From Patescibacteria group bacterium (GTDB lineage Bacteria; Patescibacteriota; Minisyncoccia; Phycocordibacterales; JBBUBG01): a stretch of 64,000 nt of DNA. Shown here in pieces: positions 1 through 64,000 of this stretch. How positions within the stretch are numbered: position 1 is the first letter of the stretch; every line of letters starts with the position of its first letter. Where the stretch lies: positions 358-64,357 of the forward strand of contig JAZKIQ010000005.1 of assembly GCA_040384765.1 (NCBI GenBank). The letters are read 5' to 3'. Position numbers and translations under genes: made by a program. The notes under the pieces were generated by a model. The model was given only the letters and a program-made list of their open reading frames with translations, had not been told where the DNA came from and ran no database searches.

Positions 1-96
1 ATGCTTAGAAAAATAGAAGTACTCTTGTGGTGACAGCAAGAGAATTATCCGTGACCACATAAATCGTGCCGCGAAGCGTCAATACTTAGACCAGCC

Positions 97-447
97 ATGC
101 CCAACCACCGCATCTACACCACCAGCTTCGCAAGCGTCTATCCCCTGTATGTTCATAAGGCGGAGAAAAAAGGACGTACACAAGAAGAAGTGGATGACGT
201 CATCCGCTGGCTCACCGGGTATAGCCAAAAAGAGCTGGAAACGCAGCTTAAAAAGCAGACAGACTTTGAAACCTTCTTCGCGAATGCCCCCAAACTCAAT
301 CCTTTGCGGAGCTTGATCAAAGGGGTTGTCTGCGGTGTCCGAGTAGAAGAGATAAAAGAACCAACGATGCAGGCAATACGCTATCTAGATAAACTGGTCG
401 ACGAGCTAGCCAAAGGCAAAACAATGGAAAAAATCCTGCGGAAATAG
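97..447 (+). CDS. DUF2200-family conserved hypothetical protein
   Basis: 116 aa; N-terminal [25 protein letters not shown]...WLTGY resembles DUF2200 proteins from memory. Confidence 0.45.
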
Positions 448-456
448 ACGAACTCC

Positions 457-1227
457 CTACCCCACAAATATATTTACAAAAAGAATCACGAGCAGTATGA
501 GTATCGCGAGCACAGACGCGATCACCTTCACACTTATCGCGCTGTAGGTGTGGATGATATACGCCATGATGGCTACCCAGCTTGTAGAGAGTGCGGGGCC
601 AAGCCATGAATATTTAAAAAGCCCGAAAAAGGGCAGCAGAATATTGATGCACAGACCGAAAAGAGCCCCCAGAAGCGTACCTCCTACGAGATACGCCACC
701 TGCCGCTCGAGCGCTGTGCCTCGATATCGAGCGAGCTTCTGGACGAGTATCAGGAAGCCAGCAAAAAATGGTACGCCAAAATTGAGATGGAAAAGATACC
801 CATACGGACCAAAATCCCAACCAAGGTCGACAGATGGAGCAAGGGTAACGAACGTACTTTTAACAATGAAATCAGTGCCCAGATAAAGAGGAAGCAAGCA
901 AAGCTCAAAAAGAATGACTGCCGCGACAATACGAGTGCGGGGCTTTTCCTCTTCGGGAAAGAGGTACGCAAAATAGAGAAAGAGCGGTCCCACAAGGGCG
1001 CCGATGTAGTGATTGAAACGAGAGAGAAAAAGCGCCCAATCTGAAAATCCGCTCATAAGGAGCGCTACTCCGAAAGCCCAGAGAGCAAGGGCAAACGATA
1101 CGAGGCCGTACGCGCGAGTTGAGCGCTTTTGGTGGCCCAGTGAAAGGAAAGCTCCGAAGGCCAGAAAGATAACCCCCGAGATCCAGTTGATTATTGAATA
1201 GACGGAGAGCATTACCGGTTTTGCCAC
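457..1227 (-). CDS. integral membrane protein (multi-TM; possibly stand-alone 7TM sensor-like domain)
   Basis: 256 aa, highly hydrophobic with 7-8 predicted TM segments; start overlaps murF stop (operon coupling). Confidence 0.5.
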   Translation of the reverse strand: MAKPVMLSVYSIINWISGVIFLAFGAFLSLGHQKRSTRAYGLVSFALALWAFGVALLMSGFSDWALFLSRFNHYIGALVGPLFLYFAYLFPEEEKPRTRIVAAVILFELCLLPLYLGTDFIVKSTFVTLAPSVDLGWDFGPYGYLFHLNFGVPFFAGFLILVQKLARYRGTALERQVAYLVGGTLLGALFGLCINILLPFFGLFKYSWLGPALSTSWVAIMAYIIHTYSAISVKVIASVLAILILLVILFVNIFVG

Positions 1228-2534
1228 TCTTTCTCCTGCCGCACCAACAGCTGTTCTGCCCTCTCTGGCTCGGCCATCACCTCGAGCACTGCACGCTCCA
1301 TCCGCACGTACTGTGAACCTTTCACGAGCACCAGATCACCTTTTTTAAGAAAATCCTGAAGTGCCAAACCTGCCGCACGAGAGTCGTCGTACGACTTGAT
1401 CTTTGACTCCTTCATACCTTCGGCCAGGGCCCCATCTGCAATAAACCGTGCGCGCTGCCCGACCGTAAAAAGATACTCTGCATTTCGCGCCACCTGAAAT
1501 CCAGCTGCCTTATGAGCGTCGATCGTGTATTTGCCAAGCTCCATCATGTCGCCAAGGACGGCAATCTTGCGACCTGGCATCTCAATACCGCCAAGCACCT
1601 CGAGCGCTGCCTCTACCGCCACAGGAGACGCGTTGTAGGTGTCGTCGACAATGAGCGTCTTCTTGATACCTGGAAGCAGCTTCATGCGGCCTGGCGGCCC
1701 TTCAAATGTCAAAAGAGCAGCGATGACATGCTCCGGATCAATCCCAAGCTGGGTTCCCGCGGCAAAAGCTGCGAGAGCGCCATATACTGCCTGTCTCCCT
1801 ACGCCATGGGGCAATCGCACTGCATAGCTCTGACCTTCGTACAAAACGGTAAAGATTGTCCCCGCTGGCACATCGTGCTCACCACCCTTCTCGTAGTAGA
1901 GGTGCTGCTCGCTTGCGGCAAGATCGGCTCCAGGCCCAAAACCGTATGTAAGCACCGTAGCCTCTGACCCCTCTTTCATACCGCGCACCACCTCATCGTC
2001 GTTGTTGAGCAAAAGGATCTTCCCCTTGCCAGCTGCACGCGCCAAAGAGCCTTTTTCGTCTGCAAGATCCTTAGGAGAGGGGAAAAACTCTACGTGCACA
2101 GGAAGCGCCCCGATATAGGTGATGATCGACATCTCCGGAGCAAGCCACGTAGCTACTCTCCGAATATCTCCCGGCCTATCAGCGCCCACCTCAAGCACTA
2201 ACATCTCCGGATAGTCATGGGGAAAGAGAATAAGCGAAAGGCCGTGCAAAATGTTGGCAACCCAACCAAGAGGGTTAGACCATGCATTTGGAAGGCCAAG
2301 CACAGTCAGAGGAAGCCCGATCTCACTGTTAAAACTTTTTTCGCTCTTTCGTACCTTGAAGCGACTCCCGAGCACATGAGCTACAACATCTTTTGTGGAG
2401 GTTTTTCCCACACTCCCCGTAATGGCAACTACTCGGGGCTTGTATCGAGCGAGCACCTTTTTTGATTCCCAGATCAGGATACGACTAACGATCGATTTAA
2501 GTACAGTTTTCATAGTGTAAGCACCAAGCACCAA
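1212..2534 (-). CDS. murF: UDP-N-acetylmuramoyl-tripeptide--D-alanyl-D-alanine ligase MurF (start may be internal Met at ~2513)
   Basis: Mur ligase P-loop GSVGKTSTKD, DDTYNASP motif; last gene of dcw cluster. Confidence 0.8.
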   Translation of the reverse strand: MVLGAYTMKTVLKSIVSRILIWESKKVLARYKPRVVAITGSVGKTSTKDVVAHVLGSRFKVRKSEKSFNSEIGLPLTVLGLPNAWSNPLGWVANILHGLSLILFPHDYPEMLVLEVGADRPGDIRRVATWLAPEMSIITYIGALPVHVEFFPSPKDLADEKGSLARAAGKGKILLLNNDDEVVRGMKEGSEATVLTYGFGPGADLAASEQHLYYEKGGEHDVPAGTIFTVLYEGQSYAVRLPHGVGRQAVYGALAAFAAGTQLGIDPEHVIAALLTFEGPPGRMKLLPGIKKTLIVDDTYNASPVAVEAALEVLGGIEMPGRKIAVLGDMMELGKYTIDAHKAAGFQVARNAEYLFTVGQRARFIADGALAEGMKESKIKSYDDSRAAGLALQDFLKKGDLVLVKGSQYVRMERAVLEVMAEPERAEQLLVRQEKEWQNR

Positions 2535-2624
2535 ATTCCAGAAAAATCACAATGTCAAAAATCTAATAACCAAACTTTGAGTATTGAGTCTTGGAAACTA
2601 TCTGGAATTTGGTGCTTGTGATTT
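2524..2624. repeat. family-F inverted-repeat element copy 1 (caagcaccaaattccaga arms, ~58-nt AT-rich loop) between ftsI stop and murF start
   Basis: ccaagcaccaaattccaga ... tctggaatttggtgcttgtgattt; loop homologous to copy 2. Confidence 0.6.
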
Positions 2625-2630
2625 GTCATG

Positions 2631-4352
2631 TTACCGGTCCGGTGGCACAGCGTAATACTGGATCAGAAACTTTGTAATATTCTCAAACGGTTCGGTGAGT
2701 GTTTCCGATGAATATTGTACACCCTTCGGGTAGACGATGTAGAGAAAGGTGAGGAAGCGAGCATTTTGGCTCGGAAAATAGCCAAAAAAGGAGTGCAGGT
2801 AGCGATCAGAGTAGTATCCACCCTCTTTTGGGTTCGCCATCTGTGCGGTACCCGTCTTTGCAGCTACGCTATAATGCTCCATCTTTACCTTTCCCTTTGC
2901 AAGATGAAGGTCGACCACTTCGGTAAGCATCTTTGAGATCGTGCGAGTTGTTTCCTCCTTGAGCACTCGACCTTGTATCTCTGGAGCGGTCACGCGCTCA
3001 ACACCTGCTTTGTACACAACCTTCTCAACAACATAGGGGCGCATCAGAAGCCCGCCGTTTGCGAGTGCTGCAAGCGCACGGACAATCTCGATCGGCGTTA
3101 CAGCGATCCCCTGTCCAAATGAGGCAGTGGCAAGCTCTACTTCACGAGTAGAATCAAGGTTTCTGATAAGTCCTGCAAGCTCGTTGGGAAGGTCTATCCC
3201 CGTCTTCTCTCCCAAGCCGTATCCCCTAAAATAGGTTCGAAATGCGCTTCTGCCAAGTGACTGCTCGATAAATACCGAACCAACATTGAGAGACTGGCTC
3301 AAAATCTCTTGTATAGGAATCACGCCGCGGGCCTTGCCATCAAAATTTGATATCTTTTTCCCATCGAGCTCAATAGAACCGGTGTCATTGTAGGTAGTAG
3401 AAAGCTTCACTACACCCGCATCAAGCGCAGCAGCCATGGTAAGGGGCTTTACGATCGATCCCATCTCATACACATTCTCGATAAGAGGATTTGAAAAGAC
3501 TGCTACGTCCGTCACCTTTCCAAACTCATTTGGATCAAAGGTAGGCAGTGCGGCCATACCCACGATCTTGCCAGTCTTTGGCTCGATAATCACACCACCG
3601 GCTGCATCGGCACCCCATTTCTCTCTCGCAAGTGCGAGCTGTCGCTCGAGGTAAGCCTGCACTGTCGGCTCGATCGTAAGTACGACGTCACCCTCGGGCT
3701 CAAGGTCGCCATCAACAACCGTATCCTTGAGGTTTCCAAAAAGCTCAGCAAAAAAGTTGAGCGAGAGACTGCTTGTTGAGCGAGAGAGCAGAGTTTGAAA
3801 TAACTTTTCGATACCATACCGGCCGATCGGGTATGGACCAGAATCCTTAGAAAGGCCGACAAATCCAAGCACGTGCGCGGCAAGAGCGCCCGCAGGATAC
3901 GTCCGCACATTTTCTTTAAACACCCCTACGCCGGGTACCCCAAGCACACGAACGCGCTCGGCTGTTTCCTGGGAAAGACCCTTTGCAACGAGCTCATAGA
4001 GATCGTTTTTACGAGTGGCCTTCTCAAGGAAAATATCTTTGTTGAGATCGAGGATTGTACTGAGCTGCTCGTAGAGAGCTGGAGGGTCAACGATGACAGA
4101 AGGGTTGATCGTTATCGAATAGCGAGCGCTAAGTGTAGCTGCAGAGATAAGTGCCCCATCTTTTTCCGCAAAAAGGATAGTGCCCCGATCGTACGCACCA
4201 CCAGAAGGCTGCGCATACTGCCTATCTGCAAGGGCGCGATATGCGTCACCGTGTAAAACCTGTAGGTAGAAAAGCCTCACAAACGCGACAGTAGCAAACA
4301 GAAAAAAAAGCGCGTAGATGATCTGGATACGAGTTCGGAACGAGGAACGCAT
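2631..4352 (-). CDS. ftsI: penicillin-binding protein FtsI (PBP3 transpeptidase); ORF track extends to 4487 but that N-terminus covers a repeat element
   Basis: N-terminal TM, SIVKP (SxxK), SNF, KTGTA motifs; dcw context; start chosen at MRSSFRTRIQIIY TM helix. Confidence 0.8.
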   Translation of the reverse strand: MRSSFRTRIQIIYALFFLFATVAFVRLFYLQVLHGDAYRALADRQYAQPSGGAYDRGTILFAEKDGALISAATLSARYSITINPSVIVDPPALYEQLSTILDLNKDIFLEKATRKNDLYELVAKGLSQETAERVRVLGVPGVGVFKENVRTYPAGALAAHVLGFVGLSKDSGPYPIGRYGIEKLFQTLLSRSTSSLSLNFFAELFGNLKDTVVDGDLEPEGDVVLTIEPTVQAYLERQLALAREKWGADAAGGVIIEPKTGKIVGMAALPTFDPNEFGKVTDVAVFSNPLIENVYEMGSIVKPLTMAAALDAGVVKLSTTYNDTGSIELDGKKISNFDGKARGVIPIQEILSQSLNVGSVFIEQSLGRSAFRTYFRGYGLGEKTGIDLPNELAGLIRNLDSTREVELATASFGQGIAVTPIEIVRALAALANGGLLMRPYVVEKVVYKAGVERVTAPEIQGRVLKEETTRTISKMLTEVVDLHLAKGKVKMEHYSVAAKTGTAQMANPKEGGYYSDRYLHSFFGYFPSQNARFLTFLYIVYPKGVQYSSETLTEPFENITKFLIQYYAVPPDR

Positions 4353-4381
4353 AGAGAAAGTGTAGCATTTTGGTCCGCCGT

Positions 4382-4471
4382 CAGATGTTTCCTCTGAAAA
4401 GCACGATACTTTTCTACTGAAAAGTTCTCTACTCAGCGCCTTCGCGCTTCCGTAAGGCTTTTCAGAGGAAA
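4382..4471. repeat. family-C repeat copy 1 (cctctgaaaagc/gcttttcagagg 12-bp IR) in ftsL-ftsI gap
   Basis: ~80% identical over ~85 bp to copy at 15191-15282. Confidence 0.55.
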
Positions 4472-4533
4472 CATCTTCGGCTCTCAAAATGCGCGGGAGA
4501 GGGTTGGAAATACAGACGGAAACTCAAACGATG

Positions 4534-4917
4534 TTAGAAGTTGGAGGTGAGGAGTGTTTTCTTCTCCCTTGAGGCATACGAGACTGTCGACACATCGATA
4601 AATCCAAGCTGGTGTGCTCGCTCGAGGGTGACCGTCTGGGAAAGTGCGAGGTAGCGAGATTCGAGAGCTGCAAGCTCGCCGTTTAGTCGGCGGTTCTCCT
4701 CACCAATCTTTTTTGTCTCTACAGCATTGAATACCGTTGCATTGATCAAGAGTACATACGACAGAGCTGACAAAGCGCTTGCCGCGACCAACGCCCAAAA
4801 AAGAAACGCCACCTTTTCACGCGACACTACGAGGAGTGGGTCGTGCGATCCTTTAGTTTTCGACGGGGTCATGCTCATCATGTGTGTGGGTTTTAATAAT
4901 GACTCGGAGCTTTGCAC
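4534..4917 (-). CDS. ftsL: cell division protein FtsL-like (small bitopic coiled-coil protein)
   Basis: 127 aa, single TM followed by coiled-coil region; between rsmH and ftsI; true start probably internal (overlaps rsmH end). Confidence 0.5.
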   Translation of the reverse strand: MQSSESLLKPTHMMSMTPSKTKGSHDPLLVVSREKVAFLFWALVAASALSALSYVLLINATVFNAVETKKIGEENRRLNGELAALESRYLALSQTVTLERAHQLGFIDVSTVSYASREKKTLLTSNF

Positions 4918-5848
4918 TTCTCGATCGAGGGTTTTCTTTGAGCTCGCCCTCCTCTGCTTCTAGCGGTTTCTTTGTAAAAAGTCTGCCGTACCCGGCCATC
5001 ACCTTCTTCTTAAAAAAATGCTTTACGATCCTGTCCTCGCCACTATGGAAGGAGATCACTGCGAGCCTCCCCCCAGGCCGAAGTGCATCGAACCCCTGTC
5101 CAAGCGCCTCCTCAAGAACAACAAACTCCTCATTTACTGCTATCCGCAGCGCTTGAAACGTGCGCGTTGCTGCGTGAATTTTCTGCGAGCGGTAGAAATC
5201 TGGAACGTATTTCTCTACCGCGCGCACAAGGTCTCCTGTGGTTTCTATCGTTTTTTGCCTTCGCTCTTCCACGATCCCGCGTGCAATACGACCTGAAAAT
5301 TTCTCTTCACCGTATTCACGCAAAATCTGTGCGAGCTCATCCTGGGGCCACTTGTTCACCATCTCGTAGGCAGTAAGCCCTTTTTCAATATCCATTCGAT
5401 AGGTCATGAGAAGCGGCTCATCGCGCTGAAATGAGAACCCTCTCCCTGAAAGCTCAAGCTGGTTTTGACTCCACCCGAGATCAAAGAGTGCTCCATCGAG
5501 GCCACTGATCCCCTCCTCTTCGAGCACGTCCGCCAGATGGCGAAAGTTTGACTCGCGAAGAATGAGTTTTGGCCTCGCTTTTGCAGGAATCTGTGCGAGA
5601 CGGATCTCTGCGCGGGTCACTGCATCCCGATCAGCATCAAGGCCGACAAGCGTACCTTTTTTACCAATCGCTTTTGCAATATCCTCGGCATGTCCCCCAC
5701 CGCCCAGAGTGGCATCGAGCGCGGTATCACCGGCCCGAAGCGCCAAACCACGAAGTACCTCTTGTAAAAGAACGCTCTTGTGACGGTTTTCCATCACTAC
5801 TCCGACAGCTTTTTGCTTCGTCTTTTTTTTTGATTTCTCTTTCATCAA
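4853..5848 (-). CDS. rsmH: 16S rRNA (cytosine1402-N4)-methyltransferase RsmH/MraW
   Basis: LLQEVLRGLALRAGDTALDATLGGGGHAEDI SAM-MTase signature of MraW; dcw position. Confidence 0.85.
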   Translation of the reverse strand: MMKEKSKKKTKQKAVGVVMENRHKSVLLQEVLRGLALRAGDTALDATLGGGGHAEDIAKAIGKKGTLVGLDADRDAVTRAEIRLAQIPAKARPKLILRESNFRHLADVLEEEGISGLDGALFDLGWSQNQLELSGRGFSFQRDEPLLMTYRMDIEKGLTAYEMVNKWPQDELAQILREYGEEKFSGRIARGIVEERRQKTIETTGDLVRAVEKYVPDFYRSQKIHAATRTFQALRIAVNEEFVVLEEALGQGFDALRPGGRLAVISFHSGEDRIVKHFFKKKVMAGYGRLFTKKPLEAEEGELKENPRSRSAKLRVIIKTHTHDEHDPVEN

Positions 5849-5877
5849 TCGAAGCTAAAACCATCGGAAGTCTTTTT

Positions 5878-5982
5878 AAAATCTCTCAGCTGCGAGGCGC
5901 GCTCGAGCATCGAGCGGGGCTGTACTCAGGCGTACTGCCCCGCGAGGAGGCGCAGAGCGCAACAAAGCAGATGAGGATTTTA
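5878..5982. repeat. family-D MITE-like element copy 1 (10-bp TIR taaaatcctc/gaggatttta, core gagcatcgag...gctgtac...gtactgc) in rsmH-mraZ gap
   Basis: aaaatctctcagctgcgaggcgcgctcgagcatcgagcggggctgtactcaggcgtactgccccgcgagg...caacaaagcagatgaggattttaaa. Confidence 0.55.
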
Positions 5983-5991
5983 AAAGGACGA

Positions 5992-6426
5992 CTATATAAC
6001 CCCTATCTCGCCAAGCTTCTCTGCAAGCTGATCCGCATTGGCGGCGATCTCGGCCTTGTACTTCGCCCATTCATCTGCATCCCAGATCTCTGCTCGTGGA
6101 TGGACACCCGCCACGACCACAGATTCCTTAAGGGATGCAAACTCGCGGAGAAAGTCCGGCACCAAAATACGCCCCAAGCTGTCTACTTCTGTTTCCACAG
6201 CACCGGCGAGCATGAAGCGGTTGAAGCCGCGTGTACTTGCCTGTCCCATCGAAAGCGCCGAGAGCTTCTCGAGTACCCGCTCCCACTCCTTCGGCGGATA
6301 CACAAAGAGGCACTTGTCGAGACCGTACGTAAGCACTACCTTCTTCCCAAGCTCCTTCCTGAACTTCGCAGGAAGCGCCATGCGCTTTTTGTCGTCAATT
6401 GTGTGTTTGTATTCCCCAATCAACAT
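5992..6426 (-). CDS. mraZ: transcriptional regulator MraZ
   Basis: MLIGEYKHTIDDKKRMALPAKFR...; duplicated MraZ fold; first gene of dcw cluster. Confidence 0.85.
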   Translation of the reverse strand: MLIGEYKHTIDDKKRMALPAKFRKELGKKVVLTYGLDKCLFVYPPKEWERVLEKLSALSMGQASTRGFNRFMLAGAVETEVDSLGRILVPDFLREFASLKESVVVAGVHPRAEIWDADEWAKYKAEIAANADQLAEKLGEIGVI

Positions 6427-6457
6427 AAAAATGCATGGCCAAAAATTCACCACTTTC

Positions 6458-6515
6458 TCCCACTACTCACCAAGTATACTCCACTTCATACCACAGCAAT
6501 AGGAAAGACGTGGGG
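6458..6515 (-). promoter_or_regulatory. candidate MraZ operator: GTGG(G) repeats at ~10-bp phasing immediately upstream of mraZ
   Basis: minus-strand reads GTGGtatgaaGTGGagtatacttGGTGagtaGTGGgagaaaGTGGtgaat just 5' of the mraZ ATG; MraZ boxes are phased direct repeats in other bacteria. Confidence 0.4.
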
Positions 6516-6696
6516 ATAAAGGAAAGATTACGGATGAGTTTTCCTGCCTCTCTGGTATCTCCTTTTTGCCGTCGCTGTCTGGGCGTGCTCGCCCAGCGCT
6601 GACTCTCGCGCCGTCGCGCTGCTAGACACGGCAAAAAGGAGCTACCTTCGAGTCAGAAAAATCATCTCGAGAGGAAGGATAGCAAGAGGGAGAAAA

Positions 6697-6724
6697 TTGA
6701 CTTTTACGGTAAAAATGCTATAAT
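6697..6724 (+). promoter_or_regulatory. near-consensus sigma70 promoter with extended -10 (TTGACT-N16-TGcTATAAT) (P1)
   Basis: ttgacttttacggtaaaaatgctataat directly upstream of SD ggaaggagg and ATG 6749. Confidence 0.6.
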
Positions 6725-6748
6725 TTTAGATGGAAGGAGGCCTGAAAA

Positions 6749-7198
6749 ATGGTCTTAAAAATGCCTCGAAAGAAAAGGGTGCTTTTGCTCGCAGACCCGG
6801 GACCGATGATCTGCTTGATCGACAGCCTGCTCACCATGGCACTTGGAATGGAAGTGCGGTACGTTACACTCGCAGACTGCCTCGAGGTGGAAGATGCGGA
6901 CACGGACTGCCTCGCTACGTCTCTTGAAAATCAGGGGCTGGAGATGTCGTGGATGCACCCTGATTGTCTGGTTGGACTCTACGATCTCGCGTTCATGGGG
7001 CGGAAGGAGCAGGCGTACGGTCGCGCATACAATCTGACTCGACAGCTCTTCCGAAACGTTCCGTTCCTCGTCTGCTTACCTGACTTCGAAGTAAGCATTC
7101 TGCCGCCGGACGTTCCCGACTCGCTCAACGTGGAGGATGTTACCTTGGTGGAAGCGAGACATCTCGTCGAGAAAATCAAGGAAGTAGTCCCCAAGTGA
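6749..7198 (+). CDS. hypothetical protein, GC-rich ORFan cassette (weak receiver-domain-like N-terminus?)
   Basis: 149 aa; strong SD ggaaggagg-8nt-ATG, own promoter and terminator; noticeably higher GC than flanking dcw/lysS genes; opposite strand to neighbours. Confidence 0.6.
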   Translation: MVLKMPRKKRVLLLADPGPMICLIDSLLTMALGMEVRYVTLADCLEVEDADTDCLATSLENQGLEMSWMHPDCLVGLYDLAFMGRKEQAYGRAYNLTRQLFRNVPFLVCLPDFEVSILPPDVPDSLNVEDVTLVEARHLVEKIKEVVPK

Positions 7199-7201
7199 AC
7201 A

Positions 7202-7242
7202 GGCCCCGAGGCGCGAAAGCGCTTCGGGGCTTCATATTTTTA
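7202..7242 (+). terminator. rho-independent terminator of the 6749-7198 cassette
   Basis: ggccccgaggcgc-gaaa-gcgcttcggggc followed by ttcatattttt. Confidence 0.6.
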
Positions 7243-7255
7243 ATGCTTGAAATTT

Positions 7256-8728
7256 CTAGCTCTTCGGACGCAATAACGGAAACAACTGTGTCTCGTGGGC
7301 GGACTTATCTTCGAGAAATGCAAAGAGGCGCTCGGAAACGCCAAAGCCAAACGCTGGCGGCATGCCGTGCTCCATCGCTTTTATATACTCCTCATCAAGT
7401 CGCTGCGCCTCATCATCTCCTGCTTCGCGCATCTTTTCTTGATCAAGAAATCGCTCGCGTTGATCAAGCGGATTGTTGAGCTCGCTGAACCCTTTGCCAA
7501 TCTCTGAGCCTGCAAGGATCACCTGGAAGCGCTCCACCTCATCTGGCTTGCCAGGAACACGTTTGGCGAGCGGCTCGAGAAATACAGGCACACCCACGAG
7601 AAACGCTGGTCCTGCGATCCCCTTTCTTATCGATTTCCAGAGATGGTCAATGGCTCGCGCTTTATTAGGCTCCTTCCCCAGATCGACCTTTGCTTTTTTT
7701 GCTGCCGCGATCGCCTCTTCTTCGGTGCAGGCTACTGGGTCAATACCAAAATGCTCTTTTATAGTCTCGCCGAAATGAAGCGTCTTCCACTCCGCCTCGA
7801 GATCTACTTCATGGCCGCGAATTGAAAACTGCATCTTGCCGTACACTTTTTTTGCAACATGCTGGTAGAGATCTCGAATCATCGACATCCCCTTTGTGTA
7901 GTCTGAATACGCTTCATAAAACTCGCACTGGGTATAGTCCTGGAGGTGCTCATTCGAGATACCTTCGTTGCGAAAAATACGCCCGATCTCAAACACTTTT
8001 GGAAAACCCGCTACAAGAAGGCGCTTCTGCCAAAGCTCTCCAGCCGAAATACGCAAATAAGCCTCAATATCAAGGGCATTGTGGTGGGTAACAAAAGGGC
8101 GAGCATCCGCGCCACCGGGCGTTGTCTCAATAGCTGGTGTTTCTACCTCAAGGTATCCCTTTTCGGTAAGAAACTCACGAATCGCATTCCAGAACCGCGC
8201 TTTGCGCATAAACATCTCGCGAATCTCTGGATTGAGCACCATATCGAGATGGCGCGCGCGGAGCCTAAGCTCCTTATCCTCAAGGCCGTACCAAGAGTCT
8301 GGGAGCGGGAGGAGCGACTTTGCAAGCATGCGCCACGACTCTACTTGTACACTTTTTGCTCCGCGCTTGGTGACAAGAAGTACGCCGGTAAACTCTACAA
8401 AATCTCCTGTGTCAGCAGTGGCGAGAAAAAGATCGAACAGGGCCGGGTCCATCTCGTCCTTTTTGAAATACATCTGGAGTCGCGCAATGCCTACAGGCGT
8501 CGAGCCGTCATCGAGATCCGCAAAAGCGAGCGCACCATGCTCGCGCAGAGCCATCACGCGGCCTGCAACAGTGACCTTTTTTTTATCAGCGGAAAGTGAC
8601 TCGAAATCACGAAGCGCGTCGGCAATCGAATGCGTGCGATGCGATTCGGCAGGAAAAGGGTCGATACCGCGCTCCTTGAGAAGCTCCAGCTTTTTAAGAC
8701 GTTCGTTGCGAATATCTTCGAGGGACAT
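7256..8728 (-). CDS. lysS: lysyl-tRNA synthetase (class II)
   Basis: 490 aa, OB-fold anticodon-binding N-terminus plus class II aaRS core, typical LysS length and motifs. Confidence 0.85.
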   Translation of the reverse strand: MSLEDIRNERLKKLELLKERGIDPFPAESHRTHSIADALRDFESLSADKKKVTVAGRVMALREHGALAFADLDDGSTPVGIARLQMYFKKDEMDPALFDLFLATADTGDFVEFTGVLLVTKRGAKSVQVESWRMLAKSLLPLPDSWYGLEDKELRLRARHLDMVLNPEIREMFMRKARFWNAIREFLTEKGYLEVETPAIETTPGGADARPFVTHHNALDIEAYLRISAGELWQKRLLVAGFPKVFEIGRIFRNEGISNEHLQDYTQCEFYEAYSDYTKGMSMIRDLYQHVAKKVYGKMQFSIRGHEVDLEAEWKTLHFGETIKEHFGIDPVACTEEEAIAAAKKAKVDLGKEPNKARAIDHLWKSIRKGIAGPAFLVGVPVFLEPLAKRVPGKPDEVERFQVILAGSEIGKGFSELNNPLDQRERFLDQEKMREAGDDEAQRLDEEYIKAMEHGMPPAFGFGVSERLFAFLEDKSAHETQLFPLLRPKS

Positions 8729-8764
8729 TGAGAAAGGGACTAGGGATCAGGGACAAGGGACTAG

Positions 8765-9232
8765 TTAAACTATCTCCAAAACTGAATATTTTACTTTGCC
8801 GCGAGGAGTTGCCACAGTTACACTGTCGCCCTTCTTCTTATTGAGGAGTGACCGGCCAAGAGGTGATTCATTCGAAAGCTTCTGCTGTGCAATGTCAGCC
8901 TCTTCGGATCCAACGATCAAAAAATCCTGTGTCTCTTTCTCGCCCTCTTTCTGAATAGTTACGCGAGAGCCAATGCTTACCATGCCAACTTTATGCTCCT
9001 TGGTTATTTCAGCATGCTTGAGAATAAGCTCAAGCTTTGAGATACGATCTTCGAGGGCTGCCTGGTTTTCGCGAGCCTCCTGATACTCGGCATTTTCAGA
9101 AAGGTCCCCCAGTGATTTCGCATACTCAAGCTGCTCCGCAATCTCCTTGCGCTTGGTACCTTTTAATACAGCAAGCTCCTTCGTAAGCTCTTCGTACTTC
9201 TCCTGGGAAAGGTAATGTTTCTCTTCGTTCAT
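8765..9232 (-). CDS. greA: transcription elongation factor GreA
   Basis: MNEEKHYLSQEKYEELTKEL...coiled-coil N-domain plus FKBP-like C-domain; ORF track N-terminal extension to 9280 unlikely. Confidence 0.8.
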   Translation of the reverse strand: MNEEKHYLSQEKYEELTKELAVLKGTKRKEIAEQLEYAKSLGDLSENAEYQEARENQAALEDRISKLELILKHAEITKEHKVGMVSIGSRVTIQKEGEKETQDFLIVGSEEADIAQQKLSNESPLGRSLLNKKKGDSVTVATPRGKVKYSVLEIV

Positions 9233-9375
9233 GTCGTTTATTGTTGCGACAATAGTACCATACCAGGACCCTAAACTCAATCGCAGAGAAAAGGTTAGAA
9301 ATACCTTTTACATGGACAGCTGATTGTATTTAGGATAGAAACAATCAAGACAAAAGAACGAAAGGAGTGCGTTGA

Positions 9376-9846
9376 ATGAGAGCGCTTGCAAAAGAAAACC
9401 TGCAGATCAACCTCCTCAACTATAGGAATGCTCGCCGAAAGGAGTTCGAACAGGAACTACTGAGGTTCTTTGAAGGTCCGATGTGGAATGCCTCAATCGG
9501 CCTTCTCGAAGCAACGGAGAGCTACATCGAGATTGCCACCACAGAGCACGGGAAGTGCATTCTCAGTGATCTCGGATTCTTCGTCATTCCGCTCAGTAAG
9601 ATGGAGCATGCTCGTAAGGTCACCATCTCTCAGGTCGCAGCCAACCTTGCACCCCTCGACACGAATCGCGACTGGAATCGACCCTCTCGATTCATCACCC
9701 AGATGCGTTTCAAGCTCGACGAGCTTGCTGGGACTCTGGCCCGAGCCCTGGATTCGAGCGACAAAACGGCGCAGGGGAAGAAAAGCAAAGCAAGGAAGGC
9801 CCCTCGAAACACGAACAAGCACCAACAAGTCACAAAGAAGAGGTAG
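9376..9846 (+). CDS. hypothetical protein (GC-rich ORFan, basic C-terminal tail)
   Basis: 156 aa; SD aaaggag-8nt-ATG; followed by strong terminator; no recognisable domain. Confidence 0.5.
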   Translation: MRALAKENLQINLLNYRNARRKEFEQELLRFFEGPMWNASIGLLEATESYIEIATTEHGKCILSDLGFFVIPLSKMEHARKVTISQVAANLAPLDTNRDWNRPSRFITQMRFKLDELAGTLARALDSSDKTAQGKKSKARKAPRNTNKHQQVTKKR

Positions 9847-9856
9847 CTCCCAATCC

Positions 9857-9891
9857 CCGCCGCGACGGCAACGTCGCGGCGGATCTATTTT
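9857..9891 (+). terminator. rho-independent terminator
   Basis: ccgccgcgacg-gcaa-cgtcgcggcgg then atctatttt. Confidence 0.65.
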
Positions 9892-9918
9892 AGAAACTCC
9901 CACTACCTCGCGTGAACT

Positions 9919-10012
9919 AAAATCCTCGTCTACGAGGCGGCCGGCGAGCATCGAGGCTAGTTGTACTACTAGCCAAGTGGCGGAGCCGCCAACGACGTAG
10001 ACGAGGATTTTA
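9919..10012. repeat. family-D element copy 2 (16-bp perfect terminal IR aaaatcctcgtctacg/cgtagacgaggatttt)
   Basis: shares gagcatcgaggc and gcggagccgccaac core with other copies. Confidence 0.55.
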
Positions 10013-10021
10013 GGAGCGCCA

Positions 10022-11689
10022 TTATTTAAAATACTCAGGAGTATACACCCCCATCCAATCAAGGAGCTGCCTCATCACAAACACGCCACCCACCGTGTTG
10101 TGGACTACCCCGCGCTCCATGACAACCACAAATGCGTAGTGTGGATCATCGTACGGGAAAAAGCCCTCCACCCAGGAGTTGACGCGAGCTTTCGAGGCTC
10201 CGAGCTCTGCTGTACCCGTCTTTGCGGCAATCTCTATGCCAGACAGATTGAGACCTGCCGCAGTACCTTCTGTCACCGCGAGGCGCATTCCTTCATGCAC
10301 AATGTTAAACGCCTTAGGGTCTATCGCAAGCTTTGTTGACGATGCGGTGAATCCATCCTCGCGATGCACGATCGTTGGAGTAAGCAGTAACCCTCTGTTC
10401 GCAACAGCAGCAATTGCGCGAACCATCTCGAGCGGAGTTACCGTAAGGCCGTACTGCCCAATCGATGTGTGGTATGTGTTGCCCACGTACCAGGCCTCTC
10501 CATCAAAATTTTTTGCCTTCCACTCGGGGTTTGGTATTACGCCCATTTTTTCTCCCTCGAGCTCAATACCAGTCCTATCGCCAAAGCCAAACATTTTAAA
10601 ATATTTCTCGATTCGAGAGATTCCGAGCCCTGCCTGACCCTGGAAACCTCCCCCTATTACATAAAAATAGACGTCCGAAGAGACGGCGATGGCGCGCCGC
10701 ATATCCACATATCCATGGGCCTTCCAATCTTTAAACACAGTCGCCTTGGTCTTGTCGTACGGGTTTGGGATCGAGATCTGTCCTGTCGAGAGAATTTGCT
10801 TTTCGGGGGAGATTATCTTTTCAGTAAGTGCAGCGAGAGCCATCATCGGCTTTACGACCGAGCCAGGCGCATAGAGGCCCGAAAGAGCACGGTTGAGAAG
10901 TGGGCGCTCTTTGTCATTAAGAGCTGCTGAAATGTAGTCGCTATCCTTTCCTGAAGTAAACGCATTTGCGTCGTACTCCGGATAGCTCGTGAGCGCAATG
11001 AGCTCTCCTGTACGCACGTCCATAATAATTCCAGCGCCTCCCTCAAAGCCACGGTCAACCGCCACACCCTTGATATATTCGTACAGTTTTTTCTGTACGC
11101 GTGAATCGATCGAAATCTTAAACGAGCTGCCCGGCAGAGGCGGCTGATAGATATTTTCTGAGGCGACCTCCCCCTTTGCGTTCACCTCGATGATCTTCTT
11201 TCCGGCTACGCCACGAAGCTCGCTATTGAGCACCTTTTCCGCCCCCTCTTTGCCGATATACTCTTCGGTCGAGAGATAGTGCTGTTCAGCCAGGTCTGTC
11301 TCGCCCGGGTATCCAACATAACCAAGAATATGAGCAAGCCCCTCTTCCGCTGGATAGGTCCGCTCAGGATCATTGGTAACAAGCTCGACCCCGTTGCGGT
11401 CAAGGATAAGGCCACGCTCACCAAACACAGGAATCTGCCGCAGAGTGTTCGACATGCTACGAGCTCGGTACATCTCCCCTCGCTCCACCTGCAGCGCCTC
11501 GGCTTTCCATATAAAAATACCGAACACCAGGGTAAAGATAACACCTAAGAGGTAGGGCGAGCTTTTTGCTATCGCACGCTCAAGACGCCCCTCAAACTGC
11601 TGAGTATCAAACTGCGGCAGGTTGACCGAGTCGAGAAAAATCTCGTCGGGGTCGATCTGTCCTTTTTTTTGACGGCGTCGAAAAATCAT
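10022..11689 (-). CDS. mrdA: penicillin-binding protein 2 (MrdA, elongasome transpeptidase)
   Basis: SVVKP (SxxK), KTGTAE; directly downstream of mreB-mreC-mreD. Confidence 0.75.
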   Translation of the reverse strand: MIFRRRQKKGQIDPDEIFLDSVNLPQFDTQQFEGRLERAIAKSSPYLLGVIFTLVFGIFIWKAEALQVERGEMYRARSMSNTLRQIPVFGERGLILDRNGVELVTNDPERTYPAEEGLAHILGYVGYPGETDLAEQHYLSTEEYIGKEGAEKVLNSELRGVAGKKIIEVNAKGEVASENIYQPPLPGSSFKISIDSRVQKKLYEYIKGVAVDRGFEGGAGIIMDVRTGELIALTSYPEYDANAFTSGKDSDYISAALNDKERPLLNRALSGLYAPGSVVKPMMALAALTEKIISPEKQILSTGQISIPNPYDKTKATVFKDWKAHGYVDMRRAIAVSSDVYFYVIGGGFQGQAGLGISRIEKYFKMFGFGDRTGIELEGEKMGVIPNPEWKAKNFDGEAWYVGNTYHTSIGQYGLTVTPLEMVRAIAAVANRGLLLTPTIVHREDGFTASSTKLAIDPKAFNIVHEGMRLAVTEGTAAGLNLSGIEIAAKTGTAELGASKARVNSWVEGFFPYDDPHYAFVVVMERGVVHNTVGGVFVMRQLLDWMGVYTPEYFK

Positions 11690-11961
11690 AGCCTGCGGGT
11701 TGGAGCAAATATCGTACTATAGTTCTTGAAAAGCTCGGTAACCAAGAAAAAAAGAGCAAAGATTCCTGTCGTAGTGTACTGCCCAAAAAGAGAACCCGCC
11801 ATCGGCACCCCATAGAGCGCATCCACCGCAAGGCCCCATCCAAAAAGCTCGTAGGGGTGAGATACGAGGCAGCCGTACACAAAGGCAAGAACACAGGTGA
11901 TCTGCCACGGAAGTACCGTAAAAAACCAAAGGCCAAGAAGGAAAGCGAGCGCCCTGATCAT
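11686..11961 (-). CDS. mreD: rod shape-determining protein MreD-like small membrane protein
   Basis: 91 aa, 3 TM, position between mreC and mrdA with 4-nt overlaps. Confidence 0.5.
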   Translation of the reverse strand: MIRALAFLLGLWFFTVLPWQITCVLAFVYGCLVSHPYELFGWGLAVDALYGVPMAGSLFGQYTTTGIFALFFLVTELFKNYSTIFAPTRRL

Positions 11962-12764
11962 ATTTTTTTCTTTTCAATATAGACGCGCTCGAGCGTAAAC
12001 ACATTTACCGGCATCTGAGCAAGTATTGCATTGAGGGATACATCTTTCGACTTTTCTACGCTCCCCACCACGGCACTCACCCGTGAGCCAAAGGCAGGTA
12101 CGGTGACCAGATCGCCCACCTGCACATCTGCAGAGAGCGGCACGCTCGCCCGGTACGATCCTCCGCCCGCACCAGCAATATCAATCGGCGTCTCAGACTT
12201 GCCAACAACTCCGTGAAGCTCCCTTCCGTAGGTAGAAAAAAGTTCTATTTTGGCCTGGGTACCGTACACGTTTGCGACGACGCCAAGCAGTGCGCCCGTC
12301 CCTGAGATGACCGTATCTCCCACACGTATGCCAAGGTTTGAGCCGACATCCACCAAAAAGGTATCGTAAGCGCTCGTGCCGGGCCCCGATAGTACGTTTG
12401 CGAGCACAATCTCCACATCGAGATCGCTACGGCCGAGAGCGCTTTTGAGCTCCTGATTTTCGCGAAGGATCACCTGCTCGACCGAAAGGCGCACCTGTGC
12501 CGACTCGAGCTCTTTTTTGAGCTCGGCATTTTCATCAAGAAGCTTCTGTTTGTCGGTAAACCATGCGGTTGTTCGCCCAATCCCCGGGACCACCGAGCCG
12601 AGCCGCACTAGTGGACCCGTAAGCGCAACGATGACACCGCTTGCCGCAGTTGCTCCCCAAAAGAGCAAAGCCATGCCAAAAAGCGAAAGCAAAAAACGAG
12701 AAAGAAGCGGGAGCGCATGCCATCCGTTTCCTGCTCTATTACCGGGGCGGAAGTTCATCTTCAT
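11958..12764 (-). CDS. mreC: rod shape-determining protein MreC
   Basis: N-terminal TM, coiled coil, C-terminal beta domain; downstream of mreB. Confidence 0.75.
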   Translation of the reverse strand: MKMNFRPGNRAGNGWHALPLLSRFLLSLFGMALLFWGATAASGVIVALTGPLVRLGSVVPGIGRTTAWFTDKQKLLDENAELKKELESAQVRLSVEQVILRENQELKSALGRSDLDVEIVLANVLSGPGTSAYDTFLVDVGSNLGIRVGDTVISGTGALLGVVANVYGTQAKIELFSTYGRELHGVVGKSETPIDIAGAGGGSYRASVPLSADVQVGDLVTVPAFGSRVSAVVGSVEKSKDVSLNAILAQMPVNVFTLERVYIEKKKI

Positions 12765-13797
12765 TATCGGTCAAAATATCTCTATACGCTTCAATATTTT
12801 CAAGTACCATTCCGGTGCCGCGGACAACTGCCGTGAGCGGATCTTCTGCCACATGAACAGGGATCTTTATCTCCTCTTCGAGCATATCGCGCAGGCCAGA
12901 GATGAGTGCGCCACCGCCCACGAGCACGATCCCTCGATGCATAATATCAGACAGTATTTCCGGCGGAGTAGACTCCAACACTTCGCGTACCGAGTTGATA
13001 AGCACGATCATCGAAGGCGCTATCGCTTCACGGATATCAGAGTCCGTGATCACTACCTCGCGAGGAAGGCCCGACACCAAGTCGCGCCCGCGCACTGCTG
13101 TTTCAAGGGGTGAACGACGCGGATCAATAGTGCCAATCGCAATTTTCACATCCTCTGCCGTCTTTTCACCAAGCAAAATCTTAAACTCATCTCTGAAGTA
13201 AGTAATGATATCAGCGTTGAGCTTGTCACCCGCCACCTGGATACTCCGACCAGCCACAATGCCGCCAAGAGAGATAACGGCGATATCGGTTGTGCCGCCA
13301 CCAATATCGATAATCATGCTGCCAACGGGCTCAAAAATCGGTAGCCGAATGCCAACAGCCGCAGCCATAGGCTCTTCGATAACATGTACAGCGCGGGCGC
13401 CTGAGGCAAACGCGACATCGCGCACGGCCCGGCGCTCTACATTGGTAATAGAGAGCGGCACACCAATCACCACACGCGGACGAGCAAACTTATATTTCCC
13501 AAGCGCGCGCGCCTTTTTCAAAAAATACCCCACCATCTCCTCTGTCACCTCGAAATCAGAGATCACTCCGTTGACGAGCGGCCTTATGGCTGTGACGTGT
13601 CCCGGCGTGCGACCAAGCATCTGCTTTGCCGCGCCACCCACCGCGACTACACGACCCGTTTTTTGATTGACCGCCACAACGGACGGCTCATTGATCACCA
13701 CACCGTGTCCGCGCACATACACAAGCGTGTTGGCCGTACCCAGGTCCATACCGATATCGTTTGCAAATAGATTGTAGTAGCGGTCGATTAAATTCAT
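12739..13797 (-). CDS. mreB: rod shape-determining protein MreB (actin homolog)
   Basis: DLGTANTLVYV, GGGTTDIAVISLGG actin-fold phosphate motifs. Confidence 0.85.
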   Translation of the reverse strand: MNLIDRYYNLFANDIGMDLGTANTLVYVRGHGVVINEPSVVAVNQKTGRVVAVGGAAKQMLGRTPGHVTAIRPLVNGVISDFEVTEEMVGYFLKKARALGKYKFARPRVVIGVPLSITNVERRAVRDVAFASGARAVHVIEEPMAAAVGIRLPIFEPVGSMIIDIGGGTTDIAVISLGGIVAGRSIQVAGDKLNADIITYFRDEFKILLGEKTAEDVKIAIGTIDPRRSPLETAVRGRDLVSGLPREVVITDSDIREAIAPSMIVLINSVREVLESTPPEILSDIMHRGIVLVGGGALISGLRDMLEEEIKIPVHVAEDPLTAVVRGTGMVLENIEAYRDILTDNEDELPPR

Positions 13798-13880
13798 AGG
13801 ACAGAAGGACAGAAGTAGTTGCAGGACAGAAGTAGTACTACTTCTGTCCCTCTATACTTCTGTCCTGCAACTACTTTTTA
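13797..13880. repeat. intergenic stem-loop built from GGACAGAAG direct and inverted repeats (mreB-proS gap)
   Basis: aggacagaaggacagaagtagttgcaggacagaagtagtactacttctgtccctctatacttctgtcctgcaactac then ttttta; nested perfect hairpins. Confidence 0.55.
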
Positions 13881-15122
13881 TACCTCCTTCACAAACGCTG
13901 CAGCCTCCACCATCTTTGCTTCCATCTCCGTGCGTCTCTTCCACTCTACCTGCCCTTTCTCGAGCGATTTTTCAGAGATAATAATACGGTGCGGGAGACC
14001 AATCAGGTCAGCATCTGCAAATTTCTCCCCAGCGCGCACACTGCGATCATCAAGAAGTACGGAAACGCCTTTTTTGCGCAGCTCATTTACGAGCTTGTCT
14101 GCCTCCTGTCGCACCAGATGATCTGATTCTCCACCAAAGAGCGGGAGAATATGCACTTTGTACGGTGCCACCGCTTCCGGCCACACGATGCCCTTGTGGT
14201 CGCCCAACACTTCGACAATCGTACCCATAAGCCTCCCTACCCCGATTCCATAGCAGCCCATCTGCACCGTTTTTTCCAACCCTTCGTGGTCCTTAAACGA
14301 AAGACCAAACGGCTCCGAATATTTTGTTTTTAGCTCAAAAATATTGCCCACCTCGACAGCCTTCTCCTCTTTAAACGCCACCCCTTTGCACTCAGGGCAT
14401 GTTTCAAGATCTGCACGCACCTCTTTGTTGATAGCCGTCTGACAGTTTTCGCAGATATAGATAATATCTTCGCCAGCAGGGGTAAGTGTCTGGAACTCGT
14501 GGGAATATTTCGAAAAAGTGCCGCCGGAGGCAAACGTAAGGTAGGTCATCTGGCCAATACCCACTCGATCAAAGATATTTTTGTACACTCCCTTCATCAG
14601 ATCGTAGAACTGTGCGAGATCCTCTTCGCTCGCATGAAATGAGTACTGATCTTTCATCAAAAACTCGCGCCCGCGAAGAAGGCCGCTTTTGGCCCGCAGC
14701 TCCATGCGAAACTTATTTTGAAACTGATACGTCGAGAACGGAAGGTCCTTGTACGAAGAGACAAACTCTTGCACGAGAGGCACCACCACCTCTTCGTGGG
14801 TTGGGCCGAGGGCGTACTCCTTGCCTTCGGACTCCTGCACCTTATAGAGGACGTCGAGCGAGTCCCAGCGGCCAGTCTTTTGCCAGTTCTCCTTTGGCTG
14901 AAGTGCAGGCATTGCAATCTCCTGGGAGCCGATGGCAGACATCTCTTCGCGAATGATCTTTTTGAGATTCTCGATCACCATCTGCCCCAGAGGCAGATAG
15001 GTGTACACACCCGAAAGAAGCTTGTCGATGTAGCCTGCGCGAATGAGGAGCTGAGCATTTTTCGAAACCTCATCTTTTGGAGCTTCTTTGCGGGTTTTCG
15101 TGAAGAGTTTGGATTGGAGCAT
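13878..15122 (-). CDS. proS: prolyl-tRNA synthetase (short archaeal/eukaryotic-type); ORF track extends N-terminus to 15167
   Basis: class II aaRS; MLQSKLFTKTRKEAPKDEVSKNAQLLIRAGYI matches ProS N-terminus; C-terminal zinc cluster CENCQ...CPEC. Confidence 0.75.
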   Translation of the reverse strand: MLQSKLFTKTRKEAPKDEVSKNAQLLIRAGYIDKLLSGVYTYLPLGQMVIENLKKIIREEMSAIGSQEIAMPALQPKENWQKTGRWDSLDVLYKVQESEGKEYALGPTHEEVVVPLVQEFVSSYKDLPFSTYQFQNKFRMELRAKSGLLRGREFLMKDQYSFHASEEDLAQFYDLMKGVYKNIFDRVGIGQMTYLTFASGGTFSKYSHEFQTLTPAGEDIIYICENCQTAINKEVRADLETCPECKGVAFKEEKAVEVGNIFELKTKYSEPFGLSFKDHEGLEKTVQMGCYGIGVGRLMGTIVEVLGDHKGIVWPEAVAPYKVHILPLFGGESDHLVRQEADKLVNELRKKGVSVLLDDRSVRAGEKFADADLIGLPHRIIISEKSLEKGQVEWKRRTEMEAKMVEAAAFVKEV

Positions 15123-15190
15123 GTGGTTGTTTGAATGAATGCTACAGGAGAAAAACTGCTTGGTCAAAAAATGCCCGACTCCGATATCTA

Positions 15191-15282
15191 CCTAGAAAAG
15201 CACGATAAAATTCTGTTGAATTTTTCTCTACTCCTCGCCTTCGCTCGTCCGTAAGGCTTTTCCAGGCAAATATCCTCGTCGG
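15191..15282. repeat. family-C repeat copy 2 in proS-rseP gap
   Basis: gaaaagcacgataaaattctgttgaatttttctctactcctcgccttcgctcgtccgtaaggcttttccagg. Confidence 0.55.
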
Positions 15283-15335
15283 GCAGATGCTCTCGTGATG
15301 GTTGAGGCGAGGAAGCGGTACGCTACGCGTGCAAA

Positions 15336-16442
15336 TCAGCCTCTCACCAGCTTCATGACATCTCCATAGGTGAGAATAGCCATCAGAAGAATAAGGGCGA
15401 AAAAACCCGCTGCGTTCCAAGTTGCTGAGGTGCGAGGACGGATCTCCTTTCTCCGGACTGCTTCGATAAGGATAAAAAGGAGGCGGCCGCCGTCGAGCGC
15501 AGGGAAAGGCACAAGGTTCATCACCGCAAGATTTACTGAGATCATTGCTGTCAGAGTAAGTAGGTAGACAAATCCGAGAGCGGATGCGTCACCCACCACA
15601 CCAATAAGTCCTACGGGGCCCGTTACGCCATCAAGATTTGCTTGGCCCACAAACACCGAACGTATGAGGCCAAAAAGGGCACCTGCCGTGGCCTGCAGAA
15701 GATGCGCCGTCGTGCGAGCACCTTCCACTATCGAAGAAAAGAAGCCGAGCTGAAGCGTGCCAACCGTATCCATGGCAATACCAACAGCGAGCTTATCTGG
15801 CACGATACCCACCACAGGGATAAGGTGAGCATCTCGTGGAAGTGACTCGCCGCGGCGATAGGTAAGGGTAAGCTCGCGCCCGCCTGTGGCAGCGATAAAC
15901 TGCTGAATAGCTTCTGGTGTACTCCCTTCCAGCTTGCGATCAGGGGCGCCCGAAAGAGCAACGATCTCATCCCCTGCTTGGAGGCCCGCTTTTTCTGCAG
16001 GTGAATCTGGACCCACAAAAGTAACGACCGTCTTTGCATCAAGAAGCGTACTCCCGGCTGGAGCTTGGGAGAGCGACATAGGCAGGCCCAGCATATAGCC
16101 AGAAGAGATGAGACCCCAAGCAAGGATCAGGTTGAAACAGACACCTGCAACCACAACAGCCGCCTGCTTCCATCTTGATTTTGCCGTGAAGCTATCTGCC
16201 GGGCGAGTATCCACTGCTCCCTCTTCGAGAGCATCTTCTCCGTATATACGCACAAACCCACCAAACGGTATTGCATTAAAGGAGTAGAGAGTCCCCTTCC
16301 ATGTGTATCCAAAAAGTCGTGGTGGAAATCCAAAACCAAACTCATCGACACGCATCCCAAAGAGCTTCGCCACGATAAAATGGCCAAACTCATGGGAAAC
16401 CACGAGGACACCGAGGATAATTACGAAAAGTATAATTGACAT
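15336..16442 (-). CDS. rseP: RIP site-2 zinc metalloprotease RseP
   Basis: HEFGHF zinc motif, PDZ domain, multiple TM. Confidence 0.8.
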   Translation of the reverse strand: MSIILFVIILGVLVVSHEFGHFIVAKLFGMRVDEFGFGFPPRLFGYTWKGTLYSFNAIPFGGFVRIYGEDALEEGAVDTRPADSFTAKSRWKQAAVVVAGVCFNLILAWGLISSGYMLGLPMSLSQAPAGSTLLDAKTVVTFVGPDSPAEKAGLQAGDEIVALSGAPDRKLEGSTPEAIQQFIAATGGRELTLTYRRGESLPRDAHLIPVVGIVPDKLAVGIAMDTVGTLQLGFFSSIVEGARTTAHLLQATAGALFGLIRSVFVGQANLDGVTGPVGLIGVVGDASALGFVYLLTLTAMISVNLAVMNLVPFPALDGGRLLFILIEAVRRKEIRPRTSATWNAAGFFALILLMAILTYGDVMKLVRG

Positions 16443-16449
16443 GTACTTG

Positions 16450-16510
16450 CAAGAGTTCAGACATCAGAGTTTAGAGTTCAGTCTGACTGAGCTCTGATCT
16501 CTGAACTCTG
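16450..16510. repeat. family-B palindromic 9-mer cluster copy 1 (rseP start / frr stop gap)
   Basis: caagagttcagacatcagagtttagagttcagtctgactgagctctgatctctgaactctg. Confidence 0.6.
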
Positions 16511-16525
16511 TAATCTGTACTCTTC

Positions 16526-17077
16526 TTATTCTGCTATATCTCCCTCCTTCTTCCCTGCCATGCTCTCAAGCTTCGCATTCGCTTCGTCTACATGCTTCTG
16601 AAGCGCTTCAATATCGCGAAACTTATCGTCCTCTCCTATCTCCTTCGCTTTCTCTTTGGCCGTAATGTCGTTTTTGATCACATCGCGCTCTTTGCGCACC
16701 CGCACGCGGGCCTCTTCGAGCTTTTCCTTGAGCACTTTGCCGAGCATCGTACGGCGCTCCCCAGAGAGCTCTGGAAACACCACGCGGATATTAGAGCCGT
16801 CAGACGATGTTGATACGCCAAGGTTTGCAGCCGAGATCGAAGACTCGATCTCCTTCAACATTACTTTGTCCCACGGAGAGATGACGAGCGAGCGAGAGTC
16901 ACCAAGCGCAATCGCCGCCACGTGCGAAATCTGCATTCGCGACCCGTACTGCTCTACATATACCGAATCGAGAATCGCCGGAGTGGCACGGCCCGTGCGA
17001 ATAGCCGCGAGCTCACGCGCAAACCACTCCTCGATCTCTTTTTGTTTTGCTTTAAACTGAGAAAAATTGTATGCCAT
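16526..17077 (-). CDS. frr: ribosome recycling factor
   Basis: 183 aa; full-length match to Frr. Confidence 0.85.
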   Translation of the reverse strand: MAYNFSQFKAKQKEIEEWFARELAAIRTGRATPAILDSVYVEQYGSRMQISHVAAIALGDSRSLVISPWDKVMLKEIESSISAANLGVSTSSDGSNIRVVFPELSGERRTMLGKVLKEKLEEARVRVRKERDVIKNDITAKEKAKEIGEDDKFRDIEALQKHVDEANAKLESMAGKKEGDIAE

Positions 17078-17093
17078 AGAAAATCATAGTTAC

Positions 17094-17153
17094 CAGAGAT
17101 CAGAGTTTAGAGTTCAGCCAGACTGAGCTCTGATAACTAAACTCTGAACTCTT
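17094..17153. repeat. family-B cluster copy 2 (frr-holB gap)
   Basis: cagagatcagagtttagagttcagccagactgagctctgataactaaactctgaactcttg. Confidence 0.6.
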
Positions 17154-17195
17154 GCTTGGGTCATATACTATCACGACGAACGAGGACCGGCCACC

Positions 17196-17888
17196 CTACA
17201 AAACAAGCGCAAGGTGCTCAAGGATAAGCCGCGGATTCCCTGCCGTCTCCCCTAAAAACGGCTTTACGGCAGAGATCTCTTGGAGTGCACGAACTGCTCC
17301 GGGGTTCGAGGTGAGCTTCTCCCGAAGAGCCTGCTCAAGGGCGACAAGAAATGCCCCCGCAGAACGCTTTTGCGCCTTTTTTTCGTCAGGGTCATCCGTT
17401 TTCTTTACGAGCGTCGCCAGCATTTCGAGGCGTTTTGCGGGTGCAGCGTTCAAAAAGCCGAGCGCCTTGATGCGATCTCCATCGGCAAACTCTGCTCGCG
17501 TGGACTCAAGAATAAAAAAGCGCGACAAGAGCGTCGCCAGAAAAAGATCACGCGATGGCGCAAGGATAAAAAAATGTATGCCTGGGGCCGGATCTTCAAG
17601 CGTTTTGAGAAGAGCGTTCTGCGCTTCTCGCGTGAATGCGTACGACTCCACAACGAATATTCTCTTGGTATCTTTTCGAAATGCGCCACTTCCCGCTTGC
17701 ATTCGCAAATCTCGCGACTCATCTATTCCAACACTCTCCCCCTTCCACCACGAGATATCAGGGTTACCCTCGAGCTCGCGACCGGTTGCCTCAATTAAAA
17801 AAGATCGGAGGTCGGAAGAAAGCATAGTCGTATCCCCCACGACAAGATAAGCATGATGAAGCTTTGTCGGGTCAAGCGAGGTAAACAT
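17196..17888 (-). CDS. holB: DNA polymerase III delta-prime subunit HolB-like (degenerate AAA+); ORF N-terminal extension to 18074 unlikely
   Basis: LHHAYLVVGD...LKTLEDPAPGIHFFILA clamp-loader box motifs. Confidence 0.65.
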   Translation of the reverse strand: MFTSLDPTKLHHAYLVVGDTTMLSSDLRSFLIEATGRELEGNPDISWWKGESVGIDESRDLRMQAGSGAFRKDTKRIFVVESYAFTREAQNALLKTLEDPAPGIHFFILAPSRDLFLATLLSRFFILESTRAEFADGDRIKALGFLNAAPAKRLEMLATLVKKTDDPDEKKAQKRSAGAFLVALEQALREKLTSNPGAVRALQEISAVKPFLGETAGNPRLILEHLALVL

Positions 17889-17979
17889 TCCGAAAGTATA
17901 TACGAACGGACGTTTTTTAAAAAAGAAAAAGCCGGGCATCCGAAAGGATACCCGGCAACACCCCCCCAAGACAGCACCT

Positions 17980-18294
17980 CTACGCGGACGCCAGTCCAAA
18001 AATATATCGGCCAGCGAGAGGAGGATGCGGATGCTTCTGCCAATCAACCACCCGGAGACCATTCTGCTCGGCAAACTCCGAGATCAAGGCGAGCGCTTCG
18101 GCCTCGTTCGTAACCGGGCTCCAAGCAGGCATCTTGTCCTCCTTCTTCCCGCTTGCTAAGAGCCAATACAGCTTTTCAGCTATCCTCACGAAGGCGATCA
18201 ACGTGGGAAGGCCAGGTTCAATGATGATGTACCCACGATCGCCGGGCTGGAGCACTGTCTTCTTGTCAGCAAGCACAAACTGATTAACGGACAC
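17980..18294 (-). CDS. hypothetical protein (GC-rich ORFan cassette, GTG start)
   Basis: 104 aa; SD aaaaggag-6nt-GTG; own consensus promoter P2 upstream. Confidence 0.5.
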   Translation of the reverse strand: MSVNQFVLADKKTVLQPGDRGYIIIEPGLPTLIAFVRIAEKLYWLLASGKKEDKMPAWSPVTNEAEALALISEFAEQNGLRVVDWQKHPHPPLAGRYIFGLASA

Positions 18295-18340
18295 TTGCCT
18301 CTCCTTTTCCTGCGTTGCCGGAAAACCTAACTATCTCAAA

Positions 18341-18386
18341 GTGATACAAAAAAACTATATCACTTTTTTATGAAAAGTCAACTTAA
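18341..18386 (-). promoter_or_regulatory. near-consensus promoter P2 (TTGACT-N16-TGaTATAGT) with 6-bp palindrome gtgata/tatcac at the transcription start
   Basis: minus strand reads ttgacttttcataaaaaagtgatatagtttttttgtatcac; highly similar to P1/P3/P4/P5. Confidence 0.55.
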
Positions 18387-18419
18387 ACGACACCTCCATG
18401 CTGAGACCAGAGACTAGTC

Positions 18420-18524
18420 AAAAATCTTCGAGATGCGAGGAGGTCGGCGAGCATCGAGGCGTAGCTGTACATGGGGTACTGCTAGCCGAGTAGCGGAGCC
18501 GCCGACAAAGCAGATTGAGATTTT
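18420..18524. repeat. family-D element copy 3, between promoter P2 and mreB2 stop
   Basis: aaaaatcttcgagatgcgaggaggtcggcgagcatcgaggcgtagctgtacatggggtactgctagccgagtagcggagccgccgacaaagcagattgagatttt. Confidence 0.55.
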
Positions 18525-18541
18525 GGACGGTCTCCAGAAAA

Positions 18542-19561
18542 CTAGCGCTTAGCATTAACACTCTTTTTATAAACATCGAGATGCTCCAGCGCCACTCCGG
18601 TCCCATTTGCCACACAGTAGAGCGCGTTTTCGGCAAGCACAGCCTTTACACCGGTCCTTCGGTACACAAGCTCTGGCAGGTTGCGGAGTATCGACGAGCC
18701 GCCCGTCATCACGATTCCATAGTCAATAATATCTGCAGCGAGCTCAGGGGGCGTTTCTTGGAGCACATCTTTGATCGCTTTGATCATTTCGCGAAGCTCT
18801 CCATCGATCGCTTTTACGATCTCATTGGTCGATATCTCCACCGATCGCGGAAGCCCTGTCAAAAAATCTCGCCCTTTAATAGCCGTAAACAGCTCATCTT
18901 CCACGAGCACCGCTGACCCGATACTGATCTTCACCTCTTCGGCTGTTCGCTCACCCACCGCCAAGTTGAACGTACGTTTAATATAGTCTGCAATCGCCAA
19001 GTCGATCTTCGTACCAGCGCATTTCACCGATTTGGAAGCAACGATACCTCCGAGCGAGATTACCGCCACATCGGTCGTACCTCCTCCAATATCGACAACC
19101 ATATGTCCGCGTGGCTCATAAATAGGGATACCTGCACCGATGGCGGCCAAGATCGGCTCTTTTACCACATACGCATTTTTAGCGCCCGCTCGTACAGCGG
19201 CTTCGATCACCGCACGACGCTCTGTCGAGGTGACTCCCGCCGGCACCGACACCATCACCTCTGGCTTCCAGATGTTCCAGCGAGGAAGCGCTTTGCCGAT
19301 AAAATAGCGAAGCATGGCCTCCGTCACGCGATAGTCTGCGATGACGCCATCTTTCATGGGCCTGTAGGCGATCACATGATCCGGCGTCTTGCCGATCATA
19401 TCTCTGGCCTCATTGCCCACAGCGAGCACCGTGTTGTCGAGCTCAGACACAGCCACCACCGACGGCTCGTTGAGCACAATCCCCTTGCCAGGCAAAAAGA
19501 CGAGCGTGTTTGCCGTACCCAGATCGATGCCGAGTTTGGTGGTAAAAAAAGGAAGAGCCAT
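18542..19561 (-). CDS. mreB: second MreB/Mbl-like actin homolog; ORF track start 19624 is a TTG extension
   Basis: DLGTANTLVFLPGKG, GGGTTDVAVISLGG. Confidence 0.8.
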   Translation of the reverse strand: MALPFFTTKLGIDLGTANTLVFLPGKGIVLNEPSVVAVSELDNTVLAVGNEARDMIGKTPDHVIAYRPMKDGVIADYRVTEAMLRYFIGKALPRWNIWKPEVMVSVPAGVTSTERRAVIEAAVRAGAKNAYVVKEPILAAIGAGIPIYEPRGHMVVDIGGGTTDVAVISLGGIVASKSVKCAGTKIDLAIADYIKRTFNLAVGERTAEEVKISIGSAVLVEDELFTAIKGRDFLTGLPRSVEISTNEIVKAIDGELREMIKAIKDVLQETPPELAADIIDYGIVMTGGSSILRNLPELVYRRTGVKAVLAENALYCVANGTGVALEHLDVYKKSVNAKR

Positions 19562-19615
19562 GTGTGGGGTTAGTATGCGTTGGCAAGGTTCGTTTTGCAA
19601 ACTGGCCAAAAAAGC

Positions 19616-19722
19616 AAATCCCAAGCACCAAATTCCAGATATATTTCAATATTCAAAATACAAATAACCCAAGTTTAGTATTTGAGTTTTGAGTATTTTC
19701 TGGAATTTGGTGCTTGGGATTT
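19616..19722. repeat. family-F element copy 2 with perfect 24-bp terminal inverted repeats aaatcccaagcaccaaattccaga, in divergent mreB2/priA promoter region
   Basis: perfect 24-bp TIRs; loop aaataacccaagtttagtatttgagttttgag homologous to copy 1 loop. Confidence 0.65.
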
Positions 19723-19770
19723 GAAGAAGGAAGCGCTTCTAGATGCGCCACGTCTATGCCATTATAGCCC

Positions 19771-21709
19771 CATGGAAGAAGCTACCCCGGAGGTCGAACC
19801 CGCTCCGCAAATGTTCCTTATCTCGGTCATCCCTCTCTCGCGCGAGCCGCTCAGCGAAAGCCTTTCGTATTTCAGCAAAAAAAAGCTACCTGCCGGATCG
19901 CTCGTAGAGGTACCGGTACGCAACAGACACCTCTTTGCCCTCGTCTCCTCGTGTGAGTCCGTACTCGATCTTAAATCTGCAATAAAAAACGCACCGTTTC
20001 CGATCAAAAAAATAGACACACTCAAGGAGGGACTTTTTTTTGACGCGCCGTTTCTCGAGGCAATCCGCAAGGCATCGCACTTTTTTGCCGTCTCTCCGGG
20101 CGCACTCCTGCGCACCCATATCCCTGAGGCGATCCTTGAAAACTGGGATGGTCTGGAAGCAAAGGAGATGCCGCCGCGGGGCCTCCCTGCCATATCCGAA
20201 CAGTATCTCTTGCAGGCGCCTATTACCGAACGTGAAGGGATCTATCGCGCGAAAATCCGAGAGGAGTTTGCAAAGAAGCATTCAATCCTCCTCTTGGTGC
20301 CCAGCAAGAGCGCCATCGATGATAGCGCGCTCCGGCTCTCTCGAGGGATCGAAGAGTACACGATCAAGCTCCATGGAGATCTCCCCGCCAAAGAGCTCCT
20401 TGCCAGCTGGAACAAAGCACTTTCCGAGGAGCACCCCGTGCTCGTAATCGCGACCGCACCGTACCTCGCGCTCCCGCGCCACGATATTGGCACCTACATA
20501 ATCGAGCATGAAGCAGGAGCGGGCTACCGCTCTATTGTGCGGCCCTACTACGACTCGCGAACGATCGCCGCATACCTCGCGGCCGCGCGCGGTGCCTCGA
20601 TCATCTTTGCCGACACACTTCTCTCGTTTGAAACACTCCACAAGAAGGAGCTCGGCGAAGCGCAGGCACTCGCTCCACTCAAACATCGGCTTGTCTCAAG
20701 CGGTGAGACAGCGGTGATCGACCTCAAAAAAAACAAAGAGAAAAAGGGTGACTATTTTCTTTCCGCAGAACTCCTCTCGACAATAAAAGAGACCCTTGCC
20801 CGTGAACAAAACCTCTTTTTATTTACAACACGAAAAGGGATCGCCCCGCTGACGGTGTGCAACGACTGCAGCACCACTCTCGGCTGCAGCGTGTGTGGAA
20901 GGCCACTGGTACTCTATGCACGAGAGGCAAAAAAAGAGGGCGAATCAAAGAATGTGTTTGTCTGCCATTCATGCTCAAAAGAGTACCCGACAGATACTCG
21001 CTGCGCTGTATGCGGAAGCTGGCGCTTGGCCCCGCTTGGCGTAGGAGTAGAGCGAGTGAAGGAGGCGATACGCGAGGCATTTCCTGAAGCACATATCTTC
21101 TCGGTAGACCGCGACAGCACCAAAACACACAAGCAGGCGCTTGAGGTGGCAGGGCGCTTTCAAAAATCATCCGGGGCGATCTTGATAGGCACAGAGATGG
21201 CGCTGCCGTACCTCACAGAGATTAGTGTGAGCGCTGTGGTGTCGGCAGACAACCTTTTTGCAATCCCAGATTTTCGGATCAACGAGAGGCTGATGCACAT
21301 ACTAGTCGAGATGCGCGAAAAAACTCGTGGTGCGTTTATCATACAGACCCGAAAGCCTGATCTGCGTATCTTTACTCACGCAAAGCGCGGCACTATTTTT
21401 GACTTTTATCGCGAGGAGATGGAGAACCGCAAGAAATATGACTACCCACCCTACTCTGTTTTTGTAAAAATAACGCGCACCGGAAAAAGCATGGAGGTTC
21501 ATGCAGAGATGGATACTCTTGAGATCGATCTTGCGGAGTGGAAACCCGAGGTGTTCTCAGGTTTTGCGCCGCCCCATGGTGGAGAGGAGACCATGCATGC
21601 ACTTGTGCGCCTCGAACCCTCGCTCTGGCCACACGATAGGCTGATCGCACTTTTGCGAAAGCTGCCGCCAAAGTTTTATATAGAGGTAGACCCCGAGGAG
21701 CTGTTTTAA
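19771..21709 (+). CDS. priA: primosomal protein N-prime (PriA)-like with degenerate helicase motifs; start uncertain (19682 TTG to ~19808)
   Basis: Cys4 zinc-ribbon insert CNDCSTTLGCSVCG...CHSCS...CAVCG typical of PriA; C-terminal domain conserved; no GxxxxGK[ST] Walker A, DEEH replaced by IEHE. Confidence 0.6.
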
Positions 21710-21717
21710 AAAGAAAC

Positions 21718-21754
21718 CCCGACAACCGTCACCGGTTGTCGGGGCGCTCTCAGG
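21718..21754 (-). terminator. rho-independent terminator (minus strand)
   Basis: ccccgacaaccg-tcac-cggttgtcgggg followed on minus strand by tttcttttt. Confidence 0.65.
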
Positions 21755-21787
21755 TGAGAGCTTGCTACTTGGAACTGCTTGGTCGCG

Positions 21788-22171
21788 CTAGGCAGCCCGA
21801 AGCGCGCGGAGGCGGACGTACATATCGTACTCCTGCTTCTTCACGCCCCGCCGAGGCACGACCAAGAGGTCCCACTCGCGAGAGAACTGCTGTTCTCCCA
21901 CTTTGAGCTCCGCGGCCGCGAAGGAGAGGGCCATCCCCTTCAACACCTCTTCAGGGAGAGGCTCACCATCTTCGACTTCGAGGTAGTTCGCGCTGATCCT
22001 CTCGAAGAAGGAGGCAATTTCCGGAGTGAGCTCCGGAACGATGCTCACGCTTTCCATCATCTCGTCGTGCAGGCATGGCCTCTTGTCTGCCCTGCTCGCC
22101 CGACGAGCGAGCAAGATGACGAGCATTACGAACGCACAGACGACCTGGGGCCACGAATCGATAAAGAACAA
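21788..22171 (-). CDS. hypothetical small membrane-anchored protein (GC-rich cassette); boundaries uncertain
   Basis: GC-rich region with overlapping ORFs on both strands; minus-strand terminator downstream; consensus-type promoter TTGACT-N16-TACAGT at 22219-22246 and SD gaggagg suggest TTG start ~22171 rather than ORF-track 22279. Confidence 0.35.
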   Translation of the reverse strand: MFFIDSWPQVVCAFVMLVILLARRASRADKRPCLHDEMMESVSIVPELTPEIASFFERISANYLEVEDGEPLPEEVLKGMALSFAAAELKVGEQQFSREWDLLVVPRRGVKKQEYDMYVRLRALRAA

Positions 22172-22218
22172 GGTGCCTCCTCTGCATTTTGCGCATTTCC
22201 GTCTGGAAAGCTTCCGAA

Positions 22219-22246
22219 TATACTGTAACATCTTTTGAAATAAAGT
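22219..22246 (-). promoter_or_regulatory. promoter P5 (TTGACT-N16-TACAGT) of same family as P1-P4
   Basis: minus strand ttgactttatttcaaaagatgttacagt. Confidence 0.4.
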
Positions 22247-22287
22247 CAACATATCCTGCGCGTGGATTGTGAGGCACAATTGAACAA

Positions 22288-23625
22288 ATGGCTGAGATAC
22301 GTGAAATCGTACAGGAAGGGACGCCTGTTCTTCGTGAAGTTACGAAAGAGGTTCCCCTTGAATCAATACGATCTCCAAAAATTCAAAAACTGATCGCCGA
22401 GATGAAGGCGACCGCTTCCAGGTGCGTAGATGGCGTAGCCCTCGCTGCACCACAGATCGGAGAGCCACTCCGCATTTTTGTTGTATCACCTCGTGCCTAT
22501 GCAGAAGGCGAGGATCTTTCGGAAGAGAATCTCGTCTATATCAACCCCAAAATAGTAAAGCTCTCCAAGAAAAGAGAAGAGCTCGACGAAGGATGCCTCT
22601 CTGTGCGCAATGTGTATGGCAAGATCGAGCGCTCAGAACGTGCCACGATCGTCGCATATAATGAGCACGGCGTGTCATTCGAGCGAGGTGCAGGCGGACT
22701 CCTCGCAGAGATATTTCAACACGAGATGGATCATCTCGAAGGAAAGCTTTTTATCGACTTTGCACGCGATCTGCGCATGGTGCCTCCTAAAGAGGTGCCT
22801 CGATTCGTTTTTTTTGGCACACCAGAGTTTGCGGTGCAGGTAGCAGAGGAGCTTGAGAAAAAGGAGCTGCTCCCCATACTAGTGGTTGCTGCACCTGACA
22901 AGCCGGTCGGCAGGAAGGGCGTTATCACTCCCCCACCCATGAAGGTGTGGGCAGAGAAGCGGCACATACCGTGCATCCAACCAGCAACGCTCAAAGGGAA
23001 AGAGGCGCTCGATACTCTTGTCGGGGAACAGCCCATACTGTTTGTCGTTGCCGCCTACGGCAAGATCATCCCTCAATCTATTCTTGATATCCCTTCACGC
23101 GGCACCCTAAACGTGCACCCTTCGCTTCTTCCCCGCCATCGCGGAGCAGCACCTATTCAGACAGCGATTCTTGAGGGAGACAAAGAGACAGGGGTGTGCG
23201 TAATGGTGCTTGATGCAGAGATGGATCATGGGCCAATCCTAGGATGCGAGCGACTAACGCTCGGAGAGTGGAAGCCCTCATACCCAGAGCTCGAAGAGAA
23301 GCTTGCACTTATGGGAGGTAAGCTTCTCGCGCGCCTTATCCCAAAATGGGTCAAGGCAACTATTGAGCCGAAGGAGCAAGATCATGTGAAGGCAACATTT
23401 ACAAAAAAACTTGAGACCGAAGATGCATTTGTTGAGCCAGGCGAAATAGAGAGCGAGCTTGCCGATCGCAAGATTCGCGCACTGCATCCGAGCCCAGGCG
23501 CATATACGATATTAAAAACAAAGACAGGCAAAGAGGTGCGACTCAAACTGCTACCTGGAGGCAAAGTGATTCCGGAGGGGAAAAAAGAGATGCTGTTTAG
23601 AGAGTGGAAGAGGGGCAATCTCTGA
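22288..23625 (+). CDS. def-fmt: fused peptide deformylase / methionyl-tRNA formyltransferase (Def-Fmt fusion)
   Basis: N-terminus has Def motifs GVALAAPQIG, EGCLSV, QHEMDHLEG; C-terminus has Fmt motifs FFGTPEFAV, HPSLLPRHRGAAPIQ; single uninterrupted 445-aa ORF. Confidence 0.8.
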   Translation: MAEIREIVQEGTPVLREVTKEVPLESIRSPKIQKLIAEMKATASRCVDGVALAAPQIGEPLRIFVVSPRAYAEGEDLSEENLVYINPKIVKLSKKREELDEGCLSVRNVYGKIERSERATIVAYNEHGVSFERGAGGLLAEIFQHEMDHLEGKLFIDFARDLRMVPPKEVPRFVFFGTPEFAVQVAEELEKKELLPILVVAAPDKPVGRKGVITPPPMKVWAEKRHIPCIQPATLKGKEALDTLVGEQPILFVVAAYGKIIPQSILDIPSRGTLNVHPSLLPRHRGAAPIQTAILEGDKETGVCVMVLDAEMDHGPILGCERLTLGEWKPSYPELEEKLALMGGKLLARLIPKWVKATIEPKEQDHVKATFTKKLETEDAFVEPGEIESELADRKIRALHPSPGAYTILKTKTGKEVRLKLLPGGKVIPEGKKEMLFREWKRGNL

Positions 23626-23740
23626 CCAACGTCAGAGATTGCCGGTTGGTAATCCAACCGAGACCGAAGCTGCACCCGAACGATAGTGAGGAATAAGTGC
23701 AGGTGAGAAAATCTGACACAAGAGATCAGAGCTCAGTTAG

Positions 23741-23785
23741 AAAAAAATTCAAGCCCCGGTTCGCTTGCGCGAACCGGGGCTTTCC
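23741..23785 (-). terminator. GC hairpin terminator (gccccggttcgc-ttgc-gcgaaccggggc), copy 1 of a duplicated hairpin
   Basis: on minus strand followed by ttgaattttttt; near-identical copy at 24102-24131. Confidence 0.6.
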
Positions 23786-23791
23786 GCGGGT

Positions 23792-24082
23792 CTAGGCCCG
23801 ATCGGCGTCCTCCATCTCCTGCTCATGGCTACGGAGACGCTCCGCCTTCTCCTCTTCGGCGGCCTGCTTCTGCGCGAGGATAGCGCCCACGACATCAGAC
23901 ATGTCCGAGGAGCGCAGCCTGCTGCAACAGTCTCGGTAGGCCGCCATGATCTCGTCGTGATTCTCAGGAATCTTGGTAGCGCGCAGGAGTCGCTCGAGCA
24001 TCTCGAGCTGACCCTTCGTCTGCACCATCTTGATGATCGCCACCACCGAGAGATGGAATGGCTTGAGATCTTTGGGATCCAC
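23792..24082 (-). CDS. hypothetical protein (GC-rich, GTG start with SD aaggag)
   Basis: 96 aa, acidic C-terminus; flanked by two near-identical GC hairpins. Confidence 0.5.
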   Translation of the reverse strand: MDPKDLKPFHLSVVAIIKMVQTKGQLEMLERLLRATKIPENHDEIMAAYRDCCSRLRSSDMSDVVGAILAQKQAAEEEKAERLRSHEQEMEDADRA

Positions 24083-24101
24083 GATTTTTCTCCTTGGTTT
24101 T

Positions 24102-24131
24102 CGCCCAGGTTCGCTTGCGCGAACCTGGGCG
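24102..24131. repeat. second copy of the ttcgcttgcgcgaac GC hairpin (cgcccaggttcgc-ttgc-gcgaacctgggcg)
   Basis: shares 15-nt core with hairpin at 23753-23780. Confidence 0.55.
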
Positions 24132-24146
24132 GTTGCGAACTAGTGC

Positions 24147-24530
24147 TTAGCTCAAGTGGACTTCGTAGCGATGGTGCTCGAGGCGCACGACGGAAGCGAG
24201 CAACGACTCGCAGTGAGTAGTCGCCCGTTCGACCCAGGTGAGGGTCAGGACCTCGACGCGAGACTGGCCGTCAACGAGCCTGTCTACGAGAGTTGCGAGG
24301 TCGAGAGGATGAATGCTCGAGAGCTTAAGTATCAGATCCTTAGAGCGGGTCAATATCAGGACCGTCAACGCGGCAGACCTTTCGGTGATGTCACCATTCG
24401 GCCCCCTTTCGATGTGCCTGATCTCCTTCCAGTACACCTTCGGATCAGACTCCTTGTCGTTCACGGCAAACTCTCCTGCCACCTTCAGATTCTCCAGTTT
24501 CTTCACAGGACATTCCCCTTTCGTTGCCAA
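24147..24530 (-). CDS. hypothetical protein (GC-rich; TTG start at 24530 or GTG at ~24506)
   Basis: 127 aa; upstream consensus promoter P3; forms two-gene islet with 23792-24082. Confidence 0.45.
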   Translation of the reverse strand: MATKGECPVKKLENLKVAGEFAVNDKESDPKVYWKEIRHIERGPNGDITERSAALTVLILTRSKDLILKLSSIHPLDLATLVDRLVDGQSRVEVLTLTWVERATTHCESLLASVVRLEHHRYEVHLS

Positions 24531-24567
24531 GGACTCGCAGACCTACCGGTATCTGCATCCCTTGGCG

Positions 24568-24596
24568 TGAAAGTTGCCGGTAGCTATCTAATATAA
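24568..24596 (-). promoter_or_regulatory. consensus promoter P3 (TTGACA-N17-TGcTATTAT); -35 overlaps the upstream terminator stem
   Basis: minus strand ttgacattcttcataaatagtgctattat. Confidence 0.55.
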
Positions 24597-24615
24597 TAGC
24601 ACTATTTATGAAGAA

Positions 24616-24650
24616 TGTCAAAAGCCGCCTCTGGGCGGCTTTTGACATTT
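24616..24650. terminator. bidirectional terminator (14-bp perfect stem tgtcaaaagccgcc/ggcggcttttgaca)
   Basis: perfect palindrome downstream of cyclophilin gene. Confidence 0.6.
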
Positions 24651-24668
24651 AATGAGTTGGAAATAGAG

Positions 24669-25376
24669 CTACTTCACTACTACGCTCGTGAGCAGAATAT
24701 CCGTAAGCGGTTTGTCTCCTTCTCCATGATTTACCGGAGCTGACTCGATCTTATCAACAATATCCATACCAGAAACGACACTGCCAAAAGCGGTATGCTT
24801 GCCGTCGAGCCATGGGGTTGCCGGGGCAGTGATAACAAAAAACTGCGAACCGTTTGTGTTTGGCCCCGCATTTGCCATTGCGAGCACACCACGCACAAGC
24901 GCCTCATCGCTCGTCTCGTCTGCAAACTGGTAGCCTGGGCCGCCAGTGCCCCAAGAGGCCCGCTTGCTTGAATCCTTTGAAAACGGATCTCCGCCCTGGA
25001 TCATGAACCCCTTGATCACTCGGTGAAAGCGGGTGCCATCGTAAAAATGCTCATGTGCAAGCTTGAGAAAATTTTCAACTGTCTTTGGAGCCTTATCGCG
25101 AAAGAGCTCGAGCTCGATAATGCCAAGCGAAGTGGTAAAGACAACATGAGGGCGAGCATTTGGGGTTTCCATAGGTTTTGGTGGGGTTTTTATAGCTGGA
25201 GAAGTAATAGCAGGAGCGGTATGAACTCCTGAGACAGCCGCGTCTCGAACAAATGAGTCTTGCTCTGTCGCGACTGACCGCGAAAAGAACACGAGGCCAC
25301 CTGCAGTAAAGGCTGAAAATACAATAAAAGTGATCCAGTAGGCGATATCTTTCATTAAAATAGAATACCGCATCAA
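24669..25376 (-). CDS. ppiB: membrane-anchored cyclophilin-type peptidyl-prolyl cis-trans isomerase
   Basis: N-terminal TM; FHRVIKGFMIQGGDP cyclophilin signature. Confidence 0.8.
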   Translation of the reverse strand: MMRYSILMKDIAYWITFIVFSAFTAGGLVFFSRSVATEQDSFVRDAAVSGVHTAPAITSPAIKTPPKPMETPNARPHVVFTTSLGIIELELFRDKAPKTVENFLKLAHEHFYDGTRFHRVIKGFMIQGGDPFSKDSSKRASWGTGGPGYQFADETSDEALVRGVLAMANAGPNTNGSQFFVITAPATPWLDGKHTAFGSVVSGMDIVDKIESAPVNHGEGDKPLTDILLTSVVVK

Positions 25377-25388
25377 GAGATAAGAGGC

Positions 25389-25479
25389 CAGAGTTCAGAG
25401 CTCAGTCAGAACGAAAGCGGCGCCTCGAAGAGGCGCCGCAGCCTGAACTCTGTTTACTGAACTCTAATCTCTAAACTCT
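25389..25479. repeat. family-B cluster copy 3 with embedded GC hairpin gcggcgcctc-gaa-gaggcgccgc (hpf-ppiB gap; last unit overlaps hpf stop codon)
   Basis: cagagttcagagctcagtcaga...gcctgaactctgtttactgaactctaatctctaaactct. Confidence 0.6.
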
Positions 25480-25840
25480 ACTCCCCCGTATGTATCATCT
25501 CCTTGATCGCGCGGCCCCCTTTGCGTTCAAGATCCTTCTTTTTATCGCGAAATGAGGTAACCTGCTCCTCGATCTCATCTTTCACTGCATCAATAGCCGC
25601 ATACATATCCTCTTTTTCTGCTGTCACCGTAAACTTCTTGCCATACGCGCGCAAAATAATCTCCGCCTTGAATATAACTCCGGATACGTGATGTTTCGTG
25701 GTCTTGCCGATATCCACCTGGGCAATTGCAGCATCCTCGGTTGCATCTACGATTTTGCCTACCTGGGTAAGCTTTTTTTCAACATACGAACGCAGCGCTT
25801 CTGTAAGATCAGTACCTACTGCCGTAATATTGATTTTCAT
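25478..25840 (-). CDS. hpf: ribosome hibernation promoting factor (HPF/RaiA family, short form)
   Basis: MKINITAVGTDLTEALRSYVEKKL... sigma-54 modulation protein fold. Confidence 0.8.
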   Translation of the reverse strand: MKINITAVGTDLTEALRSYVEKKLTQVGKIVDATEDAAIAQVDIGKTTKHHVSGVIFKAEIILRAYGKKFTVTAEKEDMYAAIDAVKDEIEEQVTSFRDKKKDLERKGGRAIKEMIHTGE

Positions 25841-25888
25841 GCTTTGTTTGTTATGCCTTGTAGCTACAGTGTACACCAACGAGAACAC

Positions 25889-27094
25889 CTATGATGACGA
25901 AAGAGTTGCTCTTCGTTTCCCGATGAAGAGAACAAAGAGGAGTGTGCCCGCGCACATCGCAAAAGCTCCATACCAAAGCGCAGAAGCAAATCCGTAGACT
26001 GTCCAGATTGTTCCACCAATAACTCCCGCCACAAGGCTTGAGATTCCGATGGTTGCACCGATCATCCCCTGGGCACCGCCTCGACGCTCATCCTCGACAA
26101 GCTTGGCGGCATATGAGCGCAAAATCCCATCAGTAAGCGCAGAGTAGAGGCCAAGCAACACAAACCCAAGAAGAATCGCCCACGGCTCTACAGAGAGAGC
26201 GAGTACGATGTAGGAAACGATTGCAACAGCAAAGCCCGCGAGCACCATACGGCGCTCGCCGAAGCGGTCGGAGATCTGTCCTATCGGAAAGGCAAAGAGT
26301 ACAAACGAAAGACTGTAGATAAAGTAAAAGATCGGTACAAACGAGAGATCGGGATTGATCGGTGCAATACGCAGAAGAAGAAGCGATACCGGAAGCATGC
26401 CAAGGCCGAACACAAACGTGGCAAGGAGAAGCTTCTGAAACTCCCGTGGATACGAGCGGATACTCCACGAAAGCTTTTTCGCCAGAGGACGATCAGAGGG
26501 CACGTCGTGAACAAAGAAAAACGCGAGGAGCGCGAGGATTCCCGCAATAAAACCGATAAAAAAGAGGCTGCGGTAGTTGAAAAAAAGATACGGCAACAAG
26601 AAAAACCCTACGAGAGGACCGATCGTGCTGCCAATCGTATCCATAGCTCGATGGTAGTTGAACGACTTACCGAGGTCTTCACGAGGGGCAGAGTCAACAA
26701 TGAGTGCATCGCGCGGTGCGTCGCGAAACCCTTTTCCGATCCGATCGATAATACGAAGACCAAACACCCCTGCCGCCGAAGCGGTAAACACGAGGCCTAG
26801 GCGCGTAAGCACCGAGAGCGTATATCCCGCAAACGCAAGGCTCTTTCGTTTTTTTAGATAGTCCGATAGATGGCCAGAAAAGATCTTGAGTACGCTCGAG
26901 AGAGCATCTGCAGCACCCTCGAGAAGCCCTACAAAGGCCGGCGTGGCCCCGAGCAGGGTCGTCAGGAAGACTGGCATGACCGAGTAGACCATCTCCGAAG
27001 AAAGATCGTTGAGGAGGCTAACGATGCCGAGGTAAAAGACGTTCGAATCGAGCCCGGCAATTTTTCGTTTTTGCATACGGCTAGTATCACACAA
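25889..27094 (-). CDS. MFS transporter
   Basis: 401 aa, 12 predicted TM, MFS loop motif GRLSDRFGRR-like (ISDRFGERRM). Confidence 0.7.
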   Translation of the reverse strand: MCDTSRMQKRKIAGLDSNVFYLGIVSLLNDLSSEMVYSVMPVFLTTLLGATPAFVGLLEGAADALSSVLKIFSGHLSDYLKKRKSLAFAGYTLSVLTRLGLVFTASAAGVFGLRIIDRIGKGFRDAPRDALIVDSAPREDLGKSFNYHRAMDTIGSTIGPLVGFFLLPYLFFNYRSLFFIGFIAGILALLAFFFVHDVPSDRPLAKKLSWSIRSYPREFQKLLLATFVFGLGMLPVSLLLLRIAPINPDLSFVPIFYFIYSLSFVLFAFPIGQISDRFGERRMVLAGFAVAIVSYIVLALSVEPWAILLGFVLLGLYSALTDGILRSYAAKLVEDERRGGAQGMIGATIGISSLVAGVIGGTIWTVYGFASALWYGAFAMCAGTLLFVLFIGKRRATLSSS

Positions 27095-27150
27095 AACAAG
27101 AAACCGCCGAAGCGGTCTCTTGTTGTAGCAGCGACTTAAGCATTAGCTAT

Positions 27151-27254
27151 AAACCTTTCATATGCGAGACGCAGGTGAGCATCGAGCAATGCTGTACTTA
27201 AAGGTACTGCTTTGCGAGCAAGCGGAACCTGCAACGAAGCAGATGAAGGTTTTA
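27151..27254. repeat. family-D element copy 4 (diverged TIRs aaacctttc/gaaggtttta)
   Basis: gcaggtgagcatcgagcaatgctgtacttaaaggtactgctttgcgagcaagcggaacctgcaacgaagcagatgaagg. Confidence 0.45.
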
Positions 27255-27477
27255 GCAATGCGCGGCTACTATCTAGATCGGTCTCTGGCCCTGTATCAGG
27301 CGTACCAGCACCATCACGATCGCAACAACAAGGAGCAGATGGATGAACCCTCCAAGTGTATACGAGGTGACCAGGCCAAGGAGCCACAAAACAATCAACA
27401 ATACAGCAATGGTTTCAAGCATGGTAATGAGAGAGCTTCGCCCAAAAGAACCCTCTTAGGCTAAGCGCTCCAAATAT

Positions 27478-27861
27478 CTAGCGTACGTGTACCTCGCGGC
27501 GAATATCTTCACGCGTTGCCCCGCCGGTGCCCATTCCCCACCCCACGATAATGAGAGCCACCGCGATCACAACGACCACAAGAATTACCCACGTGTTCGC
27601 AGAAAGGCCGCCGAAGGAGTCAGCATTTGTCGTGTCTGCAGGTGCCCCTGTCGTAATCTCGACAGACGTCGAAGGAAGGACCGTGCCTGTTCCCCCGGAA
27701 GGATCTGCTGGGGCTGTTACCCCAGTGCTATCACCCGTGCCACTCGTGCTCTGTGCATGAGAAAATGCCGGCACGAAAAGCGACATGGTAAAGCCAAACA
27801 GGAGCACCAGCGCAGCAAGCAGCGTAAGCGAACGTTCTCCGGAATGCGTATAGTTTGTCAT
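27478..27861 (-). CDS. secreted/membrane-anchored low-complexity (S/T/G-rich) protein
   Basis: signal peptide, ST-rich linker, C-terminal TM anchor. Confidence 0.45.
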   Translation of the reverse strand: MTNYTHSGERSLTLLAALVLLFGFTMSLFVPAFSHAQSTSGTGDSTGVTAPADPSGGTGTVLPSTSVEITTGAPADTTNADSFGGLSANTWVILVVVVIAVALIIVGWGMGTGGATREDIRREVHVR

Positions 27862-27979
27862 AATACGTTAGCGCACATCGGTGCGCATTTTCATTTCGAC
27901 CTTTCATCTCACTTCACCCACGTAGACGCGAGCATACAACCAGCTCTTACACAGCCAGGATACGAAAAGAAACGGTACG

Positions 27980-28741
27980 TTAGCGCGTGAGGAAACGAGT
28001 AAATAGAGTATTCTCGGCAAGCTGTGGCTTAAGCGTGTTCCACGGAATAGTGACCTTCTGAGCTCCGGCTGCGTAGGGCGCAACCTGATATGGATCAAAA
28101 AGAATAGTAAGGCCCTCTGCAGAAATAAGATAGCTCTTGAAATGCTCCTCCTTAGGCGCAGTGCCCATCAAAATGGTTTCGCGAAACTCCTCCCCAAGCT
28201 GTCGAAGCAGATCTCCCTTCGTGAACTGTGATAGCACCCCAAGATAGGCTGAGGTCGGGCGGAAAATAGCCTTGAGCGGAATCACCTCTGCAGTTCCCAG
28301 GTCGTAGAGCAGTGTTGTAGTGAAGGAGAAGGGATGAGCAGCACCAGCAGAGTATGCAGAATGCATAAACTCGATCGAAAGGAGGTGCTCATCTTTGTAG
28401 CGAACCTGATACGAGGTCTCAAGCTCACTTTCGAGGCCCACGAGCGCTGGGGGTCGAGGTGCTTCTGCGTCCTGCCTGAATGAAAGTGCAAGCTGATTAA
28501 TGTCACCCTGAATCTCACGATTTATCTTTTCATCGAGGGCAGGGGTAGCAAGCCCCGAGATAACGGGATACTCGATGTTAATAGCAAACCTTTTATCCGA
28601 GTCTTCTGCATGTATCTCTTTTTTCTCAATAGCAAAAGGCGCCTTTGGGGCAAGTATGCCTCCGCGAGTCGCAAAGAACCACCCACCCGCGAGAAGTGCG
28701 ACAATCAAAAGTAGCCAACCAAAAAGGGATTTTTTAGACAT
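27980..28741 (-). CDS. DUF3298/DUF4163 (RsiV/PdaC-like) membrane-anchored protein
   Basis: N-terminal TM; C-terminal ILFDPYQVAPYAAGAQKVTIPW matches the DUF3298 signature. Confidence 0.5.
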   Translation of the reverse strand: MSKKSLFGWLLLIVALLAGGWFFATRGGILAPKAPFAIEKKEIHAEDSDKRFAINIEYPVISGLATPALDEKINREIQGDINQLALSFRQDAEAPRPPALVGLESELETSYQVRYKDEHLLSIEFMHSAYSAGAAHPFSFTTTLLYDLGTAEVIPLKAIFRPTSAYLGVLSQFTKGDLLRQLGEEFRETILMGTAPKEEHFKSYLISAEGLTILFDPYQVAPYAAGAQKVTIPWNTLKPQLAENTLFTRFLTR

Positions 28742-28749
28742 TGGGTTGA

Positions 28750-29820
28750 TTAGCAGAGTAGCATGGCGTCGCCAAATGAGAAGAATCTATACTTTTCATC
28801 CACCGCAACCTCGTATAGCTCACGAACAGATCTTTTTGCATTTTTATCTTTGAGAAAGGCGTCGACAAGAAGCATGAGGGATGATTTGGGAAGATGAAAG
28901 TTGGTTATCAGATGATCCGCCACCACAAAACGATACGGATCTCGGATAAATATATCCGTGCTCCCCGGCCCAGCGCGAAGCAGTGCTCCCCCGCTCGCGG
29001 CCACCGCAGCGCTTTCAAGGGTACGGGTTGTGGTAGTGCCTACCGCGACGATAGCCACGCCCTCGCGTTTTGCTGCTTCGATCTTCTCTTTTGCTTGCAT
29101 GGGGATGGTGTACTCCTCCCGGAAAAGTGTCCGGGTATCATACTGCTCTTTGGTGAATGGAGAAAATGTTCCCAAGCCGACATGCAAAAAGAGTGTCGCA
29201 ACATCAACACCTTTACCTGCAAGCGAGGAGAGAAGTTCGGGAGTGAAATGGAGAGATGCAGTTGGAGCTGCTACCGATCCAGCTTCATTCGCAAACACTG
29301 TCTGATATCGAATGCGTAGCTCCTCTTCGGAGAGGCCCGAGCTGCCAAGATATTTAGGAAGAGGAGTAACCCCCTCACCCTCCAGTAGCGAAAACAGCTC
29401 TTCGCGAGAAAAATCAAAGCCAAACGTAAATATTTTTTCGTCTTGGCGGAGCACCAGGATGGCAGCGCCGTTTGTAAAGAAAAGCTTCTGGCCCGGGTTC
29501 ACCCTCCGGTCAACCAGGGCACGGATCTCCCCCGGCACTAGAGCGCCTTCATTAAGGAGGAAGAGCACCTCTACCCCTCCGCCAGTTTCTTTGCGAAGCA
29601 GTACGCGCGCTGGCACCACTTTAGTACGGTTCATTACGAGGAGACTCTTTTTGGGAAGAAAAAGAGCGAGGCGATCAAAGGTAGTATGAGTGACCTCGTC
29701 GGTTGCCGTGTTGTACACAAAAAGCCGCGAACTGTCCCTTTGGGCGAGGGGCGTTCGAGCGATAAGCTCGTCCGGAAGAGTGTAGGCAAACTGTTCGAGA
29801 AGCGGTTCCATAGATTCCAA
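28750..29820 (-). CDS. queA: S-adenosylmethionine:tRNA ribosyltransferase-isomerase QueA
   Basis: FAYTLPDELIARTPLAQRDSSRL N-terminus and full length. Confidence 0.8.
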   Translation of the reverse strand: MESMEPLLEQFAYTLPDELIARTPLAQRDSSRLFVYNTATDEVTHTTFDRLALFLPKKSLLVMNRTKVVPARVLLRKETGGGVEVLFLLNEGALVPGEIRALVDRRVNPGQKLFFTNGAAILVLRQDEKIFTFGFDFSREELFSLLEGEGVTPLPKYLGSSGLSEEELRIRYQTVFANEAGSVAAPTASLHFTPELLSSLAGKGVDVATLFLHVGLGTFSPFTKEQYDTRTLFREEYTIPMQAKEKIEAAKREGVAIVAVGTTTTRTLESAAVAASGGALLRAGPGSTDIFIRDPYRFVVADHLITNFHLPKSSLMLLVDAFLKDKNAKRSVRELYEVAVDEKYRFFSFGDAMLLC

Positions 29821-29877
29821 AATGTAACCACGAAAACGGGCTTCTGCCCAGAGAGCCGAGCATGATATGCTTTCCCC

Positions 29878-30351
29878 ATGTCATTCCCAAAAATCGACTC
29901 GAAAGCCCCCTCCTTTTCTCTCACCGATCAAGCAGGTGCTCCGCACACCCTAGCCGACTATGCTGGAAAATGGGTTCTCATCTATTTTTACCCCAAGGAC
30001 AACACTCCGGGCTGCACTGTTGAGGCGCTCGCTTTCGAGAGCAAGCTCCCCGATTTTACAAAGTACAACTGCGTGATACTCGGTGTATCGATAGATTCAG
30101 AGGCAGCCCACAAAAAGTTTTGTGAAAAGCAGAACCTTACCTTTACCCTCCTCTCCGACGTAGACAAAAAAATGGTCCACGCATATGGCGTATGGGACAA
30201 GAAAAAGTTTATGGGCCGCGAATATATGGGCATTCTGCGCACCTCTTTCTTGGTCAATCCTCTCGGCATCATTGCAAAGGTGTACGAAAACGTAAAACCG
30301 CCCGTGCATGCGAATGAGGTGCTGAACGATCTCTCAGCTCTTTCAAAATAA
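29878..30351 (+). CDS. bcp: peroxiredoxin Bcp (thiol peroxidase)
   Basis: YFYPKDNTPGCT active site. Confidence 0.85.
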   Translation: MSFPKIDSKAPSFSLTDQAGAPHTLADYAGKWVLIYFYPKDNTPGCTVEALAFESKLPDFTKYNCVILGVSIDSEAAHKKFCEKQNLTFTLLSDVDKKMVHAYGVWDKKKFMGREYMGILRTSFLVNPLGIIAKVYENVKPPVHANEVLNDLSALSK

Positions 30352-30368
30352 GTACGCCGGAAAAAGAA

Positions 30369-30414
30369 AACCCGCCTGCACTGCACGGATTTTCCGTGCA
30401 GTGCAGGCGGGTTG
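30369..30414. terminator. bidirectional terminator, 20-bp perfect stem
   Basis: aacccgcctgcactgcacgg-attttc-ccgtgcagtgcaggcgggtt; T-run on minus strand. Confidence 0.65.
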
Positions 30415-30418
30415 TTAG

Positions 30419-31012
30419 CTACCACGCCGCCATAAGCGTGCGCGCGATTGCGCCCATGTCGCTCCGGCCGCCGCAGTTGGAGGTCAGGATCGGATAGGTC
30501 ACGACCTTATCCGCAACGAGTGCCGCGAGTTGGCGTTCCTTTTCGCGGTGGTCGCAGTCGCACGCGAGCACTGCGACTTCGCACTTGGGGAGCTTTTCGC
30601 GGTACTCCCGGACGCAATCGATTGCGCTCTCGAATGCCGAGAGGCCTGCGTACGCGACCACCAGCACATTTTCGCCACCTGTTGCGAGAGGCAGATCCTT
30701 CTGAACCTCAGCACACACTTCGCGCTGATAGCCAGCGGCATCTGCACGCATAGAGTCGATGGTAGCGTCGGCCAGCTTGTGATCACCGACCGAGTGAGCA
30801 TGCGCGAGCAGAATTGCCCCGCCGAGGCTCGGAAACGCACCTCCGGCGTGCACCTTAACCGTGAGCCCTTCCGGCGTCCCCGGCACGATGCCATCTTCGA
30901 AGCCGCCCACCGTGTTGTACGTGACGAAGAGTGCTTCGAGAACCGGCTTGTGGGCAACCGCAATCTGCGGCAACACGACATTCACGAACTCTGCGAGCTT
31001 AATCCAGTTCAT
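30419..31012 (-). CDS. hypothetical protein, GC-rich cassette (~62% GC)
   Basis: 197 aa; SD gggaggg-7nt-ATG; own promoter P4 and terminator; no confident family. Confidence 0.55.
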   Translation of the reverse strand: MNWIKLAEFVNVVLPQIAVAHKPVLEALFVTYNTVGGFEDGIVPGTPEGLTVKVHAGGAFPSLGGAILLAHAHSVGDHKLADATIDSMRADAAGYQREVCAEVQKDLPLATGGENVLVVAYAGLSAFESAIDCVREYREKLPKCEVAVLACDCDHREKERQLAALVADKVVTYPILTSNCGGRSDMGAIARTLMAAW

Positions 31013-31053
31013 GGAAACACCCTCCCGGGCTAGAGCACTCTTATGTTATATGG

Positions 31054-31082
31054 AGAACCGTACTTTTTTATTATAACACATA
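31054..31082 (-). promoter_or_regulatory. consensus promoter P4 (TTGCTT-N17-TGtTATAAT)
   Basis: minus strand ttgcttttaacataaatatgtgttataat. Confidence 0.5.
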
Positions 31083-31119
31083 TTTATGTTAAAAGCAAGA
31101 ATACCTCTTGCCACAACCT

Positions 31120-31160
31120 GAGCAAGAAAAAAGACCCCTTACGGGGTCTTTTTTCTTGCT
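31120..31160. terminator. bidirectional terminator aagaaaaaagacccc-ttac-ggggtcttttttctt
   Basis: perfect 15-bp stem with A/T runs on both sides. Confidence 0.65.
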
Positions 31161-31412
31161 TTCCACGAGCATCCGCGTGAGACAATAAAGTCTCTTTTCT
31201 CCTGGACCGGGCTTTACCGTTGCGGGAACAGCGAGGGAAACACTCCCTACTTCACAGGTGAACCGCGTGTAATTACAGATGAGACCTTACCATGCAAGCA
31301 CCTTGTGTCAAGGCCAATGCCACTCCAAAGCTCATGCGGTAACTCCTTTTTTCTGATCCGTCTAAAGCATTGAAAGGTCGACGGACAACTGGCCTTTTCA
31401 TGGCCCACACAT

Positions 31413-31607
31413 ATGTGGCAGCAATGGGCAAACATGCTCATGGGCCTCTGGGTTATCGTTTCGGGGTATCTCGGATTTACCCCTGATGTGATGGCAACCA
31501 ACGTCACCATCTCGGGTGTCCTTATTTCAGGTTTTGCATTGTGGGGAGCCCTTGAACACCAGAGGATGAGCGACGGCCAATATGGCCGCAGAGAACGGCA
31601 CGCATAG
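31413..31607 (+). CDS. small 2-TM membrane protein (SPW-repeat-like)
   Basis: 64 aa; two hydrophobic hairpins GLWVIVSGYLGF / ISGVLISGFALWGAL; followed by hairpin at ~31625-31655. Confidence 0.35.
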   Translation: MWQQWANMLMGLWVIVSGYLGFTPDVMATNVTISGVLISGFALWGALEHQRMSDGQYGRRERHA

Positions 31608-31664
31608 CCATAGAAAAATATAAAAAAGGAACCCGGCCGCGACGAATTCGCAGCCGGGTTTCTG

Positions 31665-32138
31665 CTATCTGAATGGATTCGGAATCGGTGCACGCCAGAG
31701 AGATCTTCTGCGCACCGTTCGCCATGGATAGAAAAGTCGCGCCATCACCACCTCTCCGCGCAGGAGAAGCTGACGCTGTATTCCGAAGAGCTGGATCGCA
31801 AGAAGCGTATACAGCCGGATCATTGCAGGCGAGTAACTGTGCGGCACAATGAGCGGCACCACTCCCTTAGGTCGTGTCATAAGCCGCTCCGCCTCGTACA
31901 AGCGAATACGAGTTTGCTTGACCTGAATTCGCAGCGTCGAACCATCACGCAGATACATAACGGCATCTGTTTTTTCGTGATAGTCCTCATGCTTGGTCGC
32001 CCGTCGGACGTACGCAAGCCACGGAGGATAGTAGCGCGGATTCGACCACGCAGAGACAAACAGCTCCTCCGAAATGCGTCCGTTTCGGTTGCCAACTACT
32101 CCATCAACAGCACTCAAGAAAGAGACCTCCTTAAACAA
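31665..32138 (-). CDS. hypothetical protein divergent from lexA (candidate SOS-regulated gene)
   Basis: 157 aa; shares the LexA-box-containing intergenic region with lexA. Confidence 0.4.
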   Translation of the reverse strand: MFKEVSFLSAVDGVVGNRNGRISEELFVSAWSNPRYYPPWLAYVRRATKHEDYHEKTDAVMYLRDGSTLRIQVKQTRIRLYEAERLMTRPKGVVPLIVPHSYSPAMIRLYTLLAIQLFGIQRQLLLRGEVVMARLFYPWRTVRRRSLWRAPIPNPFR

Positions 32139-32212
32139 GAACCCCCGCAGGGACTATACCGAGGAGTTGTGGCGCGAGCAAGAAAAAGAGTTTTCCACCG
32201 TCTGCGCTTGCA

Positions 32213-32230
32213 TGTGTACGATCGTACACA
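32213..32230. promoter_or_regulatory. putative LexA operator: perfect 18-bp palindrome TGTGTACGATCGTACACA (GTAC-N4-GTAC type)
   Basis: perfect palindrome 13-30 nt upstream of lexA ATG in the divergent region. Confidence 0.6.
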
Positions 32231-32242
32231 CATACTAGATGC

Positions 32243-32812
32243 ATGAGCATAAAACATACCATCGACCGAATCCGTACTTTTTATGATAGCCGAAAGCGCA
32301 TGCCTTCCGTTTCAGAGCTTGCAAAGCTGTTTGGCTACACCTCAAAGACCGCAGCCGCACGCCTTATCTCAAAGCTCATATTGGAAGCGGGATTTGAGAA
32401 AGATAAGGAGGGCAAGCTGCTCCCGCCTGATGACTGGGGCGAAATCATGATGCTTGGGTATGTTGAAGCAGGCTTCCCCTCCCCGGCCGAAGAGGAGCTC
32501 ATCGACACCATGTCGATCGACGAATATCTGATACAGCACCGCGAACGTACCTTCATCCTCACCGTAAAAGGTGACTCAATGAAAGATGCAGGTATCATGC
32601 CAGGCGACCTGGTGCTCGTAGAGCGTGGACTTGAGCCCAAAGATGGACAGATTGTAATCGCAAGTGTAGATGGCCAGTGGACAATGAAATATTTTAGAAA
32701 ACGAAGAGCGAGTGTCCTCCTTGAGCCAGCCAATGCTCGCTACAAGCCGATCGTTCCGAATGAATCTCTAGAAATTGGAGCGGTTGTCAAAGGCGTCATC
32801 CGAAAATATTAA
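32243..32812 (+). CDS. lexA: LexA repressor (S24 peptidase)
   Basis: N-terminal wHTH, Ala-Gly cleavage region, KGDSM Ser and MKYFRKR Lys dyad. Confidence 0.85.
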   Translation: MSIKHTIDRIRTFYDSRKRMPSVSELAKLFGYTSKTAAARLISKLILEAGFEKDKEGKLLPPDDWGEIMMLGYVEAGFPSPAEEELIDTMSIDEYLIQHRERTFILTVKGDSMKDAGIMPGDLVLVERGLEPKDGQIVIASVDGQWTMKYFRKRRASVLLEPANARYKPIVPNESLEIGAVVKGVIRKY

Positions 32813-32919
32813 AAAATGCATCGCGAGGCCCTACGAGCGATTCCACTTCCCCAACCACACCCACCCCAACGAGCAGATAAGAGAAATTCGCTTTCCGGTA
32901 GTTCTTTAAGAAAAGCTTG

Positions 32920-33045
32920 CGCAGTCGTCCGCAGCCGGTGCGGGGCATTTTTAAGTGTCGCTCAGCAGAGCAATGCCCCGACCGGACGACGAAAACCAGA
33001 ATAATTTTCCGCTGGGAAAATTATTCTGGTTTTCGAAAAGAATCT
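32920..33045 (+). other. two adjacent long stem-loops between lexA and dinB
   Basis: hairpin 1: gtcgtccgcagccggtgcggggcatt ... aatgccccgaccggacgac; hairpin 2: perfect 23-bp stem cgaaaaccagaataattttcc-gctg-ggaaaattattctggttttcg. Confidence 0.5.
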
Positions 33046-33066
33046 ACCGAAAAGCGACCGAAACCC

Positions 33067-34392
33067 ATGTTCCAACGATACAACGAACCCATTGAAATCA
33101 GCTCGTTCCCTCGCGCCATTATCCACATCGACGGCGACGCCTTTTTCGCTTCCTGCGAACAGTCGAAAGACCCTTCGCTCCGAGGAAAAGTAGTGGTCAC
33201 TGGCAAAGAGCGCGGGATCGTAGGATCTGTATCGTACGAGGGCAAAGCGCTTGGCATATCCCGCTCGATGCCCCTCTTTGAAGTACGGAAAAGATTCCCT
33301 CAAGCGATTATTCTCCAGTCGGACTACGAAACGTACTCCCTGCTCTCACACCGTTTTTTCTCTATCGTTCGAAGATACACACCCGTAGTCGAGGAGTACG
33401 GCATTGATGAGTGTTTTGCCGACCTCACTGGCATGCGAGGGCCACTTCACAAATCGTATACACAGATTCTCGATACGATTCAAAAAGAGCTCGCGCTCGA
33501 GCTTGGATGCACCTTTTCGATCGGTATGTCTGTAAATAAGGTGCTCGCAAAAGTCGGCTCAAAATGGAAGAAGCCTTCCGGCACGACGCTCATTCCAGGC
33601 CGCGATATCAAAACATTTCTGCGAGACCTTCCTGTACAGAAGATCTGGGGTATTGGGTTTGCCACAACAGCGCACCTCGAAAAACTTGGGGTACGCACTT
33701 CGCTCGAGCTAGCAGAGAAGCCACGCGAGTGGGTTGAGCGCCACTTTTCAAAACCAATGGTCGCCTTGTGGCGTGAACTAAACGGAGAGTATGTCATGGA
33801 GCTTAATCGAGAAGAGAATAGTGCTCCAAAATCGATTCAGAAATTCAAAACCTTCACGCCACCCTCGTCTGACTTTGATTTTGTTTTTTCACAAATCTCC
33901 AAAAATATCGAAAATGCCTGCATCAAAGCGCGCCGCTACGGGCTCGCCTCTCCCCGCATGCAACTGGTGTTACGCGAGCAGAACTTTCGCATGTACGGTA
34001 TCGACATCACCTTTTCCCGAAAAACAGCCTATCCCAACGAAATAGTTGTTCTTGCAAAAGAGGCGCTCCTTAAAATCTGGCGCCCCAAAGTGAGCTACCG
34101 GCAAACAGGGGTAACGCTCATCCTCCTTGAAGATGCTGCCCTCGAACAACCCGACCTTTTTGGTGAATCGCTCCGCACAGAAAAAATGGAACGAATTTTT
34201 GAAAAAGTAGACGCGCTCCAAGAGAGATACGGAAAACATACGGTGTATCTCGCCTCCTCAGAAAAAGCGCACCGTTTCTTTGTGCACGGAGGGGCTCGAG
34301 GAGACAGCGCGCTACGAAGGGGCGCCGAACTCATTGGAGCAACCAAACGGCAACATCTGGGAATACCGATCTTCCTTGGCGAAATACAGTAA
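33067..34392 (+). CDS. dinB: DNA polymerase IV (Y-family, DinB); ORF-track start 32917 is an extension
   Basis: IIHIDGDAFFASCEQ catalytic motif, SxGxS thumb, little-finger domain. Confidence 0.8.
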   Translation: MFQRYNEPIEISSFPRAIIHIDGDAFFASCEQSKDPSLRGKVVVTGKERGIVGSVSYEGKALGISRSMPLFEVRKRFPQAIILQSDYETYSLLSHRFFSIVRRYTPVVEEYGIDECFADLTGMRGPLHKSYTQILDTIQKELALELGCTFSIGMSVNKVLAKVGSKWKKPSGTTLIPGRDIKTFLRDLPVQKIWGIGFATTAHLEKLGVRTSLELAEKPREWVERHFSKPMVALWRELNGEYVMELNREENSAPKSIQKFKTFTPPSSDFDFVFSQISKNIENACIKARRYGLASPRMQLVLREQNFRMYGIDITFSRKTAYPNEIVVLAKEALLKIWRPKVSYRQTGVTLILLEDAALEQPDLFGESLRTEKMERIFEKVDALQERYGKHTVYLASSEKAHRFFVHGGARGDSALRRGAELIGATKRQHLGIPIFLGEIQ

Positions 34393-34394
34393 GG

Positions 34395-37187
34395 CTACTT
34401 CACCTCTACGACAAACGGAGCCACAACTATCTCCCCCTTGCTTTGGAACTCTGCGTACAGTTGGTAAAAACCTGGCTCTGGAAAGACGAGATCTGTCTCG
34501 ACGGAAGGACCGAATAGTTTTGGCAGGTCTCCTCCATGATGACTCCCCCCTCCAAACATACGTTGATACAGGGAAGGTGATGGCGTGCCGTGCGTATGGA
34601 TAAACTGATCAAACTCTTCCGAAGCGATCGTTATATGTGCGGCGGCCCCAAGGTATGGTTCAAGGTTAAAGAGAGGTGCACCCTCGCGTGCGAGAGCAAA
34701 TTTGATATGACTCTTTTTCCCCGCAATAAGCTCGCCATGGTCGAGCTCGACCTCTACACCACCAGTCGCACGAACCACAGTCTGACTTTCATGTGAAAGT
34801 GCCCTACGATCTTCACCAATCTGCACCGGATAGTGGTCAACATACGGAGTACCGTGATGCAGATAGCTGTATCCAATAAGATATCGGCCGGAGCGAGGAA
34901 ATTCGTACGAAAGAGTATACTCACCCTCTTTCGTAGGAGCATCTTCGGAGTGAAGGTGTGCAAATGAGACTCCGTCCTCTGCAATAACCGAAACATGAAG
35001 AGTCTTTTCATGCGAGATCTCAAGCCCGGAGATCGGATTTTTATCCGCACCTTGGAAGCGAATTAATATTTGAGAAGGGGCGCCCGGAATCGCACCATCG
35101 ACTCGCACAGAACTTTGTGGCCGAGGAGCACTCAAAAAATATTCGTACTCCGACTGATCAGCAAAATGGTAGGTAGAGATCCCCTCTCCCACCATGCAGC
35201 CGTACACCGCACGTGAGTTTATCGCAACACCAGCACGCATTGGAGCCGCTACATGCCAGTAGTGTCTATTTTTTTCACACGATCGATGAAAAGGTGTATC
35301 TGCAACAAGAAAACCTACGATGAACACGAGACCCGCAAAGATACCAACCCCAAGGAGCGACCGGAAAAGATGTCTCGCCGTAAGATCAGGAAGAAGCACA
35401 GACTCCCGCGGCAGCCCTTCTACAAAGAGAAGGTGTTTTCGAGCAACAGTGAATACGAGCAAGATTCCCGCAATCGCCACAAGAAGCACTCCTTCAAAGA
35501 GACCTCCGTTGTGCGCAAAGTGTGAGGGGAGGCGCATAAAGTCGCGCGGTGCATTGAGGGCAAACTGGGCAGTTGCATCGTATCCATCCTTTTGGGACTG
35601 GGAGACAAATGCAAACCAATGCCCTCCGGGCGTAAAGCTCACCTCAGGAAATACGTATCGATTTTCTGATCTCTTCTCGAGGGCCACGAGAATCGGCCCA
35701 ATACCCTCCTCTCTATTCTGGAGAAGCACAGTAGGCTCCCCCATAAGCACCACGCCACTCTTTGGCACGAGCCGAAGGAGCACCTGGCCATCTTCATACG
35801 GATCTGCAGAGAGCGTAAGCTCTACTCCAGAACTTACGATTTTTTCATAATACGCGGAGCGAGCGTGAAGCGGCGGGGTTGTAATAATAAGGATACTGGT
35901 GAGATAGAGCACAAAAAGCCCCGTAAAGAACTCAAGGGCAAGGATGTAGTTGTCGGTTTCTCGATCAAAAAAAGAGATAATTGCTTCCCCGACCGCACCA
36001 AGCATCCGCGGCAGCGTCACAATCTGGCCGTAGGCGCGAAAAAAGAAAAGTGCACCTGCGACAAGCGAAAGCTGGAGAAAGAGCACCCCCCAGTCAGTCC
36101 CTGCAATATGTTCAAACCCTTTGAGATGCAGCCAGATAATATAGGTACCTGTTGTCCCTCCAACCAAAAGTGAGATGAGCGCGAGCTTTGAAAATGCCAC
36201 ATATGCCCCCTTTTTTTGCGTACTCCTGTGAAAAAGGAACAGATACGCGATCACTCCTCCGACCCACAGATCTTTAAAGAGAAGGTGTACCCAATTTACA
36301 ACAATGGAAAAAGCAGGATAGATCTCTGAGGCGGCAGCATGGCTAATATGTGCTCGCAAAAATGCCATTGCGAGGACGAGTAAAGCAAGAATGAGGATTC
36401 TTGGTGAACGTTTTTGCATTAAGAGATCTCGAGAAACCCCTGCAAACAGAGCAAGGAACATAAGAGCGAGCACCCCCCGTACTATCGAGCTCATGCCTGC
36501 AGCTGTAGCGGCAAATATACGAGCGTTATCGAGAAATGTGCCGCTCGAAAGGAGGGAGAGGTCTCGCGTTTTAAGCACGAGATACGCAACCGTCCCTGCA
36601 AGAACGAGCGCGACTGCAACATATACAAATCGCCGCACCCGCTCCCTCGGAATGGTGCTGAAAAAATCTTCCTTTTTCCAGATACCGAGCAAGATAAACC
36701 CAAGGAGCGCCACGAGCATTGCTTGTCCAACAAGCTCAAGCCAGAGCGTAAACGCCTCGAGGCGAGTGCTGGAATGCACAATCTCAAAACCAGAGCCAAG
36801 ATAGGCTCCACTACTTGTAGCCGCTGTACCTACGAGAAGCGAGTATGCGCCCTTTGTAAAATGGCCGTCATCGCGGGACACCACCTCCCATGAGATGGTG
36901 TACGCACCCTCCTCCTCAAATGGAAATGGCGCCACGAGCTCCCGAGGCTCTGCCCCATCTACTCTTGAAACAAGCTCCGTGCTCTTCTCCACTCCTCTCG
37001 GGTAAACGAAGATGGAGCTTGCACCCGACTCCACCTTTTCACTAAAGGTGATACTCAGCTCTTCGGGGGCAGTTGTGAGTCGCGCACCGGCAGCAGGAGC
37101 AAAGCGCACCGGTGTGGCATGAGCCTCCGCAAAAAACGGAACCGCGGAGAAAAGAAACCCAAAAAAAAGAAGAATTATTTTGTTCAT
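34395..37187 (-). CDS. copper resistance CopC-CopD fusion membrane protein with additional C-terminal periplasmic domains (YcnJ-like)
   Basis: N-terminal CopC fold (HATPVRFAPAAGARLTTAPEELSITFSEKVE), ~8 TM CopD domain, C-terminal domains with FxHxH segments. Confidence 0.65.
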   Translation of the reverse strand: MNKIILLFFGFLFSAVPFFAEAHATPVRFAPAAGARLTTAPEELSITFSEKVESGASSIFVYPRGVEKSTELVSRVDGAEPRELVAPFPFEEEGAYTISWEVVSRDDGHFTKGAYSLLVGTAATSSGAYLGSGFEIVHSSTRLEAFTLWLELVGQAMLVALLGFILLGIWKKEDFFSTIPRERVRRFVYVAVALVLAGTVAYLVLKTRDLSLLSSGTFLDNARIFAATAAGMSSIVRGVLALMFLALFAGVSRDLLMQKRSPRILILALLVLAMAFLRAHISHAAASEIYPAFSIVVNWVHLLFKDLWVGGVIAYLFLFHRSTQKKGAYVAFSKLALISLLVGGTTGTYIIWLHLKGFEHIAGTDWGVLFLQLSLVAGALFFFRAYGQIVTLPRMLGAVGEAIISFFDRETDNYILALEFFTGLFVLYLTSILIITTPPLHARSAYYEKIVSSGVELTLSADPYEDGQVLLRLVPKSGVVLMGEPTVLLQNREEGIGPILVALEKRSENRYVFPEVSFTPGGHWFAFVSQSQKDGYDATAQFALNAPRDFMRLPSHFAHNGGLFEGVLLVAIAGILLVFTVARKHLLFVEGLPRESVLLPDLTARHLFRSLLGVGIFAGLVFIVGFLVADTPFHRSCEKNRHYWHVAAPMRAGVAINSRAVYGCMVGEGISTYHFADQSEYEYFLSAPRPQSSVRVDGAIPGAPSQILIRFQGADKNPISGLEISHEKTLHVSVIAEDGVSFAHLHSEDAPTKEGEYTLSYEFPRSGRYLIGYSYLHHGTPYVDHYPVQIGEDRRALSHESQTVVRATGGVEVELDHGELIAGKKSHIKFALAREGAPLFNLEPYLGAAAHITIASEEFDQFIHTHGTPSPSLYQRMFGGGSHHGGDLPKLFGPSVETDLVFPEPGFYQLYAEFQSKGEIVVAPFVVEVK

Positions 37188-37243
37188 ATAGATAGGTACC
37201 TCCACACAAGGTTGAACCTTGTGTGGAGCAACGTACCTACATG

Positions 37244-37918
37244 TTACCCATTTCGTCGTCTCGCCGATAGCCCAAAGCCTACACCAAGCGCTCCAAGAAG
37301 AAGCCCTGCGTAGGTGTGCGAGGCAGGAGCGCCTTGCTTGGAGATCTCAAGAGCAGACGGAACGGTCTCAGGAAAGGTAAGGTCGGTCTTTGCTCGAGGG
37401 CACCCAAACGACCCCGCCTGGAATGTACGCGTTACGCTTGCAGAAACTGTCTTTGGGGTGCGATCCTCGCCCGATTTTGCCTCGCCAGCTGCGGCACAAG
37501 GAAAGGTGAAGTCAAACGGCGTGGCATCGATCGTACCAAACACTCGATAGGCGTAGGTTGTCTGTACCGTAGGGATAAAAGGCGCCTTGTACGCACCTGC
37601 CTCTCCATGCACAGGCGAGAGATCAAAGGTCTTCTTCTTTGCACCAGCTGCAATCTCAACCTTGAGGGTTTTCTCGAGACCCGTCACCGGGGTAGCTTTA
37701 AGAGATGCTGAGTCCTCTGGTTTCGCGGGATCGGCAAGCTTTATGCGAAGATCAACACCAGTCTTATCATCTACCACCACAGGCTCAGCAAGAGAGCCGA
37801 TTACAAACAGATACTGTTTACCATTTATCTCAAACACCTGTCGCTCATGCGCAGATGCGATAGTTGGCGAAAGCAAGCAAACAGCAAGAAGAACCGGGAT
37901 GAACAGTTGTTTTTTCAT
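37244..37918 (-). CDS. YcnI-like (DUF1775) copper-binding protein, C-terminal TM anchor
   Basis: signal peptide cleaved to expose N-terminal His (ASA|HERQ); adjacent to CopCD as in B. subtilis ycnJ-ycnI. Confidence 0.45.
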   Translation of the reverse strand: MKKQLFIPVLLAVCLLSPTIASAHERQVFEINGKQYLFVIGSLAEPVVVDDKTGVDLRIKLADPAKPEDSASLKATPVTGLEKTLKVEIAAGAKKKTFDLSPVHGEAGAYKAPFIPTVQTTYAYRVFGTIDATPFDFTFPCAAAGEAKSGEDRTPKTVSASVTRTFQAGSFGCPRAKTDLTFPETVPSALEISKQGAPASHTYAGLLLGALGVGFGLSARRRNG

Positions 37919-37962
37919 ATAGAGATTCAGGTTATTAAGAGTCAGCCTACAAAAAAGGGACT

Positions 37963-38304
37963 CTAGAAACGCTTGGAATGTACGATCCCTTGAGACAAGG
38001 CAAAGGCAAGTGGGGGCCGCAAAAGAGGAGCTCGGGGAGCGTCCTGGGAGATCAGTGGGGCGTACGCAACATTTACGAGCCGAACGTGGACAAGAGACAC
38101 TGCAGCAAAAAGGATCGCAGCGAGCATGACAACAAACCACAGCTTCTTATCCCCCATATGGAAGTATGCTTCGATGCCTACCTCGGGCGCTGCATGAAAA
38201 TGCTCGTGATCTACGACAGCAGAGTGGAACGAAAAAAGGAGAAGCGTTGAAAACGCAACGTACAAACTGACTGGAATCTTGAATATTCTAGGAAGTCGAA
38301 ACAT
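37963..38304 (-). CDS. small His-rich membrane protein (VVDHEHFHAAPE motif); boundaries uncertain
   Basis: two TM segments flanking a His-rich loop; sits between fur and ycnI-like genes. Confidence 0.3.
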   Translation of the reverse strand: MFRLPRIFKIPVSLYVAFSTLLLFSFHSAVVDHEHFHAAPEVGIEAYFHMGDKKLWFVVMLAAILFAAVSLVHVRLVNVAYAPLISQDAPRAPLLRPPLAFALSQGIVHSKRF

Positions 38305-38734
38305 CGCAGCGTGTACAGATCCCAAACAGCTCAGAGGCATGATCTTCAATTCGAGCAAACTGCTTTGATTTTTTGAGCGCTTTTTTAGAAAAGGCTGCGA
38401 ATTCGCATCCATCATACTCCTCGGTGACACCGCACCTAGTACAGACCAGATGATGGTGATGCGTACGCTCATGTGCCCACTCGTAGTGCGCATGCCCATG
38501 GCGAAGATCTACCTGTCGAACAAAACCGGCTTTCTCAAAGGCGAAAAGAGTGCGATAGAGTGTCACCACGTCCGCCTTTTTACCGCCAAATGCCCGCTCA
38601 ATACCCTGAATACTCATCGGCTTCGCTTCCCGGGAAAGAAGTGCGGCAAGGCGAAGGCGAGCTGGAGTCGCCCTATATCCACTCTTTCGCATGAGCAGTT
38701 TGAGATCACCTTCTAGTACCGCAGCCTTTGACAT
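38288..38734 (-). CDS. fur: Fur-family metalloregulator (Fur/Zur/PerR)
   Basis: wHTH plus HHHHLVCTRCG...CxxC metal sites. Confidence 0.8.
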   Translation of the reverse strand: MSKAAVLEGDLKLLMRKSGYRATPARLRLAALLSREAKPMSIQGIERAFGGKKADVVTLYRTLFAFEKAGFVRQVDLRHGHAHYEWAHERTHHHHLVCTRCGVTEEYDGCEFAAFSKKALKKSKQFARIEDHASELFGICTRCDVSTS

Positions 38735-38771
38735 ATCGACATACTAACATCTGCTATTCGGTATATCAAAC

Positions 38772-38839
38772 GCAAATATATTGCATTTACTTGACTCGCG
38801 AGAAGTAACTCTATATACTCATATGCAACTAATTTGCAT
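38772..38839. promoter_or_regulatory. candidate Fur-family operators: GCAA-N5-TTGC (38772-38784) and ATGCAA-N5-TTGCAT (38823-38839) in divergent fur / ATPase promoter
   Basis: two related palindromic boxes overlapping AT-rich -10-like elements. Confidence 0.35.
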
Positions 38840-38850
38840 CTATATAAATC

Positions 38851-39801
38851 ATGAGAATCGCATTCGTTGGAAAAGGGGGAAGCGGGAAGAGCACGCTCTG
38901 TGCGCTCTTTATTCAATCTCTTCTTGCGAAAAAGTCACCCCTTTTGGCGATAGATGCAGATATTAATATGCATATGTCAGAGCTGCTCGGTATCGAGACC
39001 CCCTCTATCCCCCTTTCGCTCCCCGATCGAGCGATATCTATTCGGACATACTTAAAAGGCACCAATGATCGAATCTCAAAACTTTCCCAGTTCGTAAAAA
39101 CGACCCCTCCCGGAAAAGGCTCGAGCATCATCTCACTCTCAAAAAACGATCCCTTTCTCATCACCTATACCGACCAGTTTTCTCTCAATGCCTACTACGC
39201 TCGAGTTGGTTCATATACAGAAGATGATATTGGAGCGACGTGCTACCATGGGCACCTTTCGATATTTGAAAATATCCTGACCCATAGCATTTTGGGCGAA
39301 AATGAATGGCTCGTTGCTGATATGGTGGCGGGAGTAGACGCCTTTTCAAACTCACTCCACGGACAGTTTGACCTGCTTGTTCTCGTGACCGAGCCCTCAC
39401 CAGAGGGTATTGCCGTATTTGACCAGTTTAAAACACTTGCCCAGAAAGCGGGCGTTTGGGACCGAGTAGTTGTCGTCGGAAACAAGCTTGAAAACTCGGA
39501 AGACTACGCATATCTCAAAGAAAGGATAGGCGCAAAAATGCTCGGCAGTGCCACTCGAAGCATGGCGATCAAATCTACTCGTCAAAAAGGGCTTCCCTTA
39601 CGAGGAATAGCTCTTGATCCATCTACAGAAGATGTCCTAACAAAAGTGGAGGAGCAAGCCCTTGTGAACTACCTTTCCCCTATTCTGCGGCTTCGAAAAA
39701 TAGAGGAGCTCCATCGTGCCTTTTCCCGTGTCGATTGGGTGACTGAAACACATGGAGATATTTCCGGCCAGATTGATCCTGATTTCGCGCTTCTCTCATG
39801 A
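38851..39801 (+). CDS. MinD/ParA-superfamily P-loop ATPase, CooC-like (metal-centre assembly type)
   Basis: deviant Walker A IAFVGKGGSGKST, DADINMHM motif. Confidence 0.55.
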   Translation: MRIAFVGKGGSGKSTLCALFIQSLLAKKSPLLAIDADINMHMSELLGIETPSIPLSLPDRAISIRTYLKGTNDRISKLSQFVKTTPPGKGSSIISLSKNDPFLITYTDQFSLNAYYARVGSYTEDDIGATCYHGHLSIFENILTHSILGENEWLVADMVAGVDAFSNSLHGQFDLLVLVTEPSPEGIAVFDQFKTLAQKAGVWDRVVVVGNKLENSEDYAYLKERIGAKMLGSATRSMAIKSTRQKGLPLRGIALDPSTEDVLTKVEEQALVNYLSPILRLRKIEELHRAFSRVDWVTETHGDISGQIDPDFALLS

Positions 39802-40952
39802 CCGACCCGCTTACCATCACAGGCATACATCTCAAAAAGAAGGGGTTCGATACTCTACCCGCTTTTTCTTTCACACCAAACGACCCTCAAGCGATGAACA
39901 TAACGCTCTTCACCAACTGTTGCATCTACGATACCCCAGCTGGACATAATGAAAGTGACACCAAATCGTACTACAAACCTACCGGGAGAAAACATCTCGT
40001 AAACATTACCGCTCGAGCAGCACTTTTACTGACCGAAAAGGGAGCGCGAGTTATTGTGCATCTGCCAGAGGGCGTGGGCAACCGAGTACGCGAACTGTTC
40101 TCCCTGCACCCGAACGCGAGCGCAATCACCTTTATCGAGGGAGACCTTGCATCCCTCTCATTTGTAGGCGAGCTATACAGCGCTCTCCGAGAAATAGCGC
40201 GCAAGCAACCCGTTGGACAGCTCTCTATCTGCCTGTACGACTCTTTTGCAGCCGGCCGCAAAAAGCCGTTTGCACCGATGATAGAAGAATCCTTGGAAGA
40301 TGTTACCCGCTGTGCCGTCACTCGTCTCGCTGTTTTTACGACCCTCAGCGATCTGTCACATGATCTGCTCCTGAACAAAGGTCTCCTCGAGCTCCGCCTG
40401 GTGGTACCTACGGCTCTTGCTGCTCGGCGAGCATCAGCACACCTCTTTACAGACACTGTACACAAAGTCCTCTCTACGACCGCATTGCGCACTCTTGCCT
40501 ATGAACTGTCGCACTATACAGGCAAAAATGCGGTGATCGTGGAGCTAATGCCAGGCATCGTCGACACCGGCATGTATGACGACCAAGAGGTGATCCGAAC
40601 AGTACAGGAAGAGGCGGCTCTTGATGGATTTCCTTTTGCGTACCCAAACGAAACGCTTCCCATGCTTTCACCAGACGAGATCGCAGAAGTGATCGTGCTC
40701 TATCTATCTACATCTGTCGGCAAAAAACCGAAAGCAGATTCTCGTCTGGAAAATCTGACAACGGCGGGCAGATCCCAAATGGAGGTAGCACAGCTTCTCC
40801 AAAAGAGCTTCTCGCAAGAAGGACCGTCCCTTTGGGTGGAAAAACTACTTCCCGACTATTGCTACGTGCCGGAGGCTACGTGGGGAACATTTCCCCCGCT
40901 TCGGTACGGATATATACCGATACCCCTTACTCCAAAAGGGCAGCTTTTCTAG
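39798..40952 (+). CDS. hypothetical protein translationally coupled (ATGA overlap) to CooC-like ATPase
   Basis: 384 aa; weak SDR-like C-terminal segment VELMPGIVDTGMY. Confidence 0.45.
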   Translation: MTDPLTITGIHLKKKGFDTLPAFSFTPNDPQAMNITLFTNCCIYDTPAGHNESDTKSYYKPTGRKHLVNITARAALLLTEKGARVIVHLPEGVGNRVRELFSLHPNASAITFIEGDLASLSFVGELYSALREIARKQPVGQLSICLYDSFAAGRKKPFAPMIEESLEDVTRCAVTRLAVFTTLSDLSHDLLLNKGLLELRLVVPTALAARRASAHLFTDTVHKVLSTTALRTLAYELSHYTGKNAVIVELMPGIVDTGMYDDQEVIRTVQEEAALDGFPFAYPNETLPMLSPDEIAEVIVLYLSTSVGKKPKADSRLENLTTAGRSQMEVAQLLQKSFSQEGPSLWVEKLLPDYCYVPEATWGTFPPLRYGYIPIPLTPKGQLF

Positions 40953-40962
40953 AGGTCAAATG

Positions 40963-42804
40963 TTAGTTTAGCTTTTGCTTTTCCCACAGCGTAAAGAATC
41001 GGCCGCGACGGGCATACAGCTCTTCAAAGCTTCCCTCCTCAAGAATAGTGCCGTTTTCAAACACAATAATTCGATCCATCTCTTTGATAGTAGAAAGGCG
41101 ATGCGCGATAACAACAGCAGTCACCTTTTCAAAAAAGCGGTGAAGCGAATCTTGAATGCGCTGTTCACTCTCGATATCAAGATGCGACGTTGCCTCGTCG
41201 AGGAGCAAGATCTCGGGCTCCTTGAACACAGCCCTCGCAAGCCCAAGCCGCTGACGCTCGCCACCCGAAAGCTTCACCCCTTTTTCGCCAATAAGCGTAT
41301 CCGGCCCAAGAGGAAGCTTGTGAAGAAAATCGGTGACATGCGCAATATCGAGCGATCTCTTAAAGAGGGCGCCGTCTTGCTCCTTTGCCATATTTGAAAT
41401 AACCACATTGTCGTGAAGGGATAGATTGAACACCTCCGTCTCTTGCAACACTGCAGCAACCCGCTCGAAATAGGAAAGTTTGCTTATCCGGCGGAGAGGA
41501 ACATCATCGATAAGAATATCCCCCGTATAGTTTTCGTACTCCTTGAGGAGAAGCTTGAAAAGCGTGGATTTCCCCGCGCCAGAAAGCCCGACAATACCCA
41601 CCTTTTCACCCCGTCGAAGTGTGAAGGATACTCCGGACAGAACAGGCTGCTTGTTGTATGAAAATGAAAGATTTCGAAGCTCGATCGCGTGCCACTCTTT
41701 TGGGAAACGACGCTTGCCACGATCGTTCTCTATGCCGACCGGTTCGTCGAGAAGCTCCTTTAGCCGAGCAATCGATGCTTTTGCGATAACAATCTCCTGG
41801 CTTATATTCGCCAAGTTTTCGATGGCACTCCAAAAATATGAATAGTACCCATAGTAGAGCACGAGGAAGCCAACCGTTTGCTGTCCCTTGGTAATCTGCC
41901 ACACAATATAGGCCGCAGAAGCAACGCGAAACCCTTGCCCCCAGATATTCTTTGTAAGGCTCGCCGTTTGAAACCACCACATGCGCTCTTCGATTTTTAT
42001 GCGAAGGTCAGATGATTTTTCCCGAATTCGCCGCATAAGCCACGGCCCCATGGACATCACCTTCACGCTACGCATATTGCCAATCGATTCAAAGAGAAGA
42101 CCGCTCATCTCCTCCTGGGCCTCGTTCACAATACGCGCACGATCTGCGGCTCGCTTGGTAAAGTAGCTCGCGATTATGGCATACGAAATAGTAAAAAGGG
42201 CGATCGAAAGAGTGAGCGGCAGATCAAATTGGGAAAGGACAAACAAAATACCGACGGAGTTTACTCCAATGGAGATGATGTTTACGATCCAGATACGCAG
42301 TATCTGGTAGATAGACTCGCCACCACGCTCAATGCGCTTGAGCTTGTTTCCCGTATTTTCGCGCTCATGCCACGCGATATCGAGCCGAAACAGCTTCCCT
42401 ATTGCCTCCTCCTGCACCTTCAGATACACACGCTCAGCAATGGCAAAGCCGTGCATCTGGGAGATATATATCGACAGATGTCTCCATATCGACACAACCA
42501 CCCACAACGAAACAATAGTGAAGATCACGCGGGTATCTGCACCCAGGGTATACGCACCGAGCAGGGTTACGAGCTGTGAGAGCGCATACGCAGGGTAGAG
42601 CCATGAGATCTCGGAAAGAAGCCGGATGATGGTCACTCCGAGAAAGTCGATCTTATGTTCACCCAGAAAACCGAGCATGTCACGAGCAAGAGCCCTATTT
42701 GAATAGGGCGCAGCCTTTTCTCGGGCCATCTTGTCAGAGGGCAGATCAGAATGGAGAAAGCTCATCAGTTTTAGTATACCAAATGACCTAAAGGGGAAAT
42801 TCAA
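40963..42804 (-). CDS. ABC exporter, fused permease/ATPase (MsbA-like)
   Basis: 6 TM plus Walker A GLSGAGKST, signature LSGGERQRLGLARA, Walker B ILLLDEATS. Confidence 0.85.
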   Translation of the reverse strand: MNFPFRSFGILKLMSFLHSDLPSDKMAREKAAPYSNRALARDMLGFLGEHKIDFLGVTIIRLLSEISWLYPAYALSQLVTLLGAYTLGADTRVIFTIVSLWVVVSIWRHLSIYISQMHGFAIAERVYLKVQEEAIGKLFRLDIAWHERENTGNKLKRIERGGESIYQILRIWIVNIISIGVNSVGILFVLSQFDLPLTLSIALFTISYAIIASYFTKRAADRARIVNEAQEEMSGLLFESIGNMRSVKVMSMGPWLMRRIREKSSDLRIKIEERMWWFQTASLTKNIWGQGFRVASAAYIVWQITKGQQTVGFLVLYYGYYSYFWSAIENLANISQEIVIAKASIARLKELLDEPVGIENDRGKRRFPKEWHAIELRNLSFSYNKQPVLSGVSFTLRRGEKVGIVGLSGAGKSTLFKLLLKEYENYTGDILIDDVPLRRISKLSYFERVAAVLQETEVFNLSLHDNVVISNMAKEQDGALFKRSLDIAHVTDFLHKLPLGPDTLIGEKGVKLSGGERQRLGLARAVFKEPEILLLDEATSHLDIESEQRIQDSLHRFFEKVTAVVIAHRLSTIKEMDRIIVFENGTILEEGSFEELYARRGRFFTLWEKQKLN

Positions 42805-43279
42805 GGGTCATGCTCCCCTCATGCGGAAGCGAATTCCATTCACCCAAGAGCTCACGCATTCGGTTTTGCACTTTTTCAATAAGCTGCTCGGTGCACCATG
42901 CAGGAACTACCTCACCTTTTGCACTGGCAATATTAGAGAGGACAGCAATCGCATCCTTGGCAGAGGCTCCACCGCGCACAACACCAGTCAGTACTCCTAC
43001 CACCATTTCAGTAGTGCCTGCTTCGGTACTGGAAGCCAGGAATATCTTTTCGGGAGAAGGATCTTCCATCCTCATTGAAAGTTCTTTAAGGGCTTTTCCT
43101 GCTGCAAGAGAGCCCCAAAATGAGTTTCTTAGATCGGCGAGAGTTTCTACGCAATAGTGGAGGAAGTCGTGAAAAAGAAACGTTTTTGTATTGAGGACAG
43201 CTTGTTCTCTCGTACCATTTTCCCGAACGAGCTCCAGCGTATGTTCCTCATACCGAAGCTTTGTAAGCTTGATCTTCAT
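42788..43279 (-). CDS. hypothetical protein; start ATG directly abuts family-A repeat arm
   Basis: ~163 aa from MKIKLTKL; ORF-track start 43303 reads through the repeat arm. Confidence 0.45.
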   Translation of the reverse strand: MKIKLTKLRYEEHTLELVRENGTREQAVLNTKTFLFHDFLHYCVETLADLRNSFWGSLAAGKALKELSMRMEDPSPEKIFLASSTEAGTTEMVVGVLTGVVRGGASAKDAIAVLSNIASAKGEVVPAWCTEQLIEKVQNRMRELLGEWNSLPHEGSMTLEFPL

Positions 43280-43384
43280 CCCGTTAGAAATTTTAGTTAG
43301 CAAAGATCACTCTATCCACAAAACAGTGATAATGGAATAAATGGTTAAACAATGAAGTACTCTTTCTATTTCTAACGGGACTCA
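43277..43384. repeat. family-A inverted-repeat element copy 1
   Basis: catcccgttagaaat ... atttctaacgggactcat; left arm supplies/abuts ATG of gene 42788-43279. Confidence 0.6.
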
Positions 43385-43468
43385 TCCCGAGAGAATAGCA
43401 CAGCACATTAGACAAAAGAAAAACCGCGAGCACTAGTGCTCGCGGCCAACCAAAAAACTAACTATGAA

Positions 43469-44413
43469 TTACGCTTCACGCACCTTGGGAACTACGACGA
43501 GCCGGCCGAGGGGCATTTCACCTCGATGGTATGCATGGAGTGCGTTCCACTCCTTGCAGCGCTCGTTGAGCCACCCGTGCACTTCATCCGGGCCCGGCAT
43601 CTCGGCGAACGGAATCTCCTTCATGTGAAGAAAGATCGACGCTCCGATCAGGTTAGGGGCCTGTTTGTAGGAGTGGAGGTCGACATTCGGGATGAAAGCC
43701 GACATCACCACCCGCACGTTAAGGCCTGCCTCCTTGGCCTTCCTGAGCTCCTCGAGCACTCCTATGAGCGCGCCTGCCCTGGGTACGCTCGTATAGCGCA
43801 TCCAGTCAGAGATCCCCGGGATCTTCTTCGCGTACTCCACCAGATCCCTTTTGTGGCGACCTGGCTTCCACCGCTGATCTGGGAACAACACAATTCCAGA
43901 GCCGGGCCGGATCTTTCCCTTGATCCACCGCTCGATCCAGCTGCGGGTTTTTTCAGTGCTTGCGCGACTCACGGGTACCGCGGCACCAAGTGCGAGCAGT
44001 GTCCATGAGAGGAATGGATTGAGCACGAGGAGCGCGCTCTTAATCACTACGACCATGTCTCGGGTGAGATAGGTCGTCATGAAATATCCGTACGTCGGGA
44101 TGAGCATCTCCGGCGGATGCGGACCCAGGAGAAGCAGCACATCGCGCTCCCCTGCTGGCGCCACCACATCACCACACAGGTACAGCTTGGCCCCACATAT
44201 CCCCTCGACTGAGGTTTTATGTGAAAGGCGGCAGAATGAGCTGATCACCGACCGAAGCGGACTCGACCCACTGCCAGCGTTCCCGGTAACCGGCGAACGG
44301 AACAAGCACCACGCGATGAACAGAGCTCCTCCAAGAGTGCCGTAGAGACCGTGCACCGCAAGAAGGAAGAAAACCACTCCGAGCGCGAAGTATCCTCGGA
44401 CGTACCGAAGCAT
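43469..44413 (-). CDS. membrane acyltransferase (LPLAT/PlsC-like)
   Basis: N-terminal TM; IVLFPDQRWKPG resembles the acyltransferase FPEGTR motif; GC-rich, strong SD ggaggtg. Confidence 0.4.
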   Translation of the reverse strand: MLRYVRGYFALGVVFFLLAVHGLYGTLGGALFIAWCLFRSPVTGNAGSGSSPLRSVISSFCRLSHKTSVEGICGAKLYLCGDVVAPAGERDVLLLLGPHPPEMLIPTYGYFMTTYLTRDMVVVIKSALLVLNPFLSWTLLALGAAVPVSRASTEKTRSWIERWIKGKIRPGSGIVLFPDQRWKPGRHKRDLVEYAKKIPGISDWMRYTSVPRAGALIGVLEELRKAKEAGLNVRVVMSAFIPNVDLHSYKQAPNLIGASIFLHMKEIPFAEMPGPDEVHGWLNERCKEWNALHAYHRGEMPLGRLVVVPKVREA

Positions 44414-44478
44414 GCGACCACCTCCAAAAACATTAGAACATACTTTTCATAAAGTATCAAGCGGCTCGCAATATCTTC

Positions 44479-44901
44479 CTACCGCTTTTTGACCTCAAAC
44501 ATAAACCGATACTGCACCATTGGCACCTCGACTCCGGCACGTTTCTCGCCGGGCTCCACGCGAAGAAATGTAATCGTCTCAGCTTCTGTCGTGATACTTT
44601 CGCCGAGCTTAAACACCACGACACTCTTGCCTAGTCCGCTTTCAAGATCTGCCTCCACGCGCACCGTGCCAGCCTGAATGCACTGTACATCCATTGGGCA
44701 GCGGCTATCTTCGAGCAGCTTACGCGGCACGATACGCACGCCGAGCGCGCGTGCCTCCTCATCGATCGAAGCAGAAAACTCAACCTTCTTTTCGCACGAT
44801 GAGTCCTTGCAAGCGTCACCCTGCATACCCACCCATGTCGCTCCTCCAAGGATAATGAGCAGGGCCGCCGCTCCTGCTACAAGCGATGTTTTATTGTTCA
44901 T
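44479..44901 (-). CDS. secreted hypothetical protein (signal peptide, paired Cys)
   Basis: MNNKTSLVAGAAALLIILGG signal peptide. Confidence 0.45.
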   Translation of the reverse strand: MNNKTSLVAGAAALLIILGGATWVGMQGDACKDSSCEKKVEFSASIDEEARALGVRIVPRKLLEDSRCPMDVQCIQAGTVRVEADLESGLGKSVVVFKLGESITTEAETITFLRVEPGEKRAGVEVPMVQYRFMFEVKKR

Positions 44902-45007
44902 AGAGATGACTCTACCACACGAACTGGCCCGATCGCGCAAAAGAAAAACCGTCTAAACGCGTCACACAACATAGGTCGGGATACACAACCAATGCACTTA
45001 ATCTTAT

Positions 45008-45214
45008 ATGCAAAGCGAAACAAACCAACAGTACGTAGAAAAATATATTTCAGGGGTCGGCTTTCCAGCAACAAAGGAGCGAATTGTATCGCATGCCAAA
45101 AGCCAGGATGCTCCACAAAACGTGGTCGATGCACTTGAAAAAATAGACAACCGAGAGTACGGAGGTCCGGTAGACCTCGCAGGAGAGATCAGCAGCAAGA
45201 CGGACGTACAGTAG
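45008..45214 (+). CDS. DUF2795 small protein
   Basis: YISGVGFPATKERIVSHAKSQDAPQNVVDALEKIDNREYGGPVDL matches DUF2795 pattern. Confidence 0.55.
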   Translation: MQSETNQQYVEKYISGVGFPATKERIVSHAKSQDAPQNVVDALEKIDNREYGGPVDLAGEISSKTDVQ

Positions 45215-45217
45215 TTG

Positions 45218-46288
45218 CTAGAGGCGCTCTTCAACAAGGGGCGCCGGAGCGTCAACTCGCTCAATTACAAACTTCACCCTACCCAAGCGCTGGCCGCGAA
45301 GGGTCTCGATATTCACCCGCCATTCTCCAGAGCTCGCGTTTGATTTCCACGAATACCCTCGATATCCATAGTCCTGACCTCCGATAATCGGAAACTGAAC
45401 ACGGCTCTCGAGAACCCAACTGCGAGTGGTCTCGTCGTATCGCTCCCAGCGATGCACGATAGAGGTACCGAAATGTGTGGGGGCAAAAACTGCCGAGAAT
45501 ATATAGGGCGATTCTATCGCAGTGAGATGCAGGACTGGCCTTCGCCATGCGAGAAACCATGGATACTCTTCACGCTCCACACGATATCCGCCCTGCACAC
45601 GTGCAACCGAGTGGTATGCGCCAACATCGTGAAGTGCGAGCGGCAAGGGTGGAATAAGGTTGGCAAAGTAAAGAACGTTGAGCAGAACAAAGAGAGAAAC
45701 AAGCGTAATGCCAAGGCGTGTCTTTCGTGTCCTCACTCGCTCGGGAACAAACGAATCGAGGAACCTAACAAATAGATACGTGACCACAAGCGCGAGCATT
45801 CCAGAGAGTACGAATATCTGATCGCTCATCTTTCCCACAAGAATCGGTATGTAGAAAATGAGGAAAAGAAAAAGAGCGAGGAAGAAGAAATTTATCTGAA
45901 GAAGAAGACGCGTGTAATGTTTTTTTGCAAACTCATTTGAAATAAGGAGTGCGAGCAGCGCCAAAAGAAACGGCCAGCTTTGGGCTATCGAGCCGCTATG
46001 GAAGTAGTAAAGAAAAAAGCGCCCAAACAGACCTCCAAAGGAAAACTGCATGGCAATGAAGAGCCACGCGTATGTCTCGCGCCCAAAAAACTTGACCCGC
46101 CCCTCTTCATAGAGATTGATAATAAAAATCCCAAAGGCTACGATCGCCAGATACGTAAAGAGGAGGACGTGATTTATGAAGAGGTCGATTCGAACAAGCG
46201 TAATCGAATCGAAAAGGAAACCAAGCAGTATCGAGCCGGCAGAGATTCGACGCTCGTACTGTTCATAGAACTCACGGACGCGACGCAT
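45218..46288 (-). CDS. polytopic membrane protein, unknown function
   Basis: 356 aa, ~8 TM. Confidence 0.5.
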   Translation of the reverse strand: MRRVREFYEQYERRISAGSILLGFLFDSITLVRIDLFINHVLLFTYLAIVAFGIFIINLYEEGRVKFFGRETYAWLFIAMQFSFGGLFGRFFLYYFHSGSIAQSWPFLLALLALLISNEFAKKHYTRLLLQINFFFLALFLFLIFYIPILVGKMSDQIFVLSGMLALVVTYLFVRFLDSFVPERVRTRKTRLGITLVSLFVLLNVLYFANLIPPLPLALHDVGAYHSVARVQGGYRVEREEYPWFLAWRRPVLHLTAIESPYIFSAVFAPTHFGTSIVHRWERYDETTRSWVLESRVQFPIIGGQDYGYRGYSWKSNASSGEWRVNIETLRGQRLGRVKFVIERVDAPAPLVEERL

Positions 46289-46307
46289 GTACCTAGCATA
46301 TCACGAG

Positions 46308-46410
46308 CAAGAGCTCAGTTGTCAGAGTTCAGAGTTCAGCCAAACAAAAGAGCGACGCCCTACGGGCGTCGCTCTTTTACTAAACTCTGAACTCTAATCT
46401 CTGAGCTCTG
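46308..46410. repeat. family-B cluster copy 4 with embedded terminator-like hairpin agagcgacgccc-tac-gggcgtcgctct-tttt
   Basis: caagagctcagttgtcagagttcagagttcagcc...ttttactaaactctgaactctaatctctgagctctg. Confidence 0.6.
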
Positions 46411-46413
46411 GCA

Positions 46414-47757
46414 CTAAAACACCGTGACCGTGGAGTTTACGCTACCGTTGGTAAAGCCAAAGGGGGCTGTGGCATTGAACAGTATTGGGAACGTCCCACG
46501 CTGGTTGTACGTGTGGGTAAACGTAAGAGTCTGTACCCCTGGGTTTGATACTGTTTGCACCGAAGAAAAAGTCGAAGAGAAGCCACTCTGCAGCTCATCA
46601 CCCCAGCGCGCCAAAAGAGTGATCTGTCCTCCTGTCGTGTTGTTTACCGTAACGGTCCAGGTGCCCGTAGAGCCAAGGGCGAGCGAGCTTGGGCCGTTTA
46701 CGCTTGTGATAAGGCCGCCAAAGGTCTGGTTGAACTGCTGGTTAGACTGACCACCAAAAAACGGACTGTTTGTCGTGAGGACAAATGGGAGTGAGTTGCT
46801 CCGCACGCCGCTGGTGCCACTTGAAACTGAAATGTCGTACGAACCGGGAGCAATAAGCTGAGAGCTACAGTTGAATGAGCAGTTGCTTGGGAAGAAGGTT
46901 GCGGGTACACGAAACGAGAGCGTTGTACCGTTCGAAGAGCTGAGCTGCTGATCCGTGATCGAGATCCCCCCAAACTGCACGATGTTTCCTGAAGGCGCAA
47001 ACCCCGAGCCCACAATCGTGACGATCTGCCCTGCTGTTCCCGAACTGTTCGAAAGCGAGGTGATCGTAGGAGTGCTGTTATATCCGTAGTACGGATAGTT
47101 CTGGCTATACTGATTTTGACCAGAGTACTGGTATGCGCTGTTGTAGCTATTGGTGTAGGTGTATGGATACGTGTACTGAGAGCCATACTGGTTGTATCCG
47201 TACAGGTTGTTTGGGTACTGACCAGTGTACTGATACGCACCGCTCGAGTACGGATTGTTTCCGTACGGCTGGTACATCCAGTTCTGATAGTCATTCTGAT
47301 ACGAGTTGTATGCACCGTATGTCGAACATGCTGCAGCTATCGCAGAGCGTGTCTGTGGGCCCACGGTGCCTGTTGGCGTAATGCCATTGCGAGACTGATA
47401 GATTGCTACCGCCGACTGTGTGTTCACATCGTAATATCCACTTACCACAAGATTTCCTACACCAAGGTTCTGAGCGAGGAGAAATGACTGGAGGCTTGTT
47501 ACGCTCGAGTCGCCAAAAGCAGAATCGGTTGAACCAAGCGAGAGATCACGCGAGACGGTAGGACACGAAGAACCATAAGGGCCGTTATTGTACGGGGAGT
47601 ACCCAGAGTACTGAGTACCGTACCCATACTGCGGATAGTAGCCATAAAACTGAGCAAGCACAGCACTACTTCCCAAGATCACAGCTCCAAGGGCCAAAAA
47701 CAGCTGAAATACAGGGTTTTTAAGGACATTTTTAGTCATTATAGTTAGTTTGGTCAA
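46414..47757 (-). CDS. secreted peptidoglycan-binding-domain protein with long Y/N/Q/S/G-rich low-complexity region
   Basis: signal peptide; PG_binding_1-like LQSFLLAQNLGVGNLVVSGYYDVNTQSAVAIYQSRNGITPTGTVGPQTRSAI; prion-like Y/N/Q repeats. Confidence 0.55.
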   Translation of the reverse strand: MTKLTIMTKNVLKNPVFQLFLALGAVILGSSAVLAQFYGYYPQYGYGTQYSGYSPYNNGPYGSSCPTVSRDLSLGSTDSAFGDSSVTSLQSFLLAQNLGVGNLVVSGYYDVNTQSAVAIYQSRNGITPTGTVGPQTRSAIAAACSTYGAYNSYQNDYQNWMYQPYGNNPYSSGAYQYTGQYPNNLYGYNQYGSQYTYPYTYTNSYNSAYQYSGQNQYSQNYPYYGYNSTPTITSLSNSSGTAGQIVTIVGSGFAPSGNIVQFGGISITDQQLSSSNGTTLSFRVPATFFPSNCSFNCSSQLIAPGSYDISVSSGTSGVRSNSLPFVLTTNSPFFGGQSNQQFNQTFGGLITSVNGPSSLALGSTGTWTVTVNNTTGGQITLLARWGDELQSGFSSTFSSVQTVSNPGVQTLTFTHTYNQRGTFPILFNATAPFGFTNGSVNSTVTVF

Positions 47758-47822
47758 AATGGCTTATTTTGCAAGGAGGTAAAAAATAAGATAACAGAGG
47801 TACGAAATGTCAATATTCTTCC

Positions 47823-48092
47823 TCAGAGAAGAACAGCCTCATCGACAAGCACCGTGAGGACGTTTGCGGTATCCATATGAAGAAAACCGCCCGCAATACT
47901 GAAGGTTTTTGGTTCTCCACTTTGGGTCTCGAGCTCAGCTGTTCCAGCTACAAGCACGGTCGCAAAAGGACGGTGGTGGTTGAGCACCGTCACCTCTCCT
48001 AGCTCGGTTTTTACCGTAAAGCGCTTTGCTTCACCTTCGTATTCAACGCCTTTTAAAGAGATAACTTTCGTGTGCATAGAGGCTTTTAGCAT
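47823..48092 (-). CDS. atpC: ATP synthase F1 epsilon subunit (short)
   Basis: beta-sandwich epsilon N-domain; last gene of atp operon. Confidence 0.7.
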   Translation of the reverse strand: MLKASMHTKVISLKGVEYEGEAKRFTVKTELGEVTVLNHHRPFATVLVAGTAELETQSGEPKTFSIAGGFLHMDTANVLTVLVDEAVLL

Positions 48093-48107
48093 TCGACTTT
48101 TACCTTT

Positions 48108-49612
<1,505 letters not shown>

Positions 49613-49613
<1 letters not shown>

Positions 49614-50560
49614 TACTGGTTTACGATCGCTGATGATATCTCGGTCATCTCCTTAGTAATTCCTGCCTGTCTCGCTTTGTTAAAAAGAAGGAGAAGTCCC
49701 TCGCCAAGCTCGCTTGCATTGTCCGAGGCGCTTTTCATGGCAACTCGTCTGGCAGAATGCTCACTTGCGTTTGCCTCAAGCAAGAGCTGGTAGAGCTGCA
49801 TGGAGACCAGATGCGGCATGAGCACAGCAATGAGTCGCTCAGGGCTTGGTTCAAAAATATACTCTTCCTGCGAAAGCGGGGGCTCTTCTTCTACTTTTGC
49901 ACGCAACTCTGCAAAACGGCCGTGCTCGGGTACGAGCTCGGCAATCGTATCGTGGATAGTATCGATATGGAGCGGAAGGAGCTCACGGACAAGAGGCTCT
50001 TGCCTAAGAGTGGTCCGAAAATGAGTGGAGACAACCACCACGCGATCCCATCGACCATCTGTATACCCCTCGCTTATGAGGTCCGCAATCGGCTTTGATT
50101 CAAGCGGGGTCACATAGTCGCCAAACCCTTCGAAAGAGCCGACGATCTCGAGACCCTTTTTTGCACCATACGAAAACGCCTTCTTTCCCACCAGAGCAAG
50201 CTTGTAGGTGTGCCCCGCCGTCTGCGCATGAATATCCTTTGCAAGAAACGCATCGGCGGCCCTCATGAGCTGCGAATTGAATGCTCCCGCAAGCCCGCGA
50301 TCTGACACCATCACCACCAGAAGAGTTGTTCGAACAGCCCTTCCAGCAACAAAAGGCGCACTCGCCAAAATATTACCGGGAGTGTGCAGAAGAAGCTCTC
50401 TCAAAATAGAAAGCGCAGCAAATCCGTAGACGCGAGAGCGCAACGCCACCTCTTGGCTCTTGCGCATCTTCGTCGCCGAGACCACCTCCATTGCCTTGGT
50501 GATCTGACCGATATTTTTTACGGCGTTTCGCCGCGCTTTTATATTCTGGAGGGATTCCAT
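49613..50560 (-). CDS. atpG: ATP synthase F1 gamma subunit
   Basis: 315 aa, conserved N- and C-terminal coiled-coil helices. Confidence 0.85.
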
Positions 50561-50562
50561 AG

Positions 50563-52092
50563 CTACTTGCGGATCGAACGATACGAGTCGATTGCTTTTT
50601 TCAGCGCACCCTCAGTTGTCTCATCAAGTGCCCCAGACGACCGGAGAGGCTCCACAACATCACTATCATGGCGCGCGCCAACATATTCAATGAGACCCTT
50701 CTGAAACGCACGCACCTCTTCCTTCGGGATATCGTCGAGATATCCATTGAGCGCGGCGTACAGCTCGACCACTTCGAAGTAAAACGGAAGCGGGTCGCCA
50801 TCCACCTGCTTCAACACCTCGGTCAAAAGCTCACCGCGCGAGATGCGCTTGCGGGTGTGTTCATCGAGGTCAGAGGCAAACTGCACAAACGCGGCAAGCT
50901 CTCGAAACTGTGCGAGCTCAAGGCGCAGCCGACCAGCCACCTTTTTCATCGCCTTGGTTTGGGCCGCCGAACCTACGCGCGAGACCGAAAGTCCTACGTT
51001 GATAGCTGGACGAATACCCTGATGGAAAAGGGCATCCTCAAGATAGATCTGACCGTCAGTGATCGAGATAACGTTGGTCGGAATATATGCGGACACATCT
51101 CCAAGCTTCGTTTCGATGATAGGCAAGGCGGTGAGTGATCCTCCTCCACGCTCACGGTCGAGCTTTGCCGCACGCTCGAGCAACCGAGAGTGAAGATAGA
51201 AAATATCTCCCGGATACGCCTCGCGGCCCGGACTTCTTCGAAGAAGGAGCGAGAGTTCGCGATAGCTGTCGGCATGCTTTGAAAGGTCGTCGTACACAAT
51301 GAGCGCATCCTTTCCGTTGTACATAAAATACTCTCCGATTGCTGCCCCAGCGAAAGGTGCAAGGTACTGGAGCGACGCACTTGCAGAGGCTGGCGCGGAT
51401 ACAACTACGGTGTATTCAAGCGCGCCCGCGCGCTCAAGATCACTCACAATCTTTGCGATTTTTGAGTTCTTCTGCCCCACCGCAACATATACGCAATACA
51501 CCTGGGGTCGGCCGGGGTCAGCCTTCTGGTTCAAAATAAAATCAAGCGCTACGGCAGTTTTTCCGGTCTGTCGGTCGCCGATGATGAGCTCACGTTGTCC
51601 GCGACCCACAGGGATCATGGCGTCGATCGCCTTTACTCCTGAATGAAGCGGCACTTTTACACTCTCGCGAGATACTACGTTTGGCGCAGCTCGCTCAAGC
51701 GGATAGCGCTCTCCTTTACCCTCTGCAAAAAGGACACCTTTGCCATCAAGCGGAAGGCCAAGCGGCGACACCACGCGCCCAAGAAGCTCCATGCCCACAG
51801 GAACCGAAAGGACCTCCTTTGTACCGCTCACCCGGTCCCCGACCGAGACGCCGCTCGCATCGCCAAGGATAATGGAACCGATGAACTGTTCTTCGAGGGA
51901 AAAGGCGATTGCAGGTACCGCACCTGAAGCGGTTTCAATAGAGAGAAGCTCTTGCGAAAGTGCTTCGGAAAGGCCCGAGATTTTCGCAATTCCATCGCCC
52001 ACCTCTACCACCGTACCCACCGAGCGAAGCGCCGGGTCATCTTTAAACTCAGCTATCTCGCGCTTAATTTTCTGGATAATTTCGTATGACAT
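50563..52092 (-). CDS. atpA: ATP synthase F1 alpha subunit
   Basis: GDRQTGKT Walker A. Confidence 0.9.
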   Translation of the reverse strand: MSYEIIQKIKREIAEFKDDPALRSVGTVVEVGDGIAKISGLSEALSQELLSIETASGAVPAIAFSLEEQFIGSIILGDASGVSVGDRVSGTKEVLSVPVGMELLGRVVSPLGLPLDGKGVLFAEGKGERYPLERAAPNVVSRESVKVPLHSGVKAIDAMIPVGRGQRELIIGDRQTGKTAVALDFILNQKADPGRPQVYCVYVAVGQKNSKIAKIVSDLERAGALEYTVVVSAPASASASLQYLAPFAGAAIGEYFMYNGKDALIVYDDLSKHADSYRELSLLLRRSPGREAYPGDIFYLHSRLLERAAKLDRERGGGSLTALPIIETKLGDVSAYIPTNVISITDGQIYLEDALFHQGIRPAINVGLSVSRVGSAAQTKAMKKVAGRLRLELAQFRELAAFVQFASDLDEHTRKRISRGELLTEVLKQVDGDPLPFYFEVVELYAALNGYLDDIPKEEVRAFQKGLIEYVGARHDSDVVEPLRSSGALDETTEGALKKAIDSYRSIRK

Positions 52093-52104
52093 CCGGTACT
52101 GTTT

Positions 52105-52488
52105 CTAATTTCTAGAACTAAACAACCGCTTGAGCTTTCCTCGAAGAGAAAGGTCGAGTTCACTGCCCCCGTCAATCGTGATACGAACTCCTGCAATCAA
52201 CTCTGGCGCAACTCGTGTCTCGATGACATCTTTTTCGTTGAGACGTTTTGCAAGTTCGCTGATCGTTTCTGCACGCGGTGCCCGTGCAAACTCCAGGAGG
52301 ACAACACGACCCCCTTCACGGCGAGCCAGAGTCCGCTCTGCAAGAGAAAGAATGCTGTCTGATCTCTCGGTATCGCCATTGCGGCGAACAAGCTCGGCAA
52401 ATCGCCTCGCAATCGCTTCAGTGTCACCCTTTGTCTCTGACAGAACCTCGACAAGCGCATCGGCGTAAGCTTGGGCAGAATATTTCAT
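52105..52488 (-). CDS. atpH: ATP synthase delta (OSCP) subunit, truncated form (127 aa)
   Basis: YAQAYADALVEV N-terminus; position between atpF and atpA. Confidence 0.7.
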   Translation of the reverse strand: MKYSAQAYADALVEVLSETKGDTEAIARRFAELVRRNGDTERSDSILSLAERTLARREGGRVVLLEFARAPRAETISELAKRLNEKDVIETRVAPELIAGVRITIDGGSELDLSLRGKLKRLFSSRN

Positions 52489-52573
52489 CCCGTTAGAAAT
52501 TTAAGCTCTTAAACAACCATCGACATTCGATGTTTAGCGCTTTATGTAGCTGTGTATTTCTAACGGGATTCAT
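52486..52573. repeat. family-A inverted-repeat element copy 2 (atttctaacggga arms) spanning atpF stop to atpH ATG
   Basis: catcccgttagaaat ... atttctaacgggattcat; left arm contains atpH start codon. Confidence 0.6.
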
Positions 52574-52576
52574 ATA

Positions 52577-53077
52577 TTATTTCTTCCCAAGCTCTCGCAT
52601 TGCTTCCGCAATCAAAGCCTCATCAACCAACGACGGGCTAAGCGAAACTGTCTTTTCAAAGAGCGCTCGAACGAAGGTTGCTGCCTCTTCCTCAACATCG
52701 TCCATCACCTCTTTGCGCTCACGCAGCGCAATCAGTTTTGCCTCCTCTACGATACCGTCGGCCTTCGCCTGCATAAGTGTACGTACTTTCTCGCCCTCTG
52801 TGCGAGCCTCTTCCTCAGCTTTCTGGATCATTCGCAAAGCCTCTCCTTCTGCTTCCGCAATTTTGAGAGCTTTTTGCTTTTCCGAATCCGACAGATTACG
52901 CTCTGCGTGCTTTGCATCGAGTAATCCCTTTGAAATCGTCTGCTCACGCTCTGCTACCAAAGCAAGGAGAGGCTTGTAGAGAGCAAAGTAGAGCACCACG
53001 AGCACCACCAAAAAGTTCACCCCATGAGCAAGGAGAGCGGGTCCGTTGATACCTAAGTTGGTGAAGAGTTCTGACAT
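52577..53077 (-). CDS. atpF: ATP synthase Fo b subunit
   Basis: N-terminal TM plus long charged helix. Confidence 0.8.
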   Translation of the reverse strand: MSELFTNLGINGPALLAHGVNFLVVLVVLYFALYKPLLALVAEREQTISKGLLDAKHAERNLSDSEKQKALKIAEAEGEALRMIQKAEEEARTEGEKVRTLMQAKADGIVEEAKLIALRERKEVMDDVEEEAATFVRALFEKTVSLSPSLVDEALIAEAMRELGKK

Positions 53078-53080
53078 GAG

Positions 53081-53163
53081 CAGAGAACAGAGTTCAGTTA
53101 TCAGAGTTCAGAGTTCAGTCAAACTGAGCTCTTGCCTCTAAACTCAAAACTCTGAGTGAACTC
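53081..53163. repeat. family-B palindromic 9-mer cluster (agagttcag/ctgaactct units) filling atpE-atpF gap
   Basis: cagagaacagagttcagttatcagagttcagagttcagtcaaactgagctcttgcctctaaactcaaaactctgagtgaactcc. Confidence 0.6.
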
Positions 53164-53164
53164 C

Positions 53165-53392
53165 TTAGACGAACTTCAATATAAGTGCAACCACCAAAGA
53201 GTAGATAGCAATCGCTTCCGCAAACGCAAGCGAGAGCACCATTGCTGTCTGGATCTTAGAAGCTGCTTCCGGGTTTCGGCCAATAGCCTCTGCGGCTGTT
53301 GTACCAATACGCCCAATCATAAGCGCAGGAGTGATAGTACCTGCTACGATAACCGAACCGATTACAACCATCTTTGCCATTTCTGAATCCAT
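53165..53392 (-). CDS. atpE: ATP synthase Fo c subunit
   Basis: two TM hairpin with conserved carboxylate ([10 protein letters not shown]). Confidence 0.85.
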
Positions 53393-53429
53393 AGCGTTTT
53401 CTCAAAACTATCTATTAAATAACTCACAC

Positions 53430-54254
53430 CTAATGTGCATGCTCCTCGCCCCCGTGCTCCTCTGAGTTCATCGCAAGGAACACCGTAGTGAGCATCGCAA
53501 ATATGAACGCCTGGATAAACCCAACAAACACCTCGAGGAGCATGAAGGGCAATGGCACGAAATACGGTGCCAAGAACGACACAATGATAAGCAGCACCTC
53601 TCCGGCAAACACGTTGCCAAAGAGGCGGAACGAAAACGACACTATCTTAACAAACTCTGACACAACTTCAAGGAGGCCCACAAAAAAGTGAATGGGATCG
53701 CTAAAGTTGAAAAACTTACCCGCATGCTTTTTAAAACCGAGAGCAACAGCTGAAAAGAGATGGATCAGGAATACAGCGATGACGGCAAGAGCGATTGTGA
53801 AGTTAAGATCGGAGGTCGGCGCTCGAAAAAGTGGATGATGTCCAAACTTAAGCGGCCCCGTGATCGGAAACAGCCCGAGCCAGTTTGAAAAAAGGACAAA
53901 GAGAAAGATCGTTGCAACAAGCGGGAGATAGCGCTCGGACCTCTTGCGATCGCCAAGCACCGGGTCCATTGTTGAAAGGATCCCCTCAAAAACGATCTCT
54001 GCGACACCCTGCAGCTTTCCAGGAATAGTCCGGAGATGTACCTGTACAAGCCTACCAAGCGTAATAAGAAGGATCGACGTCACGAGCCCGAGAGCCATCG
54101 AGTTGGTTACCGCAAAATCCCCGATATGAAAAAGCTCCTCGGCCTTGATCGAGATAGGCTCCATGCCGCCCTCTGCACTCTCATGAGCAGCTTCTTCTGT
54201 TCCAAGGATCTCATGCTCGGACGAGACGTTTTCAGTGTATTCGGAAGTGGCCAT
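53430..54254 (-). CDS. atpB: ATP synthase Fo a subunit
   Basis: 5 TM with conserved Arg helix (LSFSFRLFGNVFAGE). Confidence 0.85.
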   Translation of the reverse strand: MATSEYTENVSSEHEILGTEEAAHESAEGGMEPISIKAEELFHIGDFAVTNSMALGLVTSILLITLGRLVQVHLRTIPGKLQGVAEIVFEGILSTMDPVLGDRKRSERYLPLVATIFLFVLFSNWLGLFPITGPLKFGHHPLFRAPTSDLNFTIALAVIAVFLIHLFSAVALGFKKHAGKFFNFSDPIHFFVGLLEVVSEFVKIVSFSFRLFGNVFAGEVLLIIVSFLAPYFVPLPFMLLEVFVGFIQAFIFAMLTTVFLAMNSEEHGGEEHAH

Positions 54255-54352
54255 CAGTACTGTGACACTATCACGCGAGAGGAGGTAGGAGCAAATTGCA
54301 TGTTTTTCGCATCATGTGCTATTTTTTGAAATGTCAGTTAACTACAACAACC

Positions 54353-54853
54353 ATGAGCCAGGAACAATTTGAGAAAAACGAACAGTCAAAGTCTGAGTTA
54401 AAACTCCTAAAAAAGATCGAGGTATCGCAAGAGCACTATAAAGCCGACGCAGCAACTGTCACCTGTATTGACGACCGCTTTACGGACTCCGTTGAAGCCG
54501 TAAAAAAAGAGATGGGTTGGGACCGCGTCGATTCAGTAAAGTGGGCAGGTGGAGCTGCTGAAATCGCAAAAGGCTCGCTCGAAGGAAAGGCCGCTCTGGG
54601 CCAGATCGAAAAATCTATCAATCTCCACGACACGAAAGAGATTGTGCTTACCATGCACGAAGACTGTGGTGCATGCAAAGGTGTAATGCCCGAAGACCAC
54701 AAAGGCGCGCTCGGGTTCATGCAGGAAGAGCTTGAAAAAGCTGGCATGGTTGTACAGAAATTCTTGGCTGAAAAGGGAAAATCCCGCCCTATTCGACTTC
54801 TTGCATACGGTCTTGACGGGGTTTACGAGGTTGATCTCCCCCAGGTTCAATAA
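54353..54853 (+). CDS. hypothetical protein with CxDDR ... HEDCGAC motifs (possible minimal beta-carbonic-anhydrase-like metal site)
   Basis: 167 aa from MSQEQF; Cys-Asp-Arg and His-x-x-Cys spacing resembles beta-CA zinc ligands; weak. Confidence 0.35.
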   Translation: MSQEQFEKNEQSKSELKLLKKIEVSQEHYKADAATVTCIDDRFTDSVEAVKKEMGWDRVDSVKWAGGAAEIAKGSLEGKAALGQIEKSINLHDTKEIVLTMHEDCGACKGVMPEDHKGALGFMQEELEKAGMVVQKFLAEKGKSRPIRLLAYGLDGVYEVDLPQVQ

Positions 54854-54954
54854 CCCGAGGAACCAACTCCGCCGGATTTATCTGATATATAAAAGCCGGG
54901 GCGTTTCCACACTGGTTTGTGTGGTCGCTCCGGCTTTTGCGCGTAGTCCTTGGG

Positions 54955-55572
54955 CTACGTGTTGAGGCGGGACCTCTCGATCTCCCCGCTCTTGCTCTTG
55001 TTGTCAGAGTCGATGTAGTACGGCTTGATCTTCTTCTCCGCGCAGAACTGTTCCCAGTTCTTCTTGTTGAAGAAGTACGTCTTCATCTTGCCGCCACTGT
55101 AATCGATGTGCACGAACGGTCGCACTTCGACCTTGGGATGGTGCTCCTTGAGCCACATCTTGAGCCGCAGCTTCCCGGCGTAGCCGACCTGCACCATCTC
55201 GATAATCGAGAGGCCGGCTCTTCGCGCCATTCCGCACGGTCCGTGGAAGCCAACTGCGATGATCTCGAGCTCCTTGATGCTGATCCCCCCGCCGATCTCG
55301 GCGAGAGTTTCGCGCTGGGTCGCCTCAGTAAACGAAACGGGCGAACCATCCGCGAGGATCAGAGAACCGCCAAACCTAGAGAGGTCCTGGGTCGGTCCGA
55401 AGAACTTCTTGTGGTGTTCGCTGATGTCGGGCATGCGTTCCATGTCCCGGCAGTTAAACAAACCGCACTTCTTCTCCGACGGGATCCTGTGCCCGTCGAT
55501 CTTGTCGAACACCCGCCTTTCCTTCAGCTCTTCGATAACCTTCAACTCAGTTCGTGACAGATCTGTAGACAC
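54955..55572 (-). CDS. hypothetical protein (GC-rich cassette, GTG start, SD gaaggaggg)
   Basis: 205 aa; higher GC than neighbours. Confidence 0.5.
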   Translation of the reverse strand: MSTDLSRTELKVIEELKERRVFDKIDGHRIPSEKKCGLFNCRDMERMPDISEHHKKFFGPTQDLSRFGGSLILADGSPVSFTEATQRETLAEIGGGISIKELEIIAVGFHGPCGMARRAGLSIIEMVQVGYAGKLRLKMWLKEHHPKVEVRPFVHIDYSGGKMKTYFFNKKNWEQFCAEKKIKPYYIDSDNKSKSGEIERSRLNT

Positions 55573-55732
55573 CTGGAAAACCCTCCTTCACCGCTTTAAA
55601 GGCGATAAAGTCTGGCTCTCCCCCCTAAAGAGCACATTTGGAACCGTACTCTCTCCATGGTATTCCGCAATAAAATCCCGTCAAGCGCGAGCTTTGCATA
55701 AGCCATTTTTAGGTACATAAGGAGAGGCAGCC

Positions 55733-56773
55733 CTACGGCAACTTCTGCTCTTTCCGTATCGCAAAATAGACGTCAACGAGTGCAAAGAGGAGCACGAGAA
55801 CGAGCGGACCAAACAAAAATCCAATCGGGCCAAAATAGCTCAAGCCGCCGAAGGCCGAAAGAAGGAGCAGGAACGGATGCAGCTCGACATCCTTTTCGAG
55901 CAGTTTCGGCCCAAGCAAGTTGTCAGCAAGCCCGACCCCAACAACTCCCCACACAGCGAGCGCCACCGCAGGTGCAGTTTCACCAAATGCAAACAAAGCG
56001 ACGACCGCAGGCGCTATCACGAGGCCTGCACCCACCGCAGGAATGAGCGCAGCGATCGCAGCAACAGTTCCCCACAAGACGGGGCTCGAAACACCAAAAA
56101 GAGCAAAGCCTACGCCCGTGAGAACTCCTTGGAGGAGGGCGATGATCAGCTTCCCCTTCACCACAGCGTTGATAGCCGAAGTGAGCTTGGCGCCTATAGC
56201 ATAGTCATGGACATTTTGAAGGGGGCTCGCATCGGCAACTCTCCGTCGAAGCGCATCTCCATCCTTAAAGAGATAGTAGAGCGCTACGAGAAAGATAAAG
56301 ATACCAATGAATACACGCGCAGCTCCAGAAACGAAGCTTCCGAAATGGAGCACTACCCAGCTTGCACCCGCTTTTGCATATTGCCCCAGATCCAAAGTGG
56401 TATCTGCGGGCAGTGAAATGTACTGAGAGAGCCACCCGCGCACGGTATCAACGAGTGACGCAAGCGTTTGCGCTCCGCCCCCAGACTCAAGCGATGAGGA
56501 GAGATCGCTCGCCTCTTTGAAAATCTGTACTCCAATAGCAATGAGCGGAAGCACCACGATAACAAGCACGCATAGCGTTGAGAGGAATGCGGCAACGCCT
56601 TTTTTACCCGGAGCATACGAAACGATCTTCTTATGCAAAGGTTCAAATACCACCGCAAAAATAATCGCGAGAATCAGTGCGTATAAAAACGGCCTGAGCA
56701 TCGAGAGGAATAGCAAGAGCACGCCAACGAGAAGCGCGAGGAGAAAATACTGCTCAGATTTTTGGTGATGCAT
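55733..56773 (-). CDS. AI-2E family transporter (PerM/YdiK/TqsA, UPF0118)
   Basis: 8 TM; C-terminal SAFGGLSYFGPIGFLFGPLVLVLL signature. Confidence 0.75.
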   Translation of the reverse strand: MHHQKSEQYFLLALLVGVLLLFLSMLRPFLYALILAIIFAVVFEPLHKKIVSYAPGKKGVAAFLSTLCVLVIVVLPLIAIGVQIFKEASDLSSSLESGGGAQTLASLVDTVRGWLSQYISLPADTTLDLGQYAKAGASWVVLHFGSFVSGAARVFIGIFIFLVALYYLFKDGDALRRRVADASPLQNVHDYAIGAKLTSAINAVVKGKLIIALLQGVLTGVGFALFGVSSPVLWGTVAAIAALIPAVGAGLVIAPAVVALFAFGETAPAVALAVWGVVGVGLADNLLGPKLLEKDVELHPFLLLLSAFGGLSYFGPIGFLFGPLVLVLLFALVDVYFAIRKEQKLP

Positions 56774-56810
56774 TGGGAGAGAAAAAAATTACGCCTGCTT
56801 TTACCTCATA

Positions 56811-57980
56811 CTACTCTCTCGCAAACCGATACACTACCCCCGTGCGATCATCCGTAACATAAAGCGTGCCTCCGGGCTCAATAAGGAGATCTACCGGACG
56901 GCCACGGACAACCCCATCTGCCATAAAGCCGCTTATGAAATCCGTCGGGCCACCGAGAAGCTTCCCCTTGGGATCAAGGTCGAAGCGAACAACCTTGTAT
57001 CCTGTTGGTACAGATCGGTTCCACGAACCGTGGTACGCAACGAGCAGGTCGTGCCAGTACTCCTCTGGCCACCCCTCTTCGGGAATAAACGCAAGCCCAA
57101 GCGGTGCAGAGTGAGCCTGGAGGTCGATCTGGCTTGGAATCGCCTCTTTGGCAAAACTCGGCATCACCCCAGACCGGAACTTTTCATCAAAAATATTGTT
57201 GCCATAAAACCAGGGCCACCCGTACCAGCCTCCCTCCTTCAAAATATTGACCTCGTCTGGTGGGATATCATCTCCGAGAAGATCCCGCCCCATCTCTGTC
57301 GCCCACAGATCACCTGTCACTGGATGCAAGGCCATAAATACGCTGTTGCGCAAGCCGGTAGCATAAAGGTCGAGCTTCTTCGTGGCAAGATCGAGAGAGT
57401 ACACAACAGCACGGTCAGTCTCCTCGCACACGTTGCACGATGAGCCCACAGAGATAAGCAGGGTTTTGTTGTCAGGTGAAAGGTGGAGCGACCGCGTCGA
57501 GTGGCCACCGCCCGACGGAAGCGTAGCAAGTTTCTCTGGTCGAGAAGCTACATGTTCTTGTGCGTCGTACTCATATCCGCGCACAGCGTCCTCTTCTGCC
57601 ACATACAAAGTGCAGTTTTCTTCTCCTTCACACACAAACACAATGCCGTGGGGCCCGTTTAGGTCCTCAAGCACCAAAAATGTTTTGTCCGCCTTTCCAT
57701 CAGCATCTGTATCGACGACGGTGACAATCTTGCCTTCGCCAGGCAGGCTCACGGCGAGCCCACCACCCGGATCATGCACAACATCTCGCGCTCCGGGAAG
57801 ATTTTCTGCATAGAGTGAGATCTTGAACCCTTCTGGTACTGTATAGGGCAACTCGCTTCCAGGCTCGAGCGGCGGCGTTGTTAGGAGGAGAGGGACCACG
57901 CCACTCAAAAACCCTCGGATGCTCCACAGAAGGACGAGCACGAGGAGAAGCAAGCCAAGTAAAAGGAATCTCTTTTTCAT
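56811..57980 (-). CDS. secreted PQQ-dependent sugar dehydrogenase-like beta-propeller (GSDH/YliI family)
   Basis: signal peptide; GWPWFYG, HGSWNRS motifs. Confidence 0.5.
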   Translation of the reverse strand: MKKRFLLLGLLLLVLVLLWSIRGFLSGVVPLLLTTPPLEPGSELPYTVPEGFKISLYAENLPGARDVVHDPGGGLAVSLPGEGKIVTVVDTDADGKADKTFLVLEDLNGPHGIVFVCEGEENCTLYVAEEDAVRGYEYDAQEHVASRPEKLATLPSGGGHSTRSLHLSPDNKTLLISVGSSCNVCEETDRAVVYSLDLATKKLDLYATGLRNSVFMALHPVTGDLWATEMGRDLLGDDIPPDEVNILKEGGWYGWPWFYGNNIFDEKFRSGVMPSFAKEAIPSQIDLQAHSAPLGLAFIPEEGWPEEYWHDLLVAYHGSWNRSVPTGYKVVRFDLDPKGKLLGGPTDFISGFMADGVVRGRPVDLLIEPGGTLYVTDDRTGVVYRFARE

Positions 57981-57992
57981 CTTCGTTTTATA

Positions 57993-58580
57993 TTAGAGCC
58001 CCGATAAAGCTGCCTGCCAAGCTTGGATTGCGGGAATAGGGTGTAGGAGCATTACCATATTCAGAATCAGATTGTCGCGAATAAAGTAGAGCAGGAGGAG
58101 CTCGAGCACAATGACCACTCCAAGTGACCATCTCCAGGACAGTTTTGAAACAATATAAAACCCGAGCATCATCGCAAAAATATCTCCTACCGTATTGAAT
58201 ACACTATCTCCGTAATAGTTGAGCGAAATGGTAGCAGCCCTGTACCGCTCAATTACAAACGCGCTATTTTCCAGAATCTCCCAAAGCGCCTCCAAAGCAA
58301 CGGCAACAACAAACCTTTTGCGAAGCGGGATCTTTCGAGCAAAAAGCCACAGAAGAAAAAAGAGTGCTACGCCATGCGTGATGTGCGTAAACGAATAGGG
58401 GTCAAAGAGCTGCTGAGAATTTTCGGCGCTCACTACCGCAGCTGTCCAGATCTTAATGCTGCCACATTCACAAAATGGCACTCTGCCCTGCCAGAGAAGC
58501 ATGCCGATGGTTATGAGGAAAAGAGCAGCTATCGCAAAAGCCATCTTTCTCTTTGAGAGCTCGTTTGAGAGGAGGTTCAT
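57993..58580 (-). CDS. DUF2585/UPF0314 membrane protein
   Basis: WTAAVVSAENSQQLFDPYSFTHITHG signature; ATG abuts family-A arm. Confidence 0.5.
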   Translation of the reverse strand: MNLLSNELSKRKMAFAIAALFLITIGMLLWQGRVPFCECGSIKIWTAAVVSAENSQQLFDPYSFTHITHGVALFFLLWLFARKIPLRKRFVVAVALEALWEILENSAFVIERYRAATISLNYYGDSVFNTVGDIFAMMLGFYIVSKLSWRWSLGVVIVLELLLLYFIRDNLILNMVMLLHPIPAIQAWQAALSGL

Positions 58581-58684
58581 CCCGTTAGAAATTCAAGTCC
58601 TTATAACTTTTTATAATCCAAAACAGCGACTATCTATATTGGATGATGTGCAGGTTATTCCACGCTATTTCTAACGGGACTTAT
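58578..58684. repeat. family-A inverted-repeat element copy 3, spanning stop of upstream gene to ATG of DUF2585 gene
   Basis: catcccgttagaaat ... atttctaacgggacttat; right arm overlaps stop codon 58681-58683. Confidence 0.6.
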
Positions 58685-59229
58685 CGTATCCCGGTGTCGC
58701 AAAAAACCGGAGCCTGCGTAATGGCACCAAGACTCACTTTGATTGGTTGGCTACTTGCGCACCGGGGAAGAATATTCGCACTTGCTTCCCCACGTATCTC
58801 GTAAGTACCAGGAGGAAGCAGTACTTTGAATGCACCGGCGGAGTCAGCAGAAAAGCTGCTCACAACCTTCCCGTCTGTTGCGACGGCCACAAGCTTTGCT
58901 GCATAGGGCTTATCGGCGCACTTAGGGTCAGGCGGGTCGCGCAACACCGGGCATGTTGGGCCAAGAATCACGGTCCCCACAATCCCTGTTTCGGTCTTCG
59001 TACCAGGAGGCACGACGACGACAGTAGAAGTGGCGACTGCAGGGCAAGCTGCAAATTCACAATGTGGCCCAGTGCGACCCACAGCGGAACCATCAGGGCA
59101 GATTTTTGCTTCAAGAGTGCACGCAACGCCTCCGGGTGACTCTGGTGTCTTACCAGCAAAAAGAAGGAGGCCGGAGGCAACCAAAAAAAGACCCAAAATA
59201 GAGAGTGACTGTTTGTTCATACTGTTCAT
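58681..59229 (-). CDS. secreted Cys-rich hypothetical protein (start at MNSMNK; ORF-track extension to 59457 overlaps DUF167 gene and is rejected)
   Basis: signal peptide LSILGLFLVASGLLLFAG, 10 Cys. Confidence 0.45.
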   Translation of the reverse strand: MNSMNKQSLSILGLFLVASGLLLFAGKTPESPGGVACTLEAKICPDGSAVGRTGPHCEFAACPAVATSTVVVVPPGTKTETGIVGTVILGPTCPVLRDPPDPKCADKPYAAKLVAVATDGKVVSSFSADSAGAFKVLLPPGTYEIRGEASANILPRCASSQPIKVSLGAITQAPVFCDTGIR

Positions 59230-59268
59230 AGTAGCAAAGATCACAGAGGAGCGTGGTACGATTTTTGT

Positions 59269-59487
59269 ATGTACATTAGGGTGAATGTGATAACGGGTGC
59301 CAAGAAGGAATCTTTCCAAGCGGCGGGAGAGAATCGTTTTGACGTAGCGGTAAAAGAAAAACCGGAGCGGAACTTGGCCAACAAACGCGTGCTCGAGCTC
59401 GTCGCCATACATTTTGACGTAAAGCCAAAAGAAGTCCGAATCATAAATGGCCATCACTCCCCTTCCAAAATGCTATCGGTGCGCTAG
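59269..59487 (+). CDS. DUF167 (YggU/UPF0235) small protein
   Basis: VAVKEKPERNLANKRVLELVAIHFDVKPKEVRIINGHHSPSKMLSV matches DUF167 signature. Confidence 0.55.
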   Translation: MYIRVNVITGAKKESFQAAGENRFDVAVKEKPERNLANKRVLELVAIHFDVKPKEVRIINGHHSPSKMLSVR

Positions 59488-59497
59488 ACTACTTTAC

Positions 59498-60106
59498 ATG
59501 AAAAAAGCATCATTATCTCTCGCAGCAGCCGGCCTGCTTATCTTTGCACAAGGAGCTCTTGCCCAAACAACTAAAGCCACCCCGAATACACAAGCACTCT
59601 GTATAAAGGACGCAAACGACAGCACATCAAAAACCCTCAAGGAGGCCACAGCCGCACACGCTCTTGCTGTCAAAAAGGCAAATGAGGAGTTTGCAAAAGC
59701 AAAAAAAGAGGTAGCACTTCGAAAGGAGGCTTCTCTCAAGCTCTGCAAAATGCCAAAGCCAGCTGTGGAAAAAAAGCCAGCTGCTGCGGTAGCTCAAAAG
59801 AAAGAAACTCCTCCTGTAGTCATTGCCCCTAAAGCCCCTACCCCAGTGACTGTCGCTATCGGAATTAGGGAGTTTGCATTTTCAGAGGACAAAATACGCA
59901 TCAAAAAAGGGACAACAGTCACCTGGACCAATAATGAGGTGATGAACATGAGCCACTCCATCGAATCAGACATTCCTGGCAAGTTTACAAGCCCGCTCCT
60001 TGCAAGAGGAGAAAGCTTCTCCTACACCTTTAATTCCGTTGGGCTTGTCTCCTACCACTGTGGACCGCACCAGTACATGACCGGCGAGATTATGGTTACC
60101 GAGTAG
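59498..60106 (+). CDS. secreted cupredoxin (type-1 blue copper protein, plastocyanin/amicyanin-like)
   Basis: signal peptide; copper ligands H...YHCGPHQYM. Confidence 0.75.
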   Translation: MKKASLSLAAAGLLIFAQGALAQTTKATPNTQALCIKDANDSTSKTLKEATAAHALAVKKANEEFAKAKKEVALRKEASLKLCKMPKPAVEKKPAAAVAQKKETPPVVIAPKAPTPVTVAIGIREFAFSEDKIRIKKGTTVTWTNNEVMNMSHSIESDIPGKFTSPLLARGESFSYTFNSVGLVSYHCGPHQYMTGEIMVTE

Positions 60107-60128
60107 CGACATATCGAAAACAAAAAAT

Positions 60129-60158
60129 CCCCGCTTCGGCGGGGATTTTTTGTTTAGC
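60129..60158. terminator. bidirectional terminator aaaaaatccccgc-ttcg-gcggggatttttt
   Basis: perfect 13-bp stem flanked by A and T runs. Confidence 0.7.
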
Positions 60159-60175
60159 TAATTCCTGCGCTAAGC

Positions 60176-60358
60176 CTACATCATCGGCATCTTGCTTTTC
60201 CAAAGCATGCCGCCACCAATCACGAGGCAGATAACACCAAAGATGACATGGTACATATGCTCCACATACGAAGCGCCCACGGATACATGCACGCTGTGGG
60301 GAAGAAACGCAAAGAATGCTCCTACCAGAACCAACGCCCATGAAATGATCTTTTTCAT
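60176..60358 (-). CDS. possible small 2-TM membrane protein
   Basis: 60 aa, two hydrophobic helices; no SD, weak support. Confidence 0.25.
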   Translation of the reverse strand: MKKIISWALVLVGAFFAFLPHSVHVSVGASYVEHMYHVIFGVICLVIGGGMLWKSKMPMM

Positions 60359-60372
60359 ATACTCAGTATACT

Positions 60373-60684
60373 CTAGAGCCGTGCGATGGCGAGACCATAC
60401 TCATCATCCGTAGCCTCCGGACCCACGAGCTCGGGAAACGGGTGCTTTTGCCAATACGGCAAGTGGTTCATATTTCTCCGGGTAAGGCGCTCGGCGAGTG
60501 CGCGGTCTCCGTCGGTCGCCGCCTGGGCAAAATAGGCAATCCCTCCTTCAAAAACCTCCTGAGGCGTTTTTATCTTTCCATTCTCGGAATCGTACTTGCA
60601 CACCGGGCCATCCGGGGTTTCAAGACCGATATCTCCCGAGTGCTCTCCTTCAAACGGCATTCCACATGTGATACATGATGTCAT
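60373..60684 (-). CDS. hypothetical zinc-ribbon-like protein
   Basis: 103 aa, CITCG...CKYD cysteine pairs. Confidence 0.4.
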   Translation of the reverse strand: MTSCITCGMPFEGEHSGDIGLETPDGPVCKYDSENGKIKTPQEVFEGGIAYFAQAATDGDRALAERLTRRNMNHLPYWQKHPFPELVGPEATDDEYGLAIARL

Positions 60685-60720
60685 CTCTCTCTAAATAGTT
60701 TTTAAATAGTTGACTAGCTA

Positions 60721-61200
60721 CTAGCTAATACAGATCTCACGAAGCTTAGGATACTTTTTCAAGAAGGACAATCGTGAACACCACTCCTCAAGACCCCATA
60801 CTCGGCCAGCGTGAAATGTTGCGAGTACAAAGAGAGCAGCGCTATAGATAACATGTTGATCTACAAGGAGCGAGTGCGCATTTGGAAAAGGAAAATCGAG
60901 TGCAGTCAGATAATAAAGGGTCATAAGAAGCACGCCGAGCATCGAGGAAAGCCGCACTGCTATCCCGAGCAAGAGAGCGACACCAAGGAGCGTAAGGCCC
61001 CATGCATTGAGAAAGTTGGTCACCGGGATAACGCTTGGGCTTGCGAACCATGCAAAAAGCGCCGGAAAAGATTTTGCTCCCGCGAGGTACCCTGCAGCCG
61101 ACCAGGACGAATCGAGTACCTTTGTGATACCTGCATAGAAAAACATCCACCCGAGCGTTATGCGCAAAGCGAAGAGAGCGTACTTTTGTGAGGAGTTCAT
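60721..61200 (-). CDS. DoxX-family membrane protein (ORF-track N-extension to 61497 rejected)
   Basis: YALFALRITLGWMFFYAGITKV DoxX signature, 4 TM. Confidence 0.55.
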   Translation of the reverse strand: MNSSQKYALFALRITLGWMFFYAGITKVLDSSWSAAGYLAGAKSFPALFAWFASPSVIPVTNFLNAWGLTLLGVALLLGIAVRLSSMLGVLLMTLYYLTALDFPFPNAHSLLVDQHVIYSAALFVLATFHAGRVWGLEEWCSRLSFLKKYPKLREICIS

Positions 61201-61291
61201 AGCATCAGTGTAAGCCTTCTCGAAAGAAGAACCAACGACCTTTTCCACAAACAGGAGTTGGAGTAGTATCACAAAAGACGAAAGGGGCGAC

Positions 61292-61615
61292 ATGAAACGG
61301 ATTAGGCCCGAGAGAACCGCAAGAGGAATCGTCTTTGGAACCGAAGAAGATCTCTTCTCGTGTACTGCCTGCTCAACTGCAATACAGCTGGGAGCATACG
61401 GGGTAGCGGTGGTCATAGACGAGATCGAGTATCCACTCCCGGCTCCCAATATCGTATGCCCAGCCTGCGGCGAAGCACTCAGCGAGGTACCGGCCACCTA
61501 CGCCACGCTCAAGGAAGCCTCGGAGCGAGTATGCGAGGTTATGGACCAGCTCGAGGATGAAGAAACGATCGAGATCGCTGAGCCTGTCGAGATACGAAAG
61601 GATCTCGCAAACTAA
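61292..61615 (+). CDS. hypothetical CxxC...CxxC zinc-finger protein
   Basis: 107 aa, CTACS...CPACG; followed by terminator 61621-61656. Confidence 0.45.
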   Translation: MKRIRPERTARGIVFGTEEDLFSCTACSTAIQLGAYGVAVVIDEIEYPLPAPNIVCPACGEALSEVPATYATLKEASERVCEVMDQLEDEETIEIAEPVEIRKDLAN

Positions 61616-61620
61616 ACGCA

Positions 61621-61656
61621 AAACCCTCCCAGAGCCAACGGCTCGGGAGGGTTTGT
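61621..61656 (+). terminator. rho-independent terminator
   Basis: ccctcccagagcc-aacg-gctcgggaggg then tttgtt. Confidence 0.55.
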
Positions 61657-61706
61657 TCCTTAAGACACCCTCGTCCCTCTGTATCTGTATACGTATACAA
61701 AACGAA

Positions 61707-61741
61707 AGGGCCCGTCGCGTCATTGCTGACGCGCGGGCCCT
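61707..61741 (-). terminator. rho-independent terminator (minus strand)
   Basis: agggcccgtcgcgtca-ttgc-tgacgcgcgggccct; minus strand followed by tttcgttttgtat. Confidence 0.6.
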
Positions 61742-61743
61742 GC

Positions 61744-62037
61744 CTAAGTTTCGGTATAGCTCTCTTCGATCACCGGCTCCATTCCAGCTTCGGCAAGCTC
61801 GGCCTGTGCATCAGCAGCCACATGACGGCTGAAGATACTACAGACTATGCGTCCATTGCGGATCGTTACCGAGAGCAAAACCCTGCTGAGCGGCACCATC
61901 ATGACGGAGACCCAGATCTTCCGGGACTCAATCAGGTGATGTGTACCGTCGCGAACAGTGACCGAGAGGTCGCTGCCAAACCGAGGCTGGCAACGAACCC
62001 TGATCTTCTCAAGAACTGTAGGCACCAACATGACCAT
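61744..62037 (-). CDS. hypothetical protein
   Basis: 97 aa with own terminator. Confidence 0.4.
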   Translation of the reverse strand: MVMLVPTVLEKIRVRCQPRFGSDLSVTVRDGTHHLIESRKIWVSVMMVPLSRVLLSVTIRNGRIVCSIFSRHVAADAQAELAEAGMEPVIEESYTET

Positions 62038-62100
62038 GCATGCCTCCTTTCTTCACCGTATACAGTAACACTTAATATCTTGAAAGTCAACACCTCTCCT

Positions 62101-62592
62101 CTACCCTTTGTATGCATGCTCGAGTCCTGCAATATCGATCTTCTTCATCCCGAGCATCGCCTGCATCACCCGATCAGCCCTCTCTTTGTCCGGATCGTTG
62201 AGTAGCTCCGAGAGCTGCACTGGAATGATCTGCCAGGAAAACCCATATCGATCAGCAAGCCATCCACACTGCTGGGCTGCAGGGTCGCCGCCCGCCGAGA
62301 GCTTGCTCCAGTAGAGATCCACCTCTTCTTGAGTCTGGCACTCAACATGAAACGAGACTGCCCCCGTTGGCTTGAAAACAGGACCTCCATCAAGCGCCAT
62401 AAAACGCTGACCAAACAGCTCGAACACTGCCGTGAGCACTTTACCCTCCATCCCTTTCATGGGTTCAGGCAATGGACCCTCTGGGTATCGCTGTATACTC
62501 TCGATCTTTGAATCAGGGAAAATAGACGTGTAGAAATTGAGTGCCTCCTCACACTCGGTGTTAAACCACAAAAACGGCGTTATTTTTTGCAT
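62101..62592 (-). CDS. PhnB-like VOC-family protein (3-demethylubiquinone-9 3-methyltransferase-like domain, PF06983)
   Basis: ITPFLWFNTECEEALNFY ... CGWLADRYGFSWQI signatures. Confidence 0.6.
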   Translation of the reverse strand: MQKITPFLWFNTECEEALNFYTSIFPDSKIESIQRYPEGPLPEPMKGMEGKVLTAVFELFGQRFMALDGGPVFKPTGAVSFHVECQTQEEVDLYWSKLSAGGDPAAQQCGWLADRYGFSWQIIPVQLSELLNDPDKERADRVMQAMLGMKKIDIAGLEHAYKG

Positions 62593-62640
62593 AGTAGATG
62601 ATATTCTTCTCAGTGTATCCCCTCGAGGACGTACGACTCC

Positions 62641-63057
62641 TTGTTTTTAAACTCTCACATGATATCACTTCTCTTTGCAATACCGCTCTACTTTTACCAT
62701 CATCTTGGCACAATAGGCGGCCGGGAAAAATACGAGGGCTTTTGGGCTTCGGTATACGCTCTCGCTTCATTCGTACTTATCGCGAGCAAGCCTTCACACT
62801 TTCTTCTTTTTAGAATGGTGAGTGTGTACCGCGGTGGCCTCACTACCACCTCTCTATCGACAGAAGAGCTTCTCAACGAGTCGATCCACTATATTTCCGC
62901 ATCACCAATACAAGCGATGACTGTCTCGATAGTTCTCGGATTCATCTTTTATGGCACGACCCACTTCAGTCGCCGTTTCCACGGAGTAGCCTGCTACGGG
63001 GTGTATGTAGCAGGGATCATTGTTGCAAACCTCCTCTGCTATCTGACTCTTGTCTAG
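62641..63057 (+). CDS. membrane protein, unknown function
   Basis: 138 aa, 4 TM. Confidence 0.4.
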   Translation: MFLNSHMISLLFAIPLYFYHHLGTIGGREKYEGFWASVYALASFVLIASKPSHFLLFRMVSVYRGGLTTTSLSTEELLNESIHYISASPIQAMTVSIVLGFIFYGTTHFSRRFHGVACYGVYVAGIIVANLLCYLTLV

Positions 63058-63144
63058 TCACTCTCTACGCTAGGCAATAAAGTTATCCACCTTCCTGCTC
63101 GGCATTACATAGTAATAGCAGAGTGTGGTTGTTACAGTGAGGCT

Positions 63145-63504
63145 ATGGACACCACCGGCCCTTTTTCTCCCCTGACAAAAACTCTCCCCTGGGGCAGTTT
63201 TGATCAGTTTGTACACGAGACTCCCTGTACGGTAAAAATACTCACCATAAACCCCGGAGAGGCCCTCAGCCTCCAGAGGCACAAAAAACGCGACGAGTTT
63301 TGGCACGTGCTCGAAGGAGAAGGCACCCTCCAGATAGGAGACGAAATGATCGCAATCGAGAAAGGAACGAATCATTTTATCTCTCGCAATAGCCTTCACC
63401 GAGTATCCGCAAAGAGCGATGCGGTAAAAATTCTCGAAATATCGCTTGGAGAATTCGACGAAAGCGACATAGAACGACTCGAGGACAAGTACGGACGCAT
63501 TTAG
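63145..63504 (+). CDS. cupin-domain protein (mannose-6-phosphate isomerase C-terminal-like)
   Basis: INPGEALSLQRHKKRDEFWHVLEGEGTLQIGDE cupin motifs 1 and 2. Confidence 0.6.
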   Translation: MDTTGPFSPLTKTLPWGSFDQFVHETPCTVKILTINPGEALSLQRHKKRDEFWHVLEGEGTLQIGDEMIAIEKGTNHFISRNSLHRVSAKSDAVKILEISLGEFDESDIERLEDKYGRI

Positions 63505-63515
63505 TTCCTTCGGGA

Positions 63516-64000
63516 ATGTACGAGTACACCCTTAATCATCAGCCCGACTGGAGTTTCGCAGCCATTTTGGTACTTGCGCTCTTTGTGGTGAGTCTTTTCC
63601 GCTATGCCGGAAAAAGTGCGGGTCCCGGCAAGCATCCCCCTTTCAAACTTGTTCGATTCAAGCACAATCCCGTACTCGACCCAGTACAGAAAGAGGCGTG
63701 GGAGCAGATTGGCTCATTCAACCCTGCGGCATTTGTCGACAACGAAGGAATCGTCCATCTTTTCTACCGAGCAGTCGGAAGCGACGGACTCTCTCGCATA
63801 GGATACGCTTCAAGCGAAGACGGCGTGACATTCTCTGACCGCTCCACCTACCCCATACATGTTCCTACCCGAGAGCTTGGTTTGCCTCCTGCCTCACTCG
63901 CGTACGAAGATCGAAGATACGATACAATTAAATACAGCTCGGGCGGAGGATGGGGCGGATGCGAAGACCCGCGCGTTGTACAGATCGGAGACAGAGTATA
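63516..64000 (+). CDS. GH130-family glycoside phosphorylase/hydrolase (formerly DUF377), 3-prime partial at window edge
   Basis: NPVLDP...FNPAAFVDNEGIVHLFYRAVGSDGLSRIGYASSEDGVTF...GCEDPRVV signature; not in ORF track because it runs off the window. Confidence 0.55.
   Translation, partial: MYEYTLNHQPDWSFAAILVLALFVVSLFRYAGKSAGPGKHPPFKLVRFKHNPVLDPVQKEAWEQIGSFNPAAFVDNEGIVHLFYRAVGSDGLSRIGYASSEDGVTFSDRSTYPIHVPTRELGLPPASLAYEDRRYDTIKYSSGGGWGGCEDPRVVQIGDRV

Follow-up and report, generated by a model that had tools for sequence, protein, structure and literature searches.

The lexA locus of the window (the whole 64,000-nucleotide stretch of DNA that was analysed) was read as a core SOS module, the autoregulated lexA-dinB operon of a Patescibacteria (Parcubacteria/Paceibacterota-type) genome. 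The probability of this reading was put at about 80%. According to the proposed mechanism, a LexA dimer would bind GTGTAC-GATC-GTACAC within the 17-nt spacer of the lexA promoter and, by filling this spacer, would exclude RNA polymerase. Upon DNA damage, LexA would cleave itself under RecA stimulation (Ala76-Gly77, Ser112/Lys149) and so free the promoter, and a probably leaderless mRNA would carry lexA followed by the translesion polymerase gene dinB. The divergent gene upstream of lexA would be a separate small nuclease-like gene on its own promoter. This is an ordinary SOS locus whose operator is of a known type, and neither the neighbouring gene nor the hairpins located between lexA and dinB were shown to be SOS-specific. 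It mainly confirms expectation and current understanding is not overturned: in an uncultured bacterium with a reduced genome, a minimal SOS module (lexA and a translesion polymerase) is retained under an operator of a known class. The module comprises the following features.

32208-32236, plus strand: predicted lexA-dinB promoter, with -35 TTGCAT (32208-32213), a 17-nt spacer and -10 CATACT (32231-32236)
32213-32230, strand not applicable: putative LexA operator (SOS box), palindrome TGTGTACGATCGTACACA, TGTGTAC-GATC-GTACACA, core GTAC-N4-GTAC
32243-32812, plus strand: lexA, 189 aa, Peptidase_S24 match at 8.9e-27
33067-34392, plus strand: dinB, Y-family DNA polymerase, 441 aa

LexA and its probable, conserved operator

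The Pfam Peptidase_S24 match corresponds to the self-cleaving C-terminal S24 domain and covers residues 71-181 of LexA. The Ala76-Gly77 cleavage site (VEAGFP), Ser112 (GDSM) and Lys149 (MKY) are invariant in 30 homologs. Their spacing matches that of A84-G85, S119 and K156, the cleavage site and dyad of E. coli LexA. A putative N-terminal DNA-binding domain contains the recognition helix SKTAAARLISKL. Pfam LexA_DNA_bind gave no match in this protein. The TIGR00498 model was aligned with residues 6-188 at 109.5 bits, just under its cutoff of 110.95, and E. coli LexA structures were aligned over residues 7-187.

The perfect 18-bp palindrome that the original prediction had placed at 32213-32230 is exact. 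Its GTAC core begins 27 nt 5' of the lexA ATG (32243) and consists of two inverted 4-nt half-sites separated by a 4-nt gap (GTAC-GATC-GTAC). Within the 64-kb window, TGTAC-N4-GTACA was matched exactly at this position only. Perfect palindromes of at least 18 bp were found three times in the window, against 0.23 in window shuffles. A chance palindrome is thus conceivable, and the case for an operator was built on position and conservation. From these, the palindrome is most plausibly the operator of LexA autoregulation.

A palindrome of the GTGAAC-N4-GTTCAC form was found at the same place in 66 of 80 related lexA loci, which belong to Patescibacteria, Nitrospirota, Omnitrophota and the Verrucomicrobia/Lentisphaerae group. 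This position bears out the earlier claim of a LexA box overlapping the lexA promoter. The core mostly lies 26-29 nt before the lexA ATG in the relatives, and at -27 in the window. In L083, box identity is 100% and the flanking sequence varies. The half-sites vary in step: GTAC is found in the window and in L005, L009, L054 and L083, GGAC/GTCC in L066, L072 and L078, ATAC/GTAT in L042 and L076, and GAGC/GCTC in L020. Joint change of both half-sites is expected of an operator bound by a dimer. The box also covaries with the LexA protein. Recognition helices of the SKNAV[F/Y]KL type are paired with the GTGAAC half-site, those of the SK-x-[A/G/S]-A-[A/V/L]-[R/K]-[I/L] type with GTGTAC, and a Tyr-containing helix with TAGAAC. 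This co-change of half-site and recognition helix provides a natural series for studying the drift of LexA specificity. That the palindrome instead serves a different regulator, is a group of restriction sites (GTAC, CGATCG) or arose by chance is very improbable. The expectation of 0.23 perfect 18-bp palindromes per window and the presence of two further long palindromes would suit such an origin, but in those 66 loci of several phyla the motif keeps its position with respect to lexA and the lexA promoter, and its bases change symmetrically and in step with the LexA recognition helix.

The operator occupies the spacer between the -35 and -10 elements of the predicted lexA promoter. Taken alone, the promoter hexamers of the window are weak (7/12 matches) and were not reported by promoter scans. 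They align column for column with the TTGAC(A)/TATAAT elements of 68 related loci. In the resulting 69 aligned sequences, TTGAC(A) and TAtAaT lie on either side of the box, the second position of TTG is T in 100%, and the first ATG lies 10-12 nt 3' of the box in 34 sequences. The L083 promoter is TTGCAC-17-TATACT. Since the lexA ATG is only 7 nt past the -10 element and lacks a Shine-Dalgarno sequence, the lexA mRNA is probably leaderless, with a start deduced from the promoter position. The putative operator thus sits exactly in the promoter spacer of a leaderless-looking transcript, a layout common to several phyla, and this comparative evidence argues for autoregulation of lexA.

The operator belongs to a known class (Gram-positive/cyanobacterial) and differs from the widespread GAAC-N4-GTTC box by a symmetric A-to-T change. 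The original prediction had proposed this class over the E. coli-type CTGT-N8-ACAG box, in agreement with both the family consensus and the published motifs; CTGT-N8-ACAG is absent from the 125-bp region 5' of lexA. A GAAC-N4-GTTC LexA box has been described in Firmicutes and Actinobacteria (PMC3323433). Like this Gram-positive LexA (DinR)/Cheo box of Bacillus subtilis and Mycobacterium (PMC3323433), the window box has two 4-nt half-sites and a 4-nt gap and overlaps the lexA promoter, as for autoregulation, and most relatives have exactly GAAC-N4-GTTC, extended to GTGAAC-N4-GTTCAC. It differs in that GAAC/GTTC half-sites are absent from the window box, both halves being GTAC with T in second position, and in that the conserved flanks are GT..AC, not C..G. 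The cyanobacterial LexA box, RGTACNNNDGTWCB / AGTACWNWTGTACT (PMC3091678), shares the GTAC-N4-GTAC core and the palindromic layout. Its flanks are AGTAC..GTACT, whereas those of the window are TGTAC..GTACA, and it comes from another phylum. As GTAC arises repeatedly in a clade that mostly has GAAC, the likeness to the cyanobacterial box is probably convergent.

LexA regulation in Patescibacteria has reportedly been described before, by Sanchez-Osuna, Barbe and Erill 2017 (Environ Microbiol 19:3465), that is, for the same superphylum and the same regulator as in the window. That work is cited for the Patescibacteria SOS network (PMC8565304) and among cases of direct-repeat LexA motifs (PMC7739468). 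Because GTAC equals its reverse complement, GTAC-N4-GTAC can be read both as a direct and as an inverted repeat.

No recA, uvrA or ruv gene, and no further SOS gene, was found among the 30 largest ORFs of the window that were scanned. When the window was scanned with the position weight matrix (PWM), only the lexA site was above the shuffle range. The second-best match (position 18964, score 15.0) lies within mreB.

The probable lexA-dinB operon and its intergenic hairpins

The dinB product was matched by Pfam IMS (1.6e-40), IMS_HHH (2.3e-06) and IMS_C (1.8e-09), which cover the catalytic core, the HhH motif and the little-finger domain. Its best NCBIfam models are those of Pol IV, with scores under the equivalog cutoffs. 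The gene lies 3' of lexA on the same strand, as in 70 of 84 loci, where the gap is mostly shorter than 50 nt. A second LexA box before dinB was found neither in the window nor in the 26 expanded spacers examined from relatives. The dinB gene of the window also has no LexA box, convincing promoter or Shine-Dalgarno sequence of its own. The linkage in 70 of 84 loci and the absence of a separate dinB box indicate that lexA-dinB is a conserved operon. We infer that both genes are co-transcribed through the hairpins. Because dinB has no visible ribosome-binding site and is preceded by 254 nt of very stable structure with a U-run terminator-like hairpin, read-through is here an assumption.

Two candidate reading frames in this region were rejected. 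An in-frame upstream extension of dinB to 32917 was considered non-coding, the matches in L081, L082 and L084 beginning at residue 1 (ATG 33067). A 62-aa ORF in the spacer (32816-33004) was also judged non-coding. The spacer has the following elements.

32813-33066, plus strand: lexA-dinB spacer, 254 nt, with a C-rich, mostly unpaired 5' part (~32842-32887) followed by a 170-nt inverted-repeat block
32888-33057, strand not applicable: outer inverted repeat, 32888-32907 with 33037-33057, 19 bp, enclosing hairpins A and B
32935-32985, strand not applicable: hairpin A, 5 + 9 + 4 pairs, GC-rich
32990-33035, strand not applicable: hairpin B, 21-bp perfect AT-rich stem, 4-nt loop, -31 kcal/mol

The predicted structure of the spacer is very stable: the whole spacer folds at -94.4 kcal/mol, with z = -8.1 (z = -7.2 in another computation). 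Both hairpins of the original prediction are present, with other dimensions. Instead of a 23-bp perfect stem at 32988-33043, hairpin B has a 21-bp stem with arms at 32990-33010 and 33015-33035; its edges are CGAAAA and TTTTCG, and only TTTT follows the stem. Instead of an imperfect stem of ~60 bp at 32923-32992, the region of hairpin A has ~50-67 nt with 18-23 pairs and extends over 32924-32990 when folded in isolation. The 19-bp outer stem enclosing both had been missed; its 3' arm stops 10 nt before the dinB ATG. An alternative small hairpin (32928-32944), followed by GCATTTTTAA, is terminator-like and was flagged in the scan.

Full termination at these hairpins, with a monocistronic lexA and with dinB free of SOS control and expressed from a separate, unrecognised promoter, was considered unlikely. 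It would be consistent with the terminator-like hairpin and GCAUUUUUAA at 32928-32953, with the A/T runs that flank hairpin B as they flank bidirectional terminators elsewhere in the window (for example 31121-31160 and 60118-60155), and with a weak promoter-like match, CCGACC-16-AATAAT, at 32978-33005. However, the U-tracts are short (4-5), hairpin B has an AT-rich stem, and the candidate promoter is a poor match that lies within the stems. Moreover, a similar hairpin is found within the atp operon, which is expected to be read through, and the linkage of the two genes without a separate box argues that dinB relies on the lexA promoter.

The spacer was next compared with other sequences. It gave no Rfam match, either at the gathering score or with E relaxed to 1. 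The element is missing from L081 (gap of 43 bp) and L084, and the downstream sequence of L083 could not be aligned. Of the 45 intergenic regions of the window, 9 contain uninterrupted stems of at least 15 bp, among them the atpG-atpD junction. The equivalent hairpins of L057 and L066 are multi-copy dispersed repeats, and the hairpins of different lineages have no common sequence. Stems of at least 20 bp were found in 5 of 9 expanded lexA-dinB spacers but in only 9 of 228 intergenic regions elsewhere (Fisher p = 4e-5), an enrichment that might point to functional selection instead of passive insertion. Neither the spacer nor the hairpins were found a second time within the 64-kb window, and no target-site duplication flanking the outer repeat was seen by eye.

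REP/BIME-type intercistronic palindromes and MITE-like elements are known from enterobacteria. The spacer resembles them as a long, stable inverted repeat between genes of one operon that is missing in close relatives and, in L057 and L066, has multi-copy equivalents. The outer 19-bp inverted repeat also resembles the terminal repeats of such elements. In contrast to these, the window element is single within 64 kb and shows no target-site duplication. With no second copy in the window, the reading as an inserted repeat is based on analogy with other genomes. By this analogy, the hairpins are probably inserted palindromic elements and not a dedicated attenuator, and the spacer would be a lineage-specific insertion of nested palindromic sequence. 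By likeness to other intercistronic palindromes, its RNA would most likely act as a 3' stabiliser of the lexA segment and as a partial brake on dinB, with no regulated switch.

An attenuator or non-coding RNA gating dinB had been proposed in the original prediction. In this scheme, the nested hairpins would form a dedicated regulatory RNA controlling lexA-to-dinB read-through, and the polymerase would be made only upon strong or prolonged induction. The stability of the structure (z of -7 to -8), the competition of the small U-run hairpin (32928-32944) with hairpin A for the same bases, the end of the outer stem 10 nt from the dinB ATG and the enrichment of long stems in expanded lexA-dinB spacers of several phyla are all consistent with it. 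It nevertheless appears quite unlikely: Rfam is null even at E up to 1, the element is absent from the closest relatives, most lexA-dinB junctions are shorter than 50 nt, and no leader peptide or ligand-type fold is evident. The hairpins of the lineages share no sequence, two of them being copies of dispersed repeats, and equally long ones occur in many intergenic regions of the window, the atp operon included; such hairpins are a general feature of the intergenic regions of this genome. The enrichment itself may reflect ascertainment, as a tight junction lengthens only upon palindromic insertion. It is similarly unlikely that intercistronic hairpins were recruited repeatedly between lexA and dinB, in at least four phyla, to uncouple the two genes. 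If this were true, the repressor would be quickly re-made while the output of the error-prone polymerase is held down, and the 170-nt structure of the window would be a tuning element.

The divergent nuclease-like gene

The gene facing lexA and its surroundings contain three features.

31665-32117, minus strand: divergent gene, 150 aa from TTG 32117; the mechanical ORF reaches 32138
32153-32181, minus strand: predicted promoter of the divergent gene, TTGCTC (32181-32176), 17 nt, TATAGT (32159-32154)
31630-31660, minus strand: terminator-like hairpin, 13-pair stem then CCTTTTTTAT, just past the stop of the nuclease-like gene

The TTG at 32117 is the likely start; it has an AAGGAGG Shine-Dalgarno sequence 8 nt upstream and agrees with the NCBI-annotated protein P0121. 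The ORF is coding. When compared with L083, 41 of 63 substitutions fall on codon position 3, with 37 synonymous versus 17 non-synonymous codon changes, a pattern of purifying selection. A plus-strand ORF opposite this gene, called in L083, was rejected: the substitutions fall on its codon position 1, with 5 synonymous and 33 non-synonymous changes. The hairpin at 31630-31660 may also serve a small SPW-domain gene (31413-31607, plus strand).

The original prediction had put forward the ORF 31665-32138 as a candidate new SOS gene. The gene is real, but it has a predicted, conserved promoter of its own, located 32 bp away from the LexA box. L083 keeps the TTGC and TATAGT of this promoter, and the spacer between them has several substitutions. 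Repression by LexA through the operator shared with lexA is doubtful. The two genes lie head to head with the operator in their common 125-bp region, the arrangement and the box are kept in L083, and a nuclease-like fold would fit a role in DNA damage. However, the start site that the predicted, conserved promoter (32181-32153) would give lies ~75 nt downstream of the centre of the box, a distance beyond the range of simple occlusion. Other relatives carry a different gene or none beside lexA: by tblastn among the 84 loci, the divergent gene was found in L083 only, and L081 has an HTH_3 gene there. No LexA box or lexA neighbour was found at four other loci of the family, nor at the paralog V4674_03800, apparently from the same MAG. 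SOS control of the divergent gene is not supported, and the gene is probably not under direct LexA control.

The encoded protein was searched against family and structure databases. Pfam and NCBIfam have no family for it, and a profile of its family (64 remote homologs) gave no match among PDB sequences. Two of 40 family members gave a weak NERD match (0.007). The family alignment has conserved E17, E44-D45, D51 and Q65-x-K67. The AF2 model (pLDDT 86, pTM 0.78) is an alpha/beta fold with a helix at 3-23 and strands at 34-39, 52-56, 61-67 and 86-90. The best Foldseek matches, to EndoMS/NucS, VRR_NUC, Can2 and AvaII, were weak throughout (E at least 0.016, TM ~0.3). On the basis of this model, the protein is a probable PD-(D/E)xK-like nuclease. 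As in PD-(D/E)xK proteins (NucS/EndoMS, VRR_NUC, NERD), its predicted fold would have an alpha-beta-beta-beta-alpha-beta core, here with a short extra helix after strand 1, an acidic residue in helix 1, Asp51 right before strand 2 and Q65-x-K67 in strand 3. It differs from them in that Gln replaces the usual Asp/Glu of the xK motif and in that no sequence or structure match is significant. The divergent gene defines a small uncharacterised nuclease-like family, so far mainly from metagenomes.

SOS locus and predicted LexA operator

The original prediction correctly identified an SOS locus here; the locus is of a type already described. Its features are listed below.

Features of the lexA-dinB region
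31665-32138, minus strand: divergent ORF, head to head with lexA
32181-32153, minus strand: predicted promoter of the divergent gene, TTGCTC-17-TATAGT
32208-32213 and 32231-32236, plus strand: predicted lexA promoter, -35 TTGCAT and -10 CATACT, separated by 17 nt
32213-32230: perfect 18-bp palindrome TGTGTACGATCGTACACA
32243-32812, plus strand: lexA, 189 aa (Peptidase_S24, 8.9e-27)
33067-34392, plus strand: dinB, 441 aa (domains IMS, IMS_HHH and IMS_C)

In the LexA protein, the cleavage site is Ala76-Gly77 and the dyad is Ser112/Lys149. It was aligned over its full length with TIGR00498 (109.5 bits; cutoff 110.95) and with solved LexA structures. The nearest LexA proteins are labelled Parcubacteria, Paceibacterota, Vogelbacteria or 'Patescibacteria group bacterium'. 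The G+C content of the window is 51% and its remaining genes are housekeeping genes (mur ligase, PBPs, mreBC, ATP synthase and tRNA synthetases). One ORF, at 22288-23625, combines a peptide deformylase domain with a methionyl-tRNA formyltransferase domain (Pep_deformylase and Formyl_trans_N).

The palindrome was found exactly at the coordinates first proposed, and its assignment to LexA was right. Loci encoding LexA relatives (48-62% identity) were compared; these 80 loci span Patescibacteria, Nitrospirota, Omnitrophota, Verrucomicrobiota/Kiritimatiellia, Lentisphaerae and others. A high-scoring palindrome was present upstream of lexA in 66 of them, with the consensus (A/C)(A/G)GTGAAC-GATC-GTTCAC(T/C)T. 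Its 12-nt core starts at -26 to -29 from the ATG in most loci and at -27 in the window. In L083, the closest relative, the box is 100% identical and the flanks vary. When the window was scanned with the box, only the lexA site exceeded the shuffle range (score 24.6); the runner-up (15.0) lies within mreB. The palindrome is thus best read as the predicted LexA operator.

The suggestion that the half-sites are of a Gram-positive or cyanobacterial-like class was also borne out. The Gram-positive LexA box is GAAC-N4-GTTC (PMC3323433) and the cyanobacterial consensus is AGTACWNWTGTACT (PMC3091678). The predicted operator of this LexA clade is of the GAAC-N4-GTTC type. The window carries a variant in which the second base of each half-site is T instead of A, giving the GTAC-N4-GTAC core also seen in the cyanobacterial consensus. 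L005, L009, L054 and L083 share this symmetric change, and L017, L029 and L081 have hybrid sites. Half-sites also vary symmetrically as GGAC/GTCC, ATAC/GTAT and GAGC/GCTC. GTGAAC boxes are paired with the predicted recognition helix SKNAV[F/Y]KL, GTGTAC boxes with SK-x-[A/G/S]-A-[A/V/L]-[R/K]-[I/L] and TAGAAC boxes with a Tyr-bearing helix; this covariation comes from few independent lineages (some five in the case of GTAC), and L014 departs from it. Symmetric half-site shifts that track the LexA helix are expected of a cognate dimeric repressor.

lexA promoter and lexA-dinB operon

Sixty-eight related loci and the window were aligned on the box (n = 69), which made a full promoter visible: the box is bordered directly by TTGAC(A) on its 5' side, and its last base is the first of TAtAaT. 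Since the promoter flanks the box on both sides, the operator coincides with the promoter spacer, the classical site for a repressor excluding RNA polymerase. The window lexA promoter is weak alone (7/12), yet in register with those of the aligned loci; that of L083 is TTGCAC-17-TATACT. In the window, the lexA ATG starts 7 nt past the -10 element and is not preceded by a Shine-Dalgarno sequence. The first ATG past the box is 10-12 nt downstream of it in 34/69 sequences. In about half of the sequences, this ATG is 6-8 nt past the -10 hexamer and lacks a Shine-Dalgarno sequence. On account of these two features, the lexA mRNA of the window is likely leaderless, and the 69 aligned promoters suggest that lexA is transcribed without a leader in Patescibacteria, Nitrospirota and other phyla.

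In 70 of 84 loci, lexA is followed by dinB in the same orientation, usually after a gap of <50 nt, and a second box before dinB was absent from all 26 loci with a longer spacer. Taken together, the linkage and the single box indicate that lexA-dinB is a conserved operon, predicted to be run from one operator; we infer co-transcription of the two genes in the window's genome. In L084 (74% LexA identity), a PemK-like toxin gene (2280-2663) lies between lexA and dinB and overlaps the lexA stop codon. Convergent with dinB in the window is a gene (34395-37205) whose 936-aa product has a CopC domain at its N terminus. The two stop codons are 2 nt apart and no terminator was found between the genes. 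A shorter CopC protein (568 aa) is encoded at the same position in L081.

Divergent gene

The minus-strand ORF proposed at 31665-32138 exists and is coding by its substitution pattern. Compared with L083, 41 of 63 substitutions fall at the third codon position, and codon changes are synonymous in 37 cases and non-synonymous in 17; the third-position bias and synonymous excess argue that the gene is real. It probably starts with the TTG at 32117, 8 nt past AAGGAGG, giving a 150-aa product. The opposite-strand ORF, the gene caller's choice in L083, was rejected (5 synonymous versus 33 non-synonymous changes).

The product matches 'hypothetical protein V4674_02635 [Patescibacteria group bacterium]' at 99-100% identity. 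No match beyond itself was obtained in a word-indexed search with the protein; 64 remote relatives (26-42% identity) were recovered by an exhaustive HMMER search. In the family alignment, E17, D51, Q65 and K67 are invariant and E44-D45 nearly so. An AlphaFold model made from this alignment (pLDDT 86, pTM 0.78) has an alpha/beta core, with D51 directly before strand 2 and Q65-x-K67 within strand 3. Its top structural matches are PD-(D/E)xK nucleases (EndoMS/NucS, VRR_NUC, Can2, AvaII and Cas4-like), all of them weak (E at least 0.016, TM about 0.3). Pfam gave two marginal NERD matches for the family and nothing else. With moderate confidence, the protein probably belongs to an undescribed family of PD-(D/E)xK-like nucleases.

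The proposal that this is a new SOS gene was not supported. The gene has its own predicted promoter, of which TTGC and TATAGT are retained in L083 with a variable intervening spacer, and the box begins 32 bp beyond its -35. Among the relatives, the gene adjoins lexA in L083 only. Neither a LexA box nor a lexA neighbour was found at four further family loci (L085-L088), nor at the locus of a 42% identical paralog, P0123 (V4674_03800; L089 3806-4246), which has a strong predicted promoter, TTGACA-16-CATAAT. P0123 shares its locus-tag prefix with P0121, the NCBI-annotated divergent protein, which points to one MAG for both; P0123 was read on Logan contig L089. The divergent gene is probably not under direct LexA repression.

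Hairpins between lexA and dinB

The lexA-dinB spacer (254 nt) has a predicted fold of -94.4 kcal/mol (z = -8.1 and -7.2 in two calculations). Two hairpins had been described. The perfect stem exists, with a length of 21 bp instead of 23 (32990-33010 with 33015-33035); the second hairpin also exists (32935-32985), with 18-23 pairs over about 50-67 nt and not a stem of about 60 bp. A 19-bp outer stem enclosing both (32888-32907 with 33037-33057) had been missed. The 5' part of the spacer (32842-32887; ccacttccccaaccacacccaccccaac) is C-rich, G-poor and predicted to be unpaired, a composition like that of a Rho-utilisation site.

The hairpins had been considered an attenuator or ncRNA gating dinB. 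Two features would be compatible with a regulated attenuator: the second hairpin has a competitor in a small, terminator-like hairpin followed by a U-run (32928-32953), and only 10 nt separate the outer stem from the dinB ATG. Comparative support for such an element was nil, and this reading is not supported. The hairpins are absent from the nearest relatives (L081-L084): the junction is 43 bp in L081 and L082 (77% LexA identity), and the alignment with L083 (LexA 92%) ends directly past the lexA stop codon. The spacer had no Rfam match and no second copy within the 64-kb window.

The window's genome is generally rich in long inverted repeats. The 64 kb contain 27 inverted-repeat pairs of at least 16 nt, and uninterrupted stems of at least 15 bp occur in 9/45 intergenic regions, for example at 30352-30418 (21 bp), 13798-13877 (23 bp) and the atpG-atpD junction. 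The latter spacer (49476-49612; 137 nt), within the ATP synthase operon, carries a 25-nt inverted repeat (88% complementary); long hairpins are thus tolerated inside operons of this genome.

Expanded lexA-dinB spacers of relatives are often highly structured (z of -12.7 in L057, -8.0 in L066 and -6.6 in L060). Stems of at least 20 bp were found in 5/9 of them versus 9/228 neighbouring intergenic regions (Fisher p = 4e-5), and uninterrupted 20-29 bp stems occur in such spacers from several phyla.

Expanded lexA-dinB spacers with long stems
L016: 4544-4703
L026: 4568-4752
L057: 4580-4764
L060: 4568-4774
L066: 2165-2340
Window: 32888-33057

No sequence is common to the hairpins of different lineages. 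Those of L057 and L066 are copies of repeats dispersed through their own locus; L066 has five within 6 kb. The simplest reading of the enrichment is that a tight junction grows mainly once a palindromic element inserts; the enrichment may reflect ascertainment, or hairpins may have been recruited repeatedly. The 170-nt nested block of the window is read as an inserted palindromic sequence. Its RNA would probably stabilise the lexA 3' end and lower, not gate, dinB expression.

Other palindromes were noted in intergenic regions of the window. Two are perfect and unspaced: GGACAGAAGTAGTACTACTTCTGTCC (26 bp, 13824-13849) and CCGCGAGCACTAGTGCTCGCGG (22 bp, 43424-43445), the second of which could be the operator of another regulator. 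Inverted repeats with AGAGTTCAG-like units recur at 16452-16509, 17095-17152, 25376-25465 and 46307-46412, and a second family containing CAAGCACCAAATTCCAGA is found at 2525-2618 and 19615-19723; both families look like dispersed palindromic elements.

Follow-up and report, generated by a model that had tools for sequence, protein, structure and literature searches.

The DNA analyzed here, a 64,000-nt stretch of a Patescibacteria contig (the window), carries three minus-strand hairpin loci with perfect 13- to 14-bp inverted arms, TCCCGTTAGAAAT...ATTTCTAACGGGA, and raises the question of what sets such a hairpin directly against the start codon of a gene. Each time, the arm nearer the gene ends in an A that doubles as the first base of the downstream ATG (43279-43277, 52488-52486, and 58580-58578). 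An earlier note had described these loci, and we confirmed both their coordinates and the ATG adjacency. The elements were delimited by arm matching and folding, their arms by exact match, and their loops from the sequence:

43279..43380, minus strand: element copy 1, arm to arm
43380-43368, minus strand: copy 1 5' arm, TCCCGTTAGAAAT
43367-43292, minus strand: copy 1 loop, 76 nt, 30% GC
43291-43279, minus strand: copy 1 3' arm, ATTTCTAACGGGA, its last A (43279) being the A of the host ATG
43279-43291/43368-43380, minus strand: copy 1 arm pair, exact match to ATTTCTAACGGGA
52488..52568, minus strand: element copy 2, in the atpF-atpH gap
52568-52556, minus strand: copy 2 5' arm
52555-52501, minus strand: copy 2 loop, 55 nt
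52500-52488, minus strand: copy 2 3' arm, the stem reaching 14 bp
52488-52500/52556-52568, minus strand: copy 2 arm pair, exact match to ATTTCTAACGGGA
58580..58679, minus strand: element copy 3
58679-58667, minus strand: copy 3 5' arm
58666-58593, minus strand: copy 3 loop, 74 nt
58592-58580, minus strand: copy 3 3' arm
58580-58592/58667-58679, minus strand: copy 3 arm pair, exact match to ATTTCTAACGGGA

The arm ATTTCTAACGGGA has exactly six matches in the window, which form the three inverted pairs (13 bp in copies 1 and 3, 14 bp in the atp copy), while six or more matches were reached in 0 of 100 dinucleotide shuffles, even with two mismatches permitted. A search of the window for decayed arms at three mismatches gave nothing extra above chance level, and no loop-to-loop similarity was detectable among the three copies. 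Folding each copy, a check proposed in the earlier note, returned the stems as predicted (-29.5, -32.4, and -33.6 kcal/mol; z-scores of -2.0, -6.5, and -3.3). The host ATGs begin a 163-aa ORF without a Pfam match, atpH (OSCP), and a DUF2585 protein; for the last two, equally long database entries (127 and 195 aa) were 100% identical over 100% of the query, so the same starts have been called by others. As had been stated, no Shine-Dalgarno (SD) sequence lies between arm and ATG in any of the three copies. The further claim that the organism lacks SD sequences did not hold, given the GGAGG-type sites before the genes at 6749, 43469-44413, and 30419-31012. Many other genes of the window have a -10-like box 6 to 7 nt before the ATG, of the leaderless type.

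The surroundings of the copies, read from the sequence, ORFs, Pfam, and database matches (the last for atpH and DUF2585), are as follows:

43381..43385, minus strand: left (upstream) duplicated start site of copy 1, ATGAG
43392..43397, minus strand: -10-like box TATTCT, 6 nt upstream of the left ATG of copy 1
43447-43422, minus strand: intrinsic terminator of the gene upstream of copy 1
43290..43318, minus strand: promoter-like site in the copy 1 loop, TGGATA-17-TAAAAT, a consensus match only
42788..43279, minus strand: copy 1 host gene, 163 aa, MKIKL..., no Pfam family
52569..52573, minus strand: left duplicated start site of copy 2, ATGAA, 3 nt past the atpF stop (52579-52577)
52105..52488, minus strand: atpH (ATP synthase delta/OSCP, 127 aa), copy 2 host gene
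52577..53077, minus strand: atpF (ATP synthase B, 166 aa), upstream of copy 2
58680..58684, minus strand: decayed left duplicated start site of copy 3, ATAAG (right copy ATGAA, 58580-58576)
57993..58580, minus strand: DUF2585 gene, 195 aa, copy 3 host gene
58681..59454, minus strand: gene upstream of copy 3, 257 aa, no Pfam match

Each copy is thus flanked by two versions of a start site, both located at the base of the stem. At copy 1, the right version is ATGAA (43279-43275), with one of the four duplicated bases differing from the left, and the left ATG begins a 30-codon upstream ORF (uORF; 43385-43293) whose stop lies 16 nt upstream of the host ATG. The upstream gene ends 88 nt away, the gap being occupied by its terminator and the TATTCT box, which we infer to be the original leaderless-type promoter of the host gene; the -10 hexamer inside the loop shares the first two bases of the 3' arm. 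At copy 2, the right version is ATGAA (52488-52484), giving a perfect 4-nt direct repeat, TGAA. The atpF stop is separated by 8 nt from the arm and by 3 nt from an upstream ATG (52573-52571), which belongs to the structure of the copy and begins a 26-codon uORF (52573-52493, MNPVRNTQ...SLNF), terminated by a TAA within the 3' arm, 4 nt upstream of the atpH ATG. At copy 3, the upstream gene's stop (TAA, 58683-58681) is 1 nt from the arm. Hence, the proximity of an upstream stop to the other arm (within 4 nt), which had been attributed to two copies, stands for copy 3 and fails for the atp copy (8 nt), as it does for copy 1 (88 nt).

Two loci out of three, atpF/atpH and DUF2585 with its upstream neighbor, have clean empty counterparts in relatives. 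Comparison of homologous atp loci, also suggested earlier, revealed atpF and atpH separated by a 7-nt gap or joined by an ATGA overlap, with no element, and atpH beginning with the same ATGAAATATTC / ATGAAGTATTC as in the window, although the two relatives are distant (40 to 42% AtpH identity). A closer relative (L230) with the same gene order (DUF2585 80% and upstream gene 74% identical) reads ...cgATGAtcag..., the TGA stop of the upstream gene overlapping the DUF2585 start, versus cgATAAg, element, ATGAac in the window. From this comparison, a G-to-A change spared the stop and destroyed the left ATG of copy 3, leaving 1 nt between the stop and the stem base. That the element is an insertion is shown by the target duplication together with the empty sites.

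The same arms, paired, occur in many Patescibacteria, Planctomycetota, and Omnitrophota genomes. Among 120 loci collected with a 14-mer of the arm, the real copies were paired, while solo exact arms came nearly all from other phyla, as expected for chance 14-mers; a partner arm was present for 51 of the 54 arms adjoining the ATG of a long ORF. The 4-nt flanks were identical in 47/85 elements, against 8.8 ± 2.6 (maximum of 19) in 2,000 flank permutations, and still in 20/39 against 1.6 when the common TGAA/TTCA class was excluded, with rare variants matched on both sides (TGGA, TGAG, TATG, TGGG, CTAA, TTAG, and others). These duplications include the TG of the start codon, and in ca. 65 of the 85 elements the terminal A plus the flanking TG begins an ORF of 60 to 750 codons. 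Host genes, named by eye from ORF translations, were varied (galU-like, EF-P, SMC, AspRS, RecR, SecG, HisA, and others). No 4-nt repeat was present at the assumed boundaries in a sizeable class, made up of copies with distal flank ACTTG/ACCTG and many full-length copies ending in CCCCG..CGGGG. The same arrangement in dozens of unrelated genomes agrees with the earlier judgment that three exact placements at start codons are not random and, with the TG-containing duplications and the empty sites, favors the view, offered there as an alternative, that the element targets start-proximal sequence.

An AT-rich segment between inverted repeats directly upstream of genes could also suggest a DNA-level regulatory site, the arms being operators of a dimeric transcription factor or recombination sites of an inverton, and the promoter-like site in the loop of copy 1 would fit. 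However, such a site is absent from the loops of copies 2 and 3, loops vary from 3 to about 270 nt across the family, and neither a fixed zero distance to the ATG nor a 4-nt flanking duplication is expected for operators or invertons. Short copies have a nearly one-way polarity with respect to the gene (25/58 carry an internal CGGGA box distally, versus 1/58 for its mirror image), with no sign of flipping, and no recombinase was seen nearby. We consider this explanation very improbable.

What the family does include is a full-length form. These versions, of about 270 to 340 bp and bounded by the same 12- to 14-bp inverted repeats, encode one small protein of 85 to 97 aa, predicted to be a single-domain GIY-YIG nuclease. 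Its ORF opens with the duplicated host ATG, placed 2 nt ahead of the left arm, so that duplication and arm together read ATG-AAT-CCC-GTT-AGA (MNPVR), and it stops in or at the right arm, 0 to 4 nt from the rebuilt host ATG, either with a TAA inside the arm (TAA-cggg-ATG) or with a TGA overlapping the ATG, a geometry suited to translational coupling. One such copy (L056) encodes MNPVRNSQWYTY...INKINF*, from the left ATG through to the right-arm TAA, and matches Pfam GIY-YIG (E = 5.6e-17); the same MAG holds short copies (L115). Among the best 120 homologues of this protein, 78 begin M-x-P-V-R, 15 end ...NF, and 75 end ...TG (...LTG type), the last expected if the TGA stop overlaps the host ATG. 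Other full-length examples precede ychF (duplication TGAG, -10 box 6 nt upstream) and, in a Planctomycete, nusA (duplication TGAA, SD retained upstream of the left ATG), or lie between two iPGM genes. In an independent sample of 80 GIY-YIG genes, selected by protein rather than by arm, both arm cores were present at 65; of its 20 T..A-ended elements, 17 were on a start codon and 13 had the 4-nt repeat. The nuclease shows strong conservation, without variation in the GIY/YIG tyrosines, Arg, His, Glu, and Asn, and has weak PHROG and NCBIfam homing-endonuclease matches, and its closest solved relatives by sequence are BH0048 (PDB 1ZG2, E = 4e-8) and EF2693 (PDB 1YWL, E = 0.015). Read from sequence, the relationship of the copies, the ORF geometry, and the nuclease domain are clear. 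No GIY-YIG gene of the family lies within the 64-kb window, and its three loci are for this reason read as non-autonomous; most likely they are MITE-like copies of this mobile family.

One may ask whether the gene came second, that is, whether the hairpin is an independent element (mobile or host) with the short copies as its original form, later colonized by a GIY-YIG gene much as homing endonuclease genes enter introns. Full-length copies were only 2 of 86 in the arm-selected sample, and the short ones have no detectable coding remnants, sharing only their termini with the full-length copies; their AT-rich interiors form types of their own, with a CGGGAT box and classes of ca. 66, 78, 102, and 120 bp. 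With no remnants and with dissimilar window loops, the short copies give no positive sign of descent by internal deletion. However, the nuclease ORF is integrated with both arms at its start and stop, arms accompany most of the nuclease genes collected by protein similarity, no insertion scar or duplication of a second level was found within the loop, and no other candidate mobilizing protein was seen near element copies. Secondary colonization seems to us improbable.

The first proposal, a hairpin that is primarily a host-selected functional part of the mRNA and spread only secondarily, deserves a closer look. It might set the upstream stop, start, or 5' end beside the AUG that follows (shunting or transfer of ribosomes), or serve in processing or stability, yielding AUG-proximal 5' ends. 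The stable predicted stems with both start sites at their base, the polarity of short copies, and paired, compensatory-looking arm variants would agree with it, as would the window arms, perfect in 6/6 despite unrelated interiors and left duplications changed at 3/15 positions. But the paired variants are equally expected of two ends bound by one protein, mismatches of the G.U and A.C types on the sense strand are about equal (18 versus 13), with no RNA-specific signature, and no Rfam family matched. Moreover, the element is an insertion whose full form is a nuclease gene, with an ORF that crosses both arms, in three different C-terminal frames, and it sits at promoter-proximal (leaderless-type) starts as well as in SD-using Planctomycetota, just as the window itself has SD sites. 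A host module as primary nature is therefore unlikely, and the earlier interpretation as a whole is partly supported.

Among known systems, bacterial MITEs with functional ends (Neisseria Correia elements, ERIC, RUP) are short, non-coding, and multicopy, end in inverted repeats, and have a short target duplication; they reside in transcribed intergenic DNA, form long mRNA hairpins, and can affect expression of the neighboring gene. The present element shares the short repeat, the duplication, and the hairpin, but the MITEs known so far are linked to DDE-type insertion sequences and confined to a species or genus, while this element has arms that are identical from one phylum to the next and a GIY-YIG nuclease gene as its partner. 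We know of no MITE that inserts into a start codon and rebuilds it. Mycobacterial MIRUs are intercistronic repeats with small ORFs abutting the stop and start codons of flanking genes; coupling is kept across the inserted sequence, as may be the case here, but MIRUs are tandem direct repeats without inverted arms, nuclease partner, or target duplication. UPF0213/YhbQ-type proteins (1ZG2, 1YWL) are similar in size and single domain, with low identity, and these structural-genomics entries have no mobility, repeats, or function attached. Termination-reinitiation at overlaps between a stop and a start codon (ATGA) is a known form of coupling (PMC6728339). The free-standing GIY-YIG homing genes seg and mob of T4-like phages (PMC2988022) are likewise small selfish genes between host genes that rely on host expression signals. 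However, homing endonucleases have an added DNA-binding domain, lack terminal inverted repeats and target duplication, and spread by cleaving the allele that lacks them at their own locus, whereas the present copies precede many unrelated genes.

The closest published system is that of the Ssn nucleases, 94-aa single-domain GIY-YIG proteins (Chenal et al., Nat Commun 2025; PMC11893778). Their genes lie between hairpin repeats (NTS/SRM), hundreds of which are also found without a gene, close to coding sequences but seldom inside them, and the authors liken this layout to an insertion sequence; in ssDNA, the folded repeat is bound by the enzyme, which cleaves a few nucleotides outside, in variable flank (PMC11893778). 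Both systems place a small single-domain GIY-YIG gene between inverted-repeat motifs also found gene-less, with a common TCCCG...CGGGA core and nearly equal spacing of the catalytic Tyr/Tyr/Glu (Y6/Y17/E64 in SsnA versus Y5/Y16/E62 in P0062), and cleavage outside the folded repeat would be compatible with a cut made 4 nt beyond each arm here. In Ssn, however, each flank forms its own local hairpin (20 to 50 nt), whereas here the arms pair across the whole element. That paper makes no mention of target duplications, start codons, ATG regeneration, translational coupling, Patescibacteria, or Planctomycetota, nor did the literature searched describe the start-codon targeting, the target duplication, or the ATG regeneration.

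Our preferred reading, which we hold with good confidence, is that the window hairpins lack the GIY-YIG gene but otherwise belong to a widespread selfish element, which carries that gene in its full form, inserts into the host start codon, and rebuilds the ATG. Integration would occur at A|TGNN and duplicate 4 bp of the target; of the two start codons, the upstream one would retain the promoter or ribosome-binding context of the host and, in full-length elements, become the start of the nuclease ORF, while the host ATG would be rebuilt from the duplicated TG and the A that ends the right arm (GTG in G-ended variants). The GIY-YIG protein would mobilize the element, perhaps by cutting single-stranded DNA a few nucleotides outside the folded arms, as reported for Ssn nucleases. 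To our knowledge, no transposition activity is known for GIY-YIG proteins, nor has a mechanism been demonstrated for a 4-bp duplication with nucleotide-precise targeting of start codons. The window copies lack the nuclease ORF and retain only arms and an AT-rich interior.

For the host, an insertion ahead of an essential gene would be tolerated because the gene could be translated by termination-reinitiation, coupling or the RNA stem maintaining its expression. The open 26-codon frame of copy 2 would preserve a coupling chain from atpF through the uORF to atpH, while copy 1 has its 30-codon uORF and the promoter-like loop site. Such coupling is not general among short copies, a uORF ending within 20 nt of the host ATG in 12/37, versus 6.2 ± 2.0 in loop shuffles. 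Perfect arms beside changed left duplications point to selection on the arms in place, for a host- or element-level function beyond that of a dead MITE; the RNA stem may have a secondary role in keeping the downstream gene translated, and this would explain why the arms stay perfect despite the decayed left duplication. The hairpin repeats are not an oddity of one genome, nor, probably, are they primarily an RNA module of its host.

Read on the minus strand, all three copies in the window consist of TCCCGTTAGAAAT, an AT-rich interior (76, 55, and 74 nt in copies 1 to 3) and ATTTCTAACGGGA, and in each the final A of the ATTTCTAACGGGA arm is also the A of the host ATG:

43279-43380, minus strand: copy 1, opening a 163-aa ORF without a Pfam family
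52488-52568, minus strand: copy 2, with atpF as its upstream neighbor, opening atpH (OSCP)
58580-58679, minus strand: copy 3, opening the DUF2585 gene

The arms are perfect over 13 to 14 bp in all three copies, which are 81 to 102 bp long. Exactly six matches to the arm 13-mer were found in the 64 kb, forming three inverted pairs, a number reached in none of 100 dinucleotide shuffles even with two mismatches permitted; the three arm pairs ending at an ATG that had been described from the sequence are thus confirmed. At three mismatches, no decayed arms appeared above chance in the window, where arms are either perfect or absent. Full-length atpH and DUF2585 queries gave 100% identity to database entries of equal length, so that the same two starts have been called elsewhere. 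In the minimum-energy RNA fold of each copy the arms form the closing stem (−29.5, −32.4, and −33.6 kcal/mol for copies 1 to 3; z-scores, −2.0, −6.5, and −3.3, respectively), in agreement with the hairpin described in the earlier note. The interiors have 30 to 38% GC versus 51% for the genome and showed no significant similarity to one another. An intrinsic terminator formed by the arms was discarded, as the scans returned a single, separate one at 43447-43422. Rfam 15 gave no match at gathering score over the whole window, and a permissive scan of copy 2 gave chance-level matches only.

Other repeats were also seen in the window:

2525-2618 and 19615-19723: a second intergenic inverted-repeat family with CAAGCACCAAATTCCAGA arms (extended to about 25 to 43 nt in the latter copy) and loops (58 and 23 nt); an ATG follows 12 nt after the first copy, and ca. 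19 nt after the second lies the ATG at 19743, which is not a gene start according to the ORF caller
4383-4476: single-copy inverted repeat close to the beginning of gene 2631-4352, with a 54-nt loop between perfect 20-bp arms
49492-49613: single-copy inverted repeat with 25-nt arms (88% complementary) and a 72-nt loop, downstream of atpA, filling the gap between the atp-operon genes 49613-50560 and 48108-49475 (putative atpG and atpD by gene order); its left arm begins at the stop codon of the 49613-50560 gene
53078-53125, 16443-16510, 17078-17152, 25374-25465, and 46289-46412: short CTGAACTCTGA(A/T)CTCT-type repeats, both tandem and inverted, immediately preceding many minus-strand genes, atpF included
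Before genes 7256-8728 and 12739-13797: GTCCCT / GTCCTTCT-type repeats, which, like the CTGAACTCTGA(A/T)CTCT type, could be shared regulatory or promoter-proximal repeats

A scan for the arm 14-mer in one genome per species (596 Gb) recovered at least 120 loci. Among the matches listed, about 75 are in Patescibacteria of many classes (Saccharibacteria, Nomura-, Kaiser-, Yanofsky-, Doudna-, Zambryski-, and Campbellbacteria, and Paceibacterota) and others in Planctomycetota (Sedimentisphaerales, Phycisphaerae, and Planctomycetaceae), Omnitrophota, and WOR-3, and in these genomes an inverted partner arm lies 3 to 270 nt off. The remaining listed matches are solo arms within genes of unrelated phyla, as expected of chance 14-mers. 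When the arm abuts the ATG of an ORF of at least 60 codons, a partner is present in 51 of 54 cases, so the unit is the pair rather than a solo leader motif. The genes behind the arms are varied housekeeping genes. Over 62 arm pairs from gene-oriented elements, 763 of 806 arm positions form Watson-Crick pairs, and with 18 G.U versus 13 A.C mismatches in the sense strand there is no excess of G.U that would mark RNA-specific pairing. In 25 of 58 short copies the distal arm is followed by a (TA)GCGGGAT box (mirror arrangement, 1/58), which partly repeats the right-arm end in direct orientation and is absent from the window copies. Upstream of the arm we found no fixed-position motif (conserved 5′ leader or −10 box) except an A-rich junction, and a −10-like hexamer overlaps the arm start in 30/58 proximal versus 19/58 distal arms, a weak difference. 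No classical transposase was found between distant arms in a search for long autonomous copies.

In two Saccharibacteria contigs (L025, 377-779, and L009, 52-143) the arms adjoin tRNA genes (tRNA-Pro copies and tRNA-Ala); the arrangement in L025, with a run of N and repeated tRNA fragments, may be an assembly artifact. In Flavobacteria bacterium BAL38 (L055, 3880 region), the arm is a perfect short palindrome between A and T runs, AAAAAAAATCCCGTTAGAATTTCTAACGGGATTTTTTA, which resembles a bidirectional terminator and is probably unrelated or a minimal relic.

The distal arm is typically preceded by ATGAA, ATGGA, or ATGAG, and the two bases after this left ATG are the same as those after the host ATG on the other side of the element. 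Taking the nearest partner arm blind to the flanks, 47 of 85 elements had identical 4-nt flanks, compared with 8.8 ± 2.6 (maximum, 19) in 2000 flank permutations; leaving out the commonest class, TGAA/TTCA, the figures were 20 of 39 versus 1.6. The repeats include TGGA, TGAG, TATG, TGTA, and TGGG and, for copies off start codons, CTAA, TTAG, TCAG, CAAG, and TTTA. The 4-nt flanking repeat is a target-site duplication, and the left ATG is the original start codon, while the host ATG is rebuilt from the terminal A of the element and the duplicated TG. In the window the flanks are TGAG/TGAA in copy 1, a perfect TGAA/TGAA in copy 2, and TAAG/TGAA in copy 3.

Relatives with empty sites confirm the insertion. 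The homologous atp loci of two of them (L122 and L124) are free of the element, with 7 nt between atpF and atpH or an ATGA overlap of the two genes, and with atpH beginning ATGAAATATTC / ATGAAGTATTC; the window reads ATGAA, element, TGAAATATTC. A closer relative (L230), with the same gene order, an 80% identical DUF2585 protein, and a 74% identical upstream gene, has ...ggcatacgATGAtcag..., with overlapping TGA stop and ATG start, at the point where the window reads cgATAAg, element, ATGAac. The left copy of the duplication has here undergone a G-to-A change, from TGA to TAA, by which the upstream stop was kept and the left ATG removed. The interpretation favored in the earlier note, a host intercistronic hairpin module, is therefore not supported as the primary one, since the element is an insertion; the alternative offered there, that the element targets start-proximal sequence, is supported by the duplications and empty sites and is extended here. 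The atpH-atpA gap of L122 (1878-1970) is filled by a different inverted-repeat element, TTATCTGCC ... GGCAGATAA, whose right arm ends exactly at the atpA ATG, so other arm families may use the same position. All six arms in the window are perfect, while the left duplication copies have been altered at 3 of their 15 positions, which suggests continuing selection on the arms or their homogenization; an RNA stem keeping the old and the new start sites together is one explanation.

Long interiors, of 268 and 251 nt, were found in two copies of the arm-selected sample, both of which proved to carry a gene. In the full-length element L056 an ORF begins at the left ATG, runs through the duplication and the left arm (ATG AAT CCG GTT AGA AAT, MNPVRN) and stops at a TAA inside the right arm (AAT TTC TAA cggg ATG), giving a 97-aa product that matches Pfam GIY-YIG with an E value of 5.6e-17. 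The other, L048, is the same but frameshifted. One MAG holds both the full-length L056 and several short copies (L115). The nuclease proteins are 85 to 97 aa long, have GIY-YIG as the sole Pfam domain above threshold, and are strongly conserved, their catalytic residues included, with invariant GIY and YIG tyrosines, Arg, His, Glu, and Asn; the nearest solved structures by sequence are UPF0213 proteins. A word-indexed search gave homologues in >2,600 clusters, and 50%-identity representatives searched with a profile yielded 17,917 matches at E ≤ 1e-3 and 3,594 at E ≤ 1e-10. Among the best 120 homologues, 78 start with M-x-P-V-R, 75 end in TG (mostly LTG), and 15 end in NF. The LTG ending reads the right arm as CTA ACG GGA TGA, with the TGA overlapping the ATG of the next gene, and the NF ending uses the TAA of the arm; since the arm is translated into the C terminus in more than one frame, it is at the level of nucleic acid and not of codons that the arms are conserved.

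Full-length copies occur before several genes. At ychF the order is TAAAAT, 6 nt, ATGAG, TCCCGTTAGAAC...GTTCTAACGGGA, and TGAG, with YchF starting MSLSIGIVGLPNVG; at nusA of a planctomycete the left ATG still has the Shine-Dalgarno (SD) sequence in front of it, and TGAA is duplicated; a further example lies between two iPGM genes. In one full-length copy off a start codon, the ORF begins at an ATG of its own, immediately past the arm. In an independent sample of 80 metagenome loci, picked by protein similarity and not by arm, both arm cores were present in 65, in elements of 268 to 339 bp. Among the 20 T..A-ended elements, 17 were on the start codon of a long ORF, in 16 a start codon preceded the left arm by 5 nt, and the 4-nt repeat was present in 13. 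The C..G-ended elements rebuild GTG, and 11 of 45 were on a long ORF; many of them have extended arms and no repeat at the assumed boundary. As to possible carriers, phages (IMG/VR) gave only nine weak relatives, one with arm-like ends, and plasmids only distant UPF0213-type matches.

Cassettes and gene-less copies have the same arms, 4-nt repeat, and position, and the cassettes encode a GIY-YIG nuclease. No gene of this nuclease family was detected in the 64-kb window by a family profile search, and neither the family HMM nor DNA alignments detected a nuclease coding remnant in the short copies, so the window copies are non-autonomous and MITE-like. They share with the cassettes nothing but their ends, the duplication, and the site of insertion. 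The idea that short copies are simple deletion derivatives is not supported by the HMM and DNA alignments, which gave no remnant.

Some variants of the basic arrangement were observed. In one subclass the duplicated ATGNN is replaced at the distal flank by ACTTG, ACCTG, or GCTTG, without a 4-nt direct repeat. Its members are as follows:

Short copies: L011, L022, L026, L040, L049, L061, L074, L096, L100, and L101
Full-length copies: L163, L167, L154, and L212

Many short copies of this type have a −10-like box 5 to 9 nt upstream of the pentamer, and an outer arm plus duplication was found at one locus only, L101. The palindrome is lengthened by CTTG..CAAG or CTCG..CGAG in the C..G-ended full-length elements L214, L226, and L218. 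Tandem or nested copies with one common TGAA (arm-TGAA-arm) were seen in L018 (7673-7896), in L065 (2174-2385 and 4139-4353), and at the C terminus of the GIY-YIG homologue P0069, as expected if the rebuilt start site stays a target.

Insertion leaves the upstream signals of the host gene joined to the left ATG and places the rebuilt ATG directly after the right arm. The left ATG has a −10-like box 6 nt upstream in copy 1 and the atpF stop 3 nt upstream in copy 2, while in copy 3 it lay in the ancestral ATGA overlap. In copy 2 a 26-codon frame is open from the left ATG to the TAA of the arm, and atpF could plausibly be coupled to atpH through this upstream ORF (uORF). The uORF of copy 1 (30 codons) stops 16 nt short of the host ATG, and the loop of this copy also contains a promoter-like site with its −10 overlapping the arm. 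Copy 3, now without a left ATG, has the upstream stop 1 nt from the stem base. In short copies the uORF reaches the host ATG in 12 of 37 cases (6.2 ± 2.0 with shuffled loops), and the frame using the TAA of the arm is overrepresented (20 of 37); with this modest enrichment, uORF coupling was rejected as a general mechanism of the short copies. In full-length elements, the reading frames suggest that the nuclease would be translated from the start of the host gene and that the ribosome would end its ORF 0 to 4 nt from the host ATG and then reinitiate. Termination-reinitiation at such stop/start overlaps is established in bacteria (PMC6728339).

The organism had been supposed to lack SD sequences, a premise contradicted by GGAGG-type sites before a minority of the window genes (6749, 43469-44413, and 30419-31012). 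A −10-like hexamer (TATACT, TAGAGT, TATGCT, or GATACT) lies 6 to 7 nt before many window ATGs (42765, 44901, 46288, 29878, 27076, and others), which suggests widespread leaderless transcription in this genome.

Across insertions the duplicated sequence varies (TGAA, TGGA, TGAG, TGTA, TGGG, or TATG), while the ATG is constant in Patescibacteria; in the larger genomes of Planctomycetota, some copies are away from start codons. Such a distribution is consistent with target preference combined with strong purifying selection where genomes are gene-dense; by a rough estimate, selection alone would not yield about 90% at starts.

The three window copies are best classified as MITE-like members of an inverted-repeat element family that is associated with a nuclease and similar in kind to Ssn/SRM. 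As in MITEs, there are terminal inverted repeats, a flanking direct repeat, lengths of 81 to 102 bp, no nuclease remnant, and empty sites. In Neisseria meningitidis, SsnA is a single-domain GIY-YIG protein of 94 aa, and hairpin repeats (NTS/SRM), of which there are also hundreds of gene-less copies, lie on either side of its gene. The protein binds the folded repeat solely in the form of single-stranded DNA (ssDNA) and cuts a few nucleotides beyond it, in the variable flank (PMC11893778). The proteins found here are likewise single-domain GIY-YIG (85 to 97 aa, compared with about 90 to 100 aa for the Ssn system [PMC11893778]), and their genes lie between inverted-repeat motifs (65 of 80 genes) that are also found gene-less, in the window and in many MAGs. 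However, the SRM layout, with a local hairpin (HGTCWY...RNCYNB) in each flank, differs from that of the arms described here, which pair across the element, 55 to 270 nt apart, and have only the TCCCG/CGGGA core in common with SRM; by inspection, there was no local SRM-type hairpin in the flanks of the window copies or of the loci L126 and L144. The authors of the Ssn study remark on the insertion-sequence-like layout, but duplications, start codons, and the phyla considered here are not mentioned (PMC11893778).

Other known systems do not fit. Free-standing homing endonucleases have a separate DNA-binding domain and move into the empty allele of one and the same locus; the protein found here has a single domain, and the copies lie before many unrelated genes and carry target duplications. 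REP/REPIN-RAYT or IS200/IS605-derived elements depend on an HUH tyrosine transposase, have subterminal hairpins, and leave no duplication, while here the partner is a GIY-YIG protein and 4-nt duplications are present. Compared with integron attC sites (RYYYAAC ... GTTRRRY), the arms (GTTAGAA ... TTCTAAC) have the reverse topology on both strands, and no integrase was seen. Operator and inverton interpretations were rejected on the flank duplication and polarity. Neither start-codon insertion with ATG regeneration nor the 4-bp duplication nor these arms were found to be described in the openly accessible full-text literature that we searched, and the arrangement was likewise not described in work on MITEs at start codons, leaderless or Patescibacteria promoters, GIY-YIG proteins with inverted repeats, or UPF0213/YhbQ.

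From the association of gene and arms, we infer that the GIY-YIG protein moves the element. By analogy with Ssn, cuts 4 nt outside the two-arm stem on each strand are predicted and would fit the 4-bp duplication. We tentatively propose, with somewhat less than even confidence, an undescribed selfish class: a minimal Ssn-like GIY-YIG cassette that transposes into start codons, is rendered harmless by translational hand-over, has miniatures kept by an RNA stem, and owes its duplication to ssDNA cuts. Such a cassette would target host start codons with single-nucleotide precision and take over the host start, and its ORF would end 0 to 4 nt from the start rebuilt by its terminal base, passing the ribosome on. 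Harmlessness would be achieved by this hand-over and not by RNA splicing, as in introns, or protein splicing, as in inteins. The gene-less miniatures may persist because the arm stem in the RNA holds the old and new start sites together, which would account for the arms staying perfect in place.

If this is true, a mobile element is tolerated before essential genes (ATP synthase, nusA, ychF, aminoacyl-tRNA synthetases, and secG) without splicing, in bacterial genomes that are among the smallest and most densely packed with genes, by start-codon duplication, rebuilding, and chained translation. The appeal of the finding lies in this design of start-codon hijack and hand-over and in its breadth across phyla. 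That an Ssn gene and its flanking repeats are a present or past mobile element was hypothesized in 2025 (PMC11893778), and the target duplications and empty sites would provide a genome-level case for mobile Ssn-type nucleases, together with a testable cleavage geometry. Hundreds of ca. 90-aa proteins annotated as “hypothetical” or “excinuclease ABC subunit C,” as well as many short uORF-like calls starting MNPVR, would be element-encoded, and start codons adjoining arms could be assigned with confidence. As many insertions are at leaderless-type starts, they would be natural experiments on how leaderless or coupled translation tolerates an inserted hairpin.
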